64,000 nucleotides of DNA. It comes from Desulfatiglandales bacterium (GTDB lineage: Bacteria > Desulfobacterota > DSM-4660 > Desulfatiglandales > Desulfatiglandaceae). The notes beneath the pieces were generated by a model that had not been told where the DNA came from, did not search any database, and worked only from the letters and a program-made list of their open reading frames with translations. Shown in pieces: positions 1 through 64,000 of this stretch; position 1 is the first letter of the stretch; the number at the start of each line of letters is the position of its first letter. The stretch lies in contig OY759599.1 in NCBI GenBank assembly GCA_963662465.1, positions 64,001-128,000 on the forward strand, given 5' to 3'. The translations under genes were made by a program, and so were the position numbers.

Positions 1-849
1 TGTATTGGAACCGTGCTGTCCGACCGGGTAATGGATGCTGCCCGCGATGGGCTGATTTTCCAGTCGATAGGTACGGGCGTGGATAAACTGAATTTACCAA
101 AGGCTGCCGCGAAGAATATGACGGTCTGTAACTCGCATTCGCACTCCATTTATGTTGCCGAGTTTGCGGTGTCACTGCTTTTTTCGCTGGTTAAAAAAAT
201 ACATTTGCATGACCGCATGATGAGAGAGGGCACCTGGTGGCGTCCTCAAGGTGGTGCGGATGATTTTCTTTATATATCCGATACGATTATTCGCCGGAAG
301 ATTGGATTCCTGGGGTTTGGGCATATCGCACAGCATATCGCAAAAATGCTGAGGGGGTTCGATGTTAGTATCTGCGCGTTCAATCATTCACAGAAGATAC
401 TTGTTGATGAATGCCCTGAAGTGGAGTTCCGGACTCGCGAGGAGGTTGTTGCGGAAAGTGACGTGGTTTTTGTTGTGCTTCCGCTGACCGATAAAACCAA
501 TAATCTGATTGGTCGAAATGATTTCACAAGCGCGAAGAAGACGAGCCTTTGGGTTCATATATCGCGCGGGCCAGTCGTCTGTGAAAAAGATCTTTTTCAG
601 GCGATTAAGGACAAAAAAATTGCTGGCATTGCTATTGATAACTGGTTTGGGGCGTGGTTACAGCAGGGCGATAAAAAATATCCATCCAGCTATCCTTTTC
701 ACCAATGTGAAAATGTATTGCTTTCGCCATATCGGGCTATTTATGTGAACGGAATCTCACCGCACCTGACAGACGCGGTGTCGAATTTGAAGCAGTATGC
801 CGAATCCGGTATTTTGAGAAATCTGGTTGATTTAAAAAAAGGATATTAA
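1..849 (+). CDS. D-isomer-specific 2-hydroxyacid dehydrogenase, 5' partial
   Basis: GFLGFGHIA Rossmann motif, VAEFA, LPLT..T, ISRGPVV; frame is open to the window edge. Confidence 0.85.
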   Translation, partial: CIGTVLSDRVMDAARDGLIFQSIGTGVDKLNLPKAAAKNMTVCNSHSHSIYVAEFAVSLLFSLVKKIHLHDRMMREGTWWRPQGGADDFLYISDTIIRRKIGFLGFGHIAQHIAKMLRGFDVSICAFNHSQKILVDECPEVEFRTREEVVAESDVVFVVLPLTDKTNNLIGRNDFTSAKKTSLWVHISRGPVVCEKDLFQAIKDKKIAGIAIDNWFGAWLQQGDKKYPSSYPFHQCENVLLSPYRAIYVNGISPHLTDAVSNLKQYAESGILRNLVDLKKGY

Positions 850-1039
850 TGCCATTATATCCGACATATTCCGGAAAGCTCTCGGTTCGACTGAGTTGTT
901 CGAAAATGGTGAAATGCAGGTAAAAAGCAAAGTCCTTTTCTGGCACACAGGCGGGGTGATTAATCTTGTGGATCCACTTTCGTAAAGAATTTTGTATCAT
1001 TATAGCCACCGCCTTTGATTTTTGCAGGAAAACAAACAA

Positions 1040-2056
1040 ATGAACATCCTTCTCACCTCGTCCGGAAGACGGACATACATCGTTGAATACATGAAACAGG
1101 CCCTAAATGGGAAAGGGCTTGTTCATGCGGCAAACAGTGAGTTTTCCATAGCGATGCAGGTTGCTGACAAATCCGTGTGCACGCCCATGATTTTTGATGC
1201 CGGATATCTGGATTTTCTATTGGCGTATTGCCAGGCAAATCAAATAGGGGCAGTGATGTCGCTTTTTGATATTGATCTGCCCGTGCTTGCCGGGGCAAAG
1301 AAACGTTTTGCCGAAAAAGGCATCCAGATCGTTGTTTCCGACCATTCAGTGACCCGGATCTGTAATGATAAATACCAGACATATACATTTTTGCAGGAAA
1401 ACAATTTCAATGCGCCTTTTACATTTATCAAGTTGAACGATGTGAGACAGGCCATTCATGCCGAATCAATTCATTACCCTGTCATTGTCAAGCCCAGGTG
1501 GGGAATGGGATCAATCGGCATTTATCAGGCAGATAATGACAAAGAGCTGGATATTTTTTATGCCAAAGTAAAAAAAGATATCCAGCGCTCATATTTGAAA
1601 TATGAATCTACCGATGACCATGACCATTGTGTAATTGTTCAGGAAAAACTGGAAGGGCAGGAATTTGGCATTGATGTGCTCAATGACCTTGACGACAATT
1701 TTGCCGGCCTTGTTCCCAAAAAAAAGATTGCCATGCGGTCCGGAGAAACAGATTCCGCCGAAGTGATAGACCATGCCGGTTTGGCCAAGGTTGGGCAGGC
1801 ACTTGCAGCAACGTTGAAGCATTGCGGTAATTTGGATGTTGATTGCTTTGAAAAGGATGGCAAAGTGTATGTTCTGGAAATGAACTGCCGCTTTGGCGGG
1901 CAGTATCCATTTTCACACCTGGCCGGTGTAAACTACCCGGCGGCTATCGTCAGTTGGTTGAGAGGTGAAACGCCTTTGCAAGATTGTTTTTCGTATAAAG
2001 TCGGGACCAGAGGGATTAAGGATATTTTGCCAAGGGTTCTGTTGAATCCGTCTTGA
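1040..2056 (+). CDS. ATP-grasp protein (carbamoyl-phosphate synthase-like, polysaccharide modification)
   Basis: MNILLTSSGRR start, IVKPRWGMGSIG, LEMNCRFGGQY. Confidence 0.85.
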   Translation: MNILLTSSGRRTYIVEYMKQALNGKGLVHAANSEFSIAMQVADKSVCTPMIFDAGYLDFLLAYCQANQIGAVMSLFDIDLPVLAGAKKRFAEKGIQIVVSDHSVTRICNDKYQTYTFLQENNFNAPFTFIKLNDVRQAIHAESIHYPVIVKPRWGMGSIGIYQADNDKELDIFYAKVKKDIQRSYLKYESTDDHDHCVIVQEKLEGQEFGIDVLNDLDDNFAGLVPKKKIAMRSGETDSAEVIDHAGLAKVGQALAATLKHCGNLDVDCFEKDGKVYVLEMNCRFGGQYPFSHLAGVNYPAAIVSWLRGETPLQDCFSYKVGTRGIKDILPRVLLNPS

Positions 2057-2075
2057 CATGAAAAGGAGGCCATCC

Positions 2076-2601
2076 ATGAAAAAATCCTCAGCATTGATGG
2101 CGGCGGCATCCGGGGTCTGATTCCGGCCCTGGTTCCCGTTGGCGGGGCTACCCGAGCGTTGATCGACGGCGGGGTGTTCATCAAGTCCCCGTCTGTGGCG
2201 GCGTATGCAGAAGCCAAAAAGATATTTCCCGAAGAGAGCGAATTTTTTGTGCTGTCCCTGGGAACATAGGAGCTGATCCGGCCCATCGCTTAGCCGAAGC
2301 CAAGGACTGGGGCAAGGCCGGCTGGCTGGCGCCGCTGCTGAGATGTATGTTTGACGGGGCCGCAGATGCGGCCAACTACCAGATGAAAATATTTCTGGGC
2401 TCCCGGTATGTCCGGATGCAAACCAGCTTGGCCGTGGCATCAGATAACATGGATAATGCCACCCACGGCAATGTGGAAAACCTCAAAGCTGAAGCCGGAA
2501 AGCTGATTCAGACCCATAAGGCGGAGATGGAAACAGTGTGTGAGCTTTTGCAGGAGATCCGGGAAGTTAACCCAACACCCAAAACCCAAAAATCCCTTTA
2601 A
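2076..2601 (+). pseudogene. Patatin-like phospholipase remnant
   Basis: ILSIDGGGIRG joined almost directly to LIDGGV and VLSLGT; GxSxG segment deleted; two TAG stops and frameshifts; AGGAGG RBS upstream. Confidence 0.8.
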
Positions 2602-2617
2602 ACCAGGCTTAACCCCA

Positions 2618-4147
2618 GTGACGAAAGACAATGTCCTGATTTTTAAAAACAGCGCCATCATGTATGTGCGGCTCGTCCTTACTTCCATCATCGGGCTGGT
2701 TGCATCCCGTTTTGTCATCCAGAACCTGGGCGTATCGGACTATGGATTGTACAGTGTGGTTGGCGGCATTGTGGTGATGCTGGCATTTCTCAACACGGTG
2801 ATGGTTTCAACCACATATCGGTATATCGCTTTTGAGATGGGAAAAAACGGGACAGATGGAATCAGGAAAGTGTTCAACATCAGCCTGGTCATACATTTGG
2901 GTCTGGCGTTTCTGGTTCTCATCCTGGCTGAAACAGCTGGTGTTTTTTATATTAACAATTACCTGAATGTCGAACCGGGGAAGGTTCCGGACGCGCTGTT
3001 TGTCATGAGGTTTTCCGCGCTGGCCACATCTTTTTCTGTGGCCAGCATTCCCTACCAGGGATTGGTCACGGCCCAGGAAAAGTTCGGGGTCAGGGCAACC
3101 ATCGAAATTATCAGGAGTGTATTGGCTTTTCTGGCCGCACTGGTCATTGTTTATTCTGATGACAAACTTCGCTTGTATGCCATTTTGATCGCCATTGCCA
3201 CTGGAACCCCCTCATGGCTGTTTTTCTCCTATTGCAAAAAAAAATATAGAGATATTACCCAGTGGCAGTTGCAAAAAGAATTCTCCAAATACAGGGAAAT
3301 GCTGGGGTATTCCGTATGGATAATGATTGGTGCCGCTGCTGCAGTGGGTAAGATACAGGGATCGGCGCTGATCATCAACGCTTTTTTCGGTACGGTTTTA
3401 AACGCAGGTTTTGGTATTGCCAAACAGGTAAACGGTGTCGTCCTGATGTTTTCCAGAAACCTGGGACAGGCTGCCATACCGCAGATTACAAAGAGTTTCA
3501 GCAGCGGCAATACCGGTAGATCCATTTCTCTGGCTTGTTACATATCCAAATATACCTGTTTTTTAATGCTGCTCCCTTCCCTGCCGATCCTGTTGGAAAC
3601 CCATTTTTTGTTGCAGGCATGGCTTGGCACGGTACCACCTTACACGGTGATATTCTGTCAGCTCATGATTGTAGATGCGTTGATCGCCAGCCTCAATGCA
3701 GGGATTCCGGCAGTGGTGCAGGCAACCGGTAAAATTAAATATTTCCAGATAATTTTAAGTACTACATCGCTGATGAGCTTACCGATTGCGTATCTGCTGT
3801 TCAAGGCAGGATACCCCCCGTATTCAATTCAGTTTGCCTTTATTTCAACGGCACTGATTAATGTTGTTGTCCGGCAGGTTTTATTGAAAAAACTCATTGA
3901 TTTTGATGTAATACATTTCATGAAAACATCCTATTTAAAGGTGTTTTATGTGGTAATGCTCGTGCTGCCCCTGTTTTTTATCAGGGATATATTTTCTCCT
4001 GGTGCCGCACGTTTTTTTCTTGTTTCCTTTTTTTCAGTGTGCTGGCTTGTCGCTGTGATTTATCTGACAGGAATAGAAAAAAAAGAAAAAGCATTTGCCA
4101 CTGAAATCATCAGCAAAATTTTAATAAAGACGAAAATGTATGGATGA
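2618..4147 (+). CDS. Wzx/MOP-family polysaccharide flippase
   Basis: About 510 aa, many TM segments, LGVSDYGLYSVVGG N-terminal signature; start codon uncertain (GTG 2618). Confidence 0.85.
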   Translation: MTKDNVLIFKNSAIMYVRLVLTSIIGLVASRFVIQNLGVSDYGLYSVVGGIVVMLAFLNTVMVSTTYRYIAFEMGKNGTDGIRKVFNISLVIHLGLAFLVLILAETAGVFYINNYLNVEPGKVPDALFVMRFSALATSFSVASIPYQGLVTAQEKFGVRATIEIIRSVLAFLAALVIVYSDDKLRLYAILIAIATGTPSWLFFSYCKKKYRDITQWQLQKEFSKYREMLGYSVWIMIGAAAAVGKIQGSALIINAFFGTVLNAGFGIAKQVNGVVLMFSRNLGQAAIPQITKSFSSGNTGRSISLACYISKYTCFLMLLPSLPILLETHFLLQAWLGTVPPYTVIFCQLMIVDALIASLNAGIPAVVQATGKIKYFQIILSTTSLMSLPIAYLLFKAGYPPYSIQFAFISTALINVVVRQVLLKKLIDFDVIHFMKTSYLKVFYVVMLVLPLFFIRDIFSPGAARFFLVSFFSVCWLVAVIYLTGIEKKEKAFATEIISKILIKTKMYG

Positions 4148-5096
4148 TTTTGCTCCTGTTTTGATCGCAACACTGAATCGGTATGTGCATTTTAAAAGAT
4201 GTGTGGAATCATTATCAAACTGTACCCATGCGGAAAAGACAGATCTTTTCATTGCCTTGGATTATCCGTTAAGTGAATCCCATTGGGAAGGGTATGAAAA
4301 AATAAAGGCGTACATTCCCCGGATAACTGGATTTAAGTCGATTCAAATCATTGAAAGACAGAAAAATTTTGGTGCGAGAGAAAACAAACAAGATGCCAGA
4401 AAAATGATTTTTGAAACTTATGACCGGATGATTGTTTCTGAAGATGATAATGAGTTTTCCTATGATTTTTTAAATTTTGTGAACCAGGGGCTTGAAGTAT
4501 ATAAAGATCGGATGGATATTTATTCAGTTTGCGGGTACCAATTTCCAGTTGTGTTTCCAAAAAGCTATAAAAAAGACATCTATATTTGGCAAGGTTTTTC
4601 AGCATGGGGCGTTGGCATCTGGAGAGAAAAAGCTCTGAGAGTCGATCCGAATCAAGAAACCATATTATCTAATACTAGAAATTTTTTAAATAACTATGGA
4701 GAAGTTTATAGGCATTTTAAAGTGGCAAATCATTTTATTGGAAACAAGATGAAAATGGCACAAAAAAATGAAATTTATGGCGATGCATATCTCTCATGGT
4801 ATTTAATCAGCAATAATATGTATTCCGTCTTTCCTGTTGTCAGTCGGGTTCGAAATAGCGGTCATGACGGGAGTGGATTACATTGCGGGTACATGAAAGA
4901 AAACCCTTATAAAGATCAAATTCTTTATATAGGATCGGATGATTATAGTCTAGATGCAAATATACAGCCCCATCCCATTCCAAACAAATTCCTATATGAT
5001 TTTTTTAAATTGAATTTTAGGAAAAGGGTGAAGTTATTTATAAAATTTATATTATATCATTTTGATTTGAAGGTCAAAATCAAGAAAATATGTTAG
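4140..5096 (+). CDS. GT-A fold glycosyltransferase
   Basis: APVLIATLNR, IVSEDD, SAWG, NSGHDGSGLH. Confidence 0.8.
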   Translation: MDDFAPVLIATLNRYVHFKRCVESLSNCTHAEKTDLFIALDYPLSESHWEGYEKIKAYIPRITGFKSIQIIERQKNFGARENKQDARKMIFETYDRMIVSEDDNEFSYDFLNFVNQGLEVYKDRMDIYSVCGYQFPVVFPKSYKKDIYIWQGFSAWGVGIWREKALRVDPNQETILSNTRNFLNNYGEVYRHFKVANHFIGNKMKMAQKNEIYGDAYLSWYLISNNMYSVFPVVSRVRNSGHDGSGLHCGYMKENPYKDQILYIGSDDYSLDANIQPHPIPNKFLYDFFKLNFRKRVKLFIKFILYHFDLKVKIKKIC

Positions 5097-5119
5097 CTAA
5101 GAATTAGGGAATTATTTTT

Positions 5120-6040
5120 ATGGGTAAAATTTTATCGCCAGTTACTAAGAAAGATCATGTAAAGCATCTGAGGACAATCAATATTGATTGGATCGTTGAA
5201 CAGTGGAAAGGAAAATTTGATTATGATGTAAGATACCTTTTTAACGGCCTCGATTCCTTAGAACTATTTCAATGTGTTGATACAGGATATTCTTTTTATT
5301 ATCCGGCTGTAATGGGTGACGCAGCTTTTTATAAGCATTGTCAAACAAAAAGTTTTTACTATATGCCATGGAAATGGGAGCATGAGCAAGCCGTCGGTTT
5401 TTTAACTGACAATATTTCTATTATAGAGATTGGTTGTGCTGAAGGTCATTTTTTGGAAAAATTAACAACGCTTTTTAATTTGCGGCAATGCGTGGGTCTT
5501 GAAATGAACATTGCAGCACTAGAAAAAGCCAGAGAAAAAGGACTGAACGTCCATAGTGAAATTTTGGAAGAGCATGCCCAAAATAATAAAAATAAATATG
5601 ATGTTTTATGCAGTTTTCAAACACTTGAGCATATAGCTGATGTTCATTCTTTTATTGAACACAGCCTTTCTTGTCTTAAAAAAAATGGAAAGTTGATCAT
5701 AAGTGTTCCGAACAATCAATCTTTTATTTCCGAAACAGACCAGATTTTGAATATGCCCCCTCACCATGTGGGCCTGTGGGACCAAAAATCGCTTCAATCA
5801 ATTGTAAGTATATTCAATTTAAGGTTTGATGTGATTTTGTTTGAACCGATTCAAAAATATCATGTAGAGTTTTTTAAAAGAACAGTGTATCGAAAAGTGA
5901 TTGGAAAAAAGTTTGATAATCGATTGGTTCGAAAATTTTACAGAGAACTGTTTTTGAAACCTTTTGTTGATAAATATATTGAATACTGCCAAAAATGGAT
6001 TCCAGGACATACTGTTCTTGCAGTGTATTCAAAAATATAA
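5120..6040 (+). CDS. Class I SAM-dependent methyltransferase
   Basis: IIEIGCAEG, FQTLEH, GKLIISVPN, PPHH. Confidence 0.9.
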   Translation: MGKILSPVTKKDHVKHLRTINIDWIVEQWKGKFDYDVRYLFNGLDSLELFQCVDTGYSFYYPAVMGDAAFYKHCQTKSFYYMPWKWEHEQAVGFLTDNISIIEIGCAEGHFLEKLTTLFNLRQCVGLEMNIAALEKAREKGLNVHSEILEEHAQNNKNKYDVLCSFQTLEHIADVHSFIEHSLSCLKKNGKLIISVPNNQSFISETDQILNMPPHHVGLWDQKSLQSIVSIFNLRFDVILFEPIQKYHVEFFKRTVYRKVIGKKFDNRLVRKFYRELFLKPFVDKYIEYCQKWIPGHTVLAVYSKI

Positions 6041-6066
6041 TGTTTAATTTTAGATAATTGGAAAGC

Positions 6067-7335
6067 ATGATGAAAGTCCTCTGGTTTTCAAACACTCCAG
6101 CCAATAGTGATGAATATTTCAATAATGAACTTGCAGAGACAGGCGGCTGGATTAAATCTTTAGACAAGGCAATCCAGAATAAAGTTGATCTTCACATAGC
6201 TTTTTATCACAAAAATAAAATCGCCGATTTCCGGTATAAGAATGCACAGTACTATCCCATCCTAAAATACAAGAATTTCTTTGGCATATTAAAAAAAAGG
6301 CTTTTTAGCACGACGATTGATAGTGAGCATCGATCTCTTTATTTGAATTTGATTCAAAAAATACGACCCGATATTATCCATATCCATGGAACGGAAAGTC
6401 CATTTGGGTGTATCATAGAGCATACTGATATCCCGGTTGTTGTGTCCATTCAGGGCAATATCACGGTTTACCTGCATAAATTTTGCTCTGGTATTGAGAA
6501 GACATATTTGAGAGTAAGAAATTTTGATGTCGCAAATTATAAAACTTTTTTTTACCCCCCTGCTTTTAAAAATAGTAGAAATAGGTTTGTCAGAATGCAG
6601 AAACGGGAGGAAAGAAACCTTAGAAACTGCAAAAACATAATCGGGAGAACTGCTTGGGACAGGCGCATCAGCCGTATTTTGGCATCTGAAAGAAAATATT
6701 TTCATAATGATGAAATTCTCCGTGATGGTTTTTATCGTGCGGAGTGGAAGCCAAAAGAACGAAAAAATTTGATTTTACATACGACAAACAGCAACAATTT
6801 TTATAAAGGGTTTGAGACGCTTTGTATGTGTATATATGAGCTGCAAAAATTGGGCGTCGATGTTGAATGGCGGGTGGCCGGCATCAATAGCAATGATTTG
6901 ATTGTCAAAATCGTTAAAAGAATGTTGAAGGATAAATTTCCTCACAAAAGTTTGACATTGCTGGGACGCCTGACTGCAAGTGATTTGATCGAAAACCTAT
7001 TGGAAGCTGATATTTACATCATGCCCTCCCATATTGAGAACAGCCCGAACAATCTTTGCGAGGCCATGATTTTGGGCATGCCCTGTGTTGCAACATTTGC
7101 AGGCGGAACTGGTTCGCTTCTAAATGATGGACATGAAGGAATCCTTATCCAGGACGGTGACCCTTGGGCGATGGCTGGAGCTATTTTGGAGATGAAAGAA
7201 GATTTTAAAAAGGCTGTCATGATGGGTGGTAATGCTCGCGAAAGAGCTTTACAACGGCATGATAAAGACAAAATTGCCAAAGAACTGGTAAAAATATACT
7301 CAAATATTCTGTTTATCCATGCAAATAAAAGATAA
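6067..7335 (+). CDS. GT4 glycosyltransferase
   Basis: IHIHGTE, PSHIENSPNNLCEAMILG (EX7E). Confidence 0.9.
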   Translation: MMKVLWFSNTPANSDEYFNNELAETGGWIKSLDKAIQNKVDLHIAFYHKNKIADFRYKNAQYYPILKYKNFFGILKKRLFSTTIDSEHRSLYLNLIQKIRPDIIHIHGTESPFGCIIEHTDIPVVVSIQGNITVYLHKFCSGIEKTYLRVRNFDVANYKTFFYPPAFKNSRNRFVRMQKREERNLRNCKNIIGRTAWDRRISRILASERKYFHNDEILRDGFYRAEWKPKERKNLILHTTNSNNFYKGFETLCMCIYELQKLGVDVEWRVAGINSNDLIVKIVKRMLKDKFPHKSLTLLGRLTASDLIENLLEADIYIMPSHIENSPNNLCEAMILGMPCVATFAGGTGSLLNDGHEGILIQDGDPWAMAGAILEMKEDFKKAVMMGGNARERALQRHDKDKIAKELVKIYSNILFIHANKR

Positions 7336-7350
7336 AAGGTTTAATTAAAA

Positions 7351-7503
7351 TTGATTAATACTACTGTATCATATAGTAAAAATCAGCCATATAATCAAGG
7401 ATATCAAATTCAATTTGTATGTGGAGTTCTATTTATTATTAATCCGTTGTTAAATATTTTCATATTAACGTCATTAATTCTGGCTCAACCGGAACTGGTG
7501 TGA
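7351..7503 (+). pseudogene. Truncated 5' end of a Wzy/EpsG-like gene, diverged homolog of 8291..9535
   Basis: YQIQFVCGVLFIINPLLNIFIL versus YQLQILCAFLFIINPIFSIFIL; upstream 90 bp is also homologous. Confidence 0.75.
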
Positions 7504-7695
7504 TGCCGATCCCCGTCAACTGGAATCAATGTGGTCAATAAAATCAATCTGTTACGCAAACTATTGTAAGATATCAATATCTTAACAATGTTATTAAGAG
7601 TAAAAAAATGAGCACTTTTTGATTTTAGCGTAACTACCTGTAAAAGAACGAGAAAATAGCAAAAAGACAGTCATTTTACCACAGCGGTTCCGGTT
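7487..7695. mobile_element. MITE-like or internally deleted IS, about 209 bp
   Basis: Imperfect terminal inverted repeats AACCGGAACTGGTGTGA / CCACAGCGGTTCCGGTT (14/17); no target duplication seen. Confidence 0.5.
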
Positions 7696-7738
7696 TTGAC
7701 CCTTAATTCTCTACGAAAAAGAAACAAATGAAAGGTTG

Positions 7739-8205
7739 TTACCTTATGGCACTGTCGAAACGGGTGATAATGGAAAACTTATCCAGTTGACAGCGAAACC
7801 GGAGGTTACCTTTAAAATCAATAGCGGCATGTACATTTTGGAGCCGCGCTTATTGTACGAAATTCCAGAAAATAGGTTTTTTCGCAATACCGCAAAACTC
7901 ACCTTTTAAAGTCATATTTAATGAAATAGGCATATTTATTGCTTATCATAACATATGATTGTTTTTTAATGGGTTATAGCATGTGAAAATGGATGCCAAC
8001 TCTTTATTTTACCATGAAAAACTGGTTTGTAGGTGAGTTTTGCGGTGCTGCGTTTTTTCACATTACTCAATTAATTGCGAATGTAAACTCAAGAGGTGGT
8101 CGGGTTGGCGTATTTCCAGTGAGTGAGAGATCATGGAAGGATGTTGGCAACTGGGGAGGATATCTTAAGATGCTTAAGATAGGGGTTTTAGCTAAGGGAC
8201 AATAA
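7739..8205 (+). pseudogene. C-terminal fragment of a sugar-phosphate nucleotidyltransferase, interrupted by a MITE
   Basis: LPYGTVE..KPEVTFKINSGMYILEP..EIPENRFF|HITQLI..GVFPVSERSWKDVG; the frame is restored by removing the MITE and one target copy. Confidence 0.8.
7884..8051. mobile_element. 168-bp MITE
   Basis: 21-bp TIRs GCA(AT/GC)ACCGCAAAACTCACCT; 8-bp target duplication GTTTTTTC at 7876-7883 and 8052-8059. Confidence 0.9.
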
Positions 8206-8290
8206 AGACAAAATTGCCAATGAACTGGTAAAAACATACTCAGATATTCTGGCCACCCGTGTAAATGGAATATAAAAGGTTTTATTAAAA

Positions 8291-9535
8291 TTGACTAATT
8301 ATAGCCTATCATATACTAAAAGTTCGCACTATTTGAAATTCTACCAACTTCAAATATTATGCGCGTTTTTATTTATTATCAATCCTATATTTAGCATTTT
8401 TATTTTAGCGTTATTCATCATTCACCAAAAAGCAACAAATGAAGAATTGTTATATTCTTTATATGTCTTGATATCGCTTTATCTCGGACTAATAAATTCA
8501 ACTAGAACTCCCTTAGTTGATTTACGAAACTATGAAATTTCCTTCGAACGCGCATCATACTTAAATATTTTTGATTTTCTGTATTATTATCCTAAAGACC
8601 CAATATTTTACATTGTAACTTTTTTGTGCAATAAAATCTTTTTTGCCAACTTTAAATTATATGTCATTTTTATTACTTTTTGCCAATATTATCTGATGTT
8701 CCTTGCAATTCATAAATATTGGAAAAATAATGACAAAAGCTTATTACTTTTTGCAGTGCTAATTTTCTCAATTTTTAGCAGATTTTTCTTTGCATCTGCT
8801 TACTTAATAAGACAAATGTTAGCTGGAAGTGTTTTTATCTATTTCTTTGTCACAAAAATAGTCGAAAAAAAAACATATTGGTGGCTAATTCCAATTGGTT
8901 TTTTAATCCATTCATCTTCTATCATTTTGTATGTTTTGAGTTTTATCCCTCGATTAGAACATAAGCTTACAATTCGAAACGGAGTTTATTTATTGTTCCT
9001 TGGAATTAGTGTTGTATTTTTAGGTAGATATATGCTAATTTTTTTGGATAGCTTAACAAAAGGGATAAATTATTTGAACTATCCAATTCAAAGAATTGCT
9101 TCATTAGGGTCAACGGATCTTACCTCGTGGTATGATGGCTCCAGTGCAAATAGCAGTAGGTATTTCTATTATGTTCAATTACTTCCAGTTATAGCTTTTG
9201 CAAATGTTTACTTGAAAGGGAGACTTGATACCTATGCTTTCTTAAATTTATCCCTCATACTTATTTTTGCTTGTGAATTATTATTTTTTAGTAATTATTT
9301 ATACATACAATTGCGATTTATGTATTATTTGGCTTTTGTAATTCCTTTTGTTTATCCTTATTTGTTTTTCAAGAATAGATTGTATAGTGATATTGCAGTA
9401 AAAACATTAGGCATGACGTTTATAATTGTTTGGTTTATTCATCGATTGATAATGGGCTTCAATATCGAAGGAATTGGGTTTGCACCAATTGGTGAAATTA
9501 TTGCATATCCGGTTCCGATGTATTTCATGAATTAA
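8291..9535 (+). CDS. EpsG/Wzy-like polysaccharide polymerase
   Basis: AT-rich, about 10 TM segments, DLRNY, LIRQMLA, LIHSSS. Confidence 0.8.
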   Translation: MTNYSLSYTKSSHYLKFYQLQILCAFLFIINPIFSIFILALFIIHQKATNEELLYSLYVLISLYLGLINSTRTPLVDLRNYEISFERASYLNIFDFLYYYPKDPIFYIVTFLCNKIFFANFKLYVIFITFCQYYLMFLAIHKYWKNNDKSLLLFAVLIFSIFSRFFFASAYLIRQMLAGSVFIYFFVTKIVEKKTYWWLIPIGFLIHSSSIILYVLSFIPRLEHKLTIRNGVYLLFLGISVVFLGRYMLIFLDSLTKGINYLNYPIQRIASLGSTDLTSWYDGSSANSSRYFYYVQLLPVIAFANVYLKGRLDTYAFLNLSLILIFACELLFFSNYLYIQLRFMYYLAFVIPFVYPYLFFKNRLYSDIAVKTLGMTFIIVWFIHRLIMGFNIEGIGFAPIGEIIAYPVPMYFMN

Positions 9536-9574
9536 ATTTAATATCAAAGAAGCTTTTCATAATTAGACAACGAC

Positions 9575-9770
9575 TTCCGCTACGCTTTGTAAACTCTGAA
9601 GGAGAACGTGTCACTTTTTACACCTGAAATTCTTAAAAAATTCAACCATATTACCGTTAATTACGGACATGAAATTGTTGGGATGAAGCCTGATGAAAAG
9701 CTCAATGCAAGCTGTGATTCTTTTGTCTTTGAAACGGATGTTCACTACCCGACAGACACCAATCTCTTAG
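9575..9770 (+). pseudogene. Transposase fragment (ISNCY/IS5-like)
   Basis: TLKENVSLFTPEIL..CDSFVFETDVHYPTDTNLL. Confidence 0.7.
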
Positions 9771-10052
9771 AAGGAAGTGGTGTATGGACCGTAACTGGTG
9801 ACTGCTGTTTACATAGCAACTGCTTCATTCCCAAATGCTGAACTTTTATGGGATTACATCCCAAATTCGCAGGTCGGCAGTATCCATATTTTCCCAGCAT
9901 TTAAAAGAAATACGGGAATATCCCAGCATAGGCAAGGGATTGTTAAAGCAATCTCGTTTTGGCTGAATTGAAATTTTATTATGCCCCGATTTTTTGGAGT
10001 TTATTTTATCTGCAAGATTTATACACATATGATCATCAAAACGAAAGGTGTT

Positions 10053-10886
10053 ATGAAGAATCCAAAAATATCAATTTTAACGCCAAATTACAACTATGCG
10101 CAGTACATTGGTAAAACAATTGAAAGTGTAGTTATGCAAGACTACGATAATGTCGAACACATTATTGTTGACGATGGCTCTACTGATAATTCTGTCAGTA
10201 TTATAAAAGGTTATCAAAGACAATACCCTGATAAAATAAAGCTGATACAGCAAGAAAATCAAGGGCAAACAAAAGCATTAAATATTGCGCTGTCAAATGT
10301 TACCGGTGACGTGATCGGATGGTTAAATTCTGATGATACATTTTGCGGATGTGTTTTTCACCAAATCGTTGATATCCTTATAAAACAACAAGCGGTGGAT
10401 GCAGTTTTTGGTGATATTAATATTATTGATAGTGGTAATAATATTATCCGAACAAATAAGTATCTAAAATTTAATTATTTGTCAGCAGTATTTAATGGGT
10501 TCGGTAAAGAAATACCCTCCAATGCAATATTTTGGAGAAGATGTTTATCTGATTCAATTTCTGGGTTTGATGAATTTTATAATTATGGAATGGATTCAGA
10601 ATACTGGTCTAGATTATTGTTGAATAAAAATGTAAAAAAAATAGATTTAATCATTGCAAATTTCCGATGGCACCCATCAGCAAAAACAATTAAGAGTAAA
10701 AATAAAAATGATGAGGGTTTTAATAAACCTTTAGAAGAAAGAAATATAATAATGGAGAAGTCATACAAAAATTTGTTTTTATCAAGACTAATACCCATTA
10801 AATATTCAAAACCAATTTATTATTTTTACAGATTAAGAAGGTTGATTTTAAGAGGTATAAAAGGCGAATATTTTAAAAGGAGCTAA
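10053..10886 (+). CDS. GT2 glycosyltransferase
   Basis: ISILTPNYN, IVDDGSTD, WLNSDD. Confidence 0.92.
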   Translation: MKNPKISILTPNYNYAQYIGKTIESVVMQDYDNVEHIIVDDGSTDNSVSIIKGYQRQYPDKIKLIQQENQGQTKALNIALSNVTGDVIGWLNSDDTFCGCVFHQIVDILIKQQAVDAVFGDINIIDSGNNIIRTNKYLKFNYLSAVFNGFGKEIPSNAIFWRRCLSDSISGFDEFYNYGMDSEYWSRLLLNKNVKKIDLIIANFRWHPSAKTIKSKNKNDEGFNKPLEERNIIMEKSYKNLFLSRLIPIKYSKPIYYFYRLRRLILRGIKGEYFKRS

Positions 10887-10935
10887 AGTTTCACAGTTTT
10901 TGAAGTGTTTCAGCTCGATCGTTTAATCTTATCCG

Positions 10936-12798
10936 GGGCTTGGTTCTAACTTCGACCACATCGCCCTAAGCGGCTAATTTCATACGCTTCCTTGGCCTTC
11001 CTGGATAGTCCATTCTATCCAAGAGAAATTTAAATATGTCGTTCGGTTTTGCTTCAAATAATCGTTCGGCTGCTGTTGTTCCATCCCGTCTTTTGACGTA
11101 ATAGTTGTGCATGATTGTAAGCGCTTTCAGATGTCGATTGCTCAGTCGATGAATTCCTTGATGGCGAAGGGCCAGTTGTGCATTCCTCCCTTCAACGCAG
11201 GAACTCGATCTTTGAAAAATCTGCGCACACTCCCGTGCGGCTTTCTCCAGTTCCTCTATTTTGGAATTCGCACTTACTCCACCGCAGTCTTCAAGACTCT
11301 GGACAACCGATAGTAACTCGCTGGCTTTCTTAAGGATTTCTGCTTTGCGATTAATATTTCGCTCCTTACCTGCTGCCAGTTTTAAATAATGGCCCGGGAT
11401 CAGATACTCGTTCATCAGCCACCTGTCAGCATCCGATAACTGCATGTTTTCAATATAAATATCGATCATCTTAAAGAAAAAGGCGATGGTGCTTACCATG
11501 TCGCCCATAACCCGTTGGGCTTTATTAACACGTTCCCTGCACCGATCTGAAAGACCCTTGGTCGCTTCATGGATTTTATCAAAGCAGCCTGACAAAAGGT
11601 GGGAAACTGTTTCACAATCCTGTTTTTGGCCGGATTTCAGGCTGTATGGATGATAGACTGTTCCGATTTCAGCCTTTGCGTCTCGAACCGTTTCGTAATT
11701 TAAGCGAGCTTGTTCTAAATCTTCTTTGACCTGCTGCTCTTCTCGTTTGGCTCGTTCAATCCTTTGTTCAAAATGCGGTCTACGTCCCCGTGGACGTTTT
11801 TCAGCGGTGTCAAATCTCTCTTTTTCGCGTTCTATATTGAGGGTTTGTTTGATCGCGTTCTCATGTTCATTTTCGGCTTTTCTTACTTTTGACATCAAGG
11901 CCCCACAAGTGCCTCTGCCGATTTCATAAATCACATGGAAACAGTCCGGTGAATGATGAACTTTCAGACCCTTCAGGGCATGACTGATCAAACTTCGGCC
12001 CTCGTCACTGGAAACCTGGATAACCTCAACCGGCAATTTGTCGAGCGCATTATAAACAGCTTCATCCCAGGTTTTGGTTTTGCGGTCCATAGCATATTTT
12101 TCAACAAGGATGAAGTTCGAAACCGGCTCGATGGCAACGAGACAGGTTTCAGGATGGAAAGTCTCGTCCTCACAAAGCGTGATTTTTTTTGTCCGCATTT
12201 GCTGAGCAAGTCTTTCACCTTCGATTTCTCCGAACTGGATGACATGATTATCCAGCTGTTCTGAAACTCTGCGTTGAGACGAATAGGATGAAGCTACAAA
12301 TGGAGACAGACCTGATTTCTCCAAAAAATCCACAACATTGTGAATGCTCGCAGTCCCATCTTTTGTAAAAGAGACATGGGCAGCCGTTATCAGCCTGTGT
12401 AAAAATGCAATTCCAGCTGGACTTTCAAAGAACTCAACCAATAAAGGGTCTGCATCGATATTGCTTTTTCTGGCAAGCCAATAGAGCAGCGTCGAACGAG
12501 GGACATCGGCTTTTTCCGAGAAATCACGCTGGCTAATGCTCTGATCCCTCGTTTCATAAGCTGAAACCAGTTTTGCTGCGGCGGCTCTTTCCCATTTATC
12601 TTTTCCCTTTGCTACGCCAAGTAATGTGTTATATGATGTTTCCAAGGCTCGATTTGGTGTTTTTTAAAGAAAATAAATCAGTTGGCACTCATTTATTTTC
12701 TACTATCAAATCGAGCTTAAATTGTCCCGCACTTTCTCGGCCGAAGTCTCTCTATTTATGGTTCCTCCTATCAAGTGGCCGAAGTTAGGACCAAGCCC
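10936..12798 (-). mobile_element. Intact-looking 1863-bp insertion sequence
   Basis: 24-bp TIRs GGGCTTGGT(T/C)CTAACTTCG(A/G)CCAC; 8-bp target duplication CTTATCCG at 10928-10935 and 12799-12806. Confidence 0.9.
10966..12645 (-). CDS. DDE transposase (DUF6399-type, Mutator/IS256-like motif order)
   Basis: N-terminal HTH, EDETF, SSDEG, PDCFH, SSSCVEGRN; sole long ORF inside the TIRs. Confidence 0.8.
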   Translation of the reverse strand: METSYNTLLGVAKGKDKWERAAAAKLVSAYETRDQSISQRDFSEKADVPRSTLLYWLARKSNIDADPLLVEFFESPAGIAFLHRLITAAHVSFTKDGTASIHNVVDFLEKSGLSPFVASSYSSQRRVSEQLDNHVIQFGEIEGERLAQQMRTKKITLCEDETFHPETCLVAIEPVSNFILVEKYAMDRKTKTWDEAVYNALDKLPVEVIQVSSDEGRSLISHALKGLKVHHSPDCFHVIYEIGRGTCGALMSKVRKAENEHENAIKQTLNIEREKERFDTAEKRPRGRRPHFEQRIERAKREEQQVKEDLEQARLNYETVRDAKAEIGTVYHPYSLKSGQKQDCETVSHLLSGCFDKIHEATKGLSDRCRERVNKAQRVMGDMVSTIAFFFKMIDIYIENMQLSDADRWLMNEYLIPGHYLKLAAGKERNINRKAEILKKASELLSVVQSLEDCGGVSANSKIEELEKAARECAQIFQRSSSCVEGRNAQLALRHQGIHRLSNRHLKALTIMHNYYVKRRDGTTAAERLFEAKPNDIFKFLLDRMDYPGRPRKRMKLAA

Positions 12799-12975
12799 CT
12801 TATCCGATATTTTCTTTCGAAACACCAAAAAGTGGCACGAAATTTGAAAAATTTTGCAAATTATATGCCAATATTTTCAGGTAGTTACGTCAATTTTTTG
12901 TTTGAACTTCGTCCCTTTTCATGATAGAATATGCGCAAAACTTGTTGATATTCCAATGAAAAGGAGTGATTCGAA

Positions 12976-13533
12976 ATGTTCATTTTAAATAACATCCTTG
13001 GCCCCTTGCAGAAAGCATTTTCATCCACTAATCTCGGCAAGGAACGAAGCCACTTGTTTACTTACGCTATTTTGGCATTCATCGTCCCTTTTACCTCCTC
13101 TATCTCTTCAAATATTTTTCGGTGCATCAATACCCTGTTTGGCCTGAATGTGAACCGGCGTCGATTCTACACATTCATGGCATCCAAAAAACTTCCATGG
13201 GATAAACTGTGGTCCATCTTGTGGAGTATGATTCCAAATCCGTTGTCGGATGGACGATTGCTGGTTGCTTTGGATGATTTTATCAACCCCAAAACAGGCA
13301 GAAAGATCTTCGGCTGTTCTCACATCTTCGATCATGCTGCCAAGACCAATCAATCTAAATATCCTTGGGCTCAGAATGTGGTTCTTATTGGGCTTTTGAA
13401 GCGCATTAAAGGACGCTGGGCATGTCTGCCTCTTGCCCACAAATTCTACATGCCGAAAAAGGCCATTGAGGCAAAGTCAGACAACATGAAGATCCCCGGT
13501 AAAGAGACCCTGTTCCAAACTAAAAAGGAGTAG
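12976..13533 (+). pseudogene. Truncated IS701/IS4-like DDE transposase
   Basis: LLVALDDFINPKTG..FDHAAK..WAQ; ends after 185 aa, directly against the next gene. Confidence 0.75.
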
Positions 13534-13536
13534 TTT

Positions 13537-14640
13537 ATGAACAAAATTCTTCTTTTTATAAAAACACCCCCTCCCACCACTGGTGCAACCCTCATGAACA
13601 AAAGAGTTCATGATAGTGGGTTAATAAAAAAATCATTTGCTATTCGATCGATTTGTATTAGTTACATGCAAAATCTAAATGAAATGGGGAAATGGAACAT
13701 TTCAAAATTATTCAAAATTATTTCAGTTTGTAAGGAATTGTTATTTGAGCTCTGGTTTTATCAGCCCGTTTTTGTTTATTTTCAATTGTCACCCCATGGA
13801 TTTGCATTTTTCCGGGATTTGTTTTTTGTAACGATTATCAAGATGTATAGAGTAAGAATACTTTTTCATATGCGCGGTAAGGGTATTAAGCACAAATCAG
13901 ATCTTAAGAAGTTGTTTTATAGATATTGTTTTAAAAATGAATATGTTATTTGCTTATCATCTCTTTTGGTAAATGATATTGAGGATGTTTACAGTGGAAA
14001 AATCTTTACTGTACCTAACGGCATACCGGATTTAACAACAGATAGTGACACAAAAAAAATAAATTCTCCTATTAGAATACTTTTTTTATCTAACCTGATT
14101 AAATCAAAAGGTATATTCGACTTTATCGAAGCTTTACAGATTCTCAATAAAAAAGGATATGAATTTGAAGGCTGGATAGTCGGCGCTGAAGCTGATCTAT
14201 CTGCAGATAACTTAAATACGAAATTAATTGATTATGGTATTTCTGACAAAGTTAAATATGTTGGCGCAAAATACGGTGAAGAAAAGAACAAAATTTGGAC
14301 GTCATGTGACATTTTAATTTTCCCAACGACAAACGATATTTGGGGCAATGTATTATTAGAAGCCATGCAGTTTAGTTTGCCTGTCATCGCAACAAATGAA
14401 GGAGCAATACCCGAGATAATAGATGATGGGGTAAATGGATATGTAATAGATCAAAAAGCACCCGATCGAATTGCCAGAAAGCTTGAAATACTTATTAGAA
14501 GCCCTGATATGATTACCAAAATGGGTGAAGCAGGCAGAAAAAAATATATAGAAAACTATACAATTGATAAATTTGAAAACAACATGAAGAATGTTTTTAA
14601 GAATGTTATTAAGGAGATAATTGAAAATAGAAATGTCTAA
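13537..14640 (+). CDS. GT4 glycosyltransferase
   Basis: FLSNLIKSKG, DIWGNVLLEAM, GAIPEII. Confidence 0.92.
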   Translation: MNKILLFIKTPPPTTGATLMNKRVHDSGLIKKSFAIRSICISYMQNLNEMGKWNISKLFKIISVCKELLFELWFYQPVFVYFQLSPHGFAFFRDLFFVTIIKMYRVRILFHMRGKGIKHKSDLKKLFYRYCFKNEYVICLSSLLVNDIEDVYSGKIFTVPNGIPDLTTDSDTKKINSPIRILFLSNLIKSKGIFDFIEALQILNKKGYEFEGWIVGAEADLSADNLNTKLIDYGISDKVKYVGAKYGEEKNKIWTSCDILIFPTTNDIWGNVLLEAMQFSLPVIATNEGAIPEIIDDGVNGYVIDQKAPDRIARKLEILIRSPDMITKMGEAGRKKYIENYTIDKFENNMKNVFKNVIKEIIENRNV

Positions 14641-15676
14641 ATCAAAAACTTTATTAATCACCGGTGGCAGCGGCTCCTTCGGCAACGCCGTCCTGCGACG
14701 TTTTTTACAATCAGATTTATTTTCAGAAATCCGGATTTTTTCCAGAGATGAAAAGAAGCAGGACGACATGCGGCAGTTTTACCGCAATGACCGGATCAAA
14801 TATTATATCGGAGATGTGCGCAGCGACCGCAGCATCAGGACTGCCATGCAAGGGGTGGATTATGTATTTAATGCGGCAGCGCTCAAACAGGTGCCCTCCT
14901 GCGAGTTTTTCCCCACAGAGGCGGTGCGCACCAATGTCATGGGGCTGGAAAACGTAATTGATGCGGCCCTGGACAGCGGCGTGCAGAAAATGATTTGCCT
15001 GAGTACGGACAAGGCAGTTTATCCCATCAATGCCATGGGCATGACCAAGGCATTGGGTGAAAAGGTTATGGTGGCCAAGTCGAGACAGCTTAACGGCAAC
15101 GGCACTTTGCTTTGCGGGACCCGGTACGGCAATGTCATGGCCTCACGGGGCAGTGTGATTCCCTTGTTTGTCAACCAGATCAAGGGAAAACAGCCCCTGA
15201 CCATAACTGATCCGAGCATGACCCGGTTCATGATGACCCTGGAAGATGCGGTGGAGCTGGTGTTGTTTGCTTTTGAACACGGCAATCCCGGTGATATTTT
15301 CGTCCAGAAAGCCCCGGCTGCAACCATTGCGGTTCTGGCCCAGGCACTTCTTGAGCTTTATGATTCGGACAACAAAATACGGATCATCGGCACCCGGCAC
15401 GGGGAAAAACTCTATGAATCACTGGTCAGCCGGGAGGAGATTGCAAAGGCAGAGGACCTGGGGGATTATTACCGGATACCGGCAGACACCAGGGATCTCA
15501 ATTACGGCAAGTACTTTTCCGAGGGTGATGAAAAAATTTCTGCGGCCGAGGAATACACCTCGCACAATACCCAGCGACTGGATGTCAAAGGAACTAAAGA
15601 ACTGCTTTTAAAACTGCAATTTATCCGCCGGGATGTGTTGGGTGAAAAAAACCAGGAAACCGTGTATGAGCCTTAA
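14633..15676 (+). CDS. fnlA: UDP-GlcNAc 4,6-dehydratase/5-epimerase (FnlA/WbjB/CapE)
   Basis: TGGSGSFG, SRDEKKQDDMR, AALKQVPSCEFFP, STDKAVYPINAMG, GTRHGEKLYE. Confidence 0.93.
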   Translation: MSKSKTLLITGGSGSFGNAVLRRFLQSDLFSEIRIFSRDEKKQDDMRQFYRNDRIKYYIGDVRSDRSIRTAMQGVDYVFNAAALKQVPSCEFFPTEAVRTNVMGLENVIDAALDSGVQKMICLSTDKAVYPINAMGMTKALGEKVMVAKSRQLNGNGTLLCGTRYGNVMASRGSVIPLFVNQIKGKQPLTITDPSMTRFMMTLEDAVELVLFAFEHGNPGDIFVQKAPAATIAVLAQALLELYDSDNKIRIIGTRHGEKLYESLVSREEIAKAEDLGDYYRIPADTRDLNYGKYFSEGDEKISAAEEYTSHNTQRLDVKGTKELLLKLQFIRRDVLGEKNQETVYEP

Positions 15677-15720
15677 GATATCTTTAAAAAACGATAAAAT
15701 ACAAAATTTTTGAGTAACCC

Positions 15721-16848
15721 ATGGTTAAAAAAATCGGAATTACCGGTCAGAGCGGTTTTATCGGCACCCATCTGTACAACACTCTGGGTCTGGAGCCAGA
15801 AAAATTTCAGCGTGTACCTTTTGACCGTTCTATCTTTGAGGATAGCGCCCGGCTTGAACAGTTTGTCTCCCAGTGCGATGTGATAGTTCACCTTGCAGCC
15901 TTGAATCGACACAACGACCCCCGGACCATCTACGACACTAACCTGGACCTGGTAAAACACCTGATTCAGGCTATGGAATCAACCCATTCCAAACCCCATT
16001 TGCTCTTTGCCTCATCCATCCAGGAGGAAAAGGAAAACCCCTATGGTCGTTCCAAAAAAGAAGGCCGAATGCTGCTTGAGCAATGGGCAGTCCAAAATCG
16101 GGCCTGTTTCACAGGCCTGATCATGCCCAACGTGTTTGGTCCATTCGGCCACCCCTATTATAACTCAGTGGTGGCCACCTTCTGCCATCAACTGACCCAT
16201 AACGAACAGCCTGAAATCGACATAGATGGAGAGCTAAAACTCATTTACGTGGCCGAGCTGGTACAAACCATTATTACCCATATCAACAATCCACAATCCA
16301 CAATCACCAATCACCAAATCCCACACACATCCACCATCAAAGTTTCCCGTTTATTGGATAAGCTCACAACTTACAAGCAGGCGTATTTTGACAGGCAGAT
16401 CATCCCGGAGATCCGAGACCCCTTTGACCGGAACCTGTTTAACACCTTTGTCTGCTATATTGATCATAAGTCATTTTATCCGGGGAAGCTTGTGCCGCAC
16501 ACGGATCAGCGGGGCAGTTTTGTGGAGGTGCTAAAACTCGACAACACCGGTGGGCAGGTGTCTTTTTCCACTACAGTTCCGGGTATTACCCGGGGCAACC
16601 ATTTCCATATCCGCAAGTTTGAACGATTTGCTGTGATCAAGGGCAGAGCCAGAATTGATTTGCGCAGGGTCGCCACAGAGGAGGTTCTGTCCTTTGAAAT
16701 GAACGGGGAAAAGCCTTCGTTTGTTGACATGCCCATCTGGTTTACGCACAATATAACCAATATCGGAGATGATGAGGTATATACCTTATTCTGGATCAGT
16801 GAATTTTATGATCCAGATAATGGGGATACGTATTTTGAAAAGGTGTAA
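15721..16848 (+). CDS. fnlB: SDR plus cupin reductase (FnlB/WbjC/CapF)
   Basis: TGQSGFIG, YNSVVATFCH, PGITRGNHFH. Confidence 0.9.
   Translation: MVKKIGITGQSGFIGTHLYNTLGLEPEKFQRVPFDRSIFEDSARLEQFVSQCDVIVHLAALNRHNDPRTIYDTNLDLVKHLIQAMESTHSKPHLLFASSIQEEKENPYGRSKKEGRMLLEQWAVQNRACFTGLIMPNVFGPFGHPYYNSVVATFCHQLTHNEQPEIDIDGELKLIYVAELVQTIITHINNPQSTITNHQIPHTSTIKVSRLLDKLTTYKQAYFDRQIIPEIRDPFDRNLFNTFVCYIDHKSFYPGKLVPHTDQRGSFVEVLKLDNTGGQVSFSTTVPGITRGNHFHIRKFERFAVIKGRARIDLRRVATEEVLSFEMNGEKPSFVDMPIWFTHNITNIGDDEVYTLFWISEFYDPDNGDTYFEKV
16282..16316 (+). repeat. Five ATC(C/A)(A/C)CA heptamers inside fnlB
   Basis: ATCAACA ATCCACA ATCCACA ATCACCA ATCACCA, encoding INNPQSTITNHQ. Confidence 0.7.
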
Positions 16849-16905
16849 TTATAGCCACAAGAAGACCCAAAAAGTGCAAAATGGTTTAAGTTGGTTAGGA
16901 ATAAA

Positions 16906-17031
16906 GACGACATATCCAGACTTGCCGATCTCATCAGAGAAACGAGTTTTGAGCTGCGTGGGTATTTACGTCATGGACATTTGGAGAAAATATATGAAAA
17001 TGGGCTGGCCCACCGATTGCGAAAACAGTAA
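16906..17031 (+). pseudogene. N-terminal fragment of a GxxExxY protein with inverted flanks
   Basis: LRHGHLEKIYENGLAHRLRKQ*; flanks 16852-16881 and 17091-17120 are inverted repeats (23/30). Confidence 0.75.
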
Positions 17032-17136
17032 ATAATCGTCGAACATCAAGTTTTTTGTATATGGGCTTTTGAAGATATTTTTTCTTGTAATTTTGTGCTG
17101 TTTGTGTCTTTTCGCGGCTAAAGAGGTTATGAAAAC

Positions 17137-18264
17137 ATGAAAGTAATGACGGTAGTAGGTACACGCCCTGAGATCATTCGCCTTTCCAGGGTCATGGCCA
17201 GGCTTGACGAACATCTGGATCATATCATGGTGCACACCGGCCAGAATTATGACTATGAGCTGAACCAGATTTTTTTTGACGAGCTGGGTATCCGTAACCC
17301 TGATTTCTTCCTGGAGAGCGCCCAGCCCGGCAGCACAGCCTGCCAAACAGTGGGTGCGGTTATCGCCAAAGTGGACGAGGTGTTGGCAGAAGTTCAGCCC
17401 GATGCCATGCTGGTGCTGGGAGACACCAACTCCTGCCTGGCTGCCTACCCGGCCAAACGTCGTAAAATTCCGGTATTTCACATGGAAGCCGGCAACCGCT
17501 GCTTTGATCAGCGGGTGCCCGAAGAGATCAACCGCAAAATTATCGACCATATCAGTGATATCAATCTTCCCTACAGCAGCATTGCCAGGGAATACCTGTT
17601 GCGTGAAGGCTTTCCGCCGGATCGAATTATCAAGACCGGCAGCCCCATGTTTGAAGTGCTGGCTCATTACCGGCCTCGCATTGAGGCATCGGATGTCTTG
17701 AACCGCCTGAATTTGAAATCGGATGATTATTTTCTGGTCAGTGTTCATCGGGAAGAAAACATAGATGATCCGGCCCAGTTTGCTAAACTGGTAGCGTGTC
17801 TGAATGCCATTGCCGATCTATATGACCTGCGGATAATCGTTTCCACCCATCCCCGTACCCGAAACCGCATCGAGACAACAGCGGCAAAGATTCATTCCAA
17901 AGTGGAATTTTTAAAACCCTTGGGTTTTCTCGATTATGTCCATTTGCAGACCCAGGCCCGGGCCACACTATCGGATTCTGGGACCATCAGCGAGGAAAGC
18001 TCAATCCTGAATTTTCCGGCCCTCAACATCCGCAACGCCCATGAGCGGCCCGAAGCCATGGAAGAAGGGGCAGTGATGATGACCGGCCTTGAGCCGGACC
18101 GGGTACTCCAGGGACTGGAAATTTTAAAGACCCAACCCAGGGGAAAAGATCGGACCTTTAGGCTGGTGGAAGATTATAATGTACCCAATGTATCGGACAA
18201 GGTTCTGCGGATTATTGTCGGCTACGCGGATTATGTTAGACGCTATGTGTGGCACAGGGAGTAA
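17137..18264 (+). CDS. fnlC: UDP-sugar 2-epimerase (FnlC/WbjD/CapG)
   Basis: GTRPEIIRLS, HTGQNYDYEL, HMEAGNRCFD, SDSGTISEE. Confidence 0.93.
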   Translation: MKVMTVVGTRPEIIRLSRVMARLDEHLDHIMVHTGQNYDYELNQIFFDELGIRNPDFFLESAQPGSTACQTVGAVIAKVDEVLAEVQPDAMLVLGDTNSCLAAYPAKRRKIPVFHMEAGNRCFDQRVPEEINRKIIDHISDINLPYSSIAREYLLREGFPPDRIIKTGSPMFEVLAHYRPRIEASDVLNRLNLKSDDYFLVSVHREENIDDPAQFAKLVACLNAIADLYDLRIIVSTHPRTRNRIETTAAKIHSKVEFLKPLGFLDYVHLQTQARATLSDSGTISEESSILNFPALNIRNAHERPEAMEEGAVMMTGLEPDRVLQGLEILKTQPRGKDRTFRLVEDYNVPNVSDKVLRIIVGYADYVRRYVWHRE

Positions 18265-18269
18265 CCTGC

Positions 18270-18689
18270 ATGGACGTAAAACTTATACCCGGTGGGCTGC
18301 ATGTGGATGAAAGAGGCATTGTCGCTTTTGTTAATGATTTTGATTTCAATGGCGTGGAACGCTTTTACACCATCAAGGCACACAAAGCAGGAGAACCCAG
18401 AGGCTGGATCGGCCACAAACGGGAGCATAAATGGTTCATGGCTCTGGTTGGCACCCTGGTGGTTGCTGTGGTGGCGCCGGATGACTGGGAAAACCCTTCC
18501 AGAGATCTTCCGGTTCAAAGATACACCCTGTCCGCTCTGAAGCCGACAGTTCTCCATGTTCCGCCTGGCTGTGCTACTGCGTCTATCATGCTCACACATG
18601 ATGCTTTGATGGGAATTTTTTCTTCCGGAAAAATTGAAACTGCAGCCGAGGACGACTGGCGGTTTGATGGGAATATGTGGGCGGTTTAG
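18270..18689 (+). CDS. Cupin sugar epimerase/isomerase (WxcM/RmlC-like)
   Basis: HVDERG, FVNDFDF, RGWIGH, LHVPPG. Confidence 0.75.
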   Translation: MDVKLIPGGLHVDERGIVAFVNDFDFNGVERFYTIKAHKAGEPRGWIGHKREHKWFMALVGTLVVAVVAPDDWENPSRDLPVQRYTLSALKPTVLHVPPGCATASIMLTHDALMGIFSSGKIETAAEDDWRFDGNMWAV

Positions 18690-18908
18690 GATGGCGGTAG
18701 GCAAATTATGGAACGATCGGATGTCCGGGATGCTGGTACGATCATCCTGACTGAGTTCGATCCTATGCCATAATGCAGTCTATTAACTTCGTCATAAAAA
18801 GATTCGAGTTTAAAAAATGTAATGGTAGGATAACGGAACGTTATCATATAGATAGTGCTTCCCAGTGGGTGCTAAAATTGACTCAAAAAATATGAAATTG
18901 GGGAATAT

Positions 18909-19715
18909 ATGGGCGGGGATACGAAACAGGTAAAAATCGAAAAAAGGAATTTTCTTGGGTTAAGTGTATCGGTGTTTGAAAAGGAGCAACTGGTTGATTT
19001 TATAATTGAAACAGTTCGTACCCGTCAAAAAGCTATCTTATACGGATACAGTTTCGGGACTTTATTTCAAATAAAAGAATACCCTGAAATATTCTTTTCA
19101 AGTGAAAAGAGTGATGTCATCGTAACCGATGGCCGGCTTTTTTACCTTTTTGCAAAATGGCATGGAATTCCACTTAAACATGATATTTCAATTCCCAATT
19201 TAGTTCTACTTGTGTTGGAGTTGGCCAACAAAGATAATTGGAGTGTTTACTTACTGGGTGCAGAAGACCATACAAATAAGTTGGCACAAGAAAATATTAG
19301 AAATAAGTATAATAATATCAAACACGTTAGTGGGCACCATGGATATTTCGGAAACGGTAAAAATGATTCTGTTATTAATGATATTAATTCGAATAATATC
19401 AATATTTTATTGATTGGAATATCCTCACCCAAAAAAGAAATTATTGCTGCGTCTTGGAAAGATGAACTAAACACCAACATTATTATTCCTTGCGGGGGAA
19501 TGATAGATGTTTTGGCAGGTCAAACAAGGCTTGTTCCAAAATGGATAAAAAAAATTGGCCTTGCTTCTGTTTTTCGACTACTTCAAGAACCAAAAAGATT
19601 GTTTAAAAGATATTTAGGTATTTATTTGTTTCTTATTTTTCGATTGATTCCAACCTATGCATACAGAGTAGTATTAAAACGTGATAAGCATTATTCTTTT
19701 ATTCACAACAATTAG
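18909..19715 (+). CDS. WecG/TagA/CpsF glycosyltransferase (GT26)
   Basis: VTDG, YLLGA, GHHGYF, GISSPKKE, QEPKRL. Confidence 0.9.
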   Translation: MGGDTKQVKIEKRNFLGLSVSVFEKEQLVDFIIETVRTRQKAILYGYSFGTLFQIKEYPEIFFSSEKSDVIVTDGRLFYLFAKWHGIPLKHDISIPNLVLLVLELANKDNWSVYLLGAEDHTNKLAQENIRNKYNNIKHVSGHHGYFGNGKNDSVINDINSNNINILLIGISSPKKEIIAASWKDELNTNIIIPCGGMIDVLAGQTRLVPKWIKKIGLASVFRLLQEPKRLFKRYLGIYLFLIFRLIPTYAYRVVLKRDKHYSFIHNN

Positions 19716-19888
19716 TTTTTCAAGGTCACAGAGTTGCTGAACATGCGTGACCTAAAGGTAGGATGGAAAAAACGGCGTGCAAGCATAATTTCCGAAAAGG
19801 TCGATATCCTCGATTTTATATCCGACTTATTGCTTCCTTATCCAGAGAGAAAGCTTCTCTCGAATAAAAATTCTTGTAGGATTTTAAT

Positions 19889-20929
19889 ATGTTAATTAAA
19901 AAGAGAAAAATACCATTAAGAGAATTAGTTTTTCTCGGATTTTTGCCTTCTTTCTTAAAGGTTTGGCTGTATAGAAACAAAGGGTATCGGATCGGGAAGA
20001 ATGTTTCCCTGGGGCTGGGGAGTGTGATTATTGGAAAAAATGTAGAAATTAAAGACAATACGAAAATTGGCTTTCTGACCCTGATAAGGGCCGGCAAAAT
20101 TGCTATTGGAAGATACGTAACTATTGGTTCTTTTATCTATATTGATACTGAGGAACTCGAAATAGGAGAGGATTCTGAAATCCGCGAATATGTATATGTG
20201 GCGGGGCTGAAGACGCCAGAATCTAAACTCAAGCTCGGAAAGAGGTGCGGGATCTTTCAGTATTGTTTCCTGAATCCAACAAAACCGATTATTTTAGGTG
20301 ATGATTGTGGCATAGGTGGGTTGTCTAAACTTTTTACTCATGGATCTTTTCTGTCCAAACTTGAAGGTTATCCTGTCGCGTTTGCATCCATCACGCTTGG
20401 TAACAACGTCTGGATACCATGGGATGTGTTCATTCTGCCAGGTGTGACTATCGGTGACAATGTCGTGGTAGGGGCGGGATCGATTATTAACAGGGACATT
20501 CCATCCAATTGTATTGCTGCTGGTAATCCTGCCAAAGTTGTGAAAGAGAATTTTCCGACAGCTTTGTCTAATCAGGAAAAGAATGCGCTACTGATGGAAA
20601 TCTTTTCTGAGTTTGAAAGTCATATGAAGCACAACCATTTTCAATTGTCTAAGACTTCAATCCCGGATGGGTTTTCTGCTATTTTTAGAAATTCAGACAG
20701 GCATCAGCTCATTTTTGTGGAAAAGTATTCAAAACTTTCCAGAACACTAGCGGACAGTGTTTTAGTCCTGAATACAAGTGATCCGAGAGCTGAAAAAATA
20801 TATCAAAGTTCAAATGTTGCTATGATCATCTCAATACCGGAAAAGGAGCGAATCGGCACGTCCCTGATAGGGGAAGAGTTTTATAGGTTTTTGTCCAGGT
20901 ATGGCATTCGCTGTGACCGGTTGGATTGA
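19889..20929 (+). CDS. Hexapeptide-repeat acyltransferase
   Basis: ILPGVTIGDNVVVGAGSII, AGNPAK. Confidence 0.88.
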   Translation: MLIKKRKIPLRELVFLGFLPSFLKVWLYRNKGYRIGKNVSLGLGSVIIGKNVEIKDNTKIGFLTLIRAGKIAIGRYVTIGSFIYIDTEELEIGEDSEIREYVYVAGLKTPESKLKLGKRCGIFQYCFLNPTKPIILGDDCGIGGLSKLFTHGSFLSKLEGYPVAFASITLGNNVWIPWDVFILPGVTIGDNVVVGAGSIINRDIPSNCIAAGNPAKVVKENFPTALSNQEKNALLMEIFSEFESHMKHNHFQLSKTSIPDGFSAIFRNSDRHQLIFVEKYSKLSRTLADSVLVLNTSDPRAEKIYQSSNVAMIISIPEKERIGTSLIGEEFYRFLSRYGIRCDRLD

Positions 20930-20930
20930 A

Positions 20931-21806
20931 ATGCTGGATTTTACGATCAAAGCATCCGAACATTTATTGAAAGCCCTGAAAGATCAGGGCTATTGTTTTT
21001 TAATTTTTCGGGAATTTGTTCAGGCTTCAGAAGAGAAAATGATCACTTTGAGGCACGATGTTGATCGCAAACCAAAGAATTCACTTGAAATTGCTCGGCT
21101 TGAAAAAAGTGTCGGCATAAGAGCCAGTTATTATTTCCGGGCTGTGCCTGAGAGCTATGATGAAGATATTATCAGAGAAGTAGAGGAAATGGGACATGAG
21201 ATCGGATATCATTATGAAACCATGGACACTTGTAGAGGCGATATTGCCAAAGCCTATGACGAGTTTTGTCGCAACCTGGAGAAATTTCGAAAAGTAGCCT
21301 CAATTGATACGATCTGCATGCATGGCAGTCCACTCTCAAAATGGGATAATCGTGATGTTTGGAAGAAATATGATTACAAAAAATTGGGCATCAAAGCTGA
21401 ACCTTTCCTTGATTTGGATTTTGATGAAGTGTTTTATCTGACGGATACGGGCAGGCGGTGGGACGGGGATCGGGTTTCGGTGAGGGATAAGGTTGGTGGG
21501 CAGAGGACAGAGGACGGAGGACTGAGGACAGAGGTCAGACGACAGATGACGGAAAACAGATCCCAGGTCTCAGGAATTGGGCATAAAGAACAGCCATTTC
21601 AGAATCTTCGGTTCCATTCCACATTTGATATTATAGAGGCGGCGGAAAAGGGGTTGTTGCCGGATAAAATGATGATTAATACACATCCGCAAAGGTGGAC
21701 TGATAACCCGGTGGCGTGGACGAAAGAGTTGGTTTGGCAGAATGTGAAGAATGTTGTGAAACGTATTGTTGTTCGTAGATTACGATCCGCAGATTACGCA
21801 GATTGA
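20931..21806 (+). CDS. Polysaccharide deacetylase-like protein with a repeat-derived insert
   Basis: LRHDVD, HEIGYHYE, MHGSPLS, YLTDTGRRW, NTHPQRW. Confidence 0.75.
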   Translation: MLDFTIKASEHLLKALKDQGYCFLIFREFVQASEEKMITLRHDVDRKPKNSLEIARLEKSVGIRASYYFRAVPESYDEDIIREVEEMGHEIGYHYETMDTCRGDIAKAYDEFCRNLEKFRKVASIDTICMHGSPLSKWDNRDVWKKYDYKKLGIKAEPFLDLDFDEVFYLTDTGRRWDGDRVSVRDKVGGQRTEDGGLRTEVRRQMTENRSQVSGIGHKEQPFQNLRFHSTFDIIEAAEKGLLPDKMMINTHPQRWTDNPVAWTKELVWQNVKNVVKRIVVRRLRSADYAD

Positions 21807-21879
21807 CGCAGATTGGGGTTCTCGCGCAAAGACGCAGAGGCGCAAGGGCTAGAAGATCAGAAGGTCAGGGGTTTCTGGG

Positions 21880-22278
21880 ATGCAAATTGATTTTCATCAT
21901 ACTGTAACATATGTGGTAGCCAGGTTGGCGGGTTTTGGGCACAGAGAGGCTGAGGTCGTCTCTTACTGCGCCCAGTATGTGGACGATGCGACGAACACTG
22001 GCGAGATCATTTTTGAGAATGGCGCCATGTATGGCCGCATCTGTTCAGCGCACAAGGGTTTGGACTACCGGCACTTTGATGCTCTGGCCAGTCGCAGGGT
22101 GTGGGTGCCGTTTCATTTTCTGCCGGCAAATGGTGGTAAGAAGGCGGGGGAAAATCCGTATGGGACCTTCATTGATAAGTTGGTGTGTGGACCAGACAGT
22201 CATGTGCTGAGAGATATGGTGCGAATGTGCATTGAAAAGCGGGACGCTCTGTTTGGCTTGCATCGGCTGGGGATTTAA
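21880..22278 (+). pseudogene. DUF6765-like protein, probably truncated at the satellite
   Basis: MQIDFHH, AQYVDDA, WVPFHFLP; stops 10 bp before the array. Confidence 0.6.
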
Positions 22279-22287
22279 ATACAGTGA

Positions 22288-24975
22288 TGAGTTTTGGGTT
22301 TTGGGTTTTGAGTTAAAGGAAACGTCCTGATTATGGTTGATAGGAAGATCTTTAAAGGCAGTTTTGGGTTATGGGTTAGGGAACAGCAGTTTTGGGTTTT
22401 GGGTTTTGAGTTTTGAGTTAAAGGAAACGTCCTGATTATGGGTGATAGGAAGATCTTTAAAGGCAGTTTTGAGTTTTGGGTTAGGGAACAGCAGTTTTGG
22501 GTTTTGAGTTTTGGGTTTTGAGTTAAAGGAAACGTCCTGATTATGGGTGATAGGAAGATCTTTAAAGACAGTTTTGGGTTATGGGTTAGGGAACAGCAGT
22601 TTTGGGTTTTGGGTTTTGGGTTTTGAGTTAAAGGAAACGTCCTGATTATGGGTGATAGGAAGATCTTTAAAGGCAGTTTTGAGTTTTGGGTTAGGGAACA
22701 GCAGTTTTGGGTTTTGAGTTTTGGGTTTTGAGTTAAAGGAAACGTCCTGATTATGGGTGATAGGAAGATCTTTAAAGACAGTTTTGGGTTACGGGTTAGG
22801 GAACTGCAGTTTTGAGTTTTGAGTTTTGGGTTTTGAGTTAAAGGAAACGTCCTGATTATGGGTTATGGGAAGATCTTTAAAGGCAGTTTTGGGTTTTGGG
22901 TTAGGGAACAGCAGTTTTGGGTTTTGAGTTTTGAGTTTTGAGTTAAAGGAAACGTCCTGATTATGGGTGATAGGAAGATCTTTAAAGACAGTTTTGGGTT
23001 ATGGGTTAGGGAACTGCAGTTTTGAGTTTTGAGTTTTGGGTTTTGAGTTAAAGGAAACGTCCTGATTATGGGTTATGGGAAGATCTTTAAAGGCAGTTTT
23101 GGGTTTTGGGTTAGGGAACAGCAGTTTTGAGTTTTGGGTTTTGGGTTTTGAGTTAAAGGAAACGTCCTGATTATGGGTTATGGGAAGATCTTTAAAGGCA
23201 GTTTTGGGTTTTGGGTTAGGGAACAGCAGTTTTGGGTTTTGAGTTTTGAGTTTTGAGTTAAAGGAAACGTCCTGATTATGGGTGATAGGAAGATCTTTAA
23301 AGACAGTTTTGGGTTATGGGTTAGGGAACTGCAGTTTTGAGTTTTGAGTTTTGGGTTTTGAGTTAAAGGAAACGTCCTGATTATGGGTGATGGGAAGATC
23401 TTTAAAGACAGTTTTGGGTTATGGGTTAGGGAACAGCAGTTTTGGGTTTTGAGTTTTGGGTTTTGAGTTAAAGGAAACGTCCTGATTATGGTTGATAGGA
23501 AGATCTTTAAAGACAGTTTTGGGTTATGGGTTAGGGAACTGCAGTTTTGGGTTTTGAGTGTTGGGTTTTGAGTTAAAGGAAACGTCCTGATTATGGGTGA
23601 TGGGAAGATCTTTAAAGACAGTTTTGGGTTATGGGTTAGGGAACAGCAGTTTTGGGTTTTGAGTTTTGAGTTTTGAGTTAAAGGAAACGTCCTGATTATG
23701 GTTGATAGGAAGATCTTTAAAGGCAGTTTTGGGTTTTGGGTTAGGGAACAGCAGTTTTGAGTTTTGGGTTTTGAGTTAAAGGAAACGTCCTGATTATGGG
23801 TGATAGGAAGATCTTTAAAGACAGTTTTGGGTTATGGGTTAGGGAACAGCAGTTTTGGGTTTTGAGTTTTGAGTTTTGAGTTAAAGGAAACGTCCTGATT
23901 ATGGGTGATGGGAAGATCTTTAAAGACAGTTTTGGGTTATGGGTTAGGGAACAGCAGTTTTGGGTTTTGAGTTTTGGGTTTTGAGTTAAAGGAAACGTCC
24001 TGATTATGGGTGATAGGGAGATCTTTAAAGGCAGTTTTGGGTTATGGGTTAGGGAACAGCAGTTTTGGGTTTTGAGTTTTGGGTTATGAGTTAAAGGAAA
24101 CGTCCTGATTATGGGTGATGGGAAGATCTTTAAAGACAGTTTTGGGTTATGGGTTAGGGAACAGCAGTTTTGGGTTTTGAGTTTTGAGTTTTGAGTTAAA
24201 GGAAACGTCCTGATTATGGGCGATGGGAAGATCTTTAAAGACAGTTTTGGGTTATGGGTTAGGGAACAGCAGTTTTGGGTTTTGAGTTTTGGGTTTTGAG
24301 TTAAAGGAAACGTCCTGATTATGGGTGATGGGAAGATCTTTAAAGACAGTTTTGGGTTATGGGTTAGGGAACTGCAGTTTTGGGTTTTGGGTTTTGGGTT
24401 TTGAGTTAAAGGAAACGTCCTGATTATGGGTGATGGGAAGATCTTTAAAGACAGTTTTGGGTTATGGGTTAGGGAACAGCAGTTTTGGGTTTTGAGTTTT
24501 GAGTTTTGAGTTAAAGGAAACGTCCTGATTATGGGTGATGGGAAGATCTTTAAAGACAGTTTTGGGTTATGGGTTAGGGAACAGCAGTTTTGGGTTTTGA
24601 GTTTTGAGTTAAAGGAAACGTCCTGATTATGGTTGATAGGAAGATCTTTAAAGACAGTTTTGGGTTTTGGGTTAGGGAACTGCAGTTTTGGGTTTTGAGT
24701 TTTGAGTTTTGAGTTAAAGGAAACGTCCTGATTATGGGTGATGGGAAGATCTTTAAAGACAGTTTTGGGTTATGGGTTAGGGAACAGCAGTTTTGGGTTT
24801 TGAGTTTTGGGTTTTGAGTTAAAGGAAACGTCCTGATTATGGGTGATGGGAAGATCTTTAAAGACAGTTTTGGGTTATGGGTTAGGGAACTGCAGTTTTG
24901 GGTTTTGGGTTTTGGGTTTTGAGTTAAAGGAAACGTCCTGATTATGGGTGATGGGAAGATCTTTAAAGACAGTTT
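22288..24975 (+). repeat. Tandem satellite: 26 copies of a 105-bp unit (two units are 98 bp)
   Basis: Core AAGGAAACGTCCTGATTATG recurs at 22316, 22421, 22526 ... 24927; unit contains TTTTG(G/A)G heptamer blocks. Confidence 0.97.
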
Positions 24976-25041
24976 CCCCCTGTGTCAGGATAGATGTCGC
25001 CTCAATTGAAAAATCAAAACCGGGGGCATTGAGGTGATTTT

Positions 25042-25536
25042 ATGGTATACCCGATTAAAATGAAAGAGGCAGTGATAAAAAAAGTGCAGATGGGTGGAAA
25101 ACCTCATTATGAAATAGCAAGTGAAGCCGGCATCGCTCAGTCCACCTTGACTTACTGGCTCAAAAACCACAAAAAAGACGGGAACAAGAATTTGACTGAA
25201 AAAGAAAAACGCCCCCAAGACTGGACTGTAGAGCAACGACTGAATGCTTTAATGGAAACAGGTGCCATGCCGGAAGGGGAACGTGCTTCCTGGTGCCGTA
25301 AAAGAGGGGTCTTTTCTCACCACCTTGAACAGTGGAAAAAAGACATCCTCTCCTTGTCAACCCCAAACAACTCCGCCCTTAAATTCAAAGGGACTGCCCG
25401 GTTAAAGAAGGAGAATGCCGCTCTGAAAAAAGAGTTGAACCGTAAGGATAAAGCACTTGCCGAGACGGCAGCCTTGCTGGTTCTTAAAAAAAAGCGGACT
25501 TTATCTGGGGGGATCCCAGGGACGATTGATCAGTGA
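25042..25536 (+). CDS. IS3 OrfA (HTH plus coiled coil)
   Basis: IAQSTLTYW HTH; ELNRKDKALAETAALLVLKKK. Confidence 0.88.
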   Translation: MVYPIKMKEAVIKKVQMGGKPHYEIASEAGIAQSTLTYWLKNHKKDGNKNLTEKEKRPQDWTVEQRLNALMETGAMPEGERASWCRKRGVFSHHLEQWKKDILSLSTPNNSALKFKGTARLKKENAALKKELNRKDKALAETAALLVLKKKRTLSGGIPGTIDQ

Positions 25537-26623
25537 AGGCGACAAAAAGGAAGCCTTGGCTCTGATCCAGGAGGCATGCAAGGCCGGGGCACGTAAGCAT
25601 CTTGCAGCAGAGCTTCTGGGGCTGCCGCTTCGGACGGTACAACGCTGGGAAACGCATGGCATTAATGATCACCGTAAAGGCTCCCGGGCTGTGCCCGGCA
25701 ACAAGATATCCCAAAAAGAGAGGGAAAAAATCATGGATGTGCTGACATCATTGGAATTTGGGGATTTTAACCCCCATCAAATTGTTCCCAAACTTGCGGA
25801 TCAAGGTATCTACCTGGGGTCGGAAGCCACCATGTACAGGATTTTGAGAAAGCAGAAAATGAACAAACACCGCCTCTCAAGCCAGGCAGGGGCCCGAAAA
25901 CGCCCGGAGGCGTACATTGCCACAGGCCCCAATCAGGTATGGTCCTGGGATATAACATATTTGCCGGCCCGGGTAAAAGGTCGTTTTTTCTACCTTTATA
26001 TGATTATGGATGTCTACAGCCGTAAAGCAGTGGGATACCAGGTCTATGATTGTGAATCCGGAGAACTTGCAGCAGCTCTGATTACAGACACCTGTAATCA
26101 GGAAAAAATACAAGAGGATCAGTTAGTTCTGCACTCTGATAACGGCGGGCCAATGAAAGCCTTTACCATGCTTGCAAAACTGGAATCCCTGGGGGTAGTG
26201 CCGTCATTCAGCCGCCCCAGGATCAGCAATGACAACCCCTATTCTGAGTCGTTGTTCCGAACCATGAAATATCGTCCGGAATACCCTGAGCATCCCTTTG
26301 AAGACCTGAAGAATGCTCGGGAGTGGACAGAAAAATTCTCCCAATGGTATAACAATGAACACCTTCATAGCGGTATTTGCTTTGTAACTCCTACAGACCG
26401 ACATGAGCGAAAAGATATTGAAATCCTTGAAAAACGTCATCATTTCTACCAAGAGGCAAAGAGTTGTCATCCGGAACGCTGGACTGGGGCAACAAGAAAC
26501 TGGGAGCACATTGGTGAAGTGGCGTTAAACAGGAGGAACAAACCAGGAAAAAACGACCGAAGACGGGAAAAAGGCGGCACTACCCCAGCGCCCGTACCTG
26601 TGTTATTAATTTCGTTATCCTGA
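25457..26623 (+). CDS. IS3 OrfB (rve DDE domain)
   Basis: WSWDITY, LHSDNG, SNDNPYSESLF. Confidence 0.92.
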   Translation: MPRRQPCWFLKKSGLYLGGSQGRLISEGDKKEALALIQEACKAGARKHLAAELLGLPLRTVQRWETHGINDHRKGSRAVPGNKISQKEREKIMDVLTSLEFGDFNPHQIVPKLADQGIYLGSEATMYRILRKQKMNKHRLSSQAGARKRPEAYIATGPNQVWSWDITYLPARVKGRFFYLYMIMDVYSRKAVGYQVYDCESGELAAALITDTCNQEKIQEDQLVLHSDNGGPMKAFTMLAKLESLGVVPSFSRPRISNDNPYSESLFRTMKYRPEYPEHPFEDLKNAREWTEKFSQWYNNEHLHSGICFVTPTDRHERKDIEILEKRHHFYQEAKSCHPERWTGATRNWEHIGEVALNRRNKPGKNDRRREKGGTTPAPVPVLLISLS

Positions 26624-26816
26624 CGGTTTTTACCGAATTGAGGTGACCGGAAAGGGAGGTTTAATGAGCCTTATCGCATGCCTAAACTCATTGTGGTTAT
26701 TTGCTAAACTATTGATATTGTATCAAATAGTTTCTCTTTTTTCCCAAACTGCCCTATAGGTTTACAGATTAACAGGTGACAATTGATGGTTACCTCAATC
26801 CGCAAAATTCCGTCAG
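26620..26816. mobile_element. MITE-like insert in the IS3 right end, about 197 bp
   Basis: Inverted termini CTGACGGTTTTTACCGAATTGAGGTGACC / GGTTACCTCAATCCGCAAAATTCCGTCAG (23/29). Confidence 0.6.
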
Positions 26817-27018
26817 AATATCGTGGCGATGAACACCTGCAAACCAACAGAGTTGATTTTGCCTATGGAGGAGCAAAAAATTCTCATGGCCGAGAATGGG
26901 CCTCTAAAAAAGCTCGTCGGAGGCCATGAGAATTTTTTACGGGTATCGCGATAATTTTTACAAGTTTAGGTGACAACTTGCTTGACATCTACCGGTTTTG
27001 GGTTATGGGTTTTGAGTT

Positions 27019-27414
27019 TTGGGTGAAAACCAGAAGAAAATTGACGAAAGGACTTTTGATTTTGCTTTGTTGGTGGTTGATGCTTACAGGTTTTTGCTGC
27101 ACAAAAAAGAGTTTGTCTTATCCAAGCAATTTTTGAGAGCAGGCACTTCAATAGGTGCCAATGTCACAGAGGCACAGGCGGCTCAGAGTAGAAATGACTT
27201 TATTTCAAAGATGTCCATTGCTTCAAAAGAGGCAAGGGAGACGGATTATTGGGTTCGGCTTCTCAGGAAATCCGGGTATTTTAAAGGGTATGAAAAATTG
27301 GGTATTTTGGAGAAAGATATTTCAAGTATCATGAGGATCTTGACGAGTATCGTAAAAACCACTCGGGAAAATCACCCAAAACCCAACACTCAAAACCCAA
27401 AACCGCTAAAATGA
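27019..27414 (+). CDS. Four-helix-bundle protein (23S rRNA IVP-like family)
   Basis: LSKQFLRAGTSIGANVTEA, FISKMSIASKEARETDYW; both ends lie in heptamer repeats. Confidence 0.92.
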   Translation: MGENQKKIDERTFDFALLVVDAYRFLLHKKEFVLSKQFLRAGTSIGANVTEAQAAQSRNDFISKMSIASKEARETDYWVRLLRKSGYFKGYEKLGILEKDISSIMRILTSIVKTTRENHPKPNTQNPKPLK

Positions 27415-27507
27415 GGTGTTGTATTCATTTAAGCTGGCTCCCAAATCCAAAACGCGGGCCATACCCTCTATGGTGCCGGGATTTGCAAACAAAAAATACT
27501 TTTGCAT
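27406..27507 (-). pseudogene. 33-codon ORF, probably a truncated conserved small protein
   Basis: AGGAGA RBS then MQKYFLFANPGTIEGMARVLDLGASLNEYNTSF*. Confidence 0.45.
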
Positions 27508-27861
27508 AGAAAATCTCCTTTAATGGCACCAGTATAACAACGCAATTTCTCAGAAATCAAGCAGAAATCTACGATTACCAAAAAAAACAGCAGAGGATCA
27601 AAAAAAGTTCTTCAGAAGGAAAATCGGGGTCTGGCTTTCCTTGTTATCGTTTTGGGTGAAAAGGAGATCGATGAATAGGCTTTTGATTTTTCCTTTTTCT
27701 CACCACAAGACACAGAGTTCACTGAGAAAAAATGGAGAGGCGCTTTGATCGCTTCGTCTCTTAGCCTGTTTGCTGCCGATTGCTTGAGGGGGTTGGGAGG
27801 TTGTGGAATGGGGGACGCTGTCCCCGAATTTTGTTTTTCGCGCAAAGACGCAGAGGCGCAG

Positions 27862-27920
27862 GGACCTGGGGGACGTCCATTTGTAATTCAGTAACTCGAT
27901 ATTTTGGCACCCCGGTTAAA
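27862..27920 (+). repeat. 59-bp dispersed direct repeat, copy 1 of 4
   Basis: GGACCTGGGGGACGTCCATTTGTAATTCAGTAACTCGATATTTTGGCACCCCGGTTAAA; also at 29969-30027, 31164-31199 (partial) and 31205-31263. Confidence 0.92.
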
Positions 27921-28023
27921 CCCCAGTGGGGGAAGCGCCCTTAACTTTTTAACTTTAGTTTGGGTTCTCGCGCGGAGGCGCTGAGACGCAAAGAAGAGAG
28001 GAAAAAAAGGTGAGAGGGTTAGC

Positions 28024-28245
28024 AGAGGTCGGATGTCGGAGGTCGGAGGACTGAGGTCGGAGGTCGGAGGTCGGAGGTCGGAGGTCGGAGGTCGGAGGGC
28101 GGATGTCGGATGTCGGAGGTCGGAGGTCGGAGGTCGGAGGACGGAGGACGGAGATCGGAGGACGGAGATCGGGAAAAGACAGAGGTCGGATGTCAGAGGT
28201 CGGAGGTCGGATGTCGGAGGTCGGAGGACGGAAGGCGGAGGACTG
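28024..28245 (+). repeat. Longest tract of GGAGGTC/GGAGGAC/GGATGTC heptamers
   Basis: About 30 degenerate heptamers; related tracts near 21500, 29665, 31395, 31612, 32725, 34360, 35250, 36716, 37140, 38180, 39050, 41293, 46368, 50640, 52340. Confidence 0.95.
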
Positions 28246-28481
28246 ATCGCAGGTCTCAGGAATTGGGCATAAAAACAGCCATTTCAGAATCTTCGGTTTC
28301 ATTCCACGTTTGATATTGTTGAGAAATAGGGGACGCTGGCAACTTTGTAAACTTATTCAGGGCGGTGGTCCACATACCGAAGGAATAGGCTACACTGAAG
28401 CACAAAAGGGTTTTTTGCTTGACGGCGGGGTGTTGGTACTTGGTCGTTGCCATTTGATAAGATTTTGGTTATTATCGGATT

Positions 28482-29481
28482 ATGAGTAATGAAATCGGAT
28501 CAGCGCACAATAATCTGTTCCAGAACATCCTTGGCCGTGAAGATATGGCCAGGGATTTTGTCCGGTATTATATGCCGGCGGAAATCGTCGGCGATCTGGA
28601 CCTGGATACTTTGGAAGTGGCCTCTGAATCGTATATCAGTGATGATCTCAAAGAGAGCCTTTCCGATATCGTACTCAGCCTCCAGCTCAAGGATGGGGAC
28701 CCGGCTGAAATATACATTCTTATGGAACACAAAAGCGGGTTGCACAGAGGCACGCGGCTGCAACTTTTGAATTATATGAACGCCAAATGGCATGAGCTGG
28801 ACAAGGCCGGAGAGTTTCGGGGATCACTGGCTGTTATCATTCCCGTGGTTTTCTACCATGGCAAGAAAAAATGGAGATACAGCCTGGAATTCTCGGACCA
28901 GTTCAATCTGCCTGGAGAGCATTATAGGAGATATGTCCCCAAATTCGAACATATTTTGCATGAAGTTCCGGAGATCAATAAGCGCAAGATCAAATCCACC
29001 ATCGCTCTTGAACATTCATGTGGTGCTGGAGTGTATTTTCTACCCGGAGAAACGGGAGCGAATTTATGAATCCCTTGAGTTGTTGTTTCAGGGGTTAAAC
29101 ACGGATAAGGCCGGCGAGCTGTTTTATGTGTTTGTCAAATACCTGCTTTCCGCCACCGATGTAAACCCCAGAGAGGTGGAAAAGAGGGTAAAACATCTTC
29201 CAAAAGGAGAAGAGACCGTGCGTACTACAGCAGAAGTTTTGAGGAAAGAAGGCTATGACAGTGGAGTGGTTTTCGGCGAACAACATGGCAAGCTTGAAAC
29301 CGCTCAGGAAATGCTCATAGACGTCGCCGGTGAACGATATGGACTTTTGCCTTCCGTACTGGAAGCGAAAATCAAATCCATTAAGTCCATCACGACTTTG
29401 AAAAATTTGGCAAGACAAGTCGTTAAGCTGGACAGGATGGAGGGTTTTGAAAGGCTCGTCAACAAGGCTGTGGATCATTGA
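28482..29481 (+). pseudogene. Rpn/YhgA-like PD-(D/E)XK recombination-promoting nuclease, frameshifted
   Basis: HNNLF, LDLDTL, SDIV, IYILMEHKS, IPVVFYHG; second half continues in another frame near 29010. Confidence 0.85.
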
Positions 29482-30329
29482 TGCCAACTGAACCTCCAAA
29501 CCCCACCCAAAACATAGTACCCCTTCCTTTCCCTTTACCTATTTTAGCCCAAAGCCATTTTGGGCAAGCTGTTCCAATTATCTACTCACCTTGGCCTTGA
29601 GCTTACTCGTAATGGAATAGGACGTTGTTCCGTAATTCCGTTTTTTGCCCACGAATCACACTGAGGACAGAGGACGGAGGACGGAGGTCGGAGGGCGGCG
29701 TGGACGTAGGGAACGTAGTCAACTTGTAAACTTACTGATTGAGAAAAACCATTTTCAGGTGATGGGTGATTGTGTTGCGTGAAAACCCGCGTCTCCCGCG
29801 TGGCCCCTGCTTAGGGACGAGACAAGCAGGCTGGGGCTTGGGTACAGGACGAAAATCCTTTACACAAAATCGATTAATTGTTTATGACCCAGACCTCGTT
29901 ATTTGATCTAACAAGCACCGTTTTTTGGACACCATCCTCGTCATATCAGCTGTATGGAGGCAAATTGTGGACCTGGGGGACGTCCATTTGTAATTCAGTA
30001 ACTCGATATTTTGGCACCCCGGTTAAATGCGTTCCACTCGTCACTGGCGTGAATTTAACGGGGCAGGCGCATTTCACAGATGGCACAGATTAATTGTTTC
30101 GCGCCCAGTGAAACAACTGCAACGAAGGTTTCACAAGGCAGGCAGAGGCGCAAAGATAGAAGCTGAAAACTCAAAGGGGAAAGGACAGGGGGCAAAACTG
30201 CGGGATGGATGGATAAGTAGGGTTTTCACAGTAAGGCGGCAAAGCCGCAGTTTTGGGTTTTGGGTTTTCAGTCATTAAACTTCTTGTTTTTTGGGAAAGA
30301 AGACCAGGTACTATAGCAGCGATTATGGC

Positions 30330-30357
30330 TTGACTTTACACCATAAAGGTGTAAAAT
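30330..30357 (+). promoter_or_regulatory. Sigma70-type promoter overlapping a palindromic operator for mqsRA
   Basis: TTGACT-16-TAAAAT; palindrome TTTACACC-ATAAA-GGTGTAAA at 30335-30355. Confidence 0.75.
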
Positions 30358-30366
30358 GGATAAAGA

Positions 30367-30684
30367 ATGACAGAAAAACGAAAACCAACATACGATATAG
30401 AAGCTTTCAAAACAGCTTTTGCCAATATGGAGAGACTTTCCGCCACGGGCACAGCGCTACGAAGCGCCGCCGCATTGGGATTCGGACGCGCGGAGATCGT
30501 GGCGACGATCCAGTCAATGCAGCGAGGGCACTTTTACAAGTCTATGACCGCTTATGCCAATCATCGACTTTGGCAGGACGTCTACCACGTCCCTTCACCG
30601 GCCGGCGAGTTGTATGTTAAGTTCACCGCCGATACCGTTACAGAGTTTTTGTTGCTATCGTTTAAGGAGAAAGACGATGACTAA
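30367..30684 (+). CDS. mqsR: MqsR-family mRNA interferase toxin
   Basis: EKRKPTYD, FYKSMT, WQDVYH, LLSFKEK. Confidence 0.92.
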   Translation: MTEKRKPTYDIEAFKTAFANMERLSATGTALRSAAALGFGRAEIVATIQSMQRGHFYKSMTAYANHRLWQDVYHVPSPAGELYVKFTADTVTEFLLLSFKEKDDD

Positions 30685-31144
30685 TCCCATTTGTCCGGAA
30701 ACGGGTGCTCCGATGCACCGCGGCGTGCAACCGATAACCATCAGGTACAAGAGCGAGACGATCACTTTCGATATGCCGGGGTGGTACTGCGACCAGTCTG
30801 ATGAGAGCATTCATACCGGCAAGGACATGAAGGTATCCGACCGAATGTTAAATCGCCTTAAAGCCCTTAGCGAAGGGCTGCTTGAACCGGAGGAAATTCG
30901 TCGTATCCGCAAGAAGATTGATCTTACGCAGGAAGTCGCGGGGCGGGTAATCGGTGGTGGCCCGCGTGCCTTCCAAAAATACGAAAGCGGAGACCTGTTG
31001 CCGAGTCGGGCCATCAGTAGCGCCTTGACTTTGCTTGATCATTACCCCGAGGCGTTGGCCGTGCTTAAAGCAGGGCGCGGTATTGAAGAGCCCCTGCCTT
31101 ACAAAACGACGGACCACGGCCATAACCAGAGCGCCGCTTTTTGA
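30677..31144 (+). CDS. mqsA: MqsA-family antitoxin
   Basis: CPETG..GWYC N-terminal domain; GGGPRAFQKYESG HTH. Confidence 0.92.
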   Translation: MTNPICPETGAPMHRGVQPITIRYKSETITFDMPGWYCDQSDESIHTGKDMKVSDRMLNRLKALSEGLLEPEEIRRIRKKIDLTQEVAGRVIGGGPRAFQKYESGDLLPSRAISSALTLLDHYPEALAVLKAGRGIEEPLPYKTTDHGHNQSAAF

Positions 31145-31910
31145 TACCATCATGAAATGCGTGGGACCTGGGGGACATCCATTTGTAATTCAGTAACTCA
31201 ATGAGGACCTGGGGGACGTCCATTTGTAATTCAGTAACTCGATATTTTGGCACCCCAGTTAAATAATAGCAAAAACAGATTTAACCCCGCTACCATCTTC
31301 CAGCACTGCGGGACAGGCGGGGCAGGCGCATTTCACAGATGGCACCCCGGTTGAACACCCTGGAAGGGAACCCGGTTCAACTGGGCAGGGAGGACAGAAG
31401 GCAGAGGTCAGACGACAGAGGACAGGGGACGGAGGACAGAGGACAGAGGACAGGGGACAGAGGACGGAGGGCGGATGTCGGAGGACGGAGATCAGAGGAC
31501 AGATGGCGGAAGACAGATCCCAGGTCTCAGGAATTGGGCATAAAGAACAGCCATTTCAGAATCTTCGGTTCCATTCCACATTCGATATTATTGAGGCGGC
31601 GGAGAATCCCAGAGGTCAGAAGTCGGAGGTCGGTGGTCGGATGTCGGATGTCGGAGGTCGGAGGTCAAGAGGAAAAGAAGGTGAGAGGGTGAGAAGTTAA
31701 GAAGGTGAGAGGGTTAGCAGAGGACAGAGGACGGGGGACGGAAGGCGGAGGGCAGGGATAAAAGAAAAGGATCCCAGGGGTCAGGCTTTCCTTATTGTTG
31801 GTTGTGGGGGGATGTTGAGAGGGTCGCGCTGAGATCCACAGGTTACGCAGATGACACGGATTGGTAAGTATCTGGAAACGCCGCGCCCAGGTTGAATGAA
31901 TAAAAAGGTC

Positions 31911-31939
31911 TTGACTGCCACCGATTGAATGCATAGACT
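31911..31939 (+). promoter_or_regulatory. Putative sigma70 promoter of the Phd/VapC pair
   Basis: TTGACT-17-TAGACT. Confidence 0.6.
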
Positions 31940-31972
31940 AAGTTCATTGAACTCAATTTTATGAGGTGACCC

Positions 31973-32218
31973 ATGCAAACTGTTAATATCCACGAAGCCA
32001 AGACGCACCTTTCACGCTTGGTTGACGAGGCTGCCAAAGGAAATGTTTTTATCATTGCCAAGGCAGGAAAACCGATGGTCAAAGTTTTGCCCCTGTCGGA
32101 TGGTGTGGTTGACGGGACTGAAAGGTTGGGGTTCATGTCCGGTGAGATCACGGTACCGGACGATTTTGATTCTCTCGGGGCAACGGAAATTACCATGCTT
32201 TTTGAAGGAAACCCCTGA
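31973..32218 (+). CDS. Phd/YefM-family antitoxin
   Basis: VNIHEAKTHLSRLVD, IIAKAGKP. Confidence 0.93.
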   Translation: MQTVNIHEAKTHLSRLVDEAAKGNVFIIAKAGKPMVKVLPLSDGVVDGTERLGFMSGEITVPDDFDSLGATEITMLFEGNP

Positions 32219-32604
32219 TGAAACTGTTGTTGGATACGCACATTGTTCTGTGGGCTGCAGGTCAGCCTGAAAAGCTTTCCGAATCAGCCCGAACTCTCTT
32301 GACAACACCCGAAAACGCTTTGTTTTTCAGCGTGGCCAGCATGTGGGAAATTGTCATCAAACGGGGCCTGGGACGGGACGATTTCAAGGTGAATTCGAGG
32401 CGCTTGAGAAAGATGCTTATCGCAAATGGTTATAACGAACTATCTGTTGATGCGGAGCATGTTTTTACGGTCGAAACGCTGCCTTTACGTCATAAAGACC
32501 CTTTTGATCGCTTGCTGCTGGCCCAGGCTAAAACGGAGGGAATGCTTTTGCTTACGGTTGATGCATCCGTTCTGCAATACCAGGAATCTGTGTTGGCTGT
32601 TTAG
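32218..32604 (+). CDS. vapC: VapC PIN-domain toxin
   Basis: LLLDTH, SVASMWE, HKDPFDR. Confidence 0.93.
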   Translation: MKLLLDTHIVLWAAGQPEKLSESARTLLTTPENALFFSVASMWEIVIKRGLGRDDFKVNSRRLRKMLIANGYNELSVDAEHVFTVETLPLRHKDPFDRLLLAQAKTEGMLLLTVDASVLQYQESVLAV

Positions 32605-32828
32605 GGGAAGCACGGGCACTATTTGCCTCGGTATGGGATTTGTGTGGCTTAGATCCGCAGATTACGCAGATTACACGGATTAGGTGTCTCGCGCCAAGAC
32701 GCCAAGGCGCAGAGAAGAGAGGATAGATGACGGGGGACGGAGGGCGGAAGACAGAGGACGGAGGACGGAGGACGGAGGACGGAGGTCGGATGTCGGAGGT
32801 CGGAGGTCGGAGGACAGAGGGTGAGAAA

Positions 32829-32890
32829 ATCTAACGGGTTGAAGCCGGAATTTACACTCACCATCAGGCGTTGCAACATGTACTCGATAG
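32829..32890 (-). pseudogene. Short DUF4160-like fragment
   Basis: RVHVATPDGECKFRLQPV resembles HVHV...GEAKFWL. Confidence 0.4.
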
Positions 32891-32963
32891 CAACTTGCAG
32901 CCTATCCAAAGGGCTTCTTGCTGCCACGATCCTGGTGCATTATCTGTCGGAAAGGATCCGAGT

Positions 32964-33299
32964 TCAATCTGCGGAAATAAGCCGTTGAGCTATGGCGCAG
33001 GCCTTTGATAAGGTTTTCTTGTCAACGCCGCCGATTTTTTTTACCAATCGTTTTTTGTCCAAACTTCTTAATTGATCCAGCATGATCTTTGAATCCTTGT
33101 CAAGACCGGCTGTACCACGGGGGATGAATACTTCAAATGGGTATATTTTCCGGGTTGTCGAGGTTATGGGCGCAACAATCAACCTGGAAGAGTTGTGATT
33201 CATGACATTTACCGAAATGACCAGCCCAGGCCTGGTCTTGCCGATTTCAGTATGTAGGGTCGGGTCCAAATTGACAAGATATACGTCTCCCTGATCCAT
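32964..33299 (-). CDS. PemK/MazF-family toxin
   Basis: QGDVYLVNLDP, EIGKTRP, VAPITS, DQLRSLDKKRL. Confidence 0.93.
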   Translation of the reverse strand: MDQGDVYLVNLDPTLHTEIGKTRPGLVISVNVMNHNSSRLIVAPITSTTRKIYPFEVFIPRGTAGLDKDSKIMLDQLRSLDKKRLVKKIGGVDKKTLSKACAIAQRLISAD

Positions 33300-33542
33300 T
33301 TAGTCCCACCCCTCTGGGTCCAAGGATTCCCATACTCTAATATCGGCCTGACGGTCTTTGTCTTTTGCAGCCTCTGAAAATGCCAGGCTCAATGCCTTTT
33401 CCTCTTCCTGCCGTATTTTTTTTGTGATTTCGTTTTTTAATAACTCATTGACAACCCTGCTTTTCTGGCGATTCGGAACCAGTTCCCCAAACCTTTCCCA
33501 TATTTGGCGCTCAATGGTTAAATTTACCCTGATCTGTTCCAT
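33300..33542 (-). CDS. Putative RHH-like antitoxin
   Basis: 80 aa directly upstream of the toxin; RVNLTI strand, acidic C-terminus. Confidence 0.75.
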   Translation of the reverse strand: MEQIRVNLTIERQIWERFGELVPNRQKSRVVNELLKNEITKKIRQEEEKALSLAFSEAAKDKDRQADIRVWESLDPEGWD

Positions 33543-33757
33543 CCGTCCCTCCTTCCTCTATTTGTGTTGCCTGCTGGATGTATACTAATACAGCAAAACC
33601 AGAAGGGCAAGGGATTAACGGGGTCAGGCTTTCCTTATTGTCGTTTTGAGGAATTGGTGTTTTGGAAAAGGGATTGCGAAAAGTAGAGGGCGCCTAATCT
33701 CGCTGGCATCAACGATGATGCGGCCGCATGGATAACTGAAAAAGGCAGTTTTACGTT

Positions 33758-34060
33758 CTAAGTGTTTCGGCCAGAGTCTACAAGGGCCATCTCGATTCGT
33801 TTTCCCAGTACAGCGGCAGCTTTGCTGATTGTGGCGATGGTTACGTTGTGTGCTTCTTCATTGAGAAGACGTTCCAATGCTGATCTGCTCGTTTTCATTC
33901 GGGTTGCCATCTCTGTTTTTCGAATACCTTGTTCTTCCATCATGGTTTTTAGCTGGTGGGCAAGGTTTTTTTTCAAGGCATTCAACTGAACTTGCTCATA
34001 GATGCCCTCTTCCTGGAGGAAATCATCAAAGCTCTGCCCTACATGGTGTTTCTTTAGCAT
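33758..34060 (-). CDS. XRE/HTH antitoxin
   Basis: HVGQSFDDFLQEEG, MKTSRSALERLL. Confidence 0.88.
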   Translation of the reverse strand: MLKKHHVGQSFDDFLQEEGIYEQVQLNALKKNLAHQLKTMMEEQGIRKTEMATRMKTSRSALERLLNEEAHNVTIATISKAAAVLGKRIEMALVDSGRNT

Positions 34061-34063
34061 TTC

Positions 34064-34354
34064 TTAGCCCTCCATTTCTCTTTTTCTGCTTTTGGCCAAT
34101 TCAAGATCCCCTTTCGGAATCTTTTTTGATTTTTTGATGAATCCATGGAGCAGGTACAATTGATCAGATTCAATGAAAAAGAGTACCCGCGCTGCTCGGC
34201 CGTTCGAAATCCGAGAGCGTATTTCAAAATTTCCGTTTCCGAGAGGCTTACATCTTGGGGGACCTACAGGCCAATGATATTCCACATTGGCGATATCTCC
34301 GCCGATCTCTATTCTGTCCTCTTTGGCCAATGACAATAGCCATTCCCGGACAGT
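34064..34354 (-). pseudogene. RelE/Gp49-like toxin, 5' end replaced by a heptamer tract
   Basis: VREWLLSL..WPVGPP..LLHGFIKKSKK; no normal start or RBS before VREWL. Confidence 0.75.
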
Positions 34355-34492
34355 AAAGACAGATGTCAGAGGTCGGAGGTCGGAAGTCAGGAAGGGACAG
34401 AGGGCGGAGGTCGGAGGGCGGAGGACGGGAAAAGACAGAGGTCGGATGTCGGATGTCGGAGGTCGGAGGTCGGAGGTCGGGGGTGAGGGGGC

Positions 34493-34574
34493 TGAGTTTT
34501 GGGTTCTGGGTTATGGATTTTGAGTTAGAAATGGAAGAAAATTGACGAAAGGACTTTTGATTTTGCTTTGTTGG
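34493..34574 (+). pseudogene. Heptamer tract plus 41-bp copy of the four-helix-bundle gene 5' end
   Basis: 34534-34574 is identical to 27033-27073. Confidence 0.8.
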
Positions 34575-34588
34575 ATGTTTAGGCGAAG

Positions 34589-34879
34589 TTACGCTCGATG
34601 TGCGTGCAGCTTTAGCCCAAGGGCCTTAATGACCTTGAGGATCGTCCCGAATTCCGGGTTTCCATTCTTTGAGAGCGCTTTGTAAAGGTTCTCCCTTGCC
34701 AGTCCGGTATCGCGTGCCAGCTGTGACATACCTCTGGCTCGCGCGATGACCCCCAATGCATGAGCGATGAATGCGGGGTTGTCCCCTGCTTCTTCGAGGC
34801 AGGCATCCAAATATGCTGCCATATCGTCATCGGTTTTCAGATATTCGGCGGTATCGTATCGGGTAAATTTTTCAGACAT
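34589..34879 (-). CDS. Addiction-module antidote (HI1420-like HTH)
   Basis: YDTAEYL, ALGVIARARGMSQLA, GNPEFGT. Confidence 0.92.
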   Translation of the reverse strand: MSEKFTRYDTAEYLKTDDDMAAYLDACLEEAGDNPAFIAHALGVIARARGMSQLARDTGLARENLYKALSKNGNPEFGTILKVIKALGLKLHAHRA

Positions 34880-35180
34880 TCTTCAACCCCTTCCATTTCT
34901 TGGCAATCGTTTGTGCCTGCTGGATATCCCGGTCCTGTGAGGATTTGTCACCACCACACAGCATCACCAACATGTTCAACTCGGGCTGCATGCAGTAAAG
35001 CCGATAGCCTGGTCCGTAGTGAATGCGCAACTCGGACAGCCCATGCCCAATGGGGCGAATATCACCCAGGTTGCCTAAGCCCACACGATCAAGTTTTGCA
35101 TGGATCCTCATGCGTGCCCGACGGTCTTTCAGATTCCCTAACCATTGAGAAAAAGTGGCACTTTCGATAATTTCAATCAT
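34872..35180 (-). CDS. Addiction-module killer (HI1419-like RelE/ParE)
   Basis: GNLGD, ELRIHYGPGYR, LCGGDKSSQ. Confidence 0.92.
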   Translation of the reverse strand: MIEIIESATFSQWLGNLKDRRARMRIHAKLDRVGLGNLGDIRPIGHGLSELRIHYGPGYRLYCMQPELNMLVMLCGGDKSSQDRDIQQAQTIAKKWKGLKNV

Positions 35181-35306
35181 ATCTGGCTTTGTAACTTACA
35201 AAATACAATAAGTCAAGCAAGAACAATTTGAGGGTTCGTTTCTTCACAGGAGACGACGGAAGACGGAGGATGGATGACAGCGGGTCGGCTGATAGCGTGG
35301 CCGTCC

Positions 35307-35552
35307 TTTCATTCGACGTTTGGTATTGTTGAGGCGGTGGAGGGGGGGAGGTTTCCGGATAGAGGCGATCCCGGTGAAATACGCTTCGCTGTCACTATCA
35401 TGAGTTTCACGGGACGAGTGATGACGGTGCATCCGCAGCGTTGGACGGATGATCCGGTGGCGTGGACGAAGGAGCTGGTTTGGCAGAATTGTAAGAATTT
35501 AGTGAAACGTATTGTTGTTCGCAGATTACGATCCGCAGATTACGCCGATTGA
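35307..35552 (+). pseudogene. Diverged copy of the 3' end of the deacetylase-like gene
   Basis: FHSTF..HPQRWTDDPVAWTKELVWQN..RRLRSADYAD; contains a hairpin insert at about 35368-35417. Confidence 0.88.
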
Positions 35553-35601
35553 CGCAGATTAAAGTTCTTGCGCAAAAAATGCAAAGAATAAGAAGAAATT
35601 A

Positions 35602-36819
35602 ATGTCAAGAAATGAATATAGGGTCTTTCTTGTGGTGGGTGCGCGGCCGAATTTTATGAAGATTGCGCCGATTGTCAGAGCGCTTAAAGCACAAAGCGAT
35701 CCGCAGATTACGCCGATTACACAGATTGATTGGAAGATTGTGCACACCGGGCAGCATTATGATTATGAAATGTCGCAGGCGTTCTTCGATGATTTGAAGA
35801 TTCCCAAACCCGATCATTTCCTGGAGGCGGGGCCGGGGAGCCATGCGGAGCAGACGGCCAGGATTATGGTCAGTTTTGAGAAGCTTTGCGAGCAGGAGCG
35901 GCCGGATCTGGTTGTGGGCGATGTCAATTCCACCCTGGCGTGCTCCGTGGTGTCCAAAAAGATCGGCATTGAAGTGGCCCACGTGGAGGCCGGGTTGCGG
36001 AGCTTTGATCTGTCCATGCCCGAGGAAATCAACCGGATGGTGACGGACGCTATAGCGGATTATTTTTTTGTGACGGAGCGAAGCGGGGTAGAGAACCTCA
36101 AAAAAGAAGGAAAGCCCGAAGACCGGATCTTTTTTGTCGGGCATGTGATGATTGATAATCTCTTGCATCAGCTGGAGGAAGTCCGCACGAATCATTTTCC
36201 TTTTGAGCATCGGGCGCTGAAGGATAGTCTTGACGAGTATATTTTCATGACGCTGCACCGGCCCGCCAACGTGGATGACAAGGAAATTCTTAGCGGGATC
36301 GCGGGGACTTTGGCCCGCGTGGCAAAGCATGTGCCCGTCATTTTTCCGGCACATCCCAGAACCGGGAAGATGCTGGCGCATTTCGGGATTGAGCTGCCGG
36401 AAAATATTCATCGGCTGCCGCCTTTGGGGTTTCGAGAGTCCTTGTACCTGTGGAAAGATGCCAAAATGGTGATCACCGACAGCGGGGGGCTGCAGGAAGA
36501 GACCACGGCCCTGGGTGTTCCCTGCCTGACGTTGAGGGAAAATACCGAGAGACCGGTCACGGTAACGGAAGGGACGAATCAGCTGGTGACGGTTAATGAT
36601 CTCGAGGACCGGGTACTGGAAATCCTGGCGGGAAGAGGAAAAAAGGGTCGGGTGCCGGAGTTGTGGGACGGAAGAGCGGCGGAGCGGATTGTGGGGGTTT
36701 TGGCGGAAATTTCACAGAGGTCGGATGTCGGATGTCGGAGGGCCGGAAGTAGGTGGTTAGAAGCGTTAGGCGTGCCCTTTTCCCCTAGAGCTTTTCTGTT
36801 GTTTATGGATAAAATATAG
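35602..36819 (+). CDS. wecB: Non-hydrolysing UDP-GlcNAc 2-epimerase
   Basis: GARPNFMK, HTGQHYD, HVEAGLRS, TDSGGLQEE, RENTERP; C-terminus runs through a repeat. Confidence 0.92.
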   Translation: MSRNEYRVFLVVGARPNFMKIAPIVRALKAQSDPQITPITQIDWKIVHTGQHYDYEMSQAFFDDLKIPKPDHFLEAGPGSHAEQTARIMVSFEKLCEQERPDLVVGDVNSTLACSVVSKKIGIEVAHVEAGLRSFDLSMPEEINRMVTDAIADYFFVTERSGVENLKKEGKPEDRIFFVGHVMIDNLLHQLEEVRTNHFPFEHRALKDSLDEYIFMTLHRPANVDDKEILSGIAGTLARVAKHVPVIFPAHPRTGKMLAHFGIELPENIHRLPPLGFRESLYLWKDAKMVITDSGGLQEETTALGVPCLTLRENTERPVTVTEGTNQLVTVNDLEDRVLEILAGRGKKGRVPELWDGRAAERIVGVLAEISQRSDVGCRRAGSRWLEALGVPFSPRAFLLFMDKI

Positions 36820-36873
36820 AAAAGCCAAACCAAATATGATCATTATCAACCCACCTAAGATGACAGAATACAT

Positions 36874-37065
36874 CTATGCCTCCTTTTCGATAAATATGGC
36901 TAATAAATATACGAAAACAGAAATAATTACGCCTAAAAAAACCAATATCGGGTTTATTTTAAGTTGATGAAACAAAGGTGCAATGACTGAAGTGGCGAAA
37001 ATGATCTTGCCAGTATCAGTTAGAATGTCTGCAATCCTTTTCTTTTGTTTTTCGTTCAGAATCAT
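36874..37065 (-). CDS. Small two-TM membrane protein
   Basis: 63-65 aa, AT-rich, RIADILTDTGKIIF. Confidence 0.6.
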   Translation of the reverse strand: MILNEKQKKRIADILTDTGKIIFATSVIAPLFHQLKINPILVFLGVIISVFVYLLAIFIEKEA

Positions 37066-37173
37066 AGCCATTCGCTTTCCATTTCTTTAACTTTATACTC
37101 AGATTGGAGTTGTGTCAATTTAAAAAGAAGCTTCTGGACGGAGGGCTGAGGTCGGAGGTCGGAGGACGGAGGA

Positions 37174-37373
37174 CAGTGTTGAGTTTTGGGTTTTGAGTTT
37201 TGAGTTGAAGGGAAAGGGCGGAAGACAGTTTTGAGTTTTGGGTTTTGAGTTTTGAGTTGAAGGGAAAGGGCGGAAGACAGTTTTGAGTTTTGGGTTTTGA
37301 GTTTTGAGTTGAAGGGAAAGGGCAGAAGATAGTTTTGAGTTTTGGGTTTTGGGTTTTGAGTTGAAGGGAAAGG
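37174..37373 (+). repeat. Minisatellite: four copies of a 52-bp unit
   Basis: Units start at 37174, 37226, 37278, 37330: CAG-(TTTTGRG)4-TTGAAGGGAAAGGGCGGAAGA. Confidence 0.92.
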
Positions 37374-37454
37374 ACGGAGGACGGAGGGCGGAAGACAGAG
37401 GTCGGAGGGCCTCTCCCTACTGGGCATGGAGATATGGAGGCAGCGTCTCAGGGT

Positions 37455-37820
37455 CTAGTCGATCTCGAGTACCAGCTTAAGGGCTTCGACAACCTCTTCC
37501 ATTCGGCGTGGCGGCATTGTGCCAACCAACTGGGGTTTTTTTGTCTTAGGATCGTAAAATCTTTTAGGATCCAGGGAGCGCATCTGGAAACAGAGAAATA
37601 CTGTATCTTTGGGAAGGCCCGTCTCAGCTGATGGCACACGTACATTTGTGGGGTAGTCTCTTGGCACATTCCGCGCATCTGTGCCCACTACAACTGAAAC
37701 AACGAGCGGTTGTTTATTTATGGCGTCGCTTGATATCACGAGGACTGGTCTGCGGCCCGCCTGCTCCCGACCTTTAATCGGGTTCAAATTTACCAGATAA
37801 ATTCCGCCGCGCTTGATCAT
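37455..37820 (-). CDS. PemK/MazF-family toxin
   Basis: RGGIYLVNLNP, EQAGRRPVLVIS, QMRSLD. Confidence 0.92.
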   Translation of the reverse strand: MIKRGGIYLVNLNPIKGREQAGRRPVLVISSDAINKQPLVVSVVVGTDARNVPRDYPTNVRVPSAETGLPKDTVFLCFQMRSLDPKRFYDPKTKKPQLVGTMPPRRMEEVVEALKLVLEID

Positions 37821-37823
37821 AAT

Positions 37824-38087
37824 TCACAAACCATCGTTTTCCGCTTCCGTAAACTCCTCGGACAAAACAGAACACACATCCCGGATTGCAGGGTCATCGG
37901 CCATTTCAGCCATAGCTGTTTCAAATTGATATTTTTTTTGACGTTTTGTGAAATCGATCAAAATGAAGGTGACCAGGCGATTGAAGTTATCCCGGAGTTC
38001 AGGAGGCGCTATAGTGCGCAATTCTTCAACCAATTCATTTGGAAGTGCGATGCTGCGACGGATTGTCTTTTTTGCCGTATTTTTCAT
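37824..38087 (-). CDS. Putative RHH-like antitoxin
   Basis: IRRSIALP; AMAEMADDPAI; directly upstream of the toxin. Confidence 0.75.
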   Translation of the reverse strand: MKNTAKKTIRRSIALPNELVEELRTIAPPELRDNFNRLVTFILIDFTKRQKKYQFETAMAEMADDPAIRDVCSVLSEEFTEAENDGL

Positions 38088-38340
38088 TTCACCCTCTTTG
38101 TAACCATAATCATGCACATAAAAAGTGTTGATGTCAACATGGAAATTGTTCATGGAAGAATCCAGAGGTTGGGAAGGGACAGAGGGCAGGGATGACGGAG
38201 GACGGAAGGCAGAGGACGGAGGACGGAAGGTAGAACAAGTGGATGATCTGATGGATGGCTGATAAGCTGATGGATAATAATCATATGGAAGTTCTGTTCT
38301 TGTTGACAAATCATATCACCTGGTGGTACACTCAGCGACA

Positions 38341-38727
38341 ATGAAAAAAGTTTTCAGAACCCGAACTTTCACCCGCTGGATGCGAAAGACTGGTCTGACC
38401 GACGAAATGCTTTGCCAGGCGGTTTCTGAGATGATGCAAGGGCTTGTGGACGGCGATCTGGGTGGCAACTTGCTGAAGAAGCGGATTGGCCTGTCCGGCC
38501 GGGGAAAACGTGGCGGCGGTCGAACGATTGTTGCCACCAATCGTTGTGACCGCTGGTTTTTCTTGTACGGCTTTGAAAAGAACGAACGCGCCAATATCAG
38601 CAAGGATGAAATCAAGGCGCTTCGGGAGTTAGCCGGACAATACCTGGCGTTTGACGACAAACAGATTGAATGGGCAGTCCGTAGCGGGAAATTCATGGAG
38701 GTGAATTTTGACGACAACAAAGCGTAA
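38341..38727 (+). CDS. RelE/HigB-like toxin
   Basis: DLGGNLLKKRI, GKRGGGRTI, FLYGFEKNERANI; TTGACA-18-TACACT upstream. Confidence 0.9.
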   Translation: MKKVFRTRTFTRWMRKTGLTDEMLCQAVSEMMQGLVDGDLGGNLLKKRIGLSGRGKRGGGRTIVATNRCDRWFFLYGFEKNERANISKDEIKALRELAGQYLAFDDKQIEWAVRSGKFMEVNFDDNKA

Positions 38728-39028
38728 CAGCCGAATTTTGAAAGAAGTTCACGAAATGGCAAGTGACCTGAACGAGATTGGGTTGATCGACAAACGGCGG
38801 ATGCGGGAATTTGACGCTCTGTGCAACTTGGACGTCGAGGAAATACCGCCCCAAAAGATCAAACAGTTGCGTGAGGAGGCGCATATCAGTCAAGCTGTTT
38901 TTGCCGCTGTGCTGAACATCAGTTTGTCCACCATTCAAAAGTGGGAGATCGGCGACAAGAAACCCAGCGGCCCATCCCTGAAGCTGTTGAGCCTTATTGA
39001 ACGTAAAGGTTTGGAAGCTGTACTCTAA
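38708..39028 (+). CDS. HigA-like HTH antitoxin
   Basis: ISQAVFA, QKWEIGDKKPSGP. Confidence 0.9.
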   Translation: MTTTKRNSRILKEVHEMASDLNEIGLIDKRRMREFDALCNLDVEEIPPQKIKQLREEAHISQAVFAAVLNISLSTIQKWEIGDKKPSGPSLKLLSLIERKGLEAVL

Positions 39029-39145
39029 AATCCGATCCGAACCCCGGTGACGGAGGACGGAGGGCGGAAGACGGAGGACGGAAGGGCGAAAAGGTGAGAA
39101 GTGGCAGAGGTTCCATACAGCTAATGCCAATAACCCATAACGAAT

Positions 39146-39511
39146 AACCAGCCCAGCGACCCCAGCACCCGTACCATTTTTGAGTTTTCTGCATTTATCC
39201 TTCCTTTCGATTGCCCACCAGAGTAACAACCACCGCCTCATTACACGAGATACCAAAACAAATGAACCCATTAAATCCTGAAGAGACGAAAAATGTCAGC
39301 GGAATTCCGCCCATTGTTCTGGGTGTTGTGGATTTCTGTTTGCTGAATCTGGCATTTTTTCTGCTGAATTACTGGAAACGGGGATCTTTTGAGTTGGCCC
39401 CAAAATATGGGAAGCTGCTGCTGGCCTTTTATGGGGTCTGGTTCCTGGTTTCCCTGGCCAATAAGAAATTTCAGTGGCGGGAATACGCGGGGTTGGGTAG
39501 AGGGCTGTGGA
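39146..39511 (+). pseudogene. Near-identical copy of the sugar transferase leader and 5' end
   Basis: Matches about 41990-42350 at DNA level. Confidence 0.9.
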
Positions 39512-39517
39512 GGCCCT

Positions 39518-39821
39518 GAACTGCAGTTTTGAGTTTTGAGTTTTGAGTTAAAGGAAACGTCCTGATTATGGGGGGTGATGGGAAGATCTTTAAAGACAGT
39601 TTTGGGTTATGGGTTAGGGAACAGCAGTTTTGGGTTTTGAGTTTTGAGTTATGAGTGAAAGGAAGATTGATGCGCGGACTTTTGAGTTTGCTCTGGTTGT
39701 GGTGGATGCGTACAAATTTCTTCTGGGGAAAAAGGAGTTTGTGCTTTCGAAGCAGTTTTTAAGGGCTGGTACTTCGATCGGTGCGAATGTGACGGAGGCC
39801 CAAGCTGCCCAAAGCACTTAA
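39518..39821 (+). pseudogene. One satellite unit plus a truncated four-helix-bundle gene (39651-39821)
   Basis: MSERKIDARTFEFA..RAGTSIGANVTEAQAAQST*; ATG lies inside heptamer TTATGAG. Confidence 0.9.
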
Positions 39822-39917
39822 TGGGGGACGTTGGCAGTTCTGTTAGTTTATTAGACAGGATCAACAGGATCAACAGGATAAAAGAAAAGAGTTATCAGTA
39901 TCGTTATCCATTTCGGT

Positions 39918-40213
39918 TCATTTCGGAATGAGGCCGGCAACCAGCACATTGGTGTCGATGATGAAGGTGCGGGGGCTCATCGCGTTCGATGAATACGGGT
40001 TTCTTCTATGGCGAGGCGAGTGGCTTCTTCTTGATTATGTTGTGCCTGAGACCGAGCGCGTTCGGCCAGTTGGCGGGCGCTTTCCATGGGTTTGATGCCG
40101 CGAAGCTGCAAACTCTCCTCAATGATTTGGCCGATACTACGCCCTTGCCGGACTGCGGTTTCTTTGATCGCACGATGCAAATTGTCGTTAAGCGTAATAG
40201 TTAGTCGGCCTAT
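39918..40213 (-). pseudogene. Decayed RHH antitoxin (ATA start) plus 20-codon PIN toxin stub
   Basis: GGAGG then ATA-GRLTITLNDNLHRAIK; stub MSPRTFIIDTNVLVAGLIPK* at 39918-39980. Confidence 0.75.
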
Positions 40214-40361
40214 GGTTACCTCCTTAATTTTGTGTGACCCTTTTGCCACATTAACACCAAAGCACCAATGGGTCAATATTTTGACAGGATCAGAAGACAG
40301 AGGGCCAAATGAAAAGAGGCTTGAAAAGTAACACTTGGTGTGATACCATTGGTTATGTTCC

Positions 40362-40724
40362 ATGAGGGTTTTCAAAAATACTTGGTTCCGCCGTTTTGCA
40401 CGTGACCAGAAGATCACCGATTATGCCCTCCGTAATGTTGTTCAGAGAACCGAGAGCGGTCAGATTGATGCCAATCTGGGCGGAGGCGTGGTCAAACAAC
40501 GGGTTGCTCGGCCAGGTTATGGGAAGTCCAAAGGTTACCGAACCGTTATTCTGTACCAGGCGGGGGAAAGGGCGTTTTTTGTTTATGGATTTTCCAAAAG
40601 TCAGAGAGAAAACATCCGAGAAGATGAAAAAAAACAGTTCAAGAAGATGGCCGGTCACGTTCTGGAGCTCTCAGAAGAACAGTTGAACGAATTGGTAACT
40701 ATGGGGAAGTTTGAGGAGATCTAA
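40362..40724 (+). CDS. RelE/HigB-like toxin
   Basis: NLGGGVVKQRVAR, GKSKGYRT; TTGAAA-17-TACCAT at 40321-40349. Confidence 0.9.
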   Translation: MRVFKNTWFRRFARDQKITDYALRNVVQRTESGQIDANLGGGVVKQRVARPGYGKSKGYRTVILYQAGERAFFVYGFSKSQRENIREDEKKQFKKMAGHVLELSEEQLNELVTMGKFEEI

Positions 40725-40728
40725 GGCG

Positions 40729-41046
40729 ATGGTGAAGAGATATACAAGTGAAGCTTTTGCCGCGATCCATGAAACCATGGAGGCACTGCATGAGATTGGC
40801 GCGGTTGACAAAAAGACCATGCGCGAATTTGATGAGGCTTGTTTGACCCCTGTTCGTGTTTTGAACCCAGAGGAGATTAGGCTGATTCGGTTGCGTGAAA
40901 ATCTGTCGCAGCCGGTCTTTGCGCTTTATCTGAATGTATCGAAAAATCTGGTTTCTGATTGGGAACGAGGCGTTAAAAAGCCAGGCGGTCCAGCATTGAA
41001 GTTGCTGACGGTGATCGACAAAAAAGGGTTGCAGGCGATTGCGTAA
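40729..41046 (+). CDS. HigA-like HTH antitoxin
   Basis: LSQPVFA, SDWERGVKKPGGP. Confidence 0.9.
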   Translation: MVKRYTSEAFAAIHETMEALHEIGAVDKKTMREFDEACLTPVRVLNPEEIRLIRLRENLSQPVFALYLNVSKNLVSDWERGVKKPGGPALKLLTVIDKKGLQAIA

Positions 41047-41393
41047 CCCGGGGTCAGGCTTTCCTTGTTGTCGTTTTGCAGTGGAGGTGCTGGGGAGGAC
41101 AGCGGTATTGGGCGTTTAAAAACAGTTTTGGGTTTTGAGCTGGGGGGACTGAAAAGCGGTTTTGATGGCGGTTTTTCTTAAGGCAGACCTCAATATTCTG
41201 ACAGGATTAACAGGATGGACAGGATAAAAGAAAGTGAAAGGCCAGCGGGACGCTCTTTAATAATTCAATAACTTACTGAGGTTATTACAAAACAGAGGAC
41301 GGAGGACGGATGTCGGAGGTCGGTGGTCGGTGGTCGGAAGTAGGCGGTTAGAAGCGTTAGGCGTGCTCCCTTACGGCAGGCAATTCAAACCCA

Positions 41394-41965
41394 ATGAATC
41401 AGCTAAATTCTGAAGAAATGAAACATGTCGGCGGAATTCCGCCCGTTGTTCTGGGTGTGGTGGATTTCTGTTTGCTGAACCTGGCGTTTTTTCTGCTGAA
41501 TTACTGGAAACGGGGATCTTTTGAGTTGAGCCCCATCTATGGGAAGCTGCTGCTGGCCTTTTCAAGAAGAGAATTGCGATGCCTGGACAGGGAAAACGTG
41601 GGGGGTGGAGGAGCTTTCTCACAAGCCTGGTGGATCGAAAAGGCATTGACGCAGTTGCCTGATCTAAAAAAAAGTAACTCGCGCAGAGACGCCAAGACGC
41701 AAAGAAGAGAAGTTTTTTTGTTTTTCTCTGCGTCTCCGCGTCTCTGCGCGAGAATATAGAGACTTTCTTATAAGAAACAGATTCAAACATATCTTTGGCT
41801 TACGGGTTGCAGGCTGGGGTATCTGTTGAATTTCGGTGGGGCCCTGATGAAACAGGGTATTACCAGGGCTGTCAATAATCTTGAAGAATAAATTATCTCG
41901 CGCAGAGACGCGGAGGCGCAGAGGGAAGAAGGGTTTTTTGGTTTTTCTTTGCGTCTCTGCGCGAG
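41394..41965 (+). pseudogene. Mosaic remnant: sugar transferase 5', HigB-like piece, HigA 3', hairpin, GxxExxY 3', hairpin
   Basis: Segments match 42101-42268, 44512-44640 and 44916-45070; FKKRIAMPGQGKRGG at about 41561-41608. Confidence 0.85.
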
Positions 41966-42100
41966 AATAAAATAAGATGAAACGAATAAGCAGCCCAGCG
42001 ACCCCAGCACCTGTACCATTTTTGAGTTTTCTGCAATCCTTCCTTTCGATTGCCCGCCAGAGTAACAACCACCTCCTCATCACACGAGATACCAAAACAA

Positions 42101-44098
42101 ATGAACCCATTAAATTCTGAAGAGACGAAATATGTCAGAGGAATTCCGTCCATTGTTCTGGGTGTTGTGGATTTCTGTTTGCTGAATCTGGCATTTTTTC
42201 TGCTGAATTACTGGAAACGGGGATCTTTTGAGTTGGCCCCAAAATATGGGAAGCTGCTGCTGGCCTTTTATGGGGTCTGGTTCCTGGTTTCCCTGGCCAA
42301 TAAGAAATTTCAGTGGCGGGAATACGCGGGGTTGGGTAGAGGGCTGTGGACCCTGGCCCGATGCGGGCTGTATCTGGCCTACTGTGTGGCCGTCATGGTA
42401 GTGATCATGGGCCTCTATGGCTATTCCAGGGGGCAGGTGTTCGGGACCTGCCTGGTGTTCGTGGGATTGGAAGGGGTCGTGTTCTGGGGTGTGTATTTCC
42501 TGCTTCGGCGGTCCAATGGGGGGGACGTAAGGCGGGAACCATTGATGGTGGAGCGCCCTGCCCGAATTTCCTGGCGGCTGATGGTGGTGGATTTTGTGCT
42601 GGTGGGGGTTTCCTTTTTCGTGGTCAATTATCTGAAACGGGACGGCTTTCATGTTCTTCCGGATTATGAGAAACTGCTGCTGTTGATTTATGGGTTGTGG
42701 TTCGTCTGTTCGCTGGCCACCCGGAAGTTTGAACGGCTGGATTACGTGAATTACTACCATGGCCTCTGGCCGTGGATCAAGGCGATGATTCTGTTGGCCT
42801 TTTCCATGGGGGTGATGGTTTTTTTGTTTCGGTTTCGGTATTTTTCAAGAACCCAGGTGTTCGGGCCCATGGTCGTGCTGATGGTGTTGGAGACGGTTTT
42901 CTACCGGTTTTATTTTGAGCGCAAAAAACGGGTCGGCGCCGAGGGGGATATTGAATCCGCTGATACAGTGTCCCGCATCCTGAAGCAGGAACCGTTGACG
43001 GTGGAAACGGATCTGGAGGCCCTGAAGCAGGCGTTTTTGTCGCCCATTCGAGAACGGTTGCGGGATCGGTACCTGAAAAATCATTCGGGGCTGTTTTCGC
43101 TCATGGACCGGTCCATGGATCTGGCGGGCATTTTAAGGGCGGAAACGGCCATTCGAAACAGCAGTGAAATGCTCTATTCCGATACGGTGGGCGAGCGATA
43201 CATGCGGCTGTTCGTTAACCTGCGGAAGATCAATGATATTCGTTATATCAACCAGTATTTTCTGGCGGTGCACAATTTGTTGATTCCCGGGGGGTACCTG
43301 GTGGGGCGCGCCCATACCCTTGCCACCCATCGGGAATGGATGATCCGGAAGTTTCCGCGGCAACTGGCCAATGCCCTGTACGCAGTGGATTTTCTGTTTA
43401 ACCGGGTGATGCCCAAACTTCCATGGGTCAAGCAGGTTTATTTTTCCGTGACCAGGGGGAAGAACCGGGTCATGAGCCGATCGGAGTTGCTGGGCCGGCT
43501 TTGTTTCTGCGGGTTTGAGATTGTGGGGGAAGAAGATATTGACGAACGGTTCTGTTTTGTGGTGCGAAAGGCCAAAACCATCTCCATGGTGGAAAATCCG
43601 TCTTATGGTCCTCTGGTGGGGTTTAACCGGATCGGGGCCGGCAATAAACCCATTCGAACCTATAAATTCCGGACCATGCACCCCTATTCCGAATTTTTGC
43701 AGGATTATGTGTATGAGAAAAGCGGCCTTCAGAAGGGGGGAAAGCTGGAGAATGATTTTCGCATTACGGTCTGGGGAAAGGTGATGCGGAAACTCTGGCT
43801 GGACGAGCTGCCCATGCTGTACAACTGGGTGCGGGGGGAGCTGCAGATCTTTGGGGTGCGGCCGTTGAGCGCGCACTATTTCAGTTTGTATCCAGAAGAT
43901 TTGCAGGAATTGAGGGGGCGGGTGAAGCCGGGGCTGGTGCCGCCGTTTTATGCGGATATGCCGGTGACGTTTGAGGAGATTTGTGAGTCGGAGCGGCGGT
44001 ATATTCTGGCTTATTTGGAGCGGCCGGTTTGGACTCAGGTTAGGTATTTTTGGAAGGCTTTTTATAATATTGTGTTTCGGGGGGCTCGGAGCGGGTAG
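42101..44098 (+). CDS. Membrane sugar transferase (phosphoglycosyl-transferase domain)
   Basis: About 8 N-terminal TM segments; YKFRTM, DFRIT..G..MRK..LDELP, GVRP. Confidence 0.88.
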   Translation: MNPLNSEETKYVRGIPSIVLGVVDFCLLNLAFFLLNYWKRGSFELAPKYGKLLLAFYGVWFLVSLANKKFQWREYAGLGRGLWTLARCGLYLAYCVAVMVVIMGLYGYSRGQVFGTCLVFVGLEGVVFWGVYFLLRRSNGGDVRREPLMVERPARISWRLMVVDFVLVGVSFFVVNYLKRDGFHVLPDYEKLLLLIYGLWFVCSLATRKFERLDYVNYYHGLWPWIKAMILLAFSMGVMVFLFRFRYFSRTQVFGPMVVLMVLETVFYRFYFERKKRVGAEGDIESADTVSRILKQEPLTVETDLEALKQAFLSPIRERLRDRYLKNHSGLFSLMDRSMDLAGILRAETAIRNSSEMLYSDTVGERYMRLFVNLRKINDIRYINQYFLAVHNLLIPGGYLVGRAHTLATHREWMIRKFPRQLANALYAVDFLFNRVMPKLPWVKQVYFSVTRGKNRVMSRSELLGRLCFCGFEIVGEEDIDERFCFVVRKAKTISMVENPSYGPLVGFNRIGAGNKPIRTYKFRTMHPYSEFLQDYVYEKSGLQKGGKLENDFRITVWGKVMRKLWLDELPMLYNWVRGELQIFGVRPLSAHYFSLYPEDLQELRGRVKPGLVPPFYADMPVTFEEICESERRYILAYLERPVWTQVRYFWKAFYNIVFRGARSG

Positions 44099-44103
44099 AT
44101 TAT

Positions 44104-44180
44104 CTCGCGCAGAGCCGCAGAGGCGCAGAGAGGGAAAGGATTTTTTGTTTTTTCTTTGCGACTTAGCGTCTTTGCGCGAG
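44104..44180. repeat. Hairpin element CTCGCGCA...TGCGCGAG built of 9-mers
   Basis: Full copies at 41678-41752, 41897-41965, 44104-44180, 44563-44638, 45042-45122; single arms near 21821, 27838, 27967, 32688, 46329, 50600, 60117. Confidence 0.92.
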
Positions 44181-44231
44181 GTGATTTTTGGTTTCTTTGC
44201 GGGAGAGTGAGGGGGCGGGCGGTGGTCTGTA

Positions 44232-44546
44232 ATGAAAAATCGATCTGACAGTATTCTCGCGGTCGTTCATGAGACCGCAAAAGGTTTGCGCGATGCGGGT
44301 ATTATGAATGAAATAACCATGCGTGAATTTGATACGCTATGTCTGTTTCCCGTTAAGACATATCAACCACGGGAAATTAAAGAGATACGGTTGCGCCATC
44401 GGGTTAGCCAGGCGGTATTCGCTGCCTACCTGAATGTAAGCAAGACTTCTGTGGCAAGCTGGGAGTCGGGCGGGAAAAAACCCGGCCCAGCGGCAGCCAA
44501 GCTCCTTAGCTTGGTGGATCGAAAAGGCATTGACGCAGTTGCCTGA
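44232..44546 (+). CDS. Orphan HigA-like HTH antitoxin
   Basis: VSQAVFA, SWESGGKKPG; no toxin gene upstream. Confidence 0.88.
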   Translation: MKNRSDSILAVVHETAKGLRDAGIMNEITMREFDTLCLFPVKTYQPREIKEIRLRHRVSQAVFAAYLNVSKTSVASWESGGKKPGPAAAKLLSLVDRKGIDAVA

Positions 44547-44652
44547 TCTAAAAAAGAAGTAACTCGCGCAGAGACGCCAAGACGCAAAGAAGAGAAGTTT
44601 TTATTGTTTTTCTCTGCGCCTCAGCGTCTCTGCGCGAGAATATAGGTTTTTT

Positions 44653-45036
44653 ATGACGGAAAATGAGATTGGGACGATTGTGGTTGATGCGGCTGTGAAG
44701 GTTCATATGGCGCTGGGTCCGGGTCTTTTGGAAAGCGTCTACGAGATTGTTCTCGCTCATGAGCTTTCAAAGAGGGGACTGCATGTGGAAAGGCAGATTC
44801 CCATTCCCATACAATATGATCGGATCAAGTTTGATGAAGGTTTTAGGGCAGATATCATTGTAGAAAAAAAAGTAGTGCTTGAACTGAAATCTGTTGAGAA
44901 GATTACGCCTGCGCATAAGAAACAGATTCAAACATATCTTCGGCTTACGGGTTGCAGGCTGGGGTATCTGTTGAATTTCGGTGCGGCTTTGATGAAACAG
45001 GGTATTACCAGGGCTGTCAATAATCTTGAAGAATAA
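44653..45036 (+). CDS. GxxExxY protein (PD-(D/E)XK-like)
   Basis: GPGLLESVYE, FRADIIVE, ELKSV, GYLLNFG. Confidence 0.95.
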   Translation: MTENEIGTIVVDAAVKVHMALGPGLLESVYEIVLAHELSKRGLHVERQIPIPIQYDRIKFDEGFRADIIVEKKVVLELKSVEKITPAHKKQIQTYLRLTGCRLGYLLNFGAALMKQGITRAVNNLEE

Positions 45037-45104
45037 ATTATCTCGCGCAGAGACGCAGAGGCGCAGAGAGAAAAAGGGCTTTTTTTGTTTTTTTTCTTAG
45101 CGCC

Positions 45105-45536
45105 TTGGCGTCTTTGCGCGAGAATAGAGAGACTTTGTGCGAGAAATCTAAAAACTGGCCCGGGCGGGTGTTGGTGGCGTCTTATGTATTGATTGCCATT
45201 GCCGCGGTTGTCCCATACGGTTCCAAAGTTCAAAGTGTTTCAGTGGTATCCATCGGGCTTGACAAGATTGTCCACTTTATCGGTTTTGCGTGCATGGCGG
45301 TGTTTTCCCTGGGTGCCGGAAGAGGCGGTCCCTTTTGGAAGAAGATTTTTCTTGTTTTTATGGTGCTGGTTTTCGGTGTCTTAATTGAATTTGTCCAATA
45401 TTATTTGTCTTATCGAACCTTCAACCCGGTGGATATCGCCGCCAATCTTTTTGGGATGCTTTTTGGGATTTTGGTGTGGTATCTTTTCCTGGCGCGTGTT
45501 TTGAGAAGACGTGCGGAGAAGGGCCTTCCGGGTTAG
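45105..45536 (+). CDS. VanZ-family membrane protein
   Basis: DKIVHF, IEFVQ, RTF..DIAAN; start uncertain and lies in a hairpin arm. Confidence 0.8.
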   Translation: MASLRENRETLCEKSKNWPGRVLVASYVLIAIAAVVPYGSKVQSVSVVSIGLDKIVHFIGFACMAVFSLGAGRGGPFWKKIFLVFMVLVFGVLIEFVQYYLSYRTFNPVDIAANLFGMLFGILVWYLFLARVLRRRAEKGLPG

Positions 45537-45569
45537 ATGACTACGGTTCTTGTTTAAGTAAATAAAATG

Positions 45570-45596
45570 GCCGGCCTTTGGGTCGGCTTTTTTTTT
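45570..45596 (+). terminator. Intrinsic terminator
   Basis: GCCGGCC-TTTG-GGTCGGC stem-loop followed by T9. Confidence 0.75.
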
Positions 45597-45656
45597 GATC
45601 CACAGATTACGATCCACAGATTACGCAGATTACGCAGATTACAGACCTCAATATTC

Positions 45657-45730
45657 TGACAGGATTAACAGGATTAACAAGATAAAAGAACATGGATGTA
45701 AGTATCCTGTAAATCCTGTAAATCCTGTCA
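45657..45730. repeat. Gene-less element with inverted 9-mer arms
   Basis: TGACAGGATTAACAGGATTAACAAGAT / ATCCTGTAAATCCTGTAAATCCTGTCA (24/27); left arms also near 39854 and 41198. Confidence 0.85.
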
Positions 45731-45768
45731 AAAAACAATGGGGAAGCAGGTAGCGGGGAGGGAGCATT

Positions 45769-48441
45769 ATGATAAGGATTTTTTGGTTGGGATTGTTGTG
45801 TTTGGTTTTACCGAATGTGGCAACGGGTGAGGTGGTAAAAGGGATTTACGGGGTGCCGTCTATTGCGGAACGGGACCCCTCGAGTTATGTGGGAGATATG
45901 GAAAAGGCCGGGGTGAATGCCGTTTTTGTGAAGCCGGATCGGGATACGGTGAAATGGTTCAAGGACAGAGGGTTTCAGGTGTTTGTTTCCATTGATGCTT
46001 ATGGTGGGTCGCGGGCATGGAAACAATTTCCGGATTCCCGTCCGGTGTTGGCGGATGGGTCTCTTTTGGGGGAAAACCCGGAATATGCCTGTCATGGTGG
46101 CGCATGCCCGAGCCATGAGGGGTGGCAGCGGGAGAGGCTTTCATATATCGCTGGATTGATCAAGGATTTCGAGGGGCAGGGTTTGTTCATTGATGGGATC
46201 TGGCTGGATTATATTCGGTATCCGGGTCGGTGGAGCGTTTTGGATCCGAAGATTCCGGATACCTGTTACTGCGAGAGATGTTTGGGTAAATTTTCAAAAG
46301 AGATGGGGATTGAGTTTCCCATAGGGTTCTCGCGCAGAGACGCAAAGACGCAGAGAAGGGAAGAAGGGCAGAGGTCGGATGTCAGCGGTTGGGCCGTGGA
46401 GGACGAAAAAGATGGGATGATTGGATGGGTGGCAGGGAGCAACACAAAGGAGGTGTCTCGGTGGATCAAAGAGAACTGTCCTTATGAGTGGATGGTGTGG
46501 AAGAAACGGCAGATTAACGGTTTTGTGGAAAAAGTGAGGGGGGTGTTGAATGAGAAATCGCCGGATCGCCGACCACTTTTAGGAATTTTCCTGGTTCCCT
46601 GGACAAAAGGGGAAAGGGGGAACGGGGTTTCCTACAGCTTTGCTCAGGATGGGTTTGAACTGGCGAAATATGCGGATGTGATTTCGCCCATGGTGTATCA
46701 CAAGAAGGTGGGGCGGTCGGAAGCGTGGGTGGGGGTTATGACCCGGTATTATGAGGAGCGGGTTTCGTGCGAGGTTTGGCCGATTGTTCAGGCCATGGAT
46801 TGCACGGTTGAGGAATTTGCGGCGGTTATGCGGTATGCTGGTGAGGGAGGGGCGGATGGCGTTCTGGGGTTTCCGTTTAGGGCTGTGGAGAAGGCGGGGT
46901 TGTGGGAGGGGTTTCGGGGATTTAACCGGGCGGTGAATTTGCTCAAATCCACAGATTACGTGGATTACAGTGATAAGAAGGTAAGAGGATTAGAAGGTGA
47001 GAAAGTTAGTGAAGAAAGTGGGGTGATTGAGATTCGGCCCGAGTATGGGGAATGTGGGGAGTGGGTGGTTCCGTTGCGGGGTTGTGAGGCGGGGGTCGTC
47101 TATGAGTTTCGGGGGGAATTTTGGCAGCGGGTTTGGGAGAATGGGGCTTATCCGATGGTGTTGCTTTGGGGGAGGGAGTTTTTATTGAATACACACTGGA
47201 AGAGCAAGGTGTTTCAACCGCTGCGGGTGTATGTGAGGTGTCCGGGTGAGGTGAGGGATCAGACGTTTCGGTTTAAGAACTGCAACCCCGAGAAAGAAAT
47301 ACGGATGCGTAATCCTGAGTTGAGGCGGTTTTATGGGTTTGCTCCGGAACCGGGCGTGCCTTTGAAGCGGGATTTTTTTGATGAACATTTTTTCCCCATC
47401 GGGGTTTATGGGGCCAACCTGAAAAACCTGGAGGAGATTAAAAAGCTGGCCATCAATACGGTGGTGCTGGGTGGGACGGGAAAAAAGCTCAGGGAACAGG
47501 TGGAAAAGTGTCATGAGGTGGGGTTGCGGTATGTGCTGTCGACGCCCCATGATCCGGATCGGTTGCCGGTGTATCTGGATCAGATTTCGGGGTATGTGAG
47601 GCCTTACGATATGGCGTTTTATGTGAATGATGAACCGGGGATTCATTCGTTTCCGACGGGGAAGGCGGTGGATGTGAACCGGTTGATCAAGGAACGGTTT
47701 CCGGATTGTGCCACCTGTATGGCCATTGTGCGGCCGCAGGTGTGTGGGGAGTATAAGGATGGGGCCGATTTCTTCATGCTGGATCAGTATCCGGTACCGT
47801 TTATGCCATTTGGGTGGCTTTCCGATAGTATGGATTATTGTGCGGCGTGTTTGGGATCCGCAGATTACGCAGATTACGCGGATTACACTGAAAAGAAGGT
47901 TAAAGGTTTAGCAAGGGGTCGGCTGGCGGCGGTGATTCAGGCATTTGGGGGAGAAACGCGTTTTGATCATCCGAGGTTGCCGACTTGGCAGGAGATGGAT
48001 TGTCTGGCGTTTTTGTCGGTGGTGCATGGGTCGCGGGGGATTTTCTTTTATACGTATTCGTGGATCGGGAAGACGGAGGAGGGTCGGGAACGGCTGGGTC
48101 GGGTGGTGGGCCGGTTGAACCAGGTGTACCCGTGGCTGGTGGTGGAGAATTCAGGGGAGAAGGTTGGGGTGGAGATGCTTTCGGGCAATCGGTTTGATCC
48201 GAAGGGACGGGCGGCGGTGCAGTGTTGTCTTAAGCGGAAAGGGGATGAATTGATGGTGTTTGCGGTGAATACTATTGGAACTGGGGTGGAGTGTTTGCTA
48301 GAGGCTGAGAAGGTTAGAGGTTTAGAAGGTAAGAAGGTTAGTGAGGTGTTTTCGGGGGAGGATTATGTGGTTCGGGATGGGAAGATTCGGGTTCGGCTGG
48401 GGCCTTATGGGGTCAAGGCTTTTATCCACAGATTACACTGA
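45769..48441 (+). CDS. Secreted protein with two glycoside-hydrolase-like (TIM-barrel) regions
   Basis: Signal peptide; DGIWLDYIRYP, CYCERC, DVISPMVYH; second region YVNDEP, DQYPVP. Confidence 0.7.
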   Translation: MIRIFWLGLLCLVLPNVATGEVVKGIYGVPSIAERDPSSYVGDMEKAGVNAVFVKPDRDTVKWFKDRGFQVFVSIDAYGGSRAWKQFPDSRPVLADGSLLGENPEYACHGGACPSHEGWQRERLSYIAGLIKDFEGQGLFIDGIWLDYIRYPGRWSVLDPKIPDTCYCERCLGKFSKEMGIEFPIGFSRRDAKTQRREEGQRSDVSGWAVEDEKDGMIGWVAGSNTKEVSRWIKENCPYEWMVWKKRQINGFVEKVRGVLNEKSPDRRPLLGIFLVPWTKGERGNGVSYSFAQDGFELAKYADVISPMVYHKKVGRSEAWVGVMTRYYEERVSCEVWPIVQAMDCTVEEFAAVMRYAGEGGADGVLGFPFRAVEKAGLWEGFRGFNRAVNLLKSTDYVDYSDKKVRGLEGEKVSEESGVIEIRPEYGECGEWVVPLRGCEAGVVYEFRGEFWQRVWENGAYPMVLLWGREFLLNTHWKSKVFQPLRVYVRCPGEVRDQTFRFKNCNPEKEIRMRNPELRRFYGFAPEPGVPLKRDFFDEHFFPIGVYGANLKNLEEIKKLAINTVVLGGTGKKLREQVEKCHEVGLRYVLSTPHDPDRLPVYLDQISGYVRPYDMAFYVNDEPGIHSFPTGKAVDVNRLIKERFPDCATCMAIVRPQVCGEYKDGADFFMLDQYPVPFMPFGWLSDSMDYCAACLGSADYADYADYTEKKVKGLARGRLAAVIQAFGGETRFDHPRLPTWQEMDCLAFLSVVHGSRGIFFYTYSWIGKTEEGRERLGRVVGRLNQVYPWLVVENSGEKVGVEMLSGNRFDPKGRAAVQCCLKRKGDELMVFAVNTIGTGVECLLEAEKVRGLEGKKVSEVFSGEDYVVRDGKIRVRLGPYGVKAFIHRLH

Positions 48442-48455
48442 TTACGGGGATTAGG

Positions 48456-48827
48456 ATGGAAGATGAGAGGTCTTATAAGGTTATTGGGGCTGCTATGGAG
48501 GTGCATAAGGGGTTAGGTTGTGGTTTTCTTGAAGCAGTGTACCAGGAGGCACTTGAGAGGGAGTTTAGAATTCAGGGAATTCCTTATATTTCGCAGTATG
48601 AGATTCAAATTGTTTACAAAGGGGTCGTACTGAACAAAACGTATATCGCGGATTTTGTTTGTTATGAAAAAATAATTGTGGAAATTAAAGCTTTATCAAA
48701 AATGTCTGGTATTGAGGCTGCGCAGGTCATAAACTACCTGAAAGCGTCAAATTTTAAGATAGGTCTTCTTCTCAATTTTGGAGCCAAATCCCTGGAATAT
48801 AAACGCTTCATCCATAACAATCAGTAA
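48456..48827 (+). CDS. GxxExxY protein, second paralog
   Basis: GCGFLEAVYQEAL, ADFVC, EIKA, GLLLNFG. Confidence 0.95.
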   Translation: MEDERSYKVIGAAMEVHKGLGCGFLEAVYQEALEREFRIQGIPYISQYEIQIVYKGVVLNKTYIADFVCYEKIIVEIKALSKMSGIEAAQVINYLKASNFKIGLLLNFGAKSLEYKRFIHNNQ

Positions 48828-48875
48828 AATCCGTGTAATCTGCGTAATCTGCGGATCCTAATCAGTGGGTAAAAA

Positions 48876-51119
48876 ATGGAAAAAGCAGCATACATCATAT
48901 ACCTAACCATCCTCCTCCTCAGCATCTTCATGTTCGGGGCGGTGCATACCTACATGTACACCCTGATGACCCTTGGGGTGTTGGCGGCGACTGTTTTCCT
49001 TCTTTGGAAGAATGTTCGGAAGGACTACAAAAGCAGGGAATACCGGTTTCGGGTGCCCCGGAACAGTTTGCATGTGGGGTTTGCGGTGCTGCTGGGATTC
49101 CTGGTTTTACAGATGGTTCCCCTGCCTTCTTTTGTGGTGGATTTTCTGTCGCCGGAAGCATCGGTGGTGGCTGAAAAATCGTTTTCGGCGGTGGAATTGG
49201 TGAATAGCCCTGAGGCGGAAAAGCCGTGGTTTTTCCTTGCGGCCTATGGGTATCCGGTTCGCATGTCGATGGTTCGGTTTGTGGTTTACGGGTTGTTTTT
49301 CTTTGGTTTCCTTCAGACCCTTCAGTCACGCAGGCGAATTAATGTGGCGGTTTCGTTTCTGTTGGCCATGGGGTGTTTTGAGGCCCTGTATGGGCTCATG
49401 GAGACCTATTCCGGGTCGCACAAGGTGTTGTGGTACACCATGAATTATGCCAAAGAACGGGTGAAAGGCACTTTTATCAATGGCAATCATTTTGCCGCTT
49501 ACATGGCCATGGGCGTGGTTCTGGCGGCGGCCTTTGCGGGGGCCATTGCGCCGGAAAAACGTGTCAGCCGAAATAATTCCAGACGGAAGCCAAGTCTGAG
49601 TGCAAGGGTCGCCTCTTTTCTGGAAGGGGAAGAGGCTTTGTTCAAGCGGGTTCTGGTGGGGTTTTCCGGGGTGCTGATGGGGATCGGGTTGATCTTTTCA
49701 GCCTCCCGGGGCGCTATTTTGAGCTGGGCCGGGGCTATGTTTCTGATGGGGTTGCTGCTGGTTTTGCGGAAACAATATCGACGAAAAGGGGTTTTGCTTA
49801 TCGGTATTTTTCTGTTGATTTGCGGTTATGCGGTTCAAATCGGTGTGGAGTATCCTCTGGAGCGGTTTATGAAGATGGAATCGGGGATGGAAAGCCGGTC
49901 GCGCTATGCCGCCAGGACCATGGACCTTTTTGAGGATTTTCAAGTGGCCGGCGTGGGGGTCGGGAATTTCCAATATGCGTTTCCCAAATACCAGTCGGAG
50001 AAAGATAAGAAAAAGTACTATATTTTTGCGCATAATGACTGGGCCCAATATATGGCGGAGGCGGGTATTTTAGGGCTGGGCTTGTTGCTGGGTGGGGTCG
50101 GGTATTACCTTTTCAAGACCCTCAAGCTGTGGGCCAGGCGGAAGGATGCCTATGCGGTGTGCCTGGGGGTGGCGCCGGTTGTGGCACTTGTTTATATCGG
50201 CCTGCATTCCTATGTGGAATTTACGCTGCATACTCCGGCAAACGTGCTCATTCTGTTGTCCATCATGGCCATCGGGCATGCGGCCCTTCATTTGGAACGG
50301 CATCATCGGCGGGATGTGATGAGTTACCGGTATTACAATCTTCCTTTGAAATATAAGGGCGGGGTGGTGTTGCTGTTGATTCTGGGACTGATCGGGTGGA
50401 CGGGGTATTGGAGTATTCGGCATTTCATGGGGGAGGTGTATTGCAATACGGTGCCTAACAGCACCTTGAACCGGGATAAGCGGCCGCCGGTGGGCGAGGT
50501 GGTGCGGGCGGTTGAGTGGGATTCGGGGAATGCTGCTTACTGGTTTAAGCTTGGATCCGCAGATTACGCAGATTACACAGATGGAAAAGGAAAAGATGTC
50601 TCGCGCAAAGGCGCAAAGGCGCAAAGAGGGGAAAGGCAGGGGTCAGAGGTCAGAAGTCTGAAGTCAGAGGACAGAGGTCTGAAGTCGGTAACAGAAATCG
50701 GCGAAAATCTGTGTAATCTGCGGATAATGGCTTTGGAGAGATCTGTGGAACTGAATCCTTTTGACGCGCAGTACCATCTTCGGTTGGGGTGGGAATATGC
50801 GCATTTGTGGCAGGAAAAGGATTATCATGTGAGATGGCTGCCGGCGGCGGATATCAGCATGGATCGGGCGGCTTATTTTGCGGGGGTGAAGAACCCGCAC
50901 CTGCATCAAGAACTGGGGAATTACTGGACCATGCGGAGCAGGTCGGTGATGCCCAATGATCCATTGCACCATGAGGCGTGGGCGAAGGCTTGTTGGCATT
51001 ACCACAAAGCGCAAAGTCTTGAGACAGGAGGGGCGTTGAAGCGGATGAAGAAGGAAATACGGGGGTATGTTTGGAATTTTTATCCGGATGAAGACTATAT
51101 CGCGCAAGTAATCAATTAG
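48876..51119 (+). CDS. O-antigen ligase-like membrane protein with TPR-like C-terminus
   Basis: GTFINGNHFA, SASRGA, GVGVGNF, AHNDW. Confidence 0.88.
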   Translation: MEKAAYIIYLTILLLSIFMFGAVHTYMYTLMTLGVLAATVFLLWKNVRKDYKSREYRFRVPRNSLHVGFAVLLGFLVLQMVPLPSFVVDFLSPEASVVAEKSFSAVELVNSPEAEKPWFFLAAYGYPVRMSMVRFVVYGLFFFGFLQTLQSRRRINVAVSFLLAMGCFEALYGLMETYSGSHKVLWYTMNYAKERVKGTFINGNHFAAYMAMGVVLAAAFAGAIAPEKRVSRNNSRRKPSLSARVASFLEGEEALFKRVLVGFSGVLMGIGLIFSASRGAILSWAGAMFLMGLLLVLRKQYRRKGVLLIGIFLLICGYAVQIGVEYPLERFMKMESGMESRSRYAARTMDLFEDFQVAGVGVGNFQYAFPKYQSEKDKKKYYIFAHNDWAQYMAEAGILGLGLLLGGVGYYLFKTLKLWARRKDAYAVCLGVAPVVALVYIGLHSYVEFTLHTPANVLILLSIMAIGHAALHLERHHRRDVMSYRYYNLPLKYKGGVVLLLILGLIGWTGYWSIRHFMGEVYCNTVPNSTLNRDKRPPVGEVVRAVEWDSGNAAYWFKLGSADYADYTDGKGKDVSRKGAKAQRGERQGSEVRSLKSEDRGLKSVTEIGENLCNLRIMALERSVELNPFDAQYHLRLGWEYAHLWQEKDYHVRWLPAADISMDRAAYFAGVKNPHLHQELGNYWTMRSRSVMPNDPLHHEAWAKACWHYHKAQSLETGGALKRMKKEIRGYVWNFYPDEDYIAQVIN

Positions 51120-51351
51120 AAAAATTACCCATTTCGGCTCAAGGCCGTTTTGGGTAAAGGATCAAGGAGAAAGACCTTATTTAGAAGGGGCTGAACCGCT
51201 TAAATTTGGCATGGTTGCTCGGCGTGAGAGATAGGGCGTGTTTTGATACACCTTGAAATCAGTTGGTATGAATTGATTTAACGCTTGCGCTCCGGTTCTT
51301 TATGTTATATTTTTGTATAACTATCGTCAAGCGAATGCAAGGAGGAATCAA

Positions 51352-51612
51352 ATGATAAGTGTAACACTGAGAAAGCTTGGTGGATCGGTTGTAATGGCTG
51401 TCCCTGTGCAGATTCTGACTATGCTGAATATCGGTGCCGGGAGCCATGTGAATGTGAATGTTGTAGACGGTAAGTTGGTCATTGAGCCCAGGGCTAAACC
51501 GCATTTCACGCTTGCCGAACTGCTGGCCCAGTGCAGCGATGAAAACATGGCGCTAACCGATGAGGATCGCGAGTGGCTCGATACCCGGCCGGTCGGTAAG
51601 GAAATGCCATGA
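51352..51612 (+). CDS. AbrB/MazE-family antitoxin
   Basis: LRKLGGSVVMAVP, FTLAELLAQC. Confidence 0.92.
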   Translation: MISVTLRKLGGSVVMAVPVQILTMLNIGAGSHVNVNVVDGKLVIEPRAKPHFTLAELLAQCSDENMALTDEDREWLDTRPVGKEMP

Positions 51613-51953
51613 AGCGCGGAATTCCGGAACGCAGCGATATCCTGCATCTCGATCTTGATCCTGCGCTGGGAAAGGAGCAGCAGGGGCAGCGTTATGTACT
51701 GGTCCTCACCATCTCCGATTTCAACCGTTTTGGGTTGGCGTTGGTTGCCCCTATTACGTTGGGCGGTCAGTTTGCCCGCGAGAACGGTTTCACTGTATCG
51801 ATGATGGGATCGGGTACGAATACTCAGGGCGTTGTACTCTGCAACCAGGTACGGATGCTTGATTTCAAAAAACGCAATGCAAAGGCCATTGAATCGGCGC
51901 CTGAAATCGTTATGGATAATGTCCTGGCTCGAGTCAGGGCATTACTGGAATAG
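51609..51953 (+). CDS. PemK/ChpB/MazF-family toxin
   Basis: LDPALGKEQQG, VAPIT, GVVLCNQVRMLD. Confidence 0.92.
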   Translation: MKRGIPERSDILHLDLDPALGKEQQGQRYVLVLTISDFNRFGLALVAPITLGGQFARENGFTVSMMGSGTNTQGVVLCNQVRMLDFKKRNAKAIESAPEIVMDNVLARVRALLE

Positions 51954-51991
51954 CCATTTTTTCCGCGCAATATAGAAATAGGGGAGTGGAT

Positions 51992-52270
51992 ATGGATGCA
52001 CATCGACTTAGAGATGAAAAACATGGCGGGTATTGGCTCATGATTCTTGGGTGCCCTTTACCGGGAAAGCATGACCTGAAAGACCCTTTGGCCGGATTGA
52101 GCGGGCCGTCATTTGCCACCTGTGCCACATGCGAAAATCAGGTCGGGGAAGATGTTGCGCTTGGTGGTGCGGATGGAGATTATAACGGAGCGGAACTCTT
52201 CCCTGATCGACTGACGTGCTTAATTGAAACCAAAGCCGATCCACAGATTACGCAGATTGACGCAGATTAA
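51992..52270 (+). CDS. Hypothetical Cys-containing protein ending in a 9-mer repeat
   Basis: ORF with GGAG upstream; CATCEN; tail DPQITQIDAD is repeat-derived. Confidence 0.4.
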   Translation: MDAHRLRDEKHGGYWLMILGCPLPGKHDLKDPLAGLSGPSFATCATCENQVGEDVALGGADGDYNGAELFPDRLTCLIETKADPQITQIDAD

Positions 52271-52434
52271 TTGTTTCGCGTAAGGCGCTGATAAGGAGGA
52301 AATAGAAGATAGGAAAGGGAAATAGGAAAGGATAGAAGGTCAGAGATCCACCCCAGACCGGTGGTCCGGGGTCAGGGGTCGGGAATCGGGGGGAGGACTA
52401 GGGGTCAGTAGCCGGTGGTCAGGGAGGGAAGGGG

Positions 52435-52524
52435 ATGGTTGCTAAATCGGCGAAAGATTTGCGGGTTTATAAGAAGGCATATGCGTTGGCTATGGCGATA
52501 TTCCATTCCGAGCAATACCACTGA
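52435..52524 (+). pseudogene. 5' stub of a second four-helix-bundle subfamily gene
   Basis: MVAKSAKDLRVYKKAYALAMAIF; preceded by GGTCAGG-type heptamers. Confidence 0.7.
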
Positions 52525-52526
52525 AG

Positions 52527-52772
52527 TCAGGCGTCAGCCTTCTCTGAAAGCCACTCATTTATGAGTGCTTCTTCTGGTTTTCTTAACATTTTTGCCTTGT
52601 TTGTGATTTGGGCATACAAGTCCTTATTGATCCCAACGTATCTTTTTTTCTTCAATGAAAATTTAATTTCACTAACCTCCTTGACATCGTGGAATTCCCC
52701 AAAGTCGTGTTCATCCCAGAAGTCAGAGGCGTCATAAATGGATATGTCGTCAAAATTCCTATTTTTTCCCAT
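52527..52772 (-). CDS. BrnA/CopG-like antitoxin
   Basis: ASDFWDEHDF, EALINEWLSEK. Confidence 0.8.
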   Translation of the reverse strand: MGKNRNFDDISIYDASDFWDEHDFGEFHDVKEVSEIKFSLKKKRYVGINKDLYAQITNKAKMLRKPEEALINEWLSEKADA

Positions 52773-53047
52773 AACGTCCCCTTTCGCTGCTATTCATACC
52801 CCTTGCGGTCACTATTAGGGCCTTGTTTCCGAGTTTTTTGATAAAGAAAACGGATAAATAACGACCTGATTCGGTTCTGCCGAGGGCATTGTACAAATCC
52901 TCTCCTTCTACTTTGCCCTTTTCCTTCCGGAATATTCTGCAACCGCCGGACAAGATGTCCTTCACCTCAGATGGCAAAAATATTATGCTTCCATGCAAGC
53001 TTCTCGACTATTCTTTCCAGCCGGATTATATCTTCTATAATAAACAA
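52759..53047 (-). pseudogene. BrnT-like toxin, frameshifted
   Basis: IVEKLAWKHNI|LPSEV..ALGRTESGRYL..IVTARGM; one extra base in a homopolymer at about 52976-52980. Confidence 0.8.
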
Positions 53048-53135
53048 ATTTTAACTCATCTTATCAAAACAAGTAAGAAATTAGGTAGAAAAGTCTTCAG
53101 ATGATATAGGCAGAATTTGTGGCTCAGGTCAAGAC

Positions 53136-53309
53136 CTAATTACTTGTAGGATGTCCGCTAATCAAACTTATGGCGGTGCCTTCTCCAGCGCAGGGATCAA
53201 TAACCCTTATAAGGCCTTCCTGCTTTCGATTTATGTATCTGGCTATGATTGGCGTTACTTTATTTGGCGTTGGGTAGAATCCCATCTTTGCCTGTGCTGT
53301 TAATCTCAT
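53136..53309 (-). pseudogene. N-terminal stub of a DNA methyltransferase-like (DUF6094-type) gene
   Basis: KMGFYPTP, DPCAGEG, then a stop. Confidence 0.7.
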
Positions 53310-53393
53310 TTCATCCTCCATAAAAAAAGGGTCTCCTGTAATACAGGAAACCCTCTTAGGTTGATTGATAGTGTTTGTTCTTAACTGCTGTCT

Positions 53394-53543
53394 TTAATCA
53401 ATTAGCTCAAATTCATTTTCGCATTTCAAACAGACCGCTTTGAAATCTTTGACCGCTACACGAATGTTTGTGCATCCGCATGACCATTTCTTAAGATTGG
53501 ATTTGCCTTTCCTTCTCGCATTTGTCTGAAATATCTTTCGCAT
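53394..53543 (-). CDS. 49-aa zinc-ribbon protein, not in the ORF track
   Basis: AGGAGG RBS; MRKIFQTNARRKGKSNLKKWSCGCTNIRVAVKDFKAVCLKCENEFELID. Confidence 0.65.
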   Translation of the reverse strand: MRKIFQTNARRKGKSNLKKWSCGCTNIRVAVKDFKAVCLKCENEFELID

Positions 53544-53564
53544 GATTGCCTCCTTTCTATTTGC

Positions 53565-54032
53565 TTATGAAAATGTATCAACAAAAAAACCTTGCCAATT
53601 TGGAAGGAGGGATTCCCTCATTCCCCCAAATGGAAGAGTAAATTGATGAAAAACTTCATCCTTTCCTTTCTCATGGTGAACCTTGACAGGCACACTGATT
53701 TTGATTGCATATTCAATCTCATATTTTGTTCCACCTGCGTAACCATCAGCTGCACTAAGGAAAGCGTGAATCAAATCACATTTCTCAACCAGCTCTTTGT
53801 TTCGTTGGTAATACCTTTCGGCGACATCAAATTTTGAACGAATGTTTGTTAAGTCAGGAGTATAAACAAGAACTTCCATTTTTCTTGACCGCGCATAATG
53901 CTGTGACCATGAGCAAACACCTTTGCAGTTGCTAGTGACAATTGTTGATTCTTCTGAGAGCGACAGAACCAATCTTTTGACCGATTTTTGACATTTATAT
54001 TTCCTTGCCCCAACAATACCCACATGAGCCAT
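53565..54032 (-). CDS. SLOG/DprA-like Rossmannoid protein
   Basis: VGIVGAR, YYQRNKELV, AGGTKYEI. Confidence 0.7.
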   Translation of the reverse strand: MAHVGIVGARKYKCQKSVKRLVLSLSEESTIVTSNCKGVCSWSQHYARSRKMEVLVYTPDLTNIRSKFDVAERYYQRNKELVEKCDLIHAFLSAADGYAGGTKYEIEYAIKISVPVKVHHEKGKDEVFHQFTLPFGGMRESLLPNWQGFFVDTFS

Positions 54033-54125
54033 AACACCCTCCTTTCCAACAAAAAGGCCCTCCTGGAATTGAATCCCAAGAGAGCCTTTGAGTTTGGTTA
54101 AAATTAAATGTTTGTTATGCTGTTG

Positions 54126-54539
54126 CTATGTTGCGAATGTCACATTGCACCCTTTGAAACTGATTTCCCAATCACTGAGTTTTCCGTCAGATGAAAATCC
54201 CTGACTTAACCAGATCCCTCCGTTAAAAACCTCTGGGTGATGCTTGGTGTCAAAGTCAATGAACAACTGGCAGATCCATCTCCAAAACCTTTTTCCGATT
54301 TTAGGAGAATAGGTGATCTTGTCTATCCGGTCCCAATCTGGAAGGACGAGCCTGTAGAGGGCTATCAATACATCTCCTTGCTGTTCGTGTTTCTCAAACA
54401 AACTTTTGATGTGATCCTTCATCTTCTCTGGACTGTTGAGTTTCAGCTCACGAAATTTATCCTGGCATCGCTTCTCAAGATAGCTGTTGTCTGCCTGTAA
54501 GATTTTGACTGTACTTGTGTTCGTGTTTGTAGTTTCCAT
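54126..54539 (-). CDS. Hypothetical protein
   Basis: ORF with GGAGG RBS. Confidence 0.6.
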   Translation of the reverse strand: METTNTNTSTVKILQADNSYLEKRCQDKFRELKLNSPEKMKDHIKSLFEKHEQQGDVLIALYRLVLPDWDRIDKITYSPKIGKRFWRWICQLFIDFDTKHHPEVFNGGIWLSQGFSSDGKLSDWEISFKGCNVTFAT

Positions 54540-54757
54540 TATTGAATCCCTCCTTGATTTTCTAATTTTGGGTTGAAAATACATTCTTTGCATCGTGTTT
54601 TATCCCTGCATTTCTCACACACTTTCTTATGGTCAACTGTCATGCCAACATGGTCAAAGACCCTCTCAATTGCTTTGGTCATTGGAACCTCTAAAGCCCA
54701 GGCGATACGCCTTAAGGTGCAGCTATGCCTCTGACTGAGTTCAGGTGTGTATGCCAT
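54539..54757 (-). CDS. Hypothetical protein with CxxC motifs
   Basis: MAYTPELS..LRRIAWAL..CEKC..CKEC; GAGG RBS. Confidence 0.65.
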   Translation of the reverse strand: MAYTPELSQRHSCTLRRIAWALEVPMTKAIERVFDHVGMTVDHKKVCEKCRDKTRCKECIFNPKLENQGGIQ

Positions 54758-54800
54758 TTTCCACCTCTCTATTTTTGCTTGATTTGAAAGATCTGATGGG

Positions 54801-55314
54801 TTAGTGAATCGATAGGAATTGGTTGAACTTCTGATTGATTTCTTCCATTATTCCGTTGTCTGCAAAGCTGTAATACGAATCGCCTACAATAATATGATCC
54901 AGGAGATTGGCATCTATTGCTTTGAAAGCAAAAGCCAGTTTCAGAGTAAGGCTCCTCCTCTCTTGAGGGTTGAGGATCGCCTGATGGGTGATTATAGCTG
55001 ATGACAACTGAGCCTGCCTTATATTTGAGAGCCAATTTGATAAGTTCCCTTGGATATATGGCGGCAGATGTTAATGAGCCTGATGCTACCTTATCTATTG
55101 ATTTGATATTGTTCTTGTTGTCCATGAAGATGCAGTACATCTGCTCAACATCATCCAACTTTGCAAATATCGGTTTCATTACATGAAAAACCTCTGTTGA
55201 GCTTTTAAGATACTGGCCCTTGGATTCCTTAAAGACCATTCTTGCGAATTTGCCTGATGTCAAATCCTTCCAGAACGCTTTTTCCGTCTTTTCAAAAAAA
55301 CAAAGCTGTTGCAT
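54801..55314 (-). pseudogene. radC: RadC/JAB-domain protein, frameshifted
   Basis: IYPRELIK, YNHPSGDPQPS (first His lost), LLDHIIVG in another frame. Confidence 0.85.
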
Positions 55315-55333
55315 GGTGTTTTCTCCTTTCCTT

Positions 55334-55684
55334 TTACTCAAAATATGGCATGAGCCTTCGGATGATGGTATACGGTGCCAGGTCAAGCCCTTTCTTTCCT
55401 ATGGCATCGTCAACCTGATGGCTGTCTATGAACACATCTCCGGTTTGTTCATCGCCTTTGAAAATCTCAAGGCTGATGTAACCTAAGCCGAAGTGCTGTG
55501 AGAGGATGAAAGTCTCGCCTGCTTCACGATATGCGTAAATGTCATCACTGTAGCCGGCGCCAATCTTATGTTTGTGATTTCCGGTTTTGTCTCTGAAAAT
55601 TACTTCCAGTGATGGGTTCATCCTTCCAGCTTCGTGCATGTCTTCCCATGATTCTTTCTCAAGCCTGAAATTGACTTTTCGCAT
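55334..55684 (-). CDS. Hypothetical protein
   Basis: AGGAGG RBS; overlaps the end of the upstream gene. Confidence 0.6.
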   Translation of the reverse strand: MRKVNFRLEKESWEDMHEAGRMNPSLEVIFRDKTGNHKHKIGAGYSDDIYAYREAGETFILSQHFGLGYISLEIFKGDEQTGDVFIDSHQVDDAIGKKGLDLAPYTIIRRLMPYFE

Positions 55685-56453
55685 GGCTTCCTCCTTGCAG
55701 TATGGTGTTGAGGACTTTTTCAGTTTCACTGAGGACTCTGAGACAGGCATTGTAAGGTTTGAGGTTCACCTTCTTTGCGTATCGCTCGATATAGTCATAA
55801 GTGTTTCCGAGAGTTTCCTTTGCACGTTTTCCAACCAATCGGCAAAGTGCCTGAGCTGATAATTCCGCAATGATTTCCTGTAACGGATCTTGACCAGCTT
55901 TCAGTTTGCCTTTGACTTTTTCATGGGATGCATGGGCAAGTTCGTGGAAGAAAGTTTTCTCTTCGGGTGTTGCAAGGGCTATTTCATGCCTGCCCGGGGA
56001 ATAGTATCCTCTGTATAGGTAATTCCCTGGTATCGCATTGACTGAGATCCCCCAACTTTCGGCGGTTTCGATCAAAGGGAAAGTCGGTAATTTGACGTTC
56101 TCATGGTCGAGCTTTTCACCTTCAGTGTCTTCAAATCGGAAAACAGGCGTTGGTTTGAAATACCTGAGTTCCTCTTCTTCGCCGGAGCCATCAACTTTTC
56201 TTGTGAAACATGGCACAAGGATGTAGATCGCCGTTGAACCCTTTTTCACCCAACGATTGACATCTTTCCATTGGCGAAACCCTCTCGCATCTCCAGTACC
56301 TGAGATGAACATCAAGGTACGGTTGGTGAAAGACCAGTTGGCACTGGGTGTGTCTGGAATTGGAAAAGTGGCAAGTGCCACAGCTTCAGGAATATCACCA
56401 GACTTGAATTTGCCGATTATCGTGTTGAGTACATTCTTGACTTTATCATTCAT
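55659..56453 (-). CDS. ArdC-like antirestriction / ssDNA-binding protein with zincin motif
   Basis: WSFTN, GFRQW, VKKGS, FHELAH, EIIAE. Confidence 0.8.
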   Translation of the reverse strand: MNDKVKNVLNTIIGKFKSGDIPEAVALATFPIPDTPSANWSFTNRTLMFISGTGDARGFRQWKDVNRWVKKGSTAIYILVPCFTRKVDGSGEEEELRYFKPTPVFRFEDTEGEKLDHENVKLPTFPLIETAESWGISVNAIPGNYLYRGYYSPGRHEIALATPEEKTFFHELAHASHEKVKGKLKAGQDPLQEIIAELSAQALCRLVGKRAKETLGNTYDYIERYAKKVNLKPYNACLRVLSETEKVLNTILQGGSHAKSQFQA

Positions 56454-56594
56454 TTTTTACCTCCTTAGAAATCAAAAAAGCCTTTCTGGGTGTTGGCCCA
56501 GAAAGGCTTTGATGTTCTGTTTAAAATTAAATATTTATATAGTTAATTTAGAATTATACTTTGGCTGACTTCTTCACGTGTCCATCTACAAGCC

Positions 56595-56654
56595 CTACGG
56601 ATCATAGAGCTTTGGTATTTTTGCCAGTCTTTCTTTTGTCGGTTGATTCCACAT
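56595..56654 (-). pseudogene. Stub of a DUF2958-like gene
   Basis: AGGAGG then MWNQPTKERLAKIPKLYDP*. Confidence 0.4.
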
Positions 56655-56799
56655 TTTTAATACCTCCTTTGGCTCAAATTATGAGCCTCTGCATAGGAAG
56701 GCTCATGTTAATGCTGATCCGCTTTCCTACCCTCTCTTCATTCTCCTTTGCTTAAGCTTCTTGTAAATTGCTGCATGAGTGGCCAAAGATCGAGCCGGC

Positions 56800-57006
56800 C
56801 TACAAGGTGTACTCTTCTATCCGTGAATAATCGAAATTCTCGACCTCTGCTTCAGCATTCTGCTTTTCGAGGTCGGTTTTCTGGACCACAGGTCCGTCTA
56901 CCGGAACTATCCTGAAGGATCGCACAGAAAAAAATAATGGCTGTTTTTTCGAATCGTCCGTTCCGATTCGAAAAAGGCTTTGCGGCCTTCGCGACTTGCG
57001 GTTCAA
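56800..57006 (-). pseudogene. Fragment paralogous to the C-terminus of 60161..60676
   Basis: PVVQKTDLEKQNAEAEVENF versus PVIQRADIEKQNAESEIENF. Confidence 0.6.
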
Positions 57007-57029
57007 TTTAAATGAAGTTTCAAACGAGG

Positions 57030-57902
57030 TTAACTCATCACAATCCTTCGCCGGGGCCTTGAAAGCATCTCATCCATTGCATTTTCCACTTCTGCCATGC
57101 CGTCCCGAATCTGTTCTTTCAACTGATTGTTGGAGCGGATGACATCGGCTGTTTTGCCCCCAAGAACGGCCCTGGCCCGATCAACCAGTTCAGTCAGTTC
57201 ACTATCATTGAAGATATTCCGGGCTTTGAACGTCTCAAAAAACGCATAAAAGTTATTGATGGTACCGTTTTTGAATACCTTGGGTTTGGTATTTCCACCG
57301 TTGGTAAATCGGTCGGTAATCCTTTCAATCATCCCGGAAAACTCCTCCCTGAGCGACATTACCGCCAGTTCGCGGGCATCCTCCATGGTTTGAACAAACT
57401 TCTGTTTTTCCCGTTCATACACCTCCGGTGAAAGCACACCGGTTCTGCCGTTTGGAACATCGAGATTGATGAACCTCCAGGCAAAGGAAAACTTGCCCGC
57501 GATATCCACCGGATAATCCGTTTCGTTGAAAAGGTCCCCGAGATAGACCATGGCTGTTTCTCGCAGTCGCTCGTAACGATCCATGAAATCGGCCACTTTG
57601 TTTTCGAAATCCAATTGAAATATGCGCAGTTGATCATCCACTTTCGAAATCATCTCCTTGGGAACGAAAACCATGCCGTTGATGGGAAATGGCAGGCTTA
57701 CGCCTGAAAGATAGCCGCGAGCGGCATTGGCCACTTTCTGGATCGGTTTGAGCGCACAGGGATCAATCAACTTCTTCTGCGTGCTGAGCCACTCGTTGGC
57801 AGCAGCCATGTTCGAAATCTGTTCGGTTTTGATTTTGCGCCTTGCGCCCCACACACTGGTGGAAAGTTGAATCAAACATCCCATTTCAAATATGTTTTCC
57901 AT
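57030..57902 (-). CDS. DUF3150-like coiled-coil protein
   Basis: LSTSVWGAR, KKLIDP, PFPING..FVP, DYP. Confidence 0.65.
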   Translation of the reverse strand: MENIFEMGCLIQLSTSVWGARRKIKTEQISNMAAANEWLSTQKKLIDPCALKPIQKVANAARGYLSGVSLPFPINGMVFVPKEMISKVDDQLRIFQLDFENKVADFMDRYERLRETAMVYLGDLFNETDYPVDIAGKFSFAWRFINLDVPNGRTGVLSPEVYEREKQKFVQTMEDARELAVMSLREEFSGMIERITDRFTNGGNTKPKVFKNGTINNFYAFFETFKARNIFNDSELTELVDRARAVLGGKTADVIRSNNQLKEQIRDGMAEVENAMDEMLSRPRRRIVMS

Positions 57903-57987
57903 TGGGTCTCTCCTTAGGGCAGCGGCATCCATAAGAGGATGCGCTGCTCGATAAATTGTTTATTGATTTTTTTTTGAAAGTTGCGAT

Positions 57988-58185
57988 TTAGCCGCAAAGG
58001 GGCAAGTACTTCTTGGCAAGGGTTTGGTTTTCCTGCCAGTAGGTAGGCGTCAGGGATTTTTCGGTTTCCTTGCCCAGCAGTTTTTTGAGGAATTCGGATT
58101 CAGTGATGCAACCCTTTCCCTTGAACCCCCGGGTTTCGATTTTGATTTCGCCATCATTTTTGATTTCGACAACAATCTCTTTCAT
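57988..58185 (-). CDS. DUF2997 protein
   Basis: GEIKIETRGFKGKGC. Confidence 0.8.
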   Translation of the reverse strand: MKEIVVEIKNDGEIKIETRGFKGKGCITESEFLKKLLGKETEKSLTPTYWQENQTLAKKYLPLCG

Positions 58186-58198
58186 TCTACACCTCCTT

Positions 58199-58573
58199 TC
58201 ATGATATCCTCACATGCAGTTTGATACTGTTTTCGGTCTTTCGTTCAAGAACGGAATATCCTTTTTTTCTGGCTTCGATCCTGGTTTTCATCACGGCGTA
58301 GGCCTGCTTGAGGAGACCTCCCTGGGAACCGATTACCTTTTCAAGGTTGCGGTCATAAAAGTCGCAGTTGAGCTCATAAAAATGATCCTTCCGGGTCACG
58401 CCGATCTCATAGTCTGCTCCCGGTACCTGGATGGTATGGTCACAGGGAGCTTCCTTTCCGTACCACCGGAAGGTTTTCTGGTTCCTGATCAGCTGCAAAC
58501 CAAGCTTTGAACACGCCTGGCCCAGGATCCCCAGATCCTTTACTTCCAATTCAATTTTGCTGATGTGCGACAT
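58199..58573 (-). CDS. DUF1257 (Ycf35-like) protein
   Basis: MSHISKI, YEIG, LKQAYA, KGYSV. Confidence 0.8.
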   Translation of the reverse strand: MSHISKIELEVKDLGILGQACSKLGLQLIRNQKTFRWYGKEAPCDHTIQVPGADYEIGVTRKDHFYELNCDFYDRNLEKVIGSQGGLLKQAYAVMKTRIEARKKGYSVLERKTENSIKLHVRIS

Positions 58574-58575
58574 GG

Positions 58576-59982
58576 CTATTTTATCCTCCGTACGCTCTTG
58601 GTTTGTCGCTCTTCGGGCATACTGGCGCGTCTTGCACGAGTCGTGGCCCACTGCTGCAAAGCACCGATTTCCTCTTTCATGGTTTTGGACAAGGGGACGA
58701 TGGTTTTGAGGGCCTCATCGAGACCATCAAAGAGGCTGTCCTTGGCCAGTTGCTCGATCTCAGCCCCTGTCCAACCGTTTAATTCATCCTCATACCCTTC
58801 CGGAATTTGGGTGCTGTATCGGTCGTTCATGATTCCCATTATTTCCAGCCGTTCTTTCCCGGTCGGAAGGTCCACGAAAAACATGGCGTCAAAGCGTCCT
58901 GCCCTCATAAATTCCGGGGGCAGATCCTTTATATTGTTGGCCGTGGCCATCACCAGGATCGGGCTTGTGGTTTCCTGCATCCAGGTTAAAAAGTGGCCAA
59001 ACATGGAAGCGGTGGTGCCCCCGTCCGTCTTTGATGACGATTTCACGCCGCCAAACACTTTATCGATTTCATCCAGCCAGACGACTGCTCTTCCAAAGGC
59101 TTCAATGGTCGCTGTGGCCTGCCGGATCTTTCGCTCGCTTTCCCCTACAAGGGACCCCTTTAACGAAGAGATATCCAGGCGGATCAGAGGCCAACCGAAA
59201 ATGGAAGCTGCCGCTTTACAGGAAAGAGACTTACCGGTACCCGGAATCCCCACCAACAAAAGAGCTTTGGGCCTGGGGAGATTCTCGTTCCCCGGTTCAA
59301 ACGCCTTTTTGCGGTTGGACAGGTACCGTTTCAAAAGATCCAGTCCACCCACCATGTCCACCGGGACCGGAGGCCAGAACTCCATGAGTCCGGTTCTTCG
59401 GATCATCTGCATCTTCTGCTGGGTGACAATGTCTGCACAGAACCTCTTTTTGAGTACGAGGCTCAGGGCAAAAGCGGTCTCGCTTTCAAACTCCGTGAGC
59501 CCCAGGGCCGCTTCTACCGCATTTTCAGACACATTTACGCCAACGCTTTCCCCAAGTTCCTGTTGGATCCGGCGTAGCTCATCAAGGGATGGGAGCCTGA
59601 AATCCAGGATGCTGAAAAACTTTTCGATCTCCTGGGGGAGCCTGACAGGAGGACCCACCATCACCAGACAGCACCCGGAAGCTTTCCACAGGGGGATGCT
59701 GTTCTGGATTTCCTGAATGATCTCCACGGAAGCGATAAAATGATGAAAATTTTGAACCATCAGAACCGTATCGCTCCTTTCCCCAAGCCACTTGACGGCG
59801 GCTAGGGGATCCAGCAGGTCTTCTACAATTCGGCCTGTCCCAGGTTCTGTGAGGCCTCTCAAACAGTCCCAACAAAAGCATTGCCAGGTCGCCGTTTCAA
59901 TCGAAGAGATAGCGCGCAAAGGTTCCTCGGTTTCAATGTAAAATCCGGGATAGCCAGCCTTCAGATAATTCTGTAAATCCAT
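58576..59982 (-). CDS. Ycf46-like AAA+ ATPase
   Basis: GIPGTGKS, WLDEIDK, ATAN, LPPEFMRAGRFD. Confidence 0.9.
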   Translation of the reverse strand: MDLQNYLKAGYPGFYIETEEPLRAISSIETATWQCFCWDCLRGLTEPGTGRIVEDLLDPLAAVKWLGERSDTVLMVQNFHHFIASVEIIQEIQNSIPLWKASGCCLVMVGPPVRLPQEIEKFFSILDFRLPSLDELRRIQQELGESVGVNVSENAVEAALGLTEFESETAFALSLVLKKRFCADIVTQQKMQMIRRTGLMEFWPPVPVDMVGGLDLLKRYLSNRKKAFEPGNENLPRPKALLLVGIPGTGKSLSCKAAASIFGWPLIRLDISSLKGSLVGESERKIRQATATIEAFGRAVVWLDEIDKVFGGVKSSSKTDGGTTASMFGHFLTWMQETTSPILVMATANNIKDLPPEFMRAGRFDAMFFVDLPTGKERLEIMGIMNDRYSTQIPEGYEDELNGWTGAEIEQLAKDSLFDGLDEALKTIVPLSKTMKEEIGALQQWATTRARRASMPEERQTKSVRRIK

Positions 59983-60160
59983 GATTTTCTCCTTTTAGAA
60001 TAAAAAAAGGGCCGACCCAGCGAATGCTGGAGCAGCCCTTTTTCGGGTTATGGGAAAAACCGAGATGTTTTCTCCTGTTATTTCCCTTTTAAAGCGGCAA
60101 GCTGCAACCAAAATGTCTCGCGCAAAGGCGCAAAGTTTTTTTGTTTTTTGTGACAGAAAA

Positions 60161-60676
60161 CTATGGAATAAGGCCTAAAATGTATTCTTCTACCAGGGTC
60201 TCGTTGAAATTTTCGATTTCGGATTCGGCATTTTGCTTTTCAATATCCGCCCTTTGAATAACGGGTGCGCTTACCGGCAACACCTGATAGAGTTTTAAAT
60301 GATTACCAAAATCTTTTCGCATAATTCCGAGATCCGATACCGCCTCAGCGGCATTGACGTAACCCAGCGGGTCGTCGGGTGATGCCACCATGAACCCGAG
60401 ACGGTGCTCCGGGTTCCCGATGATGAACAAGGATTTAACGCGTTCTTCCGAGACCTCCTCAATCAAAGGTTTGTTTTCCCTGAAATCATCGTCATCATCC
60501 AGGAAATGCTTGGCGTTTGCGATGAATCCTTCCCTGTTGTAAAGGGCGGCATCATCATGATCCGGATCCATGCTTTTTACATGAGCAGACAGTGCCCGAA
60601 TGGCCAGGCCCTGGTCCTCAAAAAAGATGGCATCTTCAATAATGCCCCTTGAAACGGTTATTAAAACCTGTGTCAT
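60161..60676 (-). CDS. Hypothetical protein
   Basis: AGGAGA RBS, 171-aa ORF. Confidence 0.65.
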   Translation of the reverse strand: MTQVLITVSRGIIEDAIFFEDQGLAIRALSAHVKSMDPDHDDAALYNREGFIANAKHFLDDDDDFRENKPLIEEVSEERVKSLFIIGNPEHRLGFMVASPDDPLGYVNAAEAVSDLGIMRKDFGNHLKLYQVLPVSAPVIQRADIEKQNAESEIENFNETLVEEYILGLIP

Positions 60677-60708
60677 CTGTTTCTCCTTTCATTATTTTCG
60701 GTTCCGTC

Positions 60709-60918
60709 TTAAAGGACAATCATGTCGATCATCCCTTCCACATGCCTCACCGTTATGAATTCCTTGAAATAGTCGGGCCTTTGCGGAAAGGCGGTATCAC
60801 TTTTCAGGTAGTTGACGATGTTCCGCATGGCCGTGTCATTGCTGACGCCTTTTTTCCTGGCAACGGACAGAAGCTTCTGCCGGTGCCTGTTCGAAATCAT
60901 GCTCCAGTATCCCTGCAT
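60709..60918 (-). CDS. Hypothetical protein
   Basis: GGAGG RBS, 69 aa. Confidence 0.5.
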   Translation of the reverse strand: MQGYWSMISNRHRQKLLSVARKKGVSNDTAMRNIVNYLKSDTAFPQRPDYFKEFITVRHVEGMIDMIVL

Positions 60919-61030
60919 TTCAAAACCTCCTCTTTTCAGTCAACGTCTCTCTCTTTTTGCTCCAACCACAACGGCAGTAATATCTGTCGCCGATGAGGAA
61001 TACGACATTTTTGGGCTCGGGCATTTCAAA

Positions 61031-61222
61031 TTAGGGTTCATGACAAATCCTCACATCGATCAGTTCATATATGTCCTGCCATTTTGCTTCGCACTCGGTA
61101 CAGTCCATCTTTTGAAAGGCCTTTCCGGTTTCTATCTCGATAAAGCCTCCTTGAATCGATGGAGATCCGCAAAGGGGACAGGAAACCCCTTTTCGTTTGA
61201 TGTGTTTTTTTTTGTCTAACAT
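61031..61222 (-). CDS. Zinc-ribbon protein
   Basis: CPLC..CTEC; GGAGG RBS. Confidence 0.65.
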   Translation of the reverse strand: MLDKKKHIKRKGVSCPLCGSPSIQGGFIEIETGKAFQKMDCTECEAKWQDIYELIDVRICHEP

Positions 61223-61277
61223 GGCCGGTCCTCCCCCATACTTATCTGTTGCTCAGGATTAGCGATACTTTCGGGAG

Positions 61278-61469
61278 TTATGCCCCGAGTTGGCTCTGAA
61301 TTATATACTGGTCGATCATGTCACCGCAGAAAGGGCAAAACCTATAACCGAATTCGTTCCAGTCATCGTTCTCTTTGAGAAGATCAACCTTATAGGTGTT
61401 CCCGCAGACGGAACATATTTCAGGATCGTCATAAGAATCGAACAGTCTGTTTAATTTTGAATTCCCCAT
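61278..61469 (-). CDS. Zinc-ribbon protein
   Basis: CSVC..CPFC; AGGAGA upstream. Confidence 0.65.
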   Translation of the reverse strand: MGNSKLNRLFDSYDDPEICSVCGNTYKVDLLKENDDWNEFGYRFCPFCGDMIDQYIIQSQLGA

Positions 61470-61498
61470 GTATTCATCTCTCCTTTCAGATTCTCAGA

Positions 61499-61663
61499 TT
61501 AAATCTCCGTAAACATATCGCAGGACATACATCGGATGTATCCAATACTATTGTTTTTAGTGGATTCATTCTTCCCCACGAACACATAAACCTTGCCGCA
61601 GCACGGACAGATTTTCGCGTCATCTTGCAGATCTATTCCGGATCTCCATTCCATATCTTCCAT
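61499..61663 (-). CDS. Zinc-ribbon protein
   Basis: CPCC..CMSC. Confidence 0.5.
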   Translation of the reverse strand: MEDMEWRSGIDLQDDAKICPCCGKVYVFVGKNESTKNNSIGYIRCMSCDMFTEI

Positions 61664-61737
61664 CTGTTTCAACCCCCTTTCAAAAACGAAAAATGCCGAC
61701 ATAAGCCGACTCCTTGTAGAATGCCGTTCCCGAATCT

Positions 61738-62110
61738 TCACAGGCATCGGGACCATCCGCAGTAAAGACAGATGGGACAGCCACCCCCGCGGTAAAGCTG
61801 TTCATTACAATCGGGACATCTGTTTCCGCTGCTTCGATTCGGCAGGGATATGGAAGGTGCAATTTCTTTCTTTGAGCGCCTGAAGTCCCTTTTCGATAAT
61901 GTTTCTTCCCTTTGTGAATTCATGAATTAATCGCCTCCTTTCTTTGAGATTCCGGGTTTTGTGGATACGGGCCTCGACCATATGAAGCCTCAGCATGGAC
62001 AATACCATGGTGGCGCCATATTCCTTTGTTGGCTCGATCACACTGAAAAGATTTGCCAACTTTTCTCTAAGGGTTTCCAGTTCGTTATGGATGTTCCGGG
62101 ACTTTTCCAT
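61738..62110 (-). CDS. Hypothetical protein (61805..62110) overlapping a zinc-ribbon frame; possibly one frameshifted gene
   Basis: AGGAGG RBS; overlapping frame ends CPDC..GGCPICLYCGWSRC. Confidence 0.5.
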
Positions 62111-62377
62111 TGATTTCCTCCTTTCATCATGAGTCTCTTTAAATGGTTGTTTGTTAAGCTAAATGGCCAAGAAAACGGGGTTAGAGGTTCACCTAAACAA
62201 AGAACGCCTCCCGACGGAGGCAGTCATACAGATGGCTCCAATGTCACTATTCGTTATTTGCCAGGATGAAAAAACCAGTTGTTCCTTTTGCTGTGCGGTC
62301 GTTATTTACAACGCGGTTCTTTTTCGGGTGTGATCGTAAGGGGAAAGCGGCACGCCGCAATTTGGCGCGGTAAGCCG

Positions 62378-62418
62378 CAGTTTTGGGTTTTGGGTTTTGG
62401 GTTTTAAGTTTTGAGTTG
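62378..62418 (+). repeat. TTTTGGG heptamer tract overlapping the ATPase stop codon
   Basis: GCAG TTTTGGG x3 TTTTAAG TTTTGAG. Confidence 0.85.
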
Positions 62419-64000
62419 TTTTGGAAGGGATTTGGGGAGGTCCCGGACAAGGGTTACTTGAATGGAATCCTTATCAGGGAGGTGTGAATTTGAAAGGAGG
62501 ACCTTTGATTTTTGAAGGGCGATGGTATTGGTGGCAATGATGAATTTCTGATCGGCACGGAACTTGATAAGCTTTTCTATGTTCTTGGTTGTTTGATCCT
62601 GGTTGTTCTTTCCGGTCTCAAATTCCATGGCAATGACCCGGGCATCTTTTTCAAGGACAAGATCGATGTCATGTTTTTCTTTGTAGGTAAACCAGCCGTT
62701 TTGAAGGAAGTCTTGCCTTATCTGTTCCACGAAGTATCGGTGCTCCAGGCCTTGATTGCCTTCGCGCTCCACCTTGAGACCGATCTTAAAAAGGATCTCA
62801 GCCCCATTTTTTGTCACCTCAAAGAGCTTTTTACGGTTCACTATCACCGGACTGATGACACCGTTGTCAATTAAAGTCTTCTGGATATGGCTCGCATCTC
62901 TGGGGATCAGCCCCAGTTTCTTGGCCCGTTTGTCCGCCCCTTCAAAGGGTTGATTGAGCAGATCTTCGAGGAAAATGCGCTCCAGGGGGGAGGGGATAAA
63001 CCTATGTGTAGGAAACCGGAGCGGTTCTATTTCAGTCAATTGAAGGTTATTCGGGCTGTAATCCTTGTAAAAGTCTTTCATATGTTCCTGAATCTCTTTA
63101 TCAGAGATATTTTCCGGTTTCCGGATAAACGGAACATCAATGAGAAAAGGATATTGGTATCTTCCCATGAGCCTGCAGATGGCCTGGCCGGTTTTGAGCA
63201 TCCCGACGAATTTGCGTTCATCAAAGGTTATGTTCATGGCAGCGGCCACCGCACCCACATTCTTTTGATGATTTAACGAAAAGGTGATTTTTGTGTAGAG
63301 GTTTTCAAAGACCGGGTTCGGAATAAGGGAAGGGGTCTGGTCGATGATCAACAGACCGGTCCCGTATTTCCGGATCTGACGAAATATTTTCTGGACCAGG
63401 TCATCTTTTTCACTGTTGTCAACGATGTTATGGAATTCCTCAAATACCAACAGATGCTTGAGATGCTCGTCTTCCGCACCCTGGCGTTCCTTGTAAAGCC
63501 AGTACCAGAGGGTGAACATCTCGATGAAAAAGACCTTGTCATTGCTGTTTGACAGCGCCCCCAATTCAAATATGACAAAATTTTCCTGAAGCTTTTCGAT
63601 GGGATAAAAATCATGAACATTATATATTTTTCCCGTGCCGCCGTAGCTTAGAAACTCCAGCATTCGGAGCGAACTCTGTTTCCAGAGCATCTCCCTTCCG
63701 CGCATTTTGTTCCCGGTCATTTCCCCGGCCAGGATTTTTCTCGCATCTTCCGTTGTGGGCTCATTGTGTTCCTGGTAGGCCTTGTCAAACACTTTCAAGA
63801 GTACACTGTCAGATCCCACACCGCCTAAGTATGCTCGGTTAAAGACCTCGATGACGTTCTTGACATAATCCTTGTAGGTCAGTCCTTCAGGCATTTTCAG
63901 GTAGTTGAAAAAGAAGGGGGATATATCTGAACCGATGGTGAAAACCTTGACCTCCGGCGATTCTTTGACCAGGTCCCGGTAGTTTCTTTCCCAGTCAAAA
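62404..64000 (-). CDS. HerA/FtsK/VirB4-like ATPase with C-terminal wHTH and nuclease-like region, 5' partial
   Basis: LLVFEEFH Walker B, IRKYG, IIDQ; frame is open to the window edge. Confidence 0.8.
   Translation of the reverse strand, partial: FDWERNYRDLVKESPEVKVFTIGSDISPFFFNYLKMPEGLTYKDYVKNVIEVFNRAYLGGVGSDSVLLKVFDKAYQEHNEPTTEDARKILAGEMTGNKMRGREMLWKQSSLRMLEFLSYGGTGKIYNVHDFYPIEKLQENFVIFELGALSNSNDKVFFIEMFTLWYWLYKERQGAEDEHLKHLLVFEEFHNIVDNSEKDDLVQKIFRQIRKYGTGLLIIDQTPSLIPNPVFENLYTKITFSLNHQKNVGAVAAAMNITFDERKFVGMLKTGQAICRLMGRYQYPFLIDVPFIRKPENISDKEIQEHMKDFYKDYSPNNLQLTEIEPLRFPTHRFIPSPLERIFLEDLLNQPFEGADKRAKKLGLIPRDASHIQKTLIDNGVISPVIVNRKKLFEVTKNGAEILFKIGLKVEREGNQGLEHRYFVEQIRQDFLQNGWFTYKEKHDIDLVLEKDARVIAMEFETGKNNQDQTTKNIEKLIKFRADQKFIIATNTIALQKSKVLLSNSHLPDKDSIQVTLVRDLPKSLPKQLKT

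Follow-up and report, generated by a model that had tools for sequence, protein, structure and literature searches.

Mirror-image repeat arms and silent sites about a variable glycan core hint at directional splicing of foreign DNA

We observed a mirror polarity of orphan repeat arms about a non-homologous glycan core, matched by the composition of silent sites, which we consider to be new. Surface-glycan loci are swapped between strains, and the formation of the ends of the swapped DNA is rarely visible; here two independent signals flip about the variable block, namely arm orientation in three unrelated families and silent-site composition. The window, i.e. the whole stretch of 64 000 nt that was analyzed, contains the downstream flank of a core that is, by sequence comparison, non-homologous between related loci (Table 1). 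With a probability of about one half, horizontal transfer has repeatedly replaced a glycan block here and left the region as its downstream recombination flank, the donor DNA ending at palindromes; we infer the mechanism of core replacement from sequence patterns. The mirror image of arms and silent sites hints at an undescribed directional splicing of foreign DNA, and a literature search found no description of flanks polarized in this manner.

Table 1. Features of the glycan core and its downstream flank (window positions unless a contig is given)
Feature	Position	Strand	Remarks
Whole variable glycan core	G000:C1:58750-84900		
Glycan core, right-hand part: glycosyltransferases, EpsG, Fnl-type genes, WecG	1..20929	+	almost without tracts
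Deacetylase-like backbone gene	20901..21806	+	weak family match only; 9-mer arm at stop
In-frame 7-mer left-arm tract in deacetylase-like gene	21501-21550		
DUF6765 gene, 5' fragment	21880..22278	+	model positions 1-131 of 325; ends 3 bp short of array
105-bp higher-order array of TTTTG(A/G)G left arm	22291..24975	+	~26 units/cores
IS3-family element, inserted in arm	24976..26994	+	missing from version B
Intact four-helix-bundle gene (TIGR02436/PF05635, 27019-27414) with inverted 7-mer arms	26995..27414	+	arms pair as stem
TIRYT-type terminal repeats, exclusively left ends	27626..41070	+	at 27626, 27812, 27870, 28330, 29710, 29977, 31172, 31213, 31777, 33620, 39825, 41050
Deacetylase gene, three stranded fragments	28245-28323, 31515-31606, 35297-35531	+	86-97% identity to full copies; two of three begin at internal 7-mer tract of the gene
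Rpn/YhgA module, frameshifted	28337..29661	+	borders: TIRYT end, 7-mer tract; 96% copy at second locus
MqsR/MqsA pair	30367-31144	+	
Phd/PIN pair	31973-32604	+	
MazF/MazE pair	32964-33542	-	
Gp49/HTH pair	33758-34336	-	
Four-helix-bundle 5' scrap	34496-34574	+	
HI1419/HI1420 pair	34589-35180	-	
wecB backbone gene	35602..36819	+	family scan; in-frame 9-mer left arm close to start
65-aa orphan gene module	36744-37146	-	98% copy at second locus
52-bp array of 7-mer arms, between orphan module and PemK pair	within 36744..38090	-	
PemK pair	37455-38090	-	
RelE/HTH pairs, two	38323-39028, 40362-41046	+	
Sugar-transferase 5' scrap fused to 7-mer arm	39102-39518	+	
Four-helix-bundle scrap fused to TIRYT end	39656-39816	+	
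RHH gene and cut partner	39928-40219	-	
Scraps of sugar transferase, HTH antitoxin, GxxExxY	41386-41562, 41624-41724, 41770-41896	+	cluster 41386..41969 carries 8-mer hairpins
Sugar transferase backbone gene	42050..44098	+	family scan
8-mer hairpin, solo HTH antitoxin, 8-mer hairpin, GxxExxY gene, 8-mer hairpin	44101..45126	+	
Intact GxxExxY gene	44653-45036	+	
VanZ-like gene	45105-45536	+	family scan
9-mer left arm, then complete ACAGGATT hairpin, 3' of VanZ-like gene	within 45105..45735		
GH-like backbone gene	45769..48441	+	marginal family match only; four in-frame left-arm inserts, one (111 bp) missing in G010
GxxExxY gene (48456-48827) with inverted 9-mer arms	48422..48864	+	97% identity to G010, neighbours 86-90%
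O-antigen-ligase-like gene	48876..51119	+	family scan
Nested in-frame insert in ligase-like gene	50549-50725		9-mer left, 8-mer left, 7-mer left, 9-mer right
MazE/MazF pair	51352-51953	+	
Probable four-helix-bundle 5' scrap	52435-52521		by eye; no Pfam match
BrnT/CopG pair	52527-52998	-	

The flanks stay homologous across related loci whose cores differ wholesale, and the GC content is 41% in the cores and 47–49% in the flanks. The contig end repeats ~80 kb of the contig start in variant form (version A at the start, version B at the end); together with a second locus, both belong to the genome of the window (G000). By blastn, the cores of the window locus, of version B and of genome G010 share only five pieces of 150–419 bp. 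These five pieces resemble IS remnants. Genome G109, whose core consists of glycan genes, shares with the window locus one upstream gene and cassette genes only. Versions A and B have tracts that differ in steps of whole units; the 105-bp array has 26 cores at the window locus and 11 in version B.

The short tandem repeats which a sequence-only reading had described at the junctions are genuine. With the long array set aside, 21500–53130 contained 29, 16, 3, 14, 15 and 4 matches to six motif families, compared to a maximum of 0–1 in 50 dinucleotide shuffles (66 merged tracts). CGCAGAGA, taken for a 9-mer, has an 8-mer unit. That reading had overlooked the 105-bp unit, the TIRYT-type GGGGAC/GGGGTC ends, the in-frame insertion of tracts within backbone genes and the bias of all tracts to one strand. 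It had named wecB, sugar transferase, VanZ and O-antigen-ligase-like genes as an operon backbone, which family scans bore out, while its deacetylase-like and GH-like genes gained the weaker matches given in Table 1. Arms are left by three palindromic element families, i.e. four-helix-bundle cassettes, GxxExxY cassettes and TIRYT-type transposase ends, and every subfamily has its own arm sequence. GxxExxY genes had been placed within roughly 9-mer arms; 9-mer arms enclose only the gene at 48456, that at 44653 being located between two complete 8-mer hairpins. Repeat-dense zones make up 3.9% of the genome and hold 7 of 9 four-helix-bundle and 10 of 12 GxxExxY genes, in line with the proposed enrichment near repeats; for toxin genes this failed, since of the 75 located outside these zones only one has a tract within 200 bp (random 1.5%). 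We counted 10 complete type II toxin–antitoxin pairs, five per strand (including one antitoxin without family match and one toxin below cut-off), besides three partial pairs, the frameshifted Rpn gene and the IS3 element. In relatives, close homologs of these modules extend from promoter to stop codon and are set in mostly unrelated surroundings. The modules look like cargo.

Despite a backbone on a single strand, the orphan arms are left arms downstream of the core and right arms upstream, with the core-proximal arm retained on both sides. The left arm was found in sense/antisense orientation 3/12 times upstream and 55/11 times downstream at the window locus, 5/31 and 27/1 in version B, 6/57 and 42/8 at the second locus, 2/15 and 20/8 in G010 and 9/70 and 53/8 in G109; the significance of these strand counts, as of the cut enrichment given below, is overstated because the zone borders were set after viewing the profiles and the motifs were derived from the window, and some junctions share ancestry. 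Of the 12 loci examined, five show clear polarity, and these belong to three genomes within one family. Polarity is weak in G022 and in G013 (upstream one right arm, downstream six left and two right arms, no silent skew) and was not seen at a second site of G109 or in G143, G142, G183 and G127, which have few tracts and are not all established glycan loci. Genome-wide, all copies of one TIRYT end (6 of 6 in G000, 12 of 12 in G109) lie upstream of a core or of the switch point and read outward; without the TIRYT ends, which make the bias there, the upstream tandem-repeat arms of G109 show no preference (8/8). The upstream Gfo genes break the rule with left arms on the sense strand, G109 contains a reversed stretch at 1175–1190 kb, and at the second G000 locus the polarity switches without a core between the flanks. 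Junctions are mirrored as well: downstream a 5' gene piece is followed by a left arm, mostly as an arbitrary cut and then the start of the arm, while upstream a right arm is followed by a 3' gene piece, with three different cut points in one gene.

The silent-site skew mirrors the arm orientation about the core. Silent-site G+T in G000 is 0.42 upstream, 0.51 in the core and 0.71 downstream; the GH-like gene downstream (0.81) and an upstream gene (0.33) are the extremes of 2040 leading-strand ORFs, and the ligase-like gene reaches 0.72. The switch at the window locus is the strongest local one in the 8-Mb genome (0.249, the largest of 1617 positions; next 0.123; sd 0.032). Both flanks share replichore and transcription direction. 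As a control we compared paralogs in G010, which gave 0.40 versus 0.60 for Gfo and 0.34 versus 0.64 for DegT. At near-saturated sites, paralogs differ mostly by C in the upstream and G in the downstream copy (45 versus 14), a pattern that does not demonstrate simple C-to-T deamination.

In the preferred explanation, each core replacement would have been selected for its new core. The incoming DNA would be single-stranded in the flanks, on the strand reading 5' to 3' away from the core, and would be cut by the GxxExxY nuclease, an HUH transposase or a host hairpin nuclease; because the cut would fall at or inside the palindromes, the donor end would be the core-proximal arm. This end would be joined to the resident flank by short arm-to-arm homology or illegitimately, toxin–antitoxin pairs and gene scraps would be carried along and then persist, and the silent-site skew would arise because the same strand is exposed for long. 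About half of the gene cuts lie at arm ends, three unrelated palindromic selfish families accumulate in the flanks, and ComEC and DprA are present. We infer that the repeats act as preferred break-and-join points rather than as dedicated cassette-integrase sites. A tentative and rather doubtful further step would be an undescribed directional glycan switching, in which palindromic flank cassettes have been co-opted as break-and-join points, their own nucleases cut incoming DNA back to the arms, and new material enters beside the core with every swap, so that older scraps are pushed outward on both sides.

An unlikely alternative is recombination-primed replication with template switching that runs outward from the core on both sides, in which the single-stranded nascent strand drops off at random and resumes at a hairpin base. 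It predicts pieces that start with a left arm and end anywhere, as most downstream junctions and their upstream mirror image do; the sign of the skew, which is that of a replication origin, and the whole-unit tract changes between versions A and B are also consistent with it. However, the core lacks an origin or initiator and is itself replaced, and the fragments are 81–97% identical to full genes rather than copies of local alleles.

We consider even less probable the integron-like system of the sequence-only reading, in which four-helix-bundle and GxxExxY proteins, as putative recombinases of their own repeats, move modules as cassettes. Part of it stood. Modules have been gained, as a same-genus ortholog carries deacetylase, wecB and sugar transferase genes 120–180 bp apart, and shuffled, as blocks common to the second locus occur there in a different order; 15 of 31 gene cuts lie within 20 bp of a repeat (9.6% expected). 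Each subfamily having its own arms, the PD-(D/E)XK-type motif retained in both GxxExxY genes of the window, the Rpn and orphan modules bounded by repeats at both ends, and a GxxExxY cassette that replaces the middle of a beta-CASP-like gene at the second locus with both junctions at arm ends also argue for such a system. The integron-like unit itself did not hold: module boundaries are not fixed, the remaining 16 of the 31 cuts have no repeat nearby, toxin–antitoxin genes elsewhere have no flanking repeats, and the mirror and the silent-site skew are left unexplained.

Rho prefers C-rich RNA, and a selection gradient along a long transcript, in which arms and codons rich in C are tolerated near the promoter and those rich in G favoured distally, e.g. 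against Rho-dependent termination, appears quite improbable. Since the backbone genes are all on one strand, core mirror and operon gradient fit the same order, and left arms are mostly G-rich; however, the second locus switches abruptly, arms that are AT-rich (TIRYT and ACAGGATT) also follow the rule, and the mirrored junction types remain unexplained. Very improbable is a passive graveyard of selfish cassettes and toxin–antitoxin genes that insert in a permissive island and decay, proximal arms remaining because deletions toward the needed core are purged: the locus does sit in an IS-rich island at the tmRNA gene and many modules are truncated, but left-arm-only inserts lie in frame within intact genes, which put the same constraint on either direction, and the silent-site skew is unaccounted for. 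An assembly artefact from mixed strains, suggested by the variant repeat at the contig end and a contamination of 3.75%, can practically be dismissed, as the duplicated scraps are not identical (81–97%), the same design occurs in G010 and G109, and two public runs, probably of the source sample, hold 82% and 79% of the words sampled from 36000–45900.

The preferred explanation would account for the 7–10-mer repeats and toxin–antitoxin genes that crowd glycan loci. Under the more doubtful directional glycan switching, past serotype swaps would be legible in the mirror symmetry of the flanks, and hot spots of this kind could be located in any genome by arm orientation together with silent-site skew. 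Arm polarity and skew yield testable predictions on the strand and place of cutting by two very widespread proteins of unknown function; of 123 genomes in the class, 84 have GxxExxY above cut-off.

Integrons and superintegrons are tandem arrays of small modules rich in toxin–antitoxin pairs, and the window also piles up such modules. We rejected an integron nonetheless: a profile search gave no TIGR02249 match in the window, and none of the five IntI above cut-off in the genome lies within it or within about 1.4 Mb. An R-box and fold scan found no attC in 21500–53130 or at the second locus, its sensitivity being limited because it detected seven identical sites beside only one of three IntI tested. 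Modules lie in both orientations and have imprecise ends, and backbone scraps lie between modules. The scanned 62 ORFs of the window contain no tyrosine or serine recombinase, as the sequence-only reading had stated, and no reverse transcriptase as in diversity-generating retroelements.

Among published systems, a precedent is Ssn of Neisseria, a small repeat-flanked nuclease that is proposed to act near surface genes on single-stranded DNA entering the cell (Chenal et al. 2025, PMC11893778). In Ssn and NTS/dRS3, a single-domain nuclease gene lies within its own hairpin repeats, which cluster beside variable surface genes (PMC11893778); likewise, cognate hairpin repeats flank the GxxExxY gene and cluster at surface genes. 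Ssn is a GIY-YIG nuclease (PMC11893778), whereas GxxExxY is PD-(D/E)XK and both window genes are TIGR04256/PF13366 in family scans, not GIY-YIG. Arms here consist of tandem 7–10-mers and three families occur together, and the accessible part of that account does not describe mirror polarity, silent-site skew or toxin–antitoxin cargo (PMC11893778). The window's terminal repeats fit the consensus GGGG[AT][CG]A[CG] of TIRYT, the subclass 2.1 TnpA-REP HUH transposases (Quentin et al. 2018, PMC6006769; activity in PMC3333891), but are orphan ends in one orientation, with no Y1 transposase gene between paired inverted ends in the window; elsewhere in this genome, TIRYT transposase genes are intact, flanked by paired ends and extended at the C-terminus by a DnaA-like part. 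The S23p/PF05635 ORF inside a terminal stem resembles the ORF-bearing intervening sequence of 23S rRNA (S23p/TIGR02436; PMC4990558), whose family structures 2RLD and 2GSC have five chains each, although it lies outside rRNA (no rRNA match in 20000–56000) in an mRNA operon, mainly as 5' scraps and orphan arms. Finally, the strand-biased, G-rich 7-mer tracts at the borders of genes recall the heptamer repeats of Xanthomonas and Nostoc. Those are spread genome-wide, take their orientation from the adjacent ORF and are associated with stable loci (Rehm et al. 2015, PMC4692102), whereas the tracts described here occur in three zones only and take theirs from the glycan core.

Family scans bore out the sequence-only reading that the polysaccharide backbone, which lies downstream of the variable surface-glycan gene block (hereafter, core), is split by modules: we found toxin-antitoxin pairs, 10 of them complete and others partial, along with an Rpn gene, an IS3 element, one intact four-helix-bundle gene at 27019 and two intact GxxExxY cassette genes at 44653 and 48456. 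The short repeats it had described are real as well, forming six families of 3 to 29 copies each compared to at most 1 in 50 shuffles, and both gene families are bracketed by them as proposed. Inverted 7-mer arms enclose the four-helix-bundle genes, GxxExxY genes lie inside or between arms of 8-10-mers, and each cassette subfamily has its own repeat unit. The palindromic elements supplying these arms are of three kinds. The third is represented by the motif GGGGAC/GGGGTC, which agrees both with the TIRYT consensus in PMC6006769 and with the paired ends that flank Y1 transposase genes at other sites of the source genome (G000). Scraps of backbone and cassette genes with 81-97% identity to full copies were observed between the modules, and arms also occur in frame within intact genes. 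The GH-like gene carries a 111-bp arm insert that is absent from G010, a genome of the same genus, and close to its end an 8-mer arm in the window corresponds to a 9-mer arm in G010. A search against solved structures gave only 2RLD and 2GSC for the four-helix-bundle protein, which we take to resemble Avd, and no match for GxxExxY. A known RNA family was rejected, as all 9 Rfam matches in 20000-56000 were far under the gathering scores; 8 of the 9 are microRNA look-alikes sitting on 8-mer hairpins.

Tracts with a period of 7-10 are concentrated in three zones of G000 (see table), where they number 33-59 per 50 kb compared to a mean of about 8 (1328 tracts in 164 bins). These zones make up 3.9% of the genome and hold most loci of both cassette families, 7 of 9 for the four-helix bundle and 10 of 12 for GxxExxY; of 99 toxin genes from four families they contain 24 (contig-end exact duplicates of window genes excluded, two split hits merged). 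The anticipated link between repeats and genes stood for both cassette families. Of the 75 toxin genes located elsewhere in the genome, 1 lies near a tract. Homologs of the toxin-antitoxin genes in relatives end at their promoter and stop codon and have mostly unrelated flanks, and on these two grounds we rejected the idea that they are obligate repeat-bounded cassettes.

Next to these distributions we compared versions of the locus. In G010 the deacetylase, wecB and sugar transferase genes are consecutive, with repeat-bearing gaps of 120-180 bp; the same two gaps measure 13.8 and 5.2 kb in the window locus. The second locus of G000 has blocks in common with the window at 95-98% identity in a different order, and the contig-end version of the locus (version B) differs from the window over 27899-37959 in 47 columns, nearly all of them whole 7-mer units, the remaining differences being IS insertions and array length. 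Among 31 gene truncation points, which were hand-picked from locus comparisons and partly have a common ancestry, 15 fall at most 20 bp from a tract or TIRYT end (9.6% of random positions do) and 11 at most 20 bp from a tract alone (7.5%). Modules were therefore gained relative to G010 and about half of the cuts lie at repeats, as expected of cassette gain and loss, while the remaining cuts lie away from them. No integron integrase IntI was found near the locus and no attC at the locus, and the interpretation of the locus as an integron fails on this account and on the many cuts off repeats. Taken together, the repeats are favoured, not obligatory, junctions, which partly supports their earlier interpretation as substrates of gene shuffling.

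The arms are halves of palindromic elements, and their orientation depends on the side of the core. Nearly all arms in the window are left arms when read on the + strand, the GGAGGTC family being the clearest case with 61 to 0, whereas upstream of the core right arms are found despite the same gene strand and replichore. We observed this mirror polarity at five loci, including one in another genus, with zone borders drawn while the profiles were already in view (see table). A whole-genome count of one TIRYT end, free of the zone-drawing problem although the motif was picked from upstream sequence, found every copy upstream and outward-reading, all 6 in G000 and all 12 in G109. From the mirrored counts it follows that the core-nearer arm survives on each side. 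Junction types are mirrored across the core as well. Chromosomal replication bias was rejected as the cause of the polarity because both flanks lie in one replichore.

Arm polarity and further features (left arms given as sense/antisense; zone borders drawn with profiles in view)
Feature	Position	Observation
Window locus	core G000:C1:58750-84900; window G000:C1:64001-128000	upstream 3/12, downstream 55/11
Version B		upstream 5/31, downstream 27/1
Second locus	G000, 7.09-7.125 Mb	upstream 6/57, downstream 42/8
Same-genus locus	G010	upstream 2/15, downstream 20/8
Locus of another genus, same family	G109	upstream 9/70, downstream 53/8
Reversed arm polarity	G109:C1:1175000-1190000	inside downstream flank; possibly an inversion
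Dense tract zones	G000, 50-150 kb; 7.0-7.15 Mb; 8.10-8.16 Mb	
Higher-order arrays	window 22291-24975 (105 bp x 26); 37163-37382 (52 bp x 4)	7-mer arms plus constant spacer; core of 105-bp array at four places in G000, no others
Further palindromic family	window 35370-35418; 30084-30140; 31340-31385	CCCCG...GTGAAAC...GTTTCAC type; inserted within arms and gene scraps; also in G010
GxxExxY cassette	G000:C1:7091400-7092500	replaces middle of beta-CASP-like gene; host bases flanking arms ~7 bp complementary, as if the loop of a host stem-loop were swapped
IS91-like element (by eye)	G000:C1:8150016-8151577	within TIRYT-type motif at window 27899; version B only
Group II intron-like RT element (by eye)	G000:C1:7116200-7118150	second locus; inside right arm of four-helix-bundle cassette
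Seven identical 1609-bp units	G000:C1:4413960-4423745	beside integron integrase; each with same attC-like site
Other extreme silent-skew stretches	G000:C1:7348000-7390000; 7520000-7556000; 3595000-3611000	few such tracts
Second island version	G000:C1:8082092-8161625	of G000:C1:29146-101959; starts at tmRNA 3' end; different glycan core and IS insertions
Island genes	window 53200-64000 and G000:C1:128000-165000, - strand	RadC, ArdC, DUF3150, AAA, HerA; then SIR2-HerA, Cdc6-like, relaxase, NrdD, integrase
Prophage genes	G000:C1:7000-21500, contig start	lambda-like head and terminase; adjoining repeated tmRNA end

The silent-site skew is a signal independent of arm orientation. G+T at fourfold-degenerate sites of G000 rose from 0.42 upstream through 0.51 in the core to 0.71 downstream; among 2040 ORFs of the leading strand (mean 0.524, sd 0.055) the downstream GH-like gene ranks highest (0.81) and the upstream Gfo gene lowest (0.33), and the switch at the locus exceeds that at every other of 1617 positions across the genome. 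In G010, paralogs flanking the core on either side have values of 0.40 and 0.60 for Gfo (proteins 85% identical) and of 0.34 and 0.64 for DegT. Cytosine deamination is at most a candidate for the mechanism, the differences being mostly C versus G at near-saturated sites.

Of the 12 loci examined, 5 displayed the mirror pattern clearly; they come from three genomes that belong to one family, and those of G000 and G010 are homologous. As to whether it extends beyond that family, the pattern was weakly present in G013, for which it had been predicted beforehand, and uninformative or negative in G143, G142, G022, G183, G127 and a second G109 site. Exceptions were the upstream Gfo genes, which depart from the arm rule, the upstream tandem arms of G109, which have no orientation bias, and the second G000 locus, where polarity switches without a core.

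The cores of the window locus, version B and G010 have lower GC and are mutually non-homologous except for five short pieces; those of G010 and G109 consist of glycan genes. An island situated at the tmRNA gene carries the locus as cargo; the two versions of this island reflect either a tandem arrangement or the mixing of two strains in the assembly. Competence genes are present in the genome. We favour the reading that the flanks are scars of repeated core replacement, with a probability of roughly 50%. For all its enzymatic steps we infer a course in which selection for the core would anchor the donor DNA, whose outward-reading strand would be present as single-stranded DNA and be cut at palindromes; the cut ends would then be joined via arm homology or illegitimately, and toxin-antitoxin pairs could be dragged in with the donor DNA. 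Outward synthesis with template switching is the foremost alternative for the flanks, albeit an unlikely one, and a dedicated cassette system appears somewhat less probable still. We regard a transcript gradient as improbable and passive decay as slightly more so, and an artefact is scarcely credible.

In the literature searched, comprising few subscription papers and main texts only, we found no account of these cassettes in glycan loci or of their polarity, and no earlier description of a mirror-polarised flank architecture. The parts of PMC8934634, PMC3936711 and PMC3493377 that were available contain passing mentions of GxxExxY, of PF05635 near cas genes, or of toxin-antitoxin islands. With regard to the core-replacement reading, PMC3333891 reports that TnpA-REP carries out strand transfer, and Ssn/NTS, as described in PMC11893778, is the closest tested precedent for the proposed mechanism.

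What the first reader, a model, noticed from the sequence alone, without database searches (positions are those of the whole stretch)
44104..45122. Hairpins separating single genes, with arms that match across the gene better than within the hairpin
Seen: hairpin (44104-44180), HigA, hairpin (44563-44638), GxxExxY, hairpin (45042-45122), VanZ. Around GxxExxY, the 27-nt arms within each hairpin differ at 4 and 5 positions. The two inner arms facing the gene differ at only 1 position and the two outer arms at 3. In the remnant copy (41678-41965) the inner arms again differ at 1 position and share a variant (GCGGAG) absent from the 44.6-kb copy. Inference: this is the pattern expected if a circular cassette with its own hairpin integrated by crossover in the loop of a resident hairpin. 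Alternatively the arms form a long RNA stem enclosing the gene, like an intervening sequence.
Basis: partly seen in the sequence, partly recalled or inferred. Interest (0 to 1): 0.78.

Follow-up and report, generated by a model that had tools for sequence, protein, structure and literature searches.

The report
Nuclease gene between duplicated hairpin repeats
A small nuclease gene sits between two copies of a hairpin-shaped DNA repeat, with which it comes and goes between related bacteria; the striking cross-gene match of the arms here is most likely a one-off swap of arms in one hairpin, not the scar of a circle inserting into a loop.

Summary
The counts are exact. In 19 related loci with room for a gene between two hairpins, arms match across the gene no better than within a hairpin (9.05 vs 9.74 differences, p=0.43), whereas same-orientation arms match best (5.63, p=0.009): the hairpins are direct repeats. 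Here hairpins 1 and 3 are direct copies (1+3 differences) and only the middle one has reversed arm polarity; one arm exchange explains both crossed patterns, and a close relative shows an inversion between arms. The shared GCGGAG variant is the clade's usual state after the stop codon, not a compensatory change. What holds: gene-between-hairpins is a recurrent, heritable layout (20 of 137 GxxExxY groups; 53 have the gene in the loop), and for one such locus 4 of 6 fetched relatives carry one hairpin and no gene. No circle and no RNA signature was found. The scan noted the GxxExxY-hairpin link before in at least 39 other genomes; three literature searches found no description. It works like Ssn/SRM or REPIN/RAYT with long target duplication, but is a member of neither.

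The parts
44104..44180 (+). Hairpin 1: forward arm 44104-44130, loop, reverse arm 44154-44180; usual polarity of the clade; starts 6 nt after the sugar-transferase stop
   Evidence: polarity index -2.78; direct copy of hairpin 3: 1+3 differences
44195..44205 (+). Leftover end of a further reverse arm, preceded by a loop-like T run
   Evidence: sequence; read by eye
44232..44546 (+). Orphan HTH antitoxin-like gene (104 aa), a passenger: its 88%-identical homologue in G005 has no arms
44563..44638 (+). Hairpin 2: arms in reversed polarity (first arm reverse-type, second arm forward-type), loop in normal orientation; the source of the crossed pattern
   Evidence: 4 of 4 mismatches G-U compatible on the minus strand only; polarity index +2.90
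44639..44652 (+). 14-nt leader between hairpin 2 and the ATG
44653..45036 (+). GxxExxY gene, 127 aa, PD-(D/E)XK fold, predicted catalytic E27, D67, E77, K79 intact; 44% GC
45042..45122 (+). Hairpin 3, usual polarity, 5 nt after the GxxExxY stop
45123..45143 (+). GxxExxY-type leader (like the one before the gene in L109 and in the remnant) fused to the leftover end of the reverse arm that precedes VanZ in G010
45105..45536 (+). VanZ-family gene (true start probably downstream of the listed TTG, which lies in the arm)
41624..41677 (+). Remnant copy: last 54 nt of the HTH gene and its spacer (96% identical)
41678..41752 (+). Remnant copy of hairpin 2, same reversed polarity; first arm identical to F44563
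   Evidence: +2.30
41770..41891 (+). Remnant GxxExxY 3' third (97% identical); the 5' two thirds are deleted from the start codon on
41897..41965 (+). Remnant downstream hairpin; reverse arm lacks one 8-nt unit
42050..44098 (+). Sugar transferase gene (PF02397), left anchor of the variable slot; VanZ is the right anchor
46329..46355 (+). Solo forward arm inside the 890-aa open frame
50600..50626 (+). Solo forward arm inside the O-antigen ligase-like open frame
48456..48827 (+). Second, distant GxxExxY gene (33% identical) in the gene-in-loop layout with another repeat family

Best explanation
The hairpins are copies of a dispersed, imperfect palindromic repeat (arms of three 8-nt units) that belongs to one subfamily of GxxExxY nucleases. 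Usually the gene lies in the loop of one such hairpin; here, and in a recurrent minority, it lies between two whole hairpins in direct orientation. The unit of gain and loss is gene plus one hairpin: an empty site has one hairpin, a filled site two (shown for L045). Insertion duplicates or re-uses the resident hairpin, and recombination between the direct repeats deletes, duplicates and swaps the genes between them, including passengers such as the HTH and VanZ genes (inferred). The arms also recombine with each other by template switching or inversion (an inversion is shown in L113 against L109). The crossed pattern of this finding is one such event: the middle hairpin exchanged the distal parts of its arms while the loop kept, or regained, its orientation, so its first arm now resembles reverse arms and its second arm forward arms (inferred). 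That the nuclease cuts the hairpin and so starts these events is inferred from fold, tight linkage and analogy with Ssn; it is not shown.
For: Direct-repeat arms are closer than cross-gene arms in 8 of 10 four-arm GxxExxY loci, 2 ties, 0 against, p=0.008, and in 13 of 19 loci with a gap of 200 nt or more, 3 ties, 3 against, p=0.009; loops of hairpin pairs within a locus align in direct orientation in 76 of 92 pairs, inverted in 4, unclear in 12. Hairpins 1 and 3 differ at 1+3 positions; hairpin 2 and its remnant copy have the two highest polarity indices of 12 hairpins, while 8 of the 10 others are negative. Reading hairpin 2 swapped gives direct sums of 5 and 4, inside the range 3-8 of relatives. 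The third copy of the HTH end carries a first arm whose 19 nt are identical to the second arm of remnant hairpin 2. L113 has loop and third units inverted against orthologous L109 (alignment score 127 with a crossover after arm position 19-23, 87 without inversion). L045: identical 26-nt loops and 10 shared flanking nt, single hairpin in G137, G134, G141, G129. G010 has about 4.9 kb of other cargo between the same sugar transferase and VanZ, with a GxxExxY 3' remnant and family hairpins. Tandem hairpin-leader-ATG units without the gene in L243 and L095. Template switching gives arm homogenisation and reversible spacer inversion (PMC8604942, passages).
Against: An arm swap with the loop in place needs two switches or two inversions; no intermediate of hairpin 2 itself was seen. 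A second crossed pair exists in the closest relative (L108, around VanZ: inner 1, cross 4, direct 10), so cross-gene exchange may be real in this clade. The own partner is the best loop match in only 8 of 15 loci, and not in the window; 10 shared flanking nt occur only in L045, so duplication on insertion is clear for one locus only. The third copy (G000:7101824) is truncated and can be read either as the ancestral hairpin 2 or as a deletion product. Empty sites were found for 1 of 4 loci tried. Type II loci are related to each other and to the query, so p values overstate. No activity of the nuclease is shown.
Confidence: 0.58

Rival explanations
1. Cross-gene homogenisation: in single-stranded DNA the inner arms pair across the short gene and one is rewritten from the other, so inner arms converge in some loci of this clade.
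For: Inner distance 1 in the intact copy, in the remnant and around VanZ in L108; inner pairing is the strongest duplex in the window (RNA -55.9, DNA -38.4 kcal/mol); background for 1 or fewer differences is 3 of 90 arm pairs.
Against: L108 and L109 have inner distances 4 and 8 around GxxExxY; 1 of 19 loci overall has inner 1 or less; it does not by itself explain why the first arm of hairpin 2 is reverse-type; intact and remnant copies mismatch at different positions, with no change on both sides to a new pair.
Confidence: 0.15
2. One reading: a circle carrying the gene and its own matched hairpin integrates by crossover in the loop of a matched resident hairpin.
For: Fits the four arms around GxxExxY (inner 1, outer 3); single-hairpin empty sites exist; the arm after the stop codon travels with the gene in an Acidobacteriota clade; one contig of run X4 joins 45088 back to 44607, loop to loop (depth 3.5, 44 letters on the short side).
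Against: No cross-gene excess; hairpins are not matched before filling; F44104/R45122 differ at 6; third copy has the other arm type next to the HTH end; identical loops in L045; no recombinase family among 79 proteins scanned, 77 of them from the window; the X4 joint comes from a run holding 0.19 of the words, at 88% likeness, in a repeat, and equally fits a relative's upstream hairpin; gene depth 48 equals flank depth 45-52 in X1. The gene-linked arm variant in Acidobacteriota makes the stop codon in L102.
Confidence: 0.1
3. Piecemeal mosaic: each 8-nt unit toggles among a few states and arms are overwritten from other copies in the genome; the first arm of hairpin 2 came from a solo arm and the crossed pattern is coincidence.
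For: Few variable positions (matrix); solo forward arms one difference from F44563 exist (G000:6068715, 6070531, 7111931) and several solo arms are followed by a similar purine run; the hairpin at G000:7121677 is a mosaic of two window arms; 4 of 90 ordered pairs reach the observed pattern.
Against: Both arms of hairpin 2 are reversed at once (G count at positions 9, 17, 20, 25: 1 and 4, against 4 and 0-1 in hairpins 1 and 3), which one exchange explains and two independent overwrites explain less well.
Confidence: 0.1
4. The arms form a long RNA stem enclosing the gene, cut out like an rRNA intervening sequence.
For: 44550-45135 folded alone gives nested cross-gene stems (24.6 and 26.0 expected pairs); the window has the second largest nested advantage in absolute terms and the largest in favour of nesting (-15.6 kcal/mol); four-helix-bundle (PF05635) genes with similar repeat arms lie nearby.
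Against: With hairpin 1 included the ensemble shifts to local hairpins (15.6 vs about 8 pairs); in 14 relatives nested is better in 6, local in 5, tie in 3, p=0.92; mismatches of gene-in-loop cassettes show no G-U bias to the sense strand (55 vs 44, p=0.31, 44 loci); not in rRNA, no Rfam match. Nesting is predicted in 8 of 14 relatives simply because any forward arm pairs with any reverse arm.
Confidence: 0.07

Closest known systems
Ssn nucleases and their SRM/NTS hairpin repeats (Chenal et al. 2025, PMC11893778; abstract, first quarter of Results and Discussion read)
   Same: Small single-domain nuclease gene flanked on both sides by hairpin-forming repeats that also occur dispersed; repeats cluster around surface-structure genes; repeat-gene-repeat layout
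   Different: Ssn is GIY-YIG, this is PD-(D/E)XK; repeat is a 70-90-nt hairpin of 8-nt units, not a 20-50-nt SRM; usually the gene lies inside the loop; no activity tested here
REPIN/RAYT and TIRtrons (PMC3116915, PMC3733652; passages)
   Same: Inverted doublets forming long imperfect hairpins, copied as whole units (near-identical gene-less hairpins at 16 places in G123), tandem clusters, solo arms as remnants, insertions inside reading frames
   Different: No tyrosine (HUH) transposase is the linked gene: 1 of 30 Y1 genes of the genome has an arm within 1 kb, at 681 nt; arms are not short REP palindromes with GTAG/CGTC tags
Insertion with long target duplication (Furuta et al. 2010, PMC2853133; passages)
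   Same: Nuclease gene inserted without other mobile genes, flanked by direct repeats over 30 bp, one copy at the empty site (L045)
   Different: Described for restriction-modification systems with unique targets; here the target is a dispersed hairpin repeat and there is no methyltransferase
ORF-bearing intervening sequences of 23S rRNA (Coxiella; PMC4990558, passages)
   Same: Short ORF enclosed by a stem of about 28 bp with tandem short units, in the gene-in-loop majority
   Different: Not in rRNA; excision by RNase III untested; in this layout the gene is outside the loops
Integron gene cassettes (own knowledge)
   Same: Single promoterless genes, many toxin-antitoxin, separated by imperfect hairpins in direct orientation
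   Different: No attC cores, no integrase at the array

Membership tests
GxxExxY / PDDEXK_3 protein family | Match to TIGR04256 and PF13366 above cut-off, with catalytic residues | tested here: met
   141 and 142 bits; E27, E77, K79 invariant and D67 in at least 90% of 31 aligned sequences
Ssn/SRM | GIY-YIG (cd10448) nuclease domain | tested here: not met
   PD-(D/E)XK by Pfam; model pLDDT 94.4, best Foldseek rows Cas4 and Holliday-junction resolvase, E 0.0017-0.0024, none at 0.001 or better
Ssn/SRM | Gene flanked by its own hairpin repeats across phyla | tested here: met
   139 of 149 loci with both flanks have an arm next to the gene on at least one side, 112 on both
Ssn/SRM | Cleaves single-stranded DNA at the repeat, not dsDNA or RNA | not testable with these tools
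   needs purified protein
REPIN/RAYT | Inverted doublet forming a hairpin, dispersed as a unit | tested here: met
REPIN/RAYT | Linked Y1 tyrosine transposase flanked by the repeat | tested here: not met
   1 of 30 Y1 genes has an arm within 1 kb and it is bordered by other palindromes
Integron cassette array | attC cores RYYYAAC and GTTRRRY at the hairpin ends (motif recalled) | tested here: not met
   0 of 5 window hairpins on the + strand scan
Integron cassette array | IntI gene next to the array | tested here: not met
   8 TIGR02249 matches, none in or near the window (nearest, under the cut-off, at 7.98 Mb of 8.16 Mb). Arrays without integrase exist, so this alone is not decisive
rRNA intervening sequence | Lies in a helix of 23S or 16S rRNA | tested here: not met
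   no Rfam match in the window; neighbours are protein genes
rRNA intervening sequence | Excised from RNA by RNase III | not testable with these tools
   only contigs; the one RNA run holds 0.05 of the words
Insertion with long target duplication | Direct repeat over 30 bp on both sides, one copy at the empty site, no mobility gene | tested here: met
   for L045; for the window site inconclusive, as no clean empty allele was found

The most novel reading that the evidence does not exclude
GxxExxY, with a Cas4/Holliday-resolvase-like fold, is a structure-specific nuclease for its own hairpin family. Its cut at an extruded or single-stranded hairpin starts repair that copies the gene in beside a duplicated hairpin and shuffles any gene lying between two hairpins, making an integrase-free cassette array that diversifies surface-polysaccharide clusters in many phyla; the gene-between-hairpins form can leave as a 479-bp circle.
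Probability: 0.2. Interest if true: 0.8.

Novelty: new variant of a known kind. Interest (0 to 1): 0.45.

Why it matters
The arm pattern that drew attention is a local accident, but the follow-up gives an undescribed nuclease family a candidate substrate and a second architecture with empty sites. If the protein cuts its hairpin, it is a PD-(D/E)XK counterpart of the Ssn enzymes, with many natural enzyme-repeat pairs (this genome alone has 12 PF13366 matches with at least four repeat families), and it would explain the turnover of small genes in polysaccharide clusters without an integrase. If not, the hairpins are REP-like recombination substrates and the finding is a good example of direct-repeat turnover plus template switching.

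Tried and rejected
Compensatory covariation at position 16: rejected; G is the state after the stop codon in 3 of 3 relatives at 87% identity or more and in 10 of 40 such arms overall, and the intact copy has T and A there. Hairpin 2 as a simply inverted copy: rejected, its loop aligns in direct orientation with 9 of the 10 other loops, the exception being L113. attC, Rfam family, nearby integrase, RAYT: not found. Promoter/terminator scan: 2 promoter-like sites against 2.3 expected; none of 6 terminator-like sites is one of the hairpins, but the scan allows loops of 8 nt at most. Sequence search of solved structures: one row at E 0.062, not used. Reads: 4 of 14 runs laid, all contigs; no joint across the gene in X1; X3 joint 43525-41897 is the paralogous locus at 7.12 Mb; X4 joints are ambiguous; X14 (RNA, share 0.05) does not bridge the gene; absence in contigs proves nothing. 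Empty-site searches for L030, L095, L029 gave other cargo without arms (G156) or no syntenic site. Same-genus search: no intact close homologue in 10 genomes, best 56% (G005), plus a 3' remnant in G010. Tree: quick tree only, 5 of 135 branches well supported; R-gene-F needs 12 changes (shuffled mean 19.8, 0 of 500 as low) but one origin is not excluded. Pool statistics had a one-base error in L113 and were redone. One search was a taxonomy look-up of a guessed name; it places nothing and is not used.

Full report
Observation. I call the purine-rich arm F and its complement R and read both from the hairpin base over 27 nt (three 8-nt units). Around GxxExxY the same-hairpin distances are 4 and 5, inner 1, outer 3. 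Around the HTH gene the pattern is also crossed: same-hairpin 6 and 4, inner 3, outer 2. The family has 48 arms in the 8.16-Mb genome and none in 2 Mb of shuffled sequence; 33 of the 48 lie in three clusters; the window's cluster is a surface-polysaccharide region full of toxin-antitoxin genes. Rfam has no match.

The protein. It is a 127-aa GxxExxY/PDDEXK_3 protein with intact predicted catalytic residues. The model is confident (pLDDT 94.4); the best Foldseek rows are Cas4 and archaeal Holliday-junction resolvases at E 0.0017-0.0024, none at 0.001 or better. PMC3424549 lists the family as of unknown function with many transfers (passage).

Architecture in relatives. A profile found 602 arms against 1 in shuffled loci at score 14; later calls used score 12, for which no null was run. 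Of 160 loci, 11 lacked a flank; 61 were F-gene-R (gene in the loop), 24 R-gene-F (gene between hairpins), 15 R-gene-R, 12 F-gene-F, 27 had one arm, 10 none. After grouping at 95% gene identity: 137 groups, 53 F-gene-R, 20 R-gene-F. R-gene-F clusters on a quick tree (12 changes, shuffled mean 19.8, 0 of 500 as low), in the window's clade and in Chloroflexota- and Acidobacteriota-rich clades, but weak support does not exclude one origin. It occurs at unrelated sites within a clade, so it is inherited as the gene moves.

Of the 20 R-gene-F groups, 14 have four arms in order (6 dropped: L034, L076, L099, L114, L123, L131) and 10 have four full-length arms. In these 10 the summed differences are cross-gene 9.1, same-hairpin 8.8, direct (F with F, R with R) 5.7; cross was lower than same in 3, tied in 3, higher in 4 (p=0.70); direct was lower than cross in 8, tied in 2 (p=0.008). 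At 19 nt (14 loci): 5.57, 5.50, 4.00. Over all adjacent hairpin pairs (63 in 37 loci; one pair per locus counted), the 19 loci with full arms and a gap of 200 nt or more give 9.05, 9.74 and 5.63 (cross vs same p=0.43; direct vs cross p=0.009). The loci are related, so p values overstate, but the direction is plain: flanking hairpins are direct repeats. One of the 19 is crossed like the window: L108 around VanZ (inner 1, cross 4, direct 10).

What makes the window crossed. Hairpins 1 and 3 are direct copies (1 and 3 differences). Against 10 hairpins of the close clade, 8 have negative polarity index, L108_H2 +0.67, L113_H2 +1.33; hairpin 2 has +2.90 and its remnant copy +2.30. Its 4 mismatches are G-U compatible only on the minus strand, those of hairpins 1 and 3 on the plus strand (3 each). 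Its loop is in normal orientation. If its arms are read swapped, both crossed sets become ordinary direct repeats (sums 5 and 4). The loop-crossover model needs two events and leaves F44104 and R45122 as the resident pair; they differ at 6, and R45122 is followed by a GxxExxY-type leader and the stump of the arm that precedes VanZ in G010. Single hairpins are not matched either (4-8 differences in 10 of 10). The variant GCGGAG is the state of the arm after the stop codon in L108, L109, L113 and the remnant. A third copy of the HTH 3' end at G000:7101760 (97% identical over 64 nt) is followed by a forward-type arm whose first 19 nt equal those of R41752 and F41897, then a loop like that of 41897, then a break. 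Read as the ancestral hairpin 2, it shows the swap; read as a deletion product, it puts the switch in the arm, not the loop. Inversion between arms is directly visible in relatives: L113's downstream hairpin has the loop and third units inverted against the orthologous one in L109 (score 127 for a crossover after position 19-23, 111 loop only, 103 whole, 87 none). Template switching is known to homogenise arms and to invert spacers reversibly (PMC8604942, passages).

Empty sites. In G121 (L045) the gene lies between an O-antigen ligase and a CpsB/CapC gene with two hairpins whose 26-nt loops and 10 upstream nt are identical. Of 30 relatives searched, 6 with both flanks in one locus were fetched: 4 have one hairpin and no gene, 2 have no hairpin by eye; G133 and G136 were not examined. 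This fits insertion with long target duplication (PMC2853133, passages; the lead came from note e1-2303642) or duplication followed by gain. Three other loci gave no empty site. At the window's slot G010 has about 4.9 kb of other cargo; L108 has hairpin-VanZ-hairpin where L109 and L113 go from one hairpin to the next gene; the HTH homologue in G005 has no arms. Tandem hairpin-leader-ATG units without a gene occur in L243 and L095. Erosion of the inner arms of hairpin-F-gene-R-hairpin arrays (as in L130 and L047) is a plausible first origin of the layout; it is not tested.

Circle and RNA. Four of 14 runs were laid, all contigs. In X1 the gene's contig has depth 48 against 45-52 for the flanks and no joint crosses the gene. 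One X4 contig joins 45088 back to 44607, as a circle would, but at depth 3.5 in a relative and inside the repeat, so it also fits an ordinary upstream hairpin. Folding favours nested stems for 44550-45135 alone and mostly local hairpins when hairpin 1 is included. In 14 relatives arm duplex energies favour nesting in 6, local in 5, tie in 3, and gene-in-loop cassettes show no sense-strand G-U bias (55 vs 44). Downstream hairpins of the R-gene-F form lean to the sense strand (18 vs 7), which fits local hairpins in RNA or in one DNA strand.

Comparison. It works most like Ssn/SRM (PMC11893778; abstract, Results part 1 of 4, Discussion; lead from note e1-5231950) and REPIN/RAYT (PMC3116915, PMC3733652; passages), but the nuclease is neither GIY-YIG nor Y1. 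It is not an integron array nor an rRNA IVS (PMC4990558, passages). Searches for GxxExxY (3 papers, 2 listed, one mention each, listing only), for two of PF13366, PDDEXK_3, TIGR04256, four helix bundle protein, inverted repeat (1 paper) and for the 8-nt unit (443 papers, top 15 unrelated by title and abstract) found no description; the library lacks most subscription journals, and no supplements were read, where such an association could be listed. The scan itself has 39 earlier notes on the gene-hairpin link, 6 on look-alike stretches, and none holding all words for the duplicated-hairpin form. The organism was not placed taxonomically.

Verdict. Observation confirmed; the specific mechanism is not supported, the broader idea of a gene-plus-hairpin unit is. 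Shown: counts, direct-repeat rule, two layouts, empty sites for one locus, one inversion. Inferred: the arm swap in hairpin 2, duplication on insertion, any role of the nuclease. New variant of a known kind; interest 0.45.

Noticed in passing
window 46329 and 50600; G000:49386, 4698154, 7066654, 7354420, 8106295, 8147491: Solo forward arms lie inside long open frames; 8 of the 10 arms inside ORFs of 150 aa or more are on the coding strand, often chained to other repeat families, as with intragenic REPs. G010 has one at L016 (reverse) 10203.
   Followed up: partly
window 45769-48441: An 890-aa ORF without Pfam match carries at least three in-frame repeat-derived stretches; the G010 orthologue is 838 aa.
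   Followed up: no
G000:5563239, 8119351, 7021931, 7064557: GxxExxY genes of other subfamilies, with other repeat families, also show non-loop layouts (F-gene-F-R; R-gene-R), so the switch of layout is not confined to this repeat.
   Followed up: partly
L102:2386, L086:2386, L243 (reverse) 1649, L233:1943: In an Acidobacteriota clade the arm after the gene carries a variant that makes a TGA; in L102 the reading frame runs into the arm and stops there.
   Followed up: partly
window 39197-39520, 41394-41565, 42036-44098; G000:7115291, 7120233, 7122077: The 5' part of the sugar transferase gene is present in several truncated copies, and a second full copy (95%) lies in a paralogous repeat-rich cluster at 7.09-7.13 Mb.
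   Followed up: partly
G000:85821-96688 and 8147491-8156347: The same series of solo arms recurs near both ends of the contig with the same flanks and spacing, which suggests a duplicated block of about 10 kb.
   Followed up: no
window 27019-27411, 39651-39821; L016 (reverse) 7420-9000: Four-helix-bundle (PF05635) genes and fragments bounded by 7-nt-unit arms sit in the same slots, often right behind a solo arm of this family.
   Followed up: partly
G000:7121614-7121753 and L025 (reverse) 5770-5903: A 60-nt internal piece of the sugar transferase gene is fused to a family hairpin, in G000 and in G010 alike.
   Followed up: partly
G000:7094626-7095150: A Y1 transposase-like gene bordered by its own palindromes lies 681 nt from a solo arm in the paralogous cluster.
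   Followed up: partly
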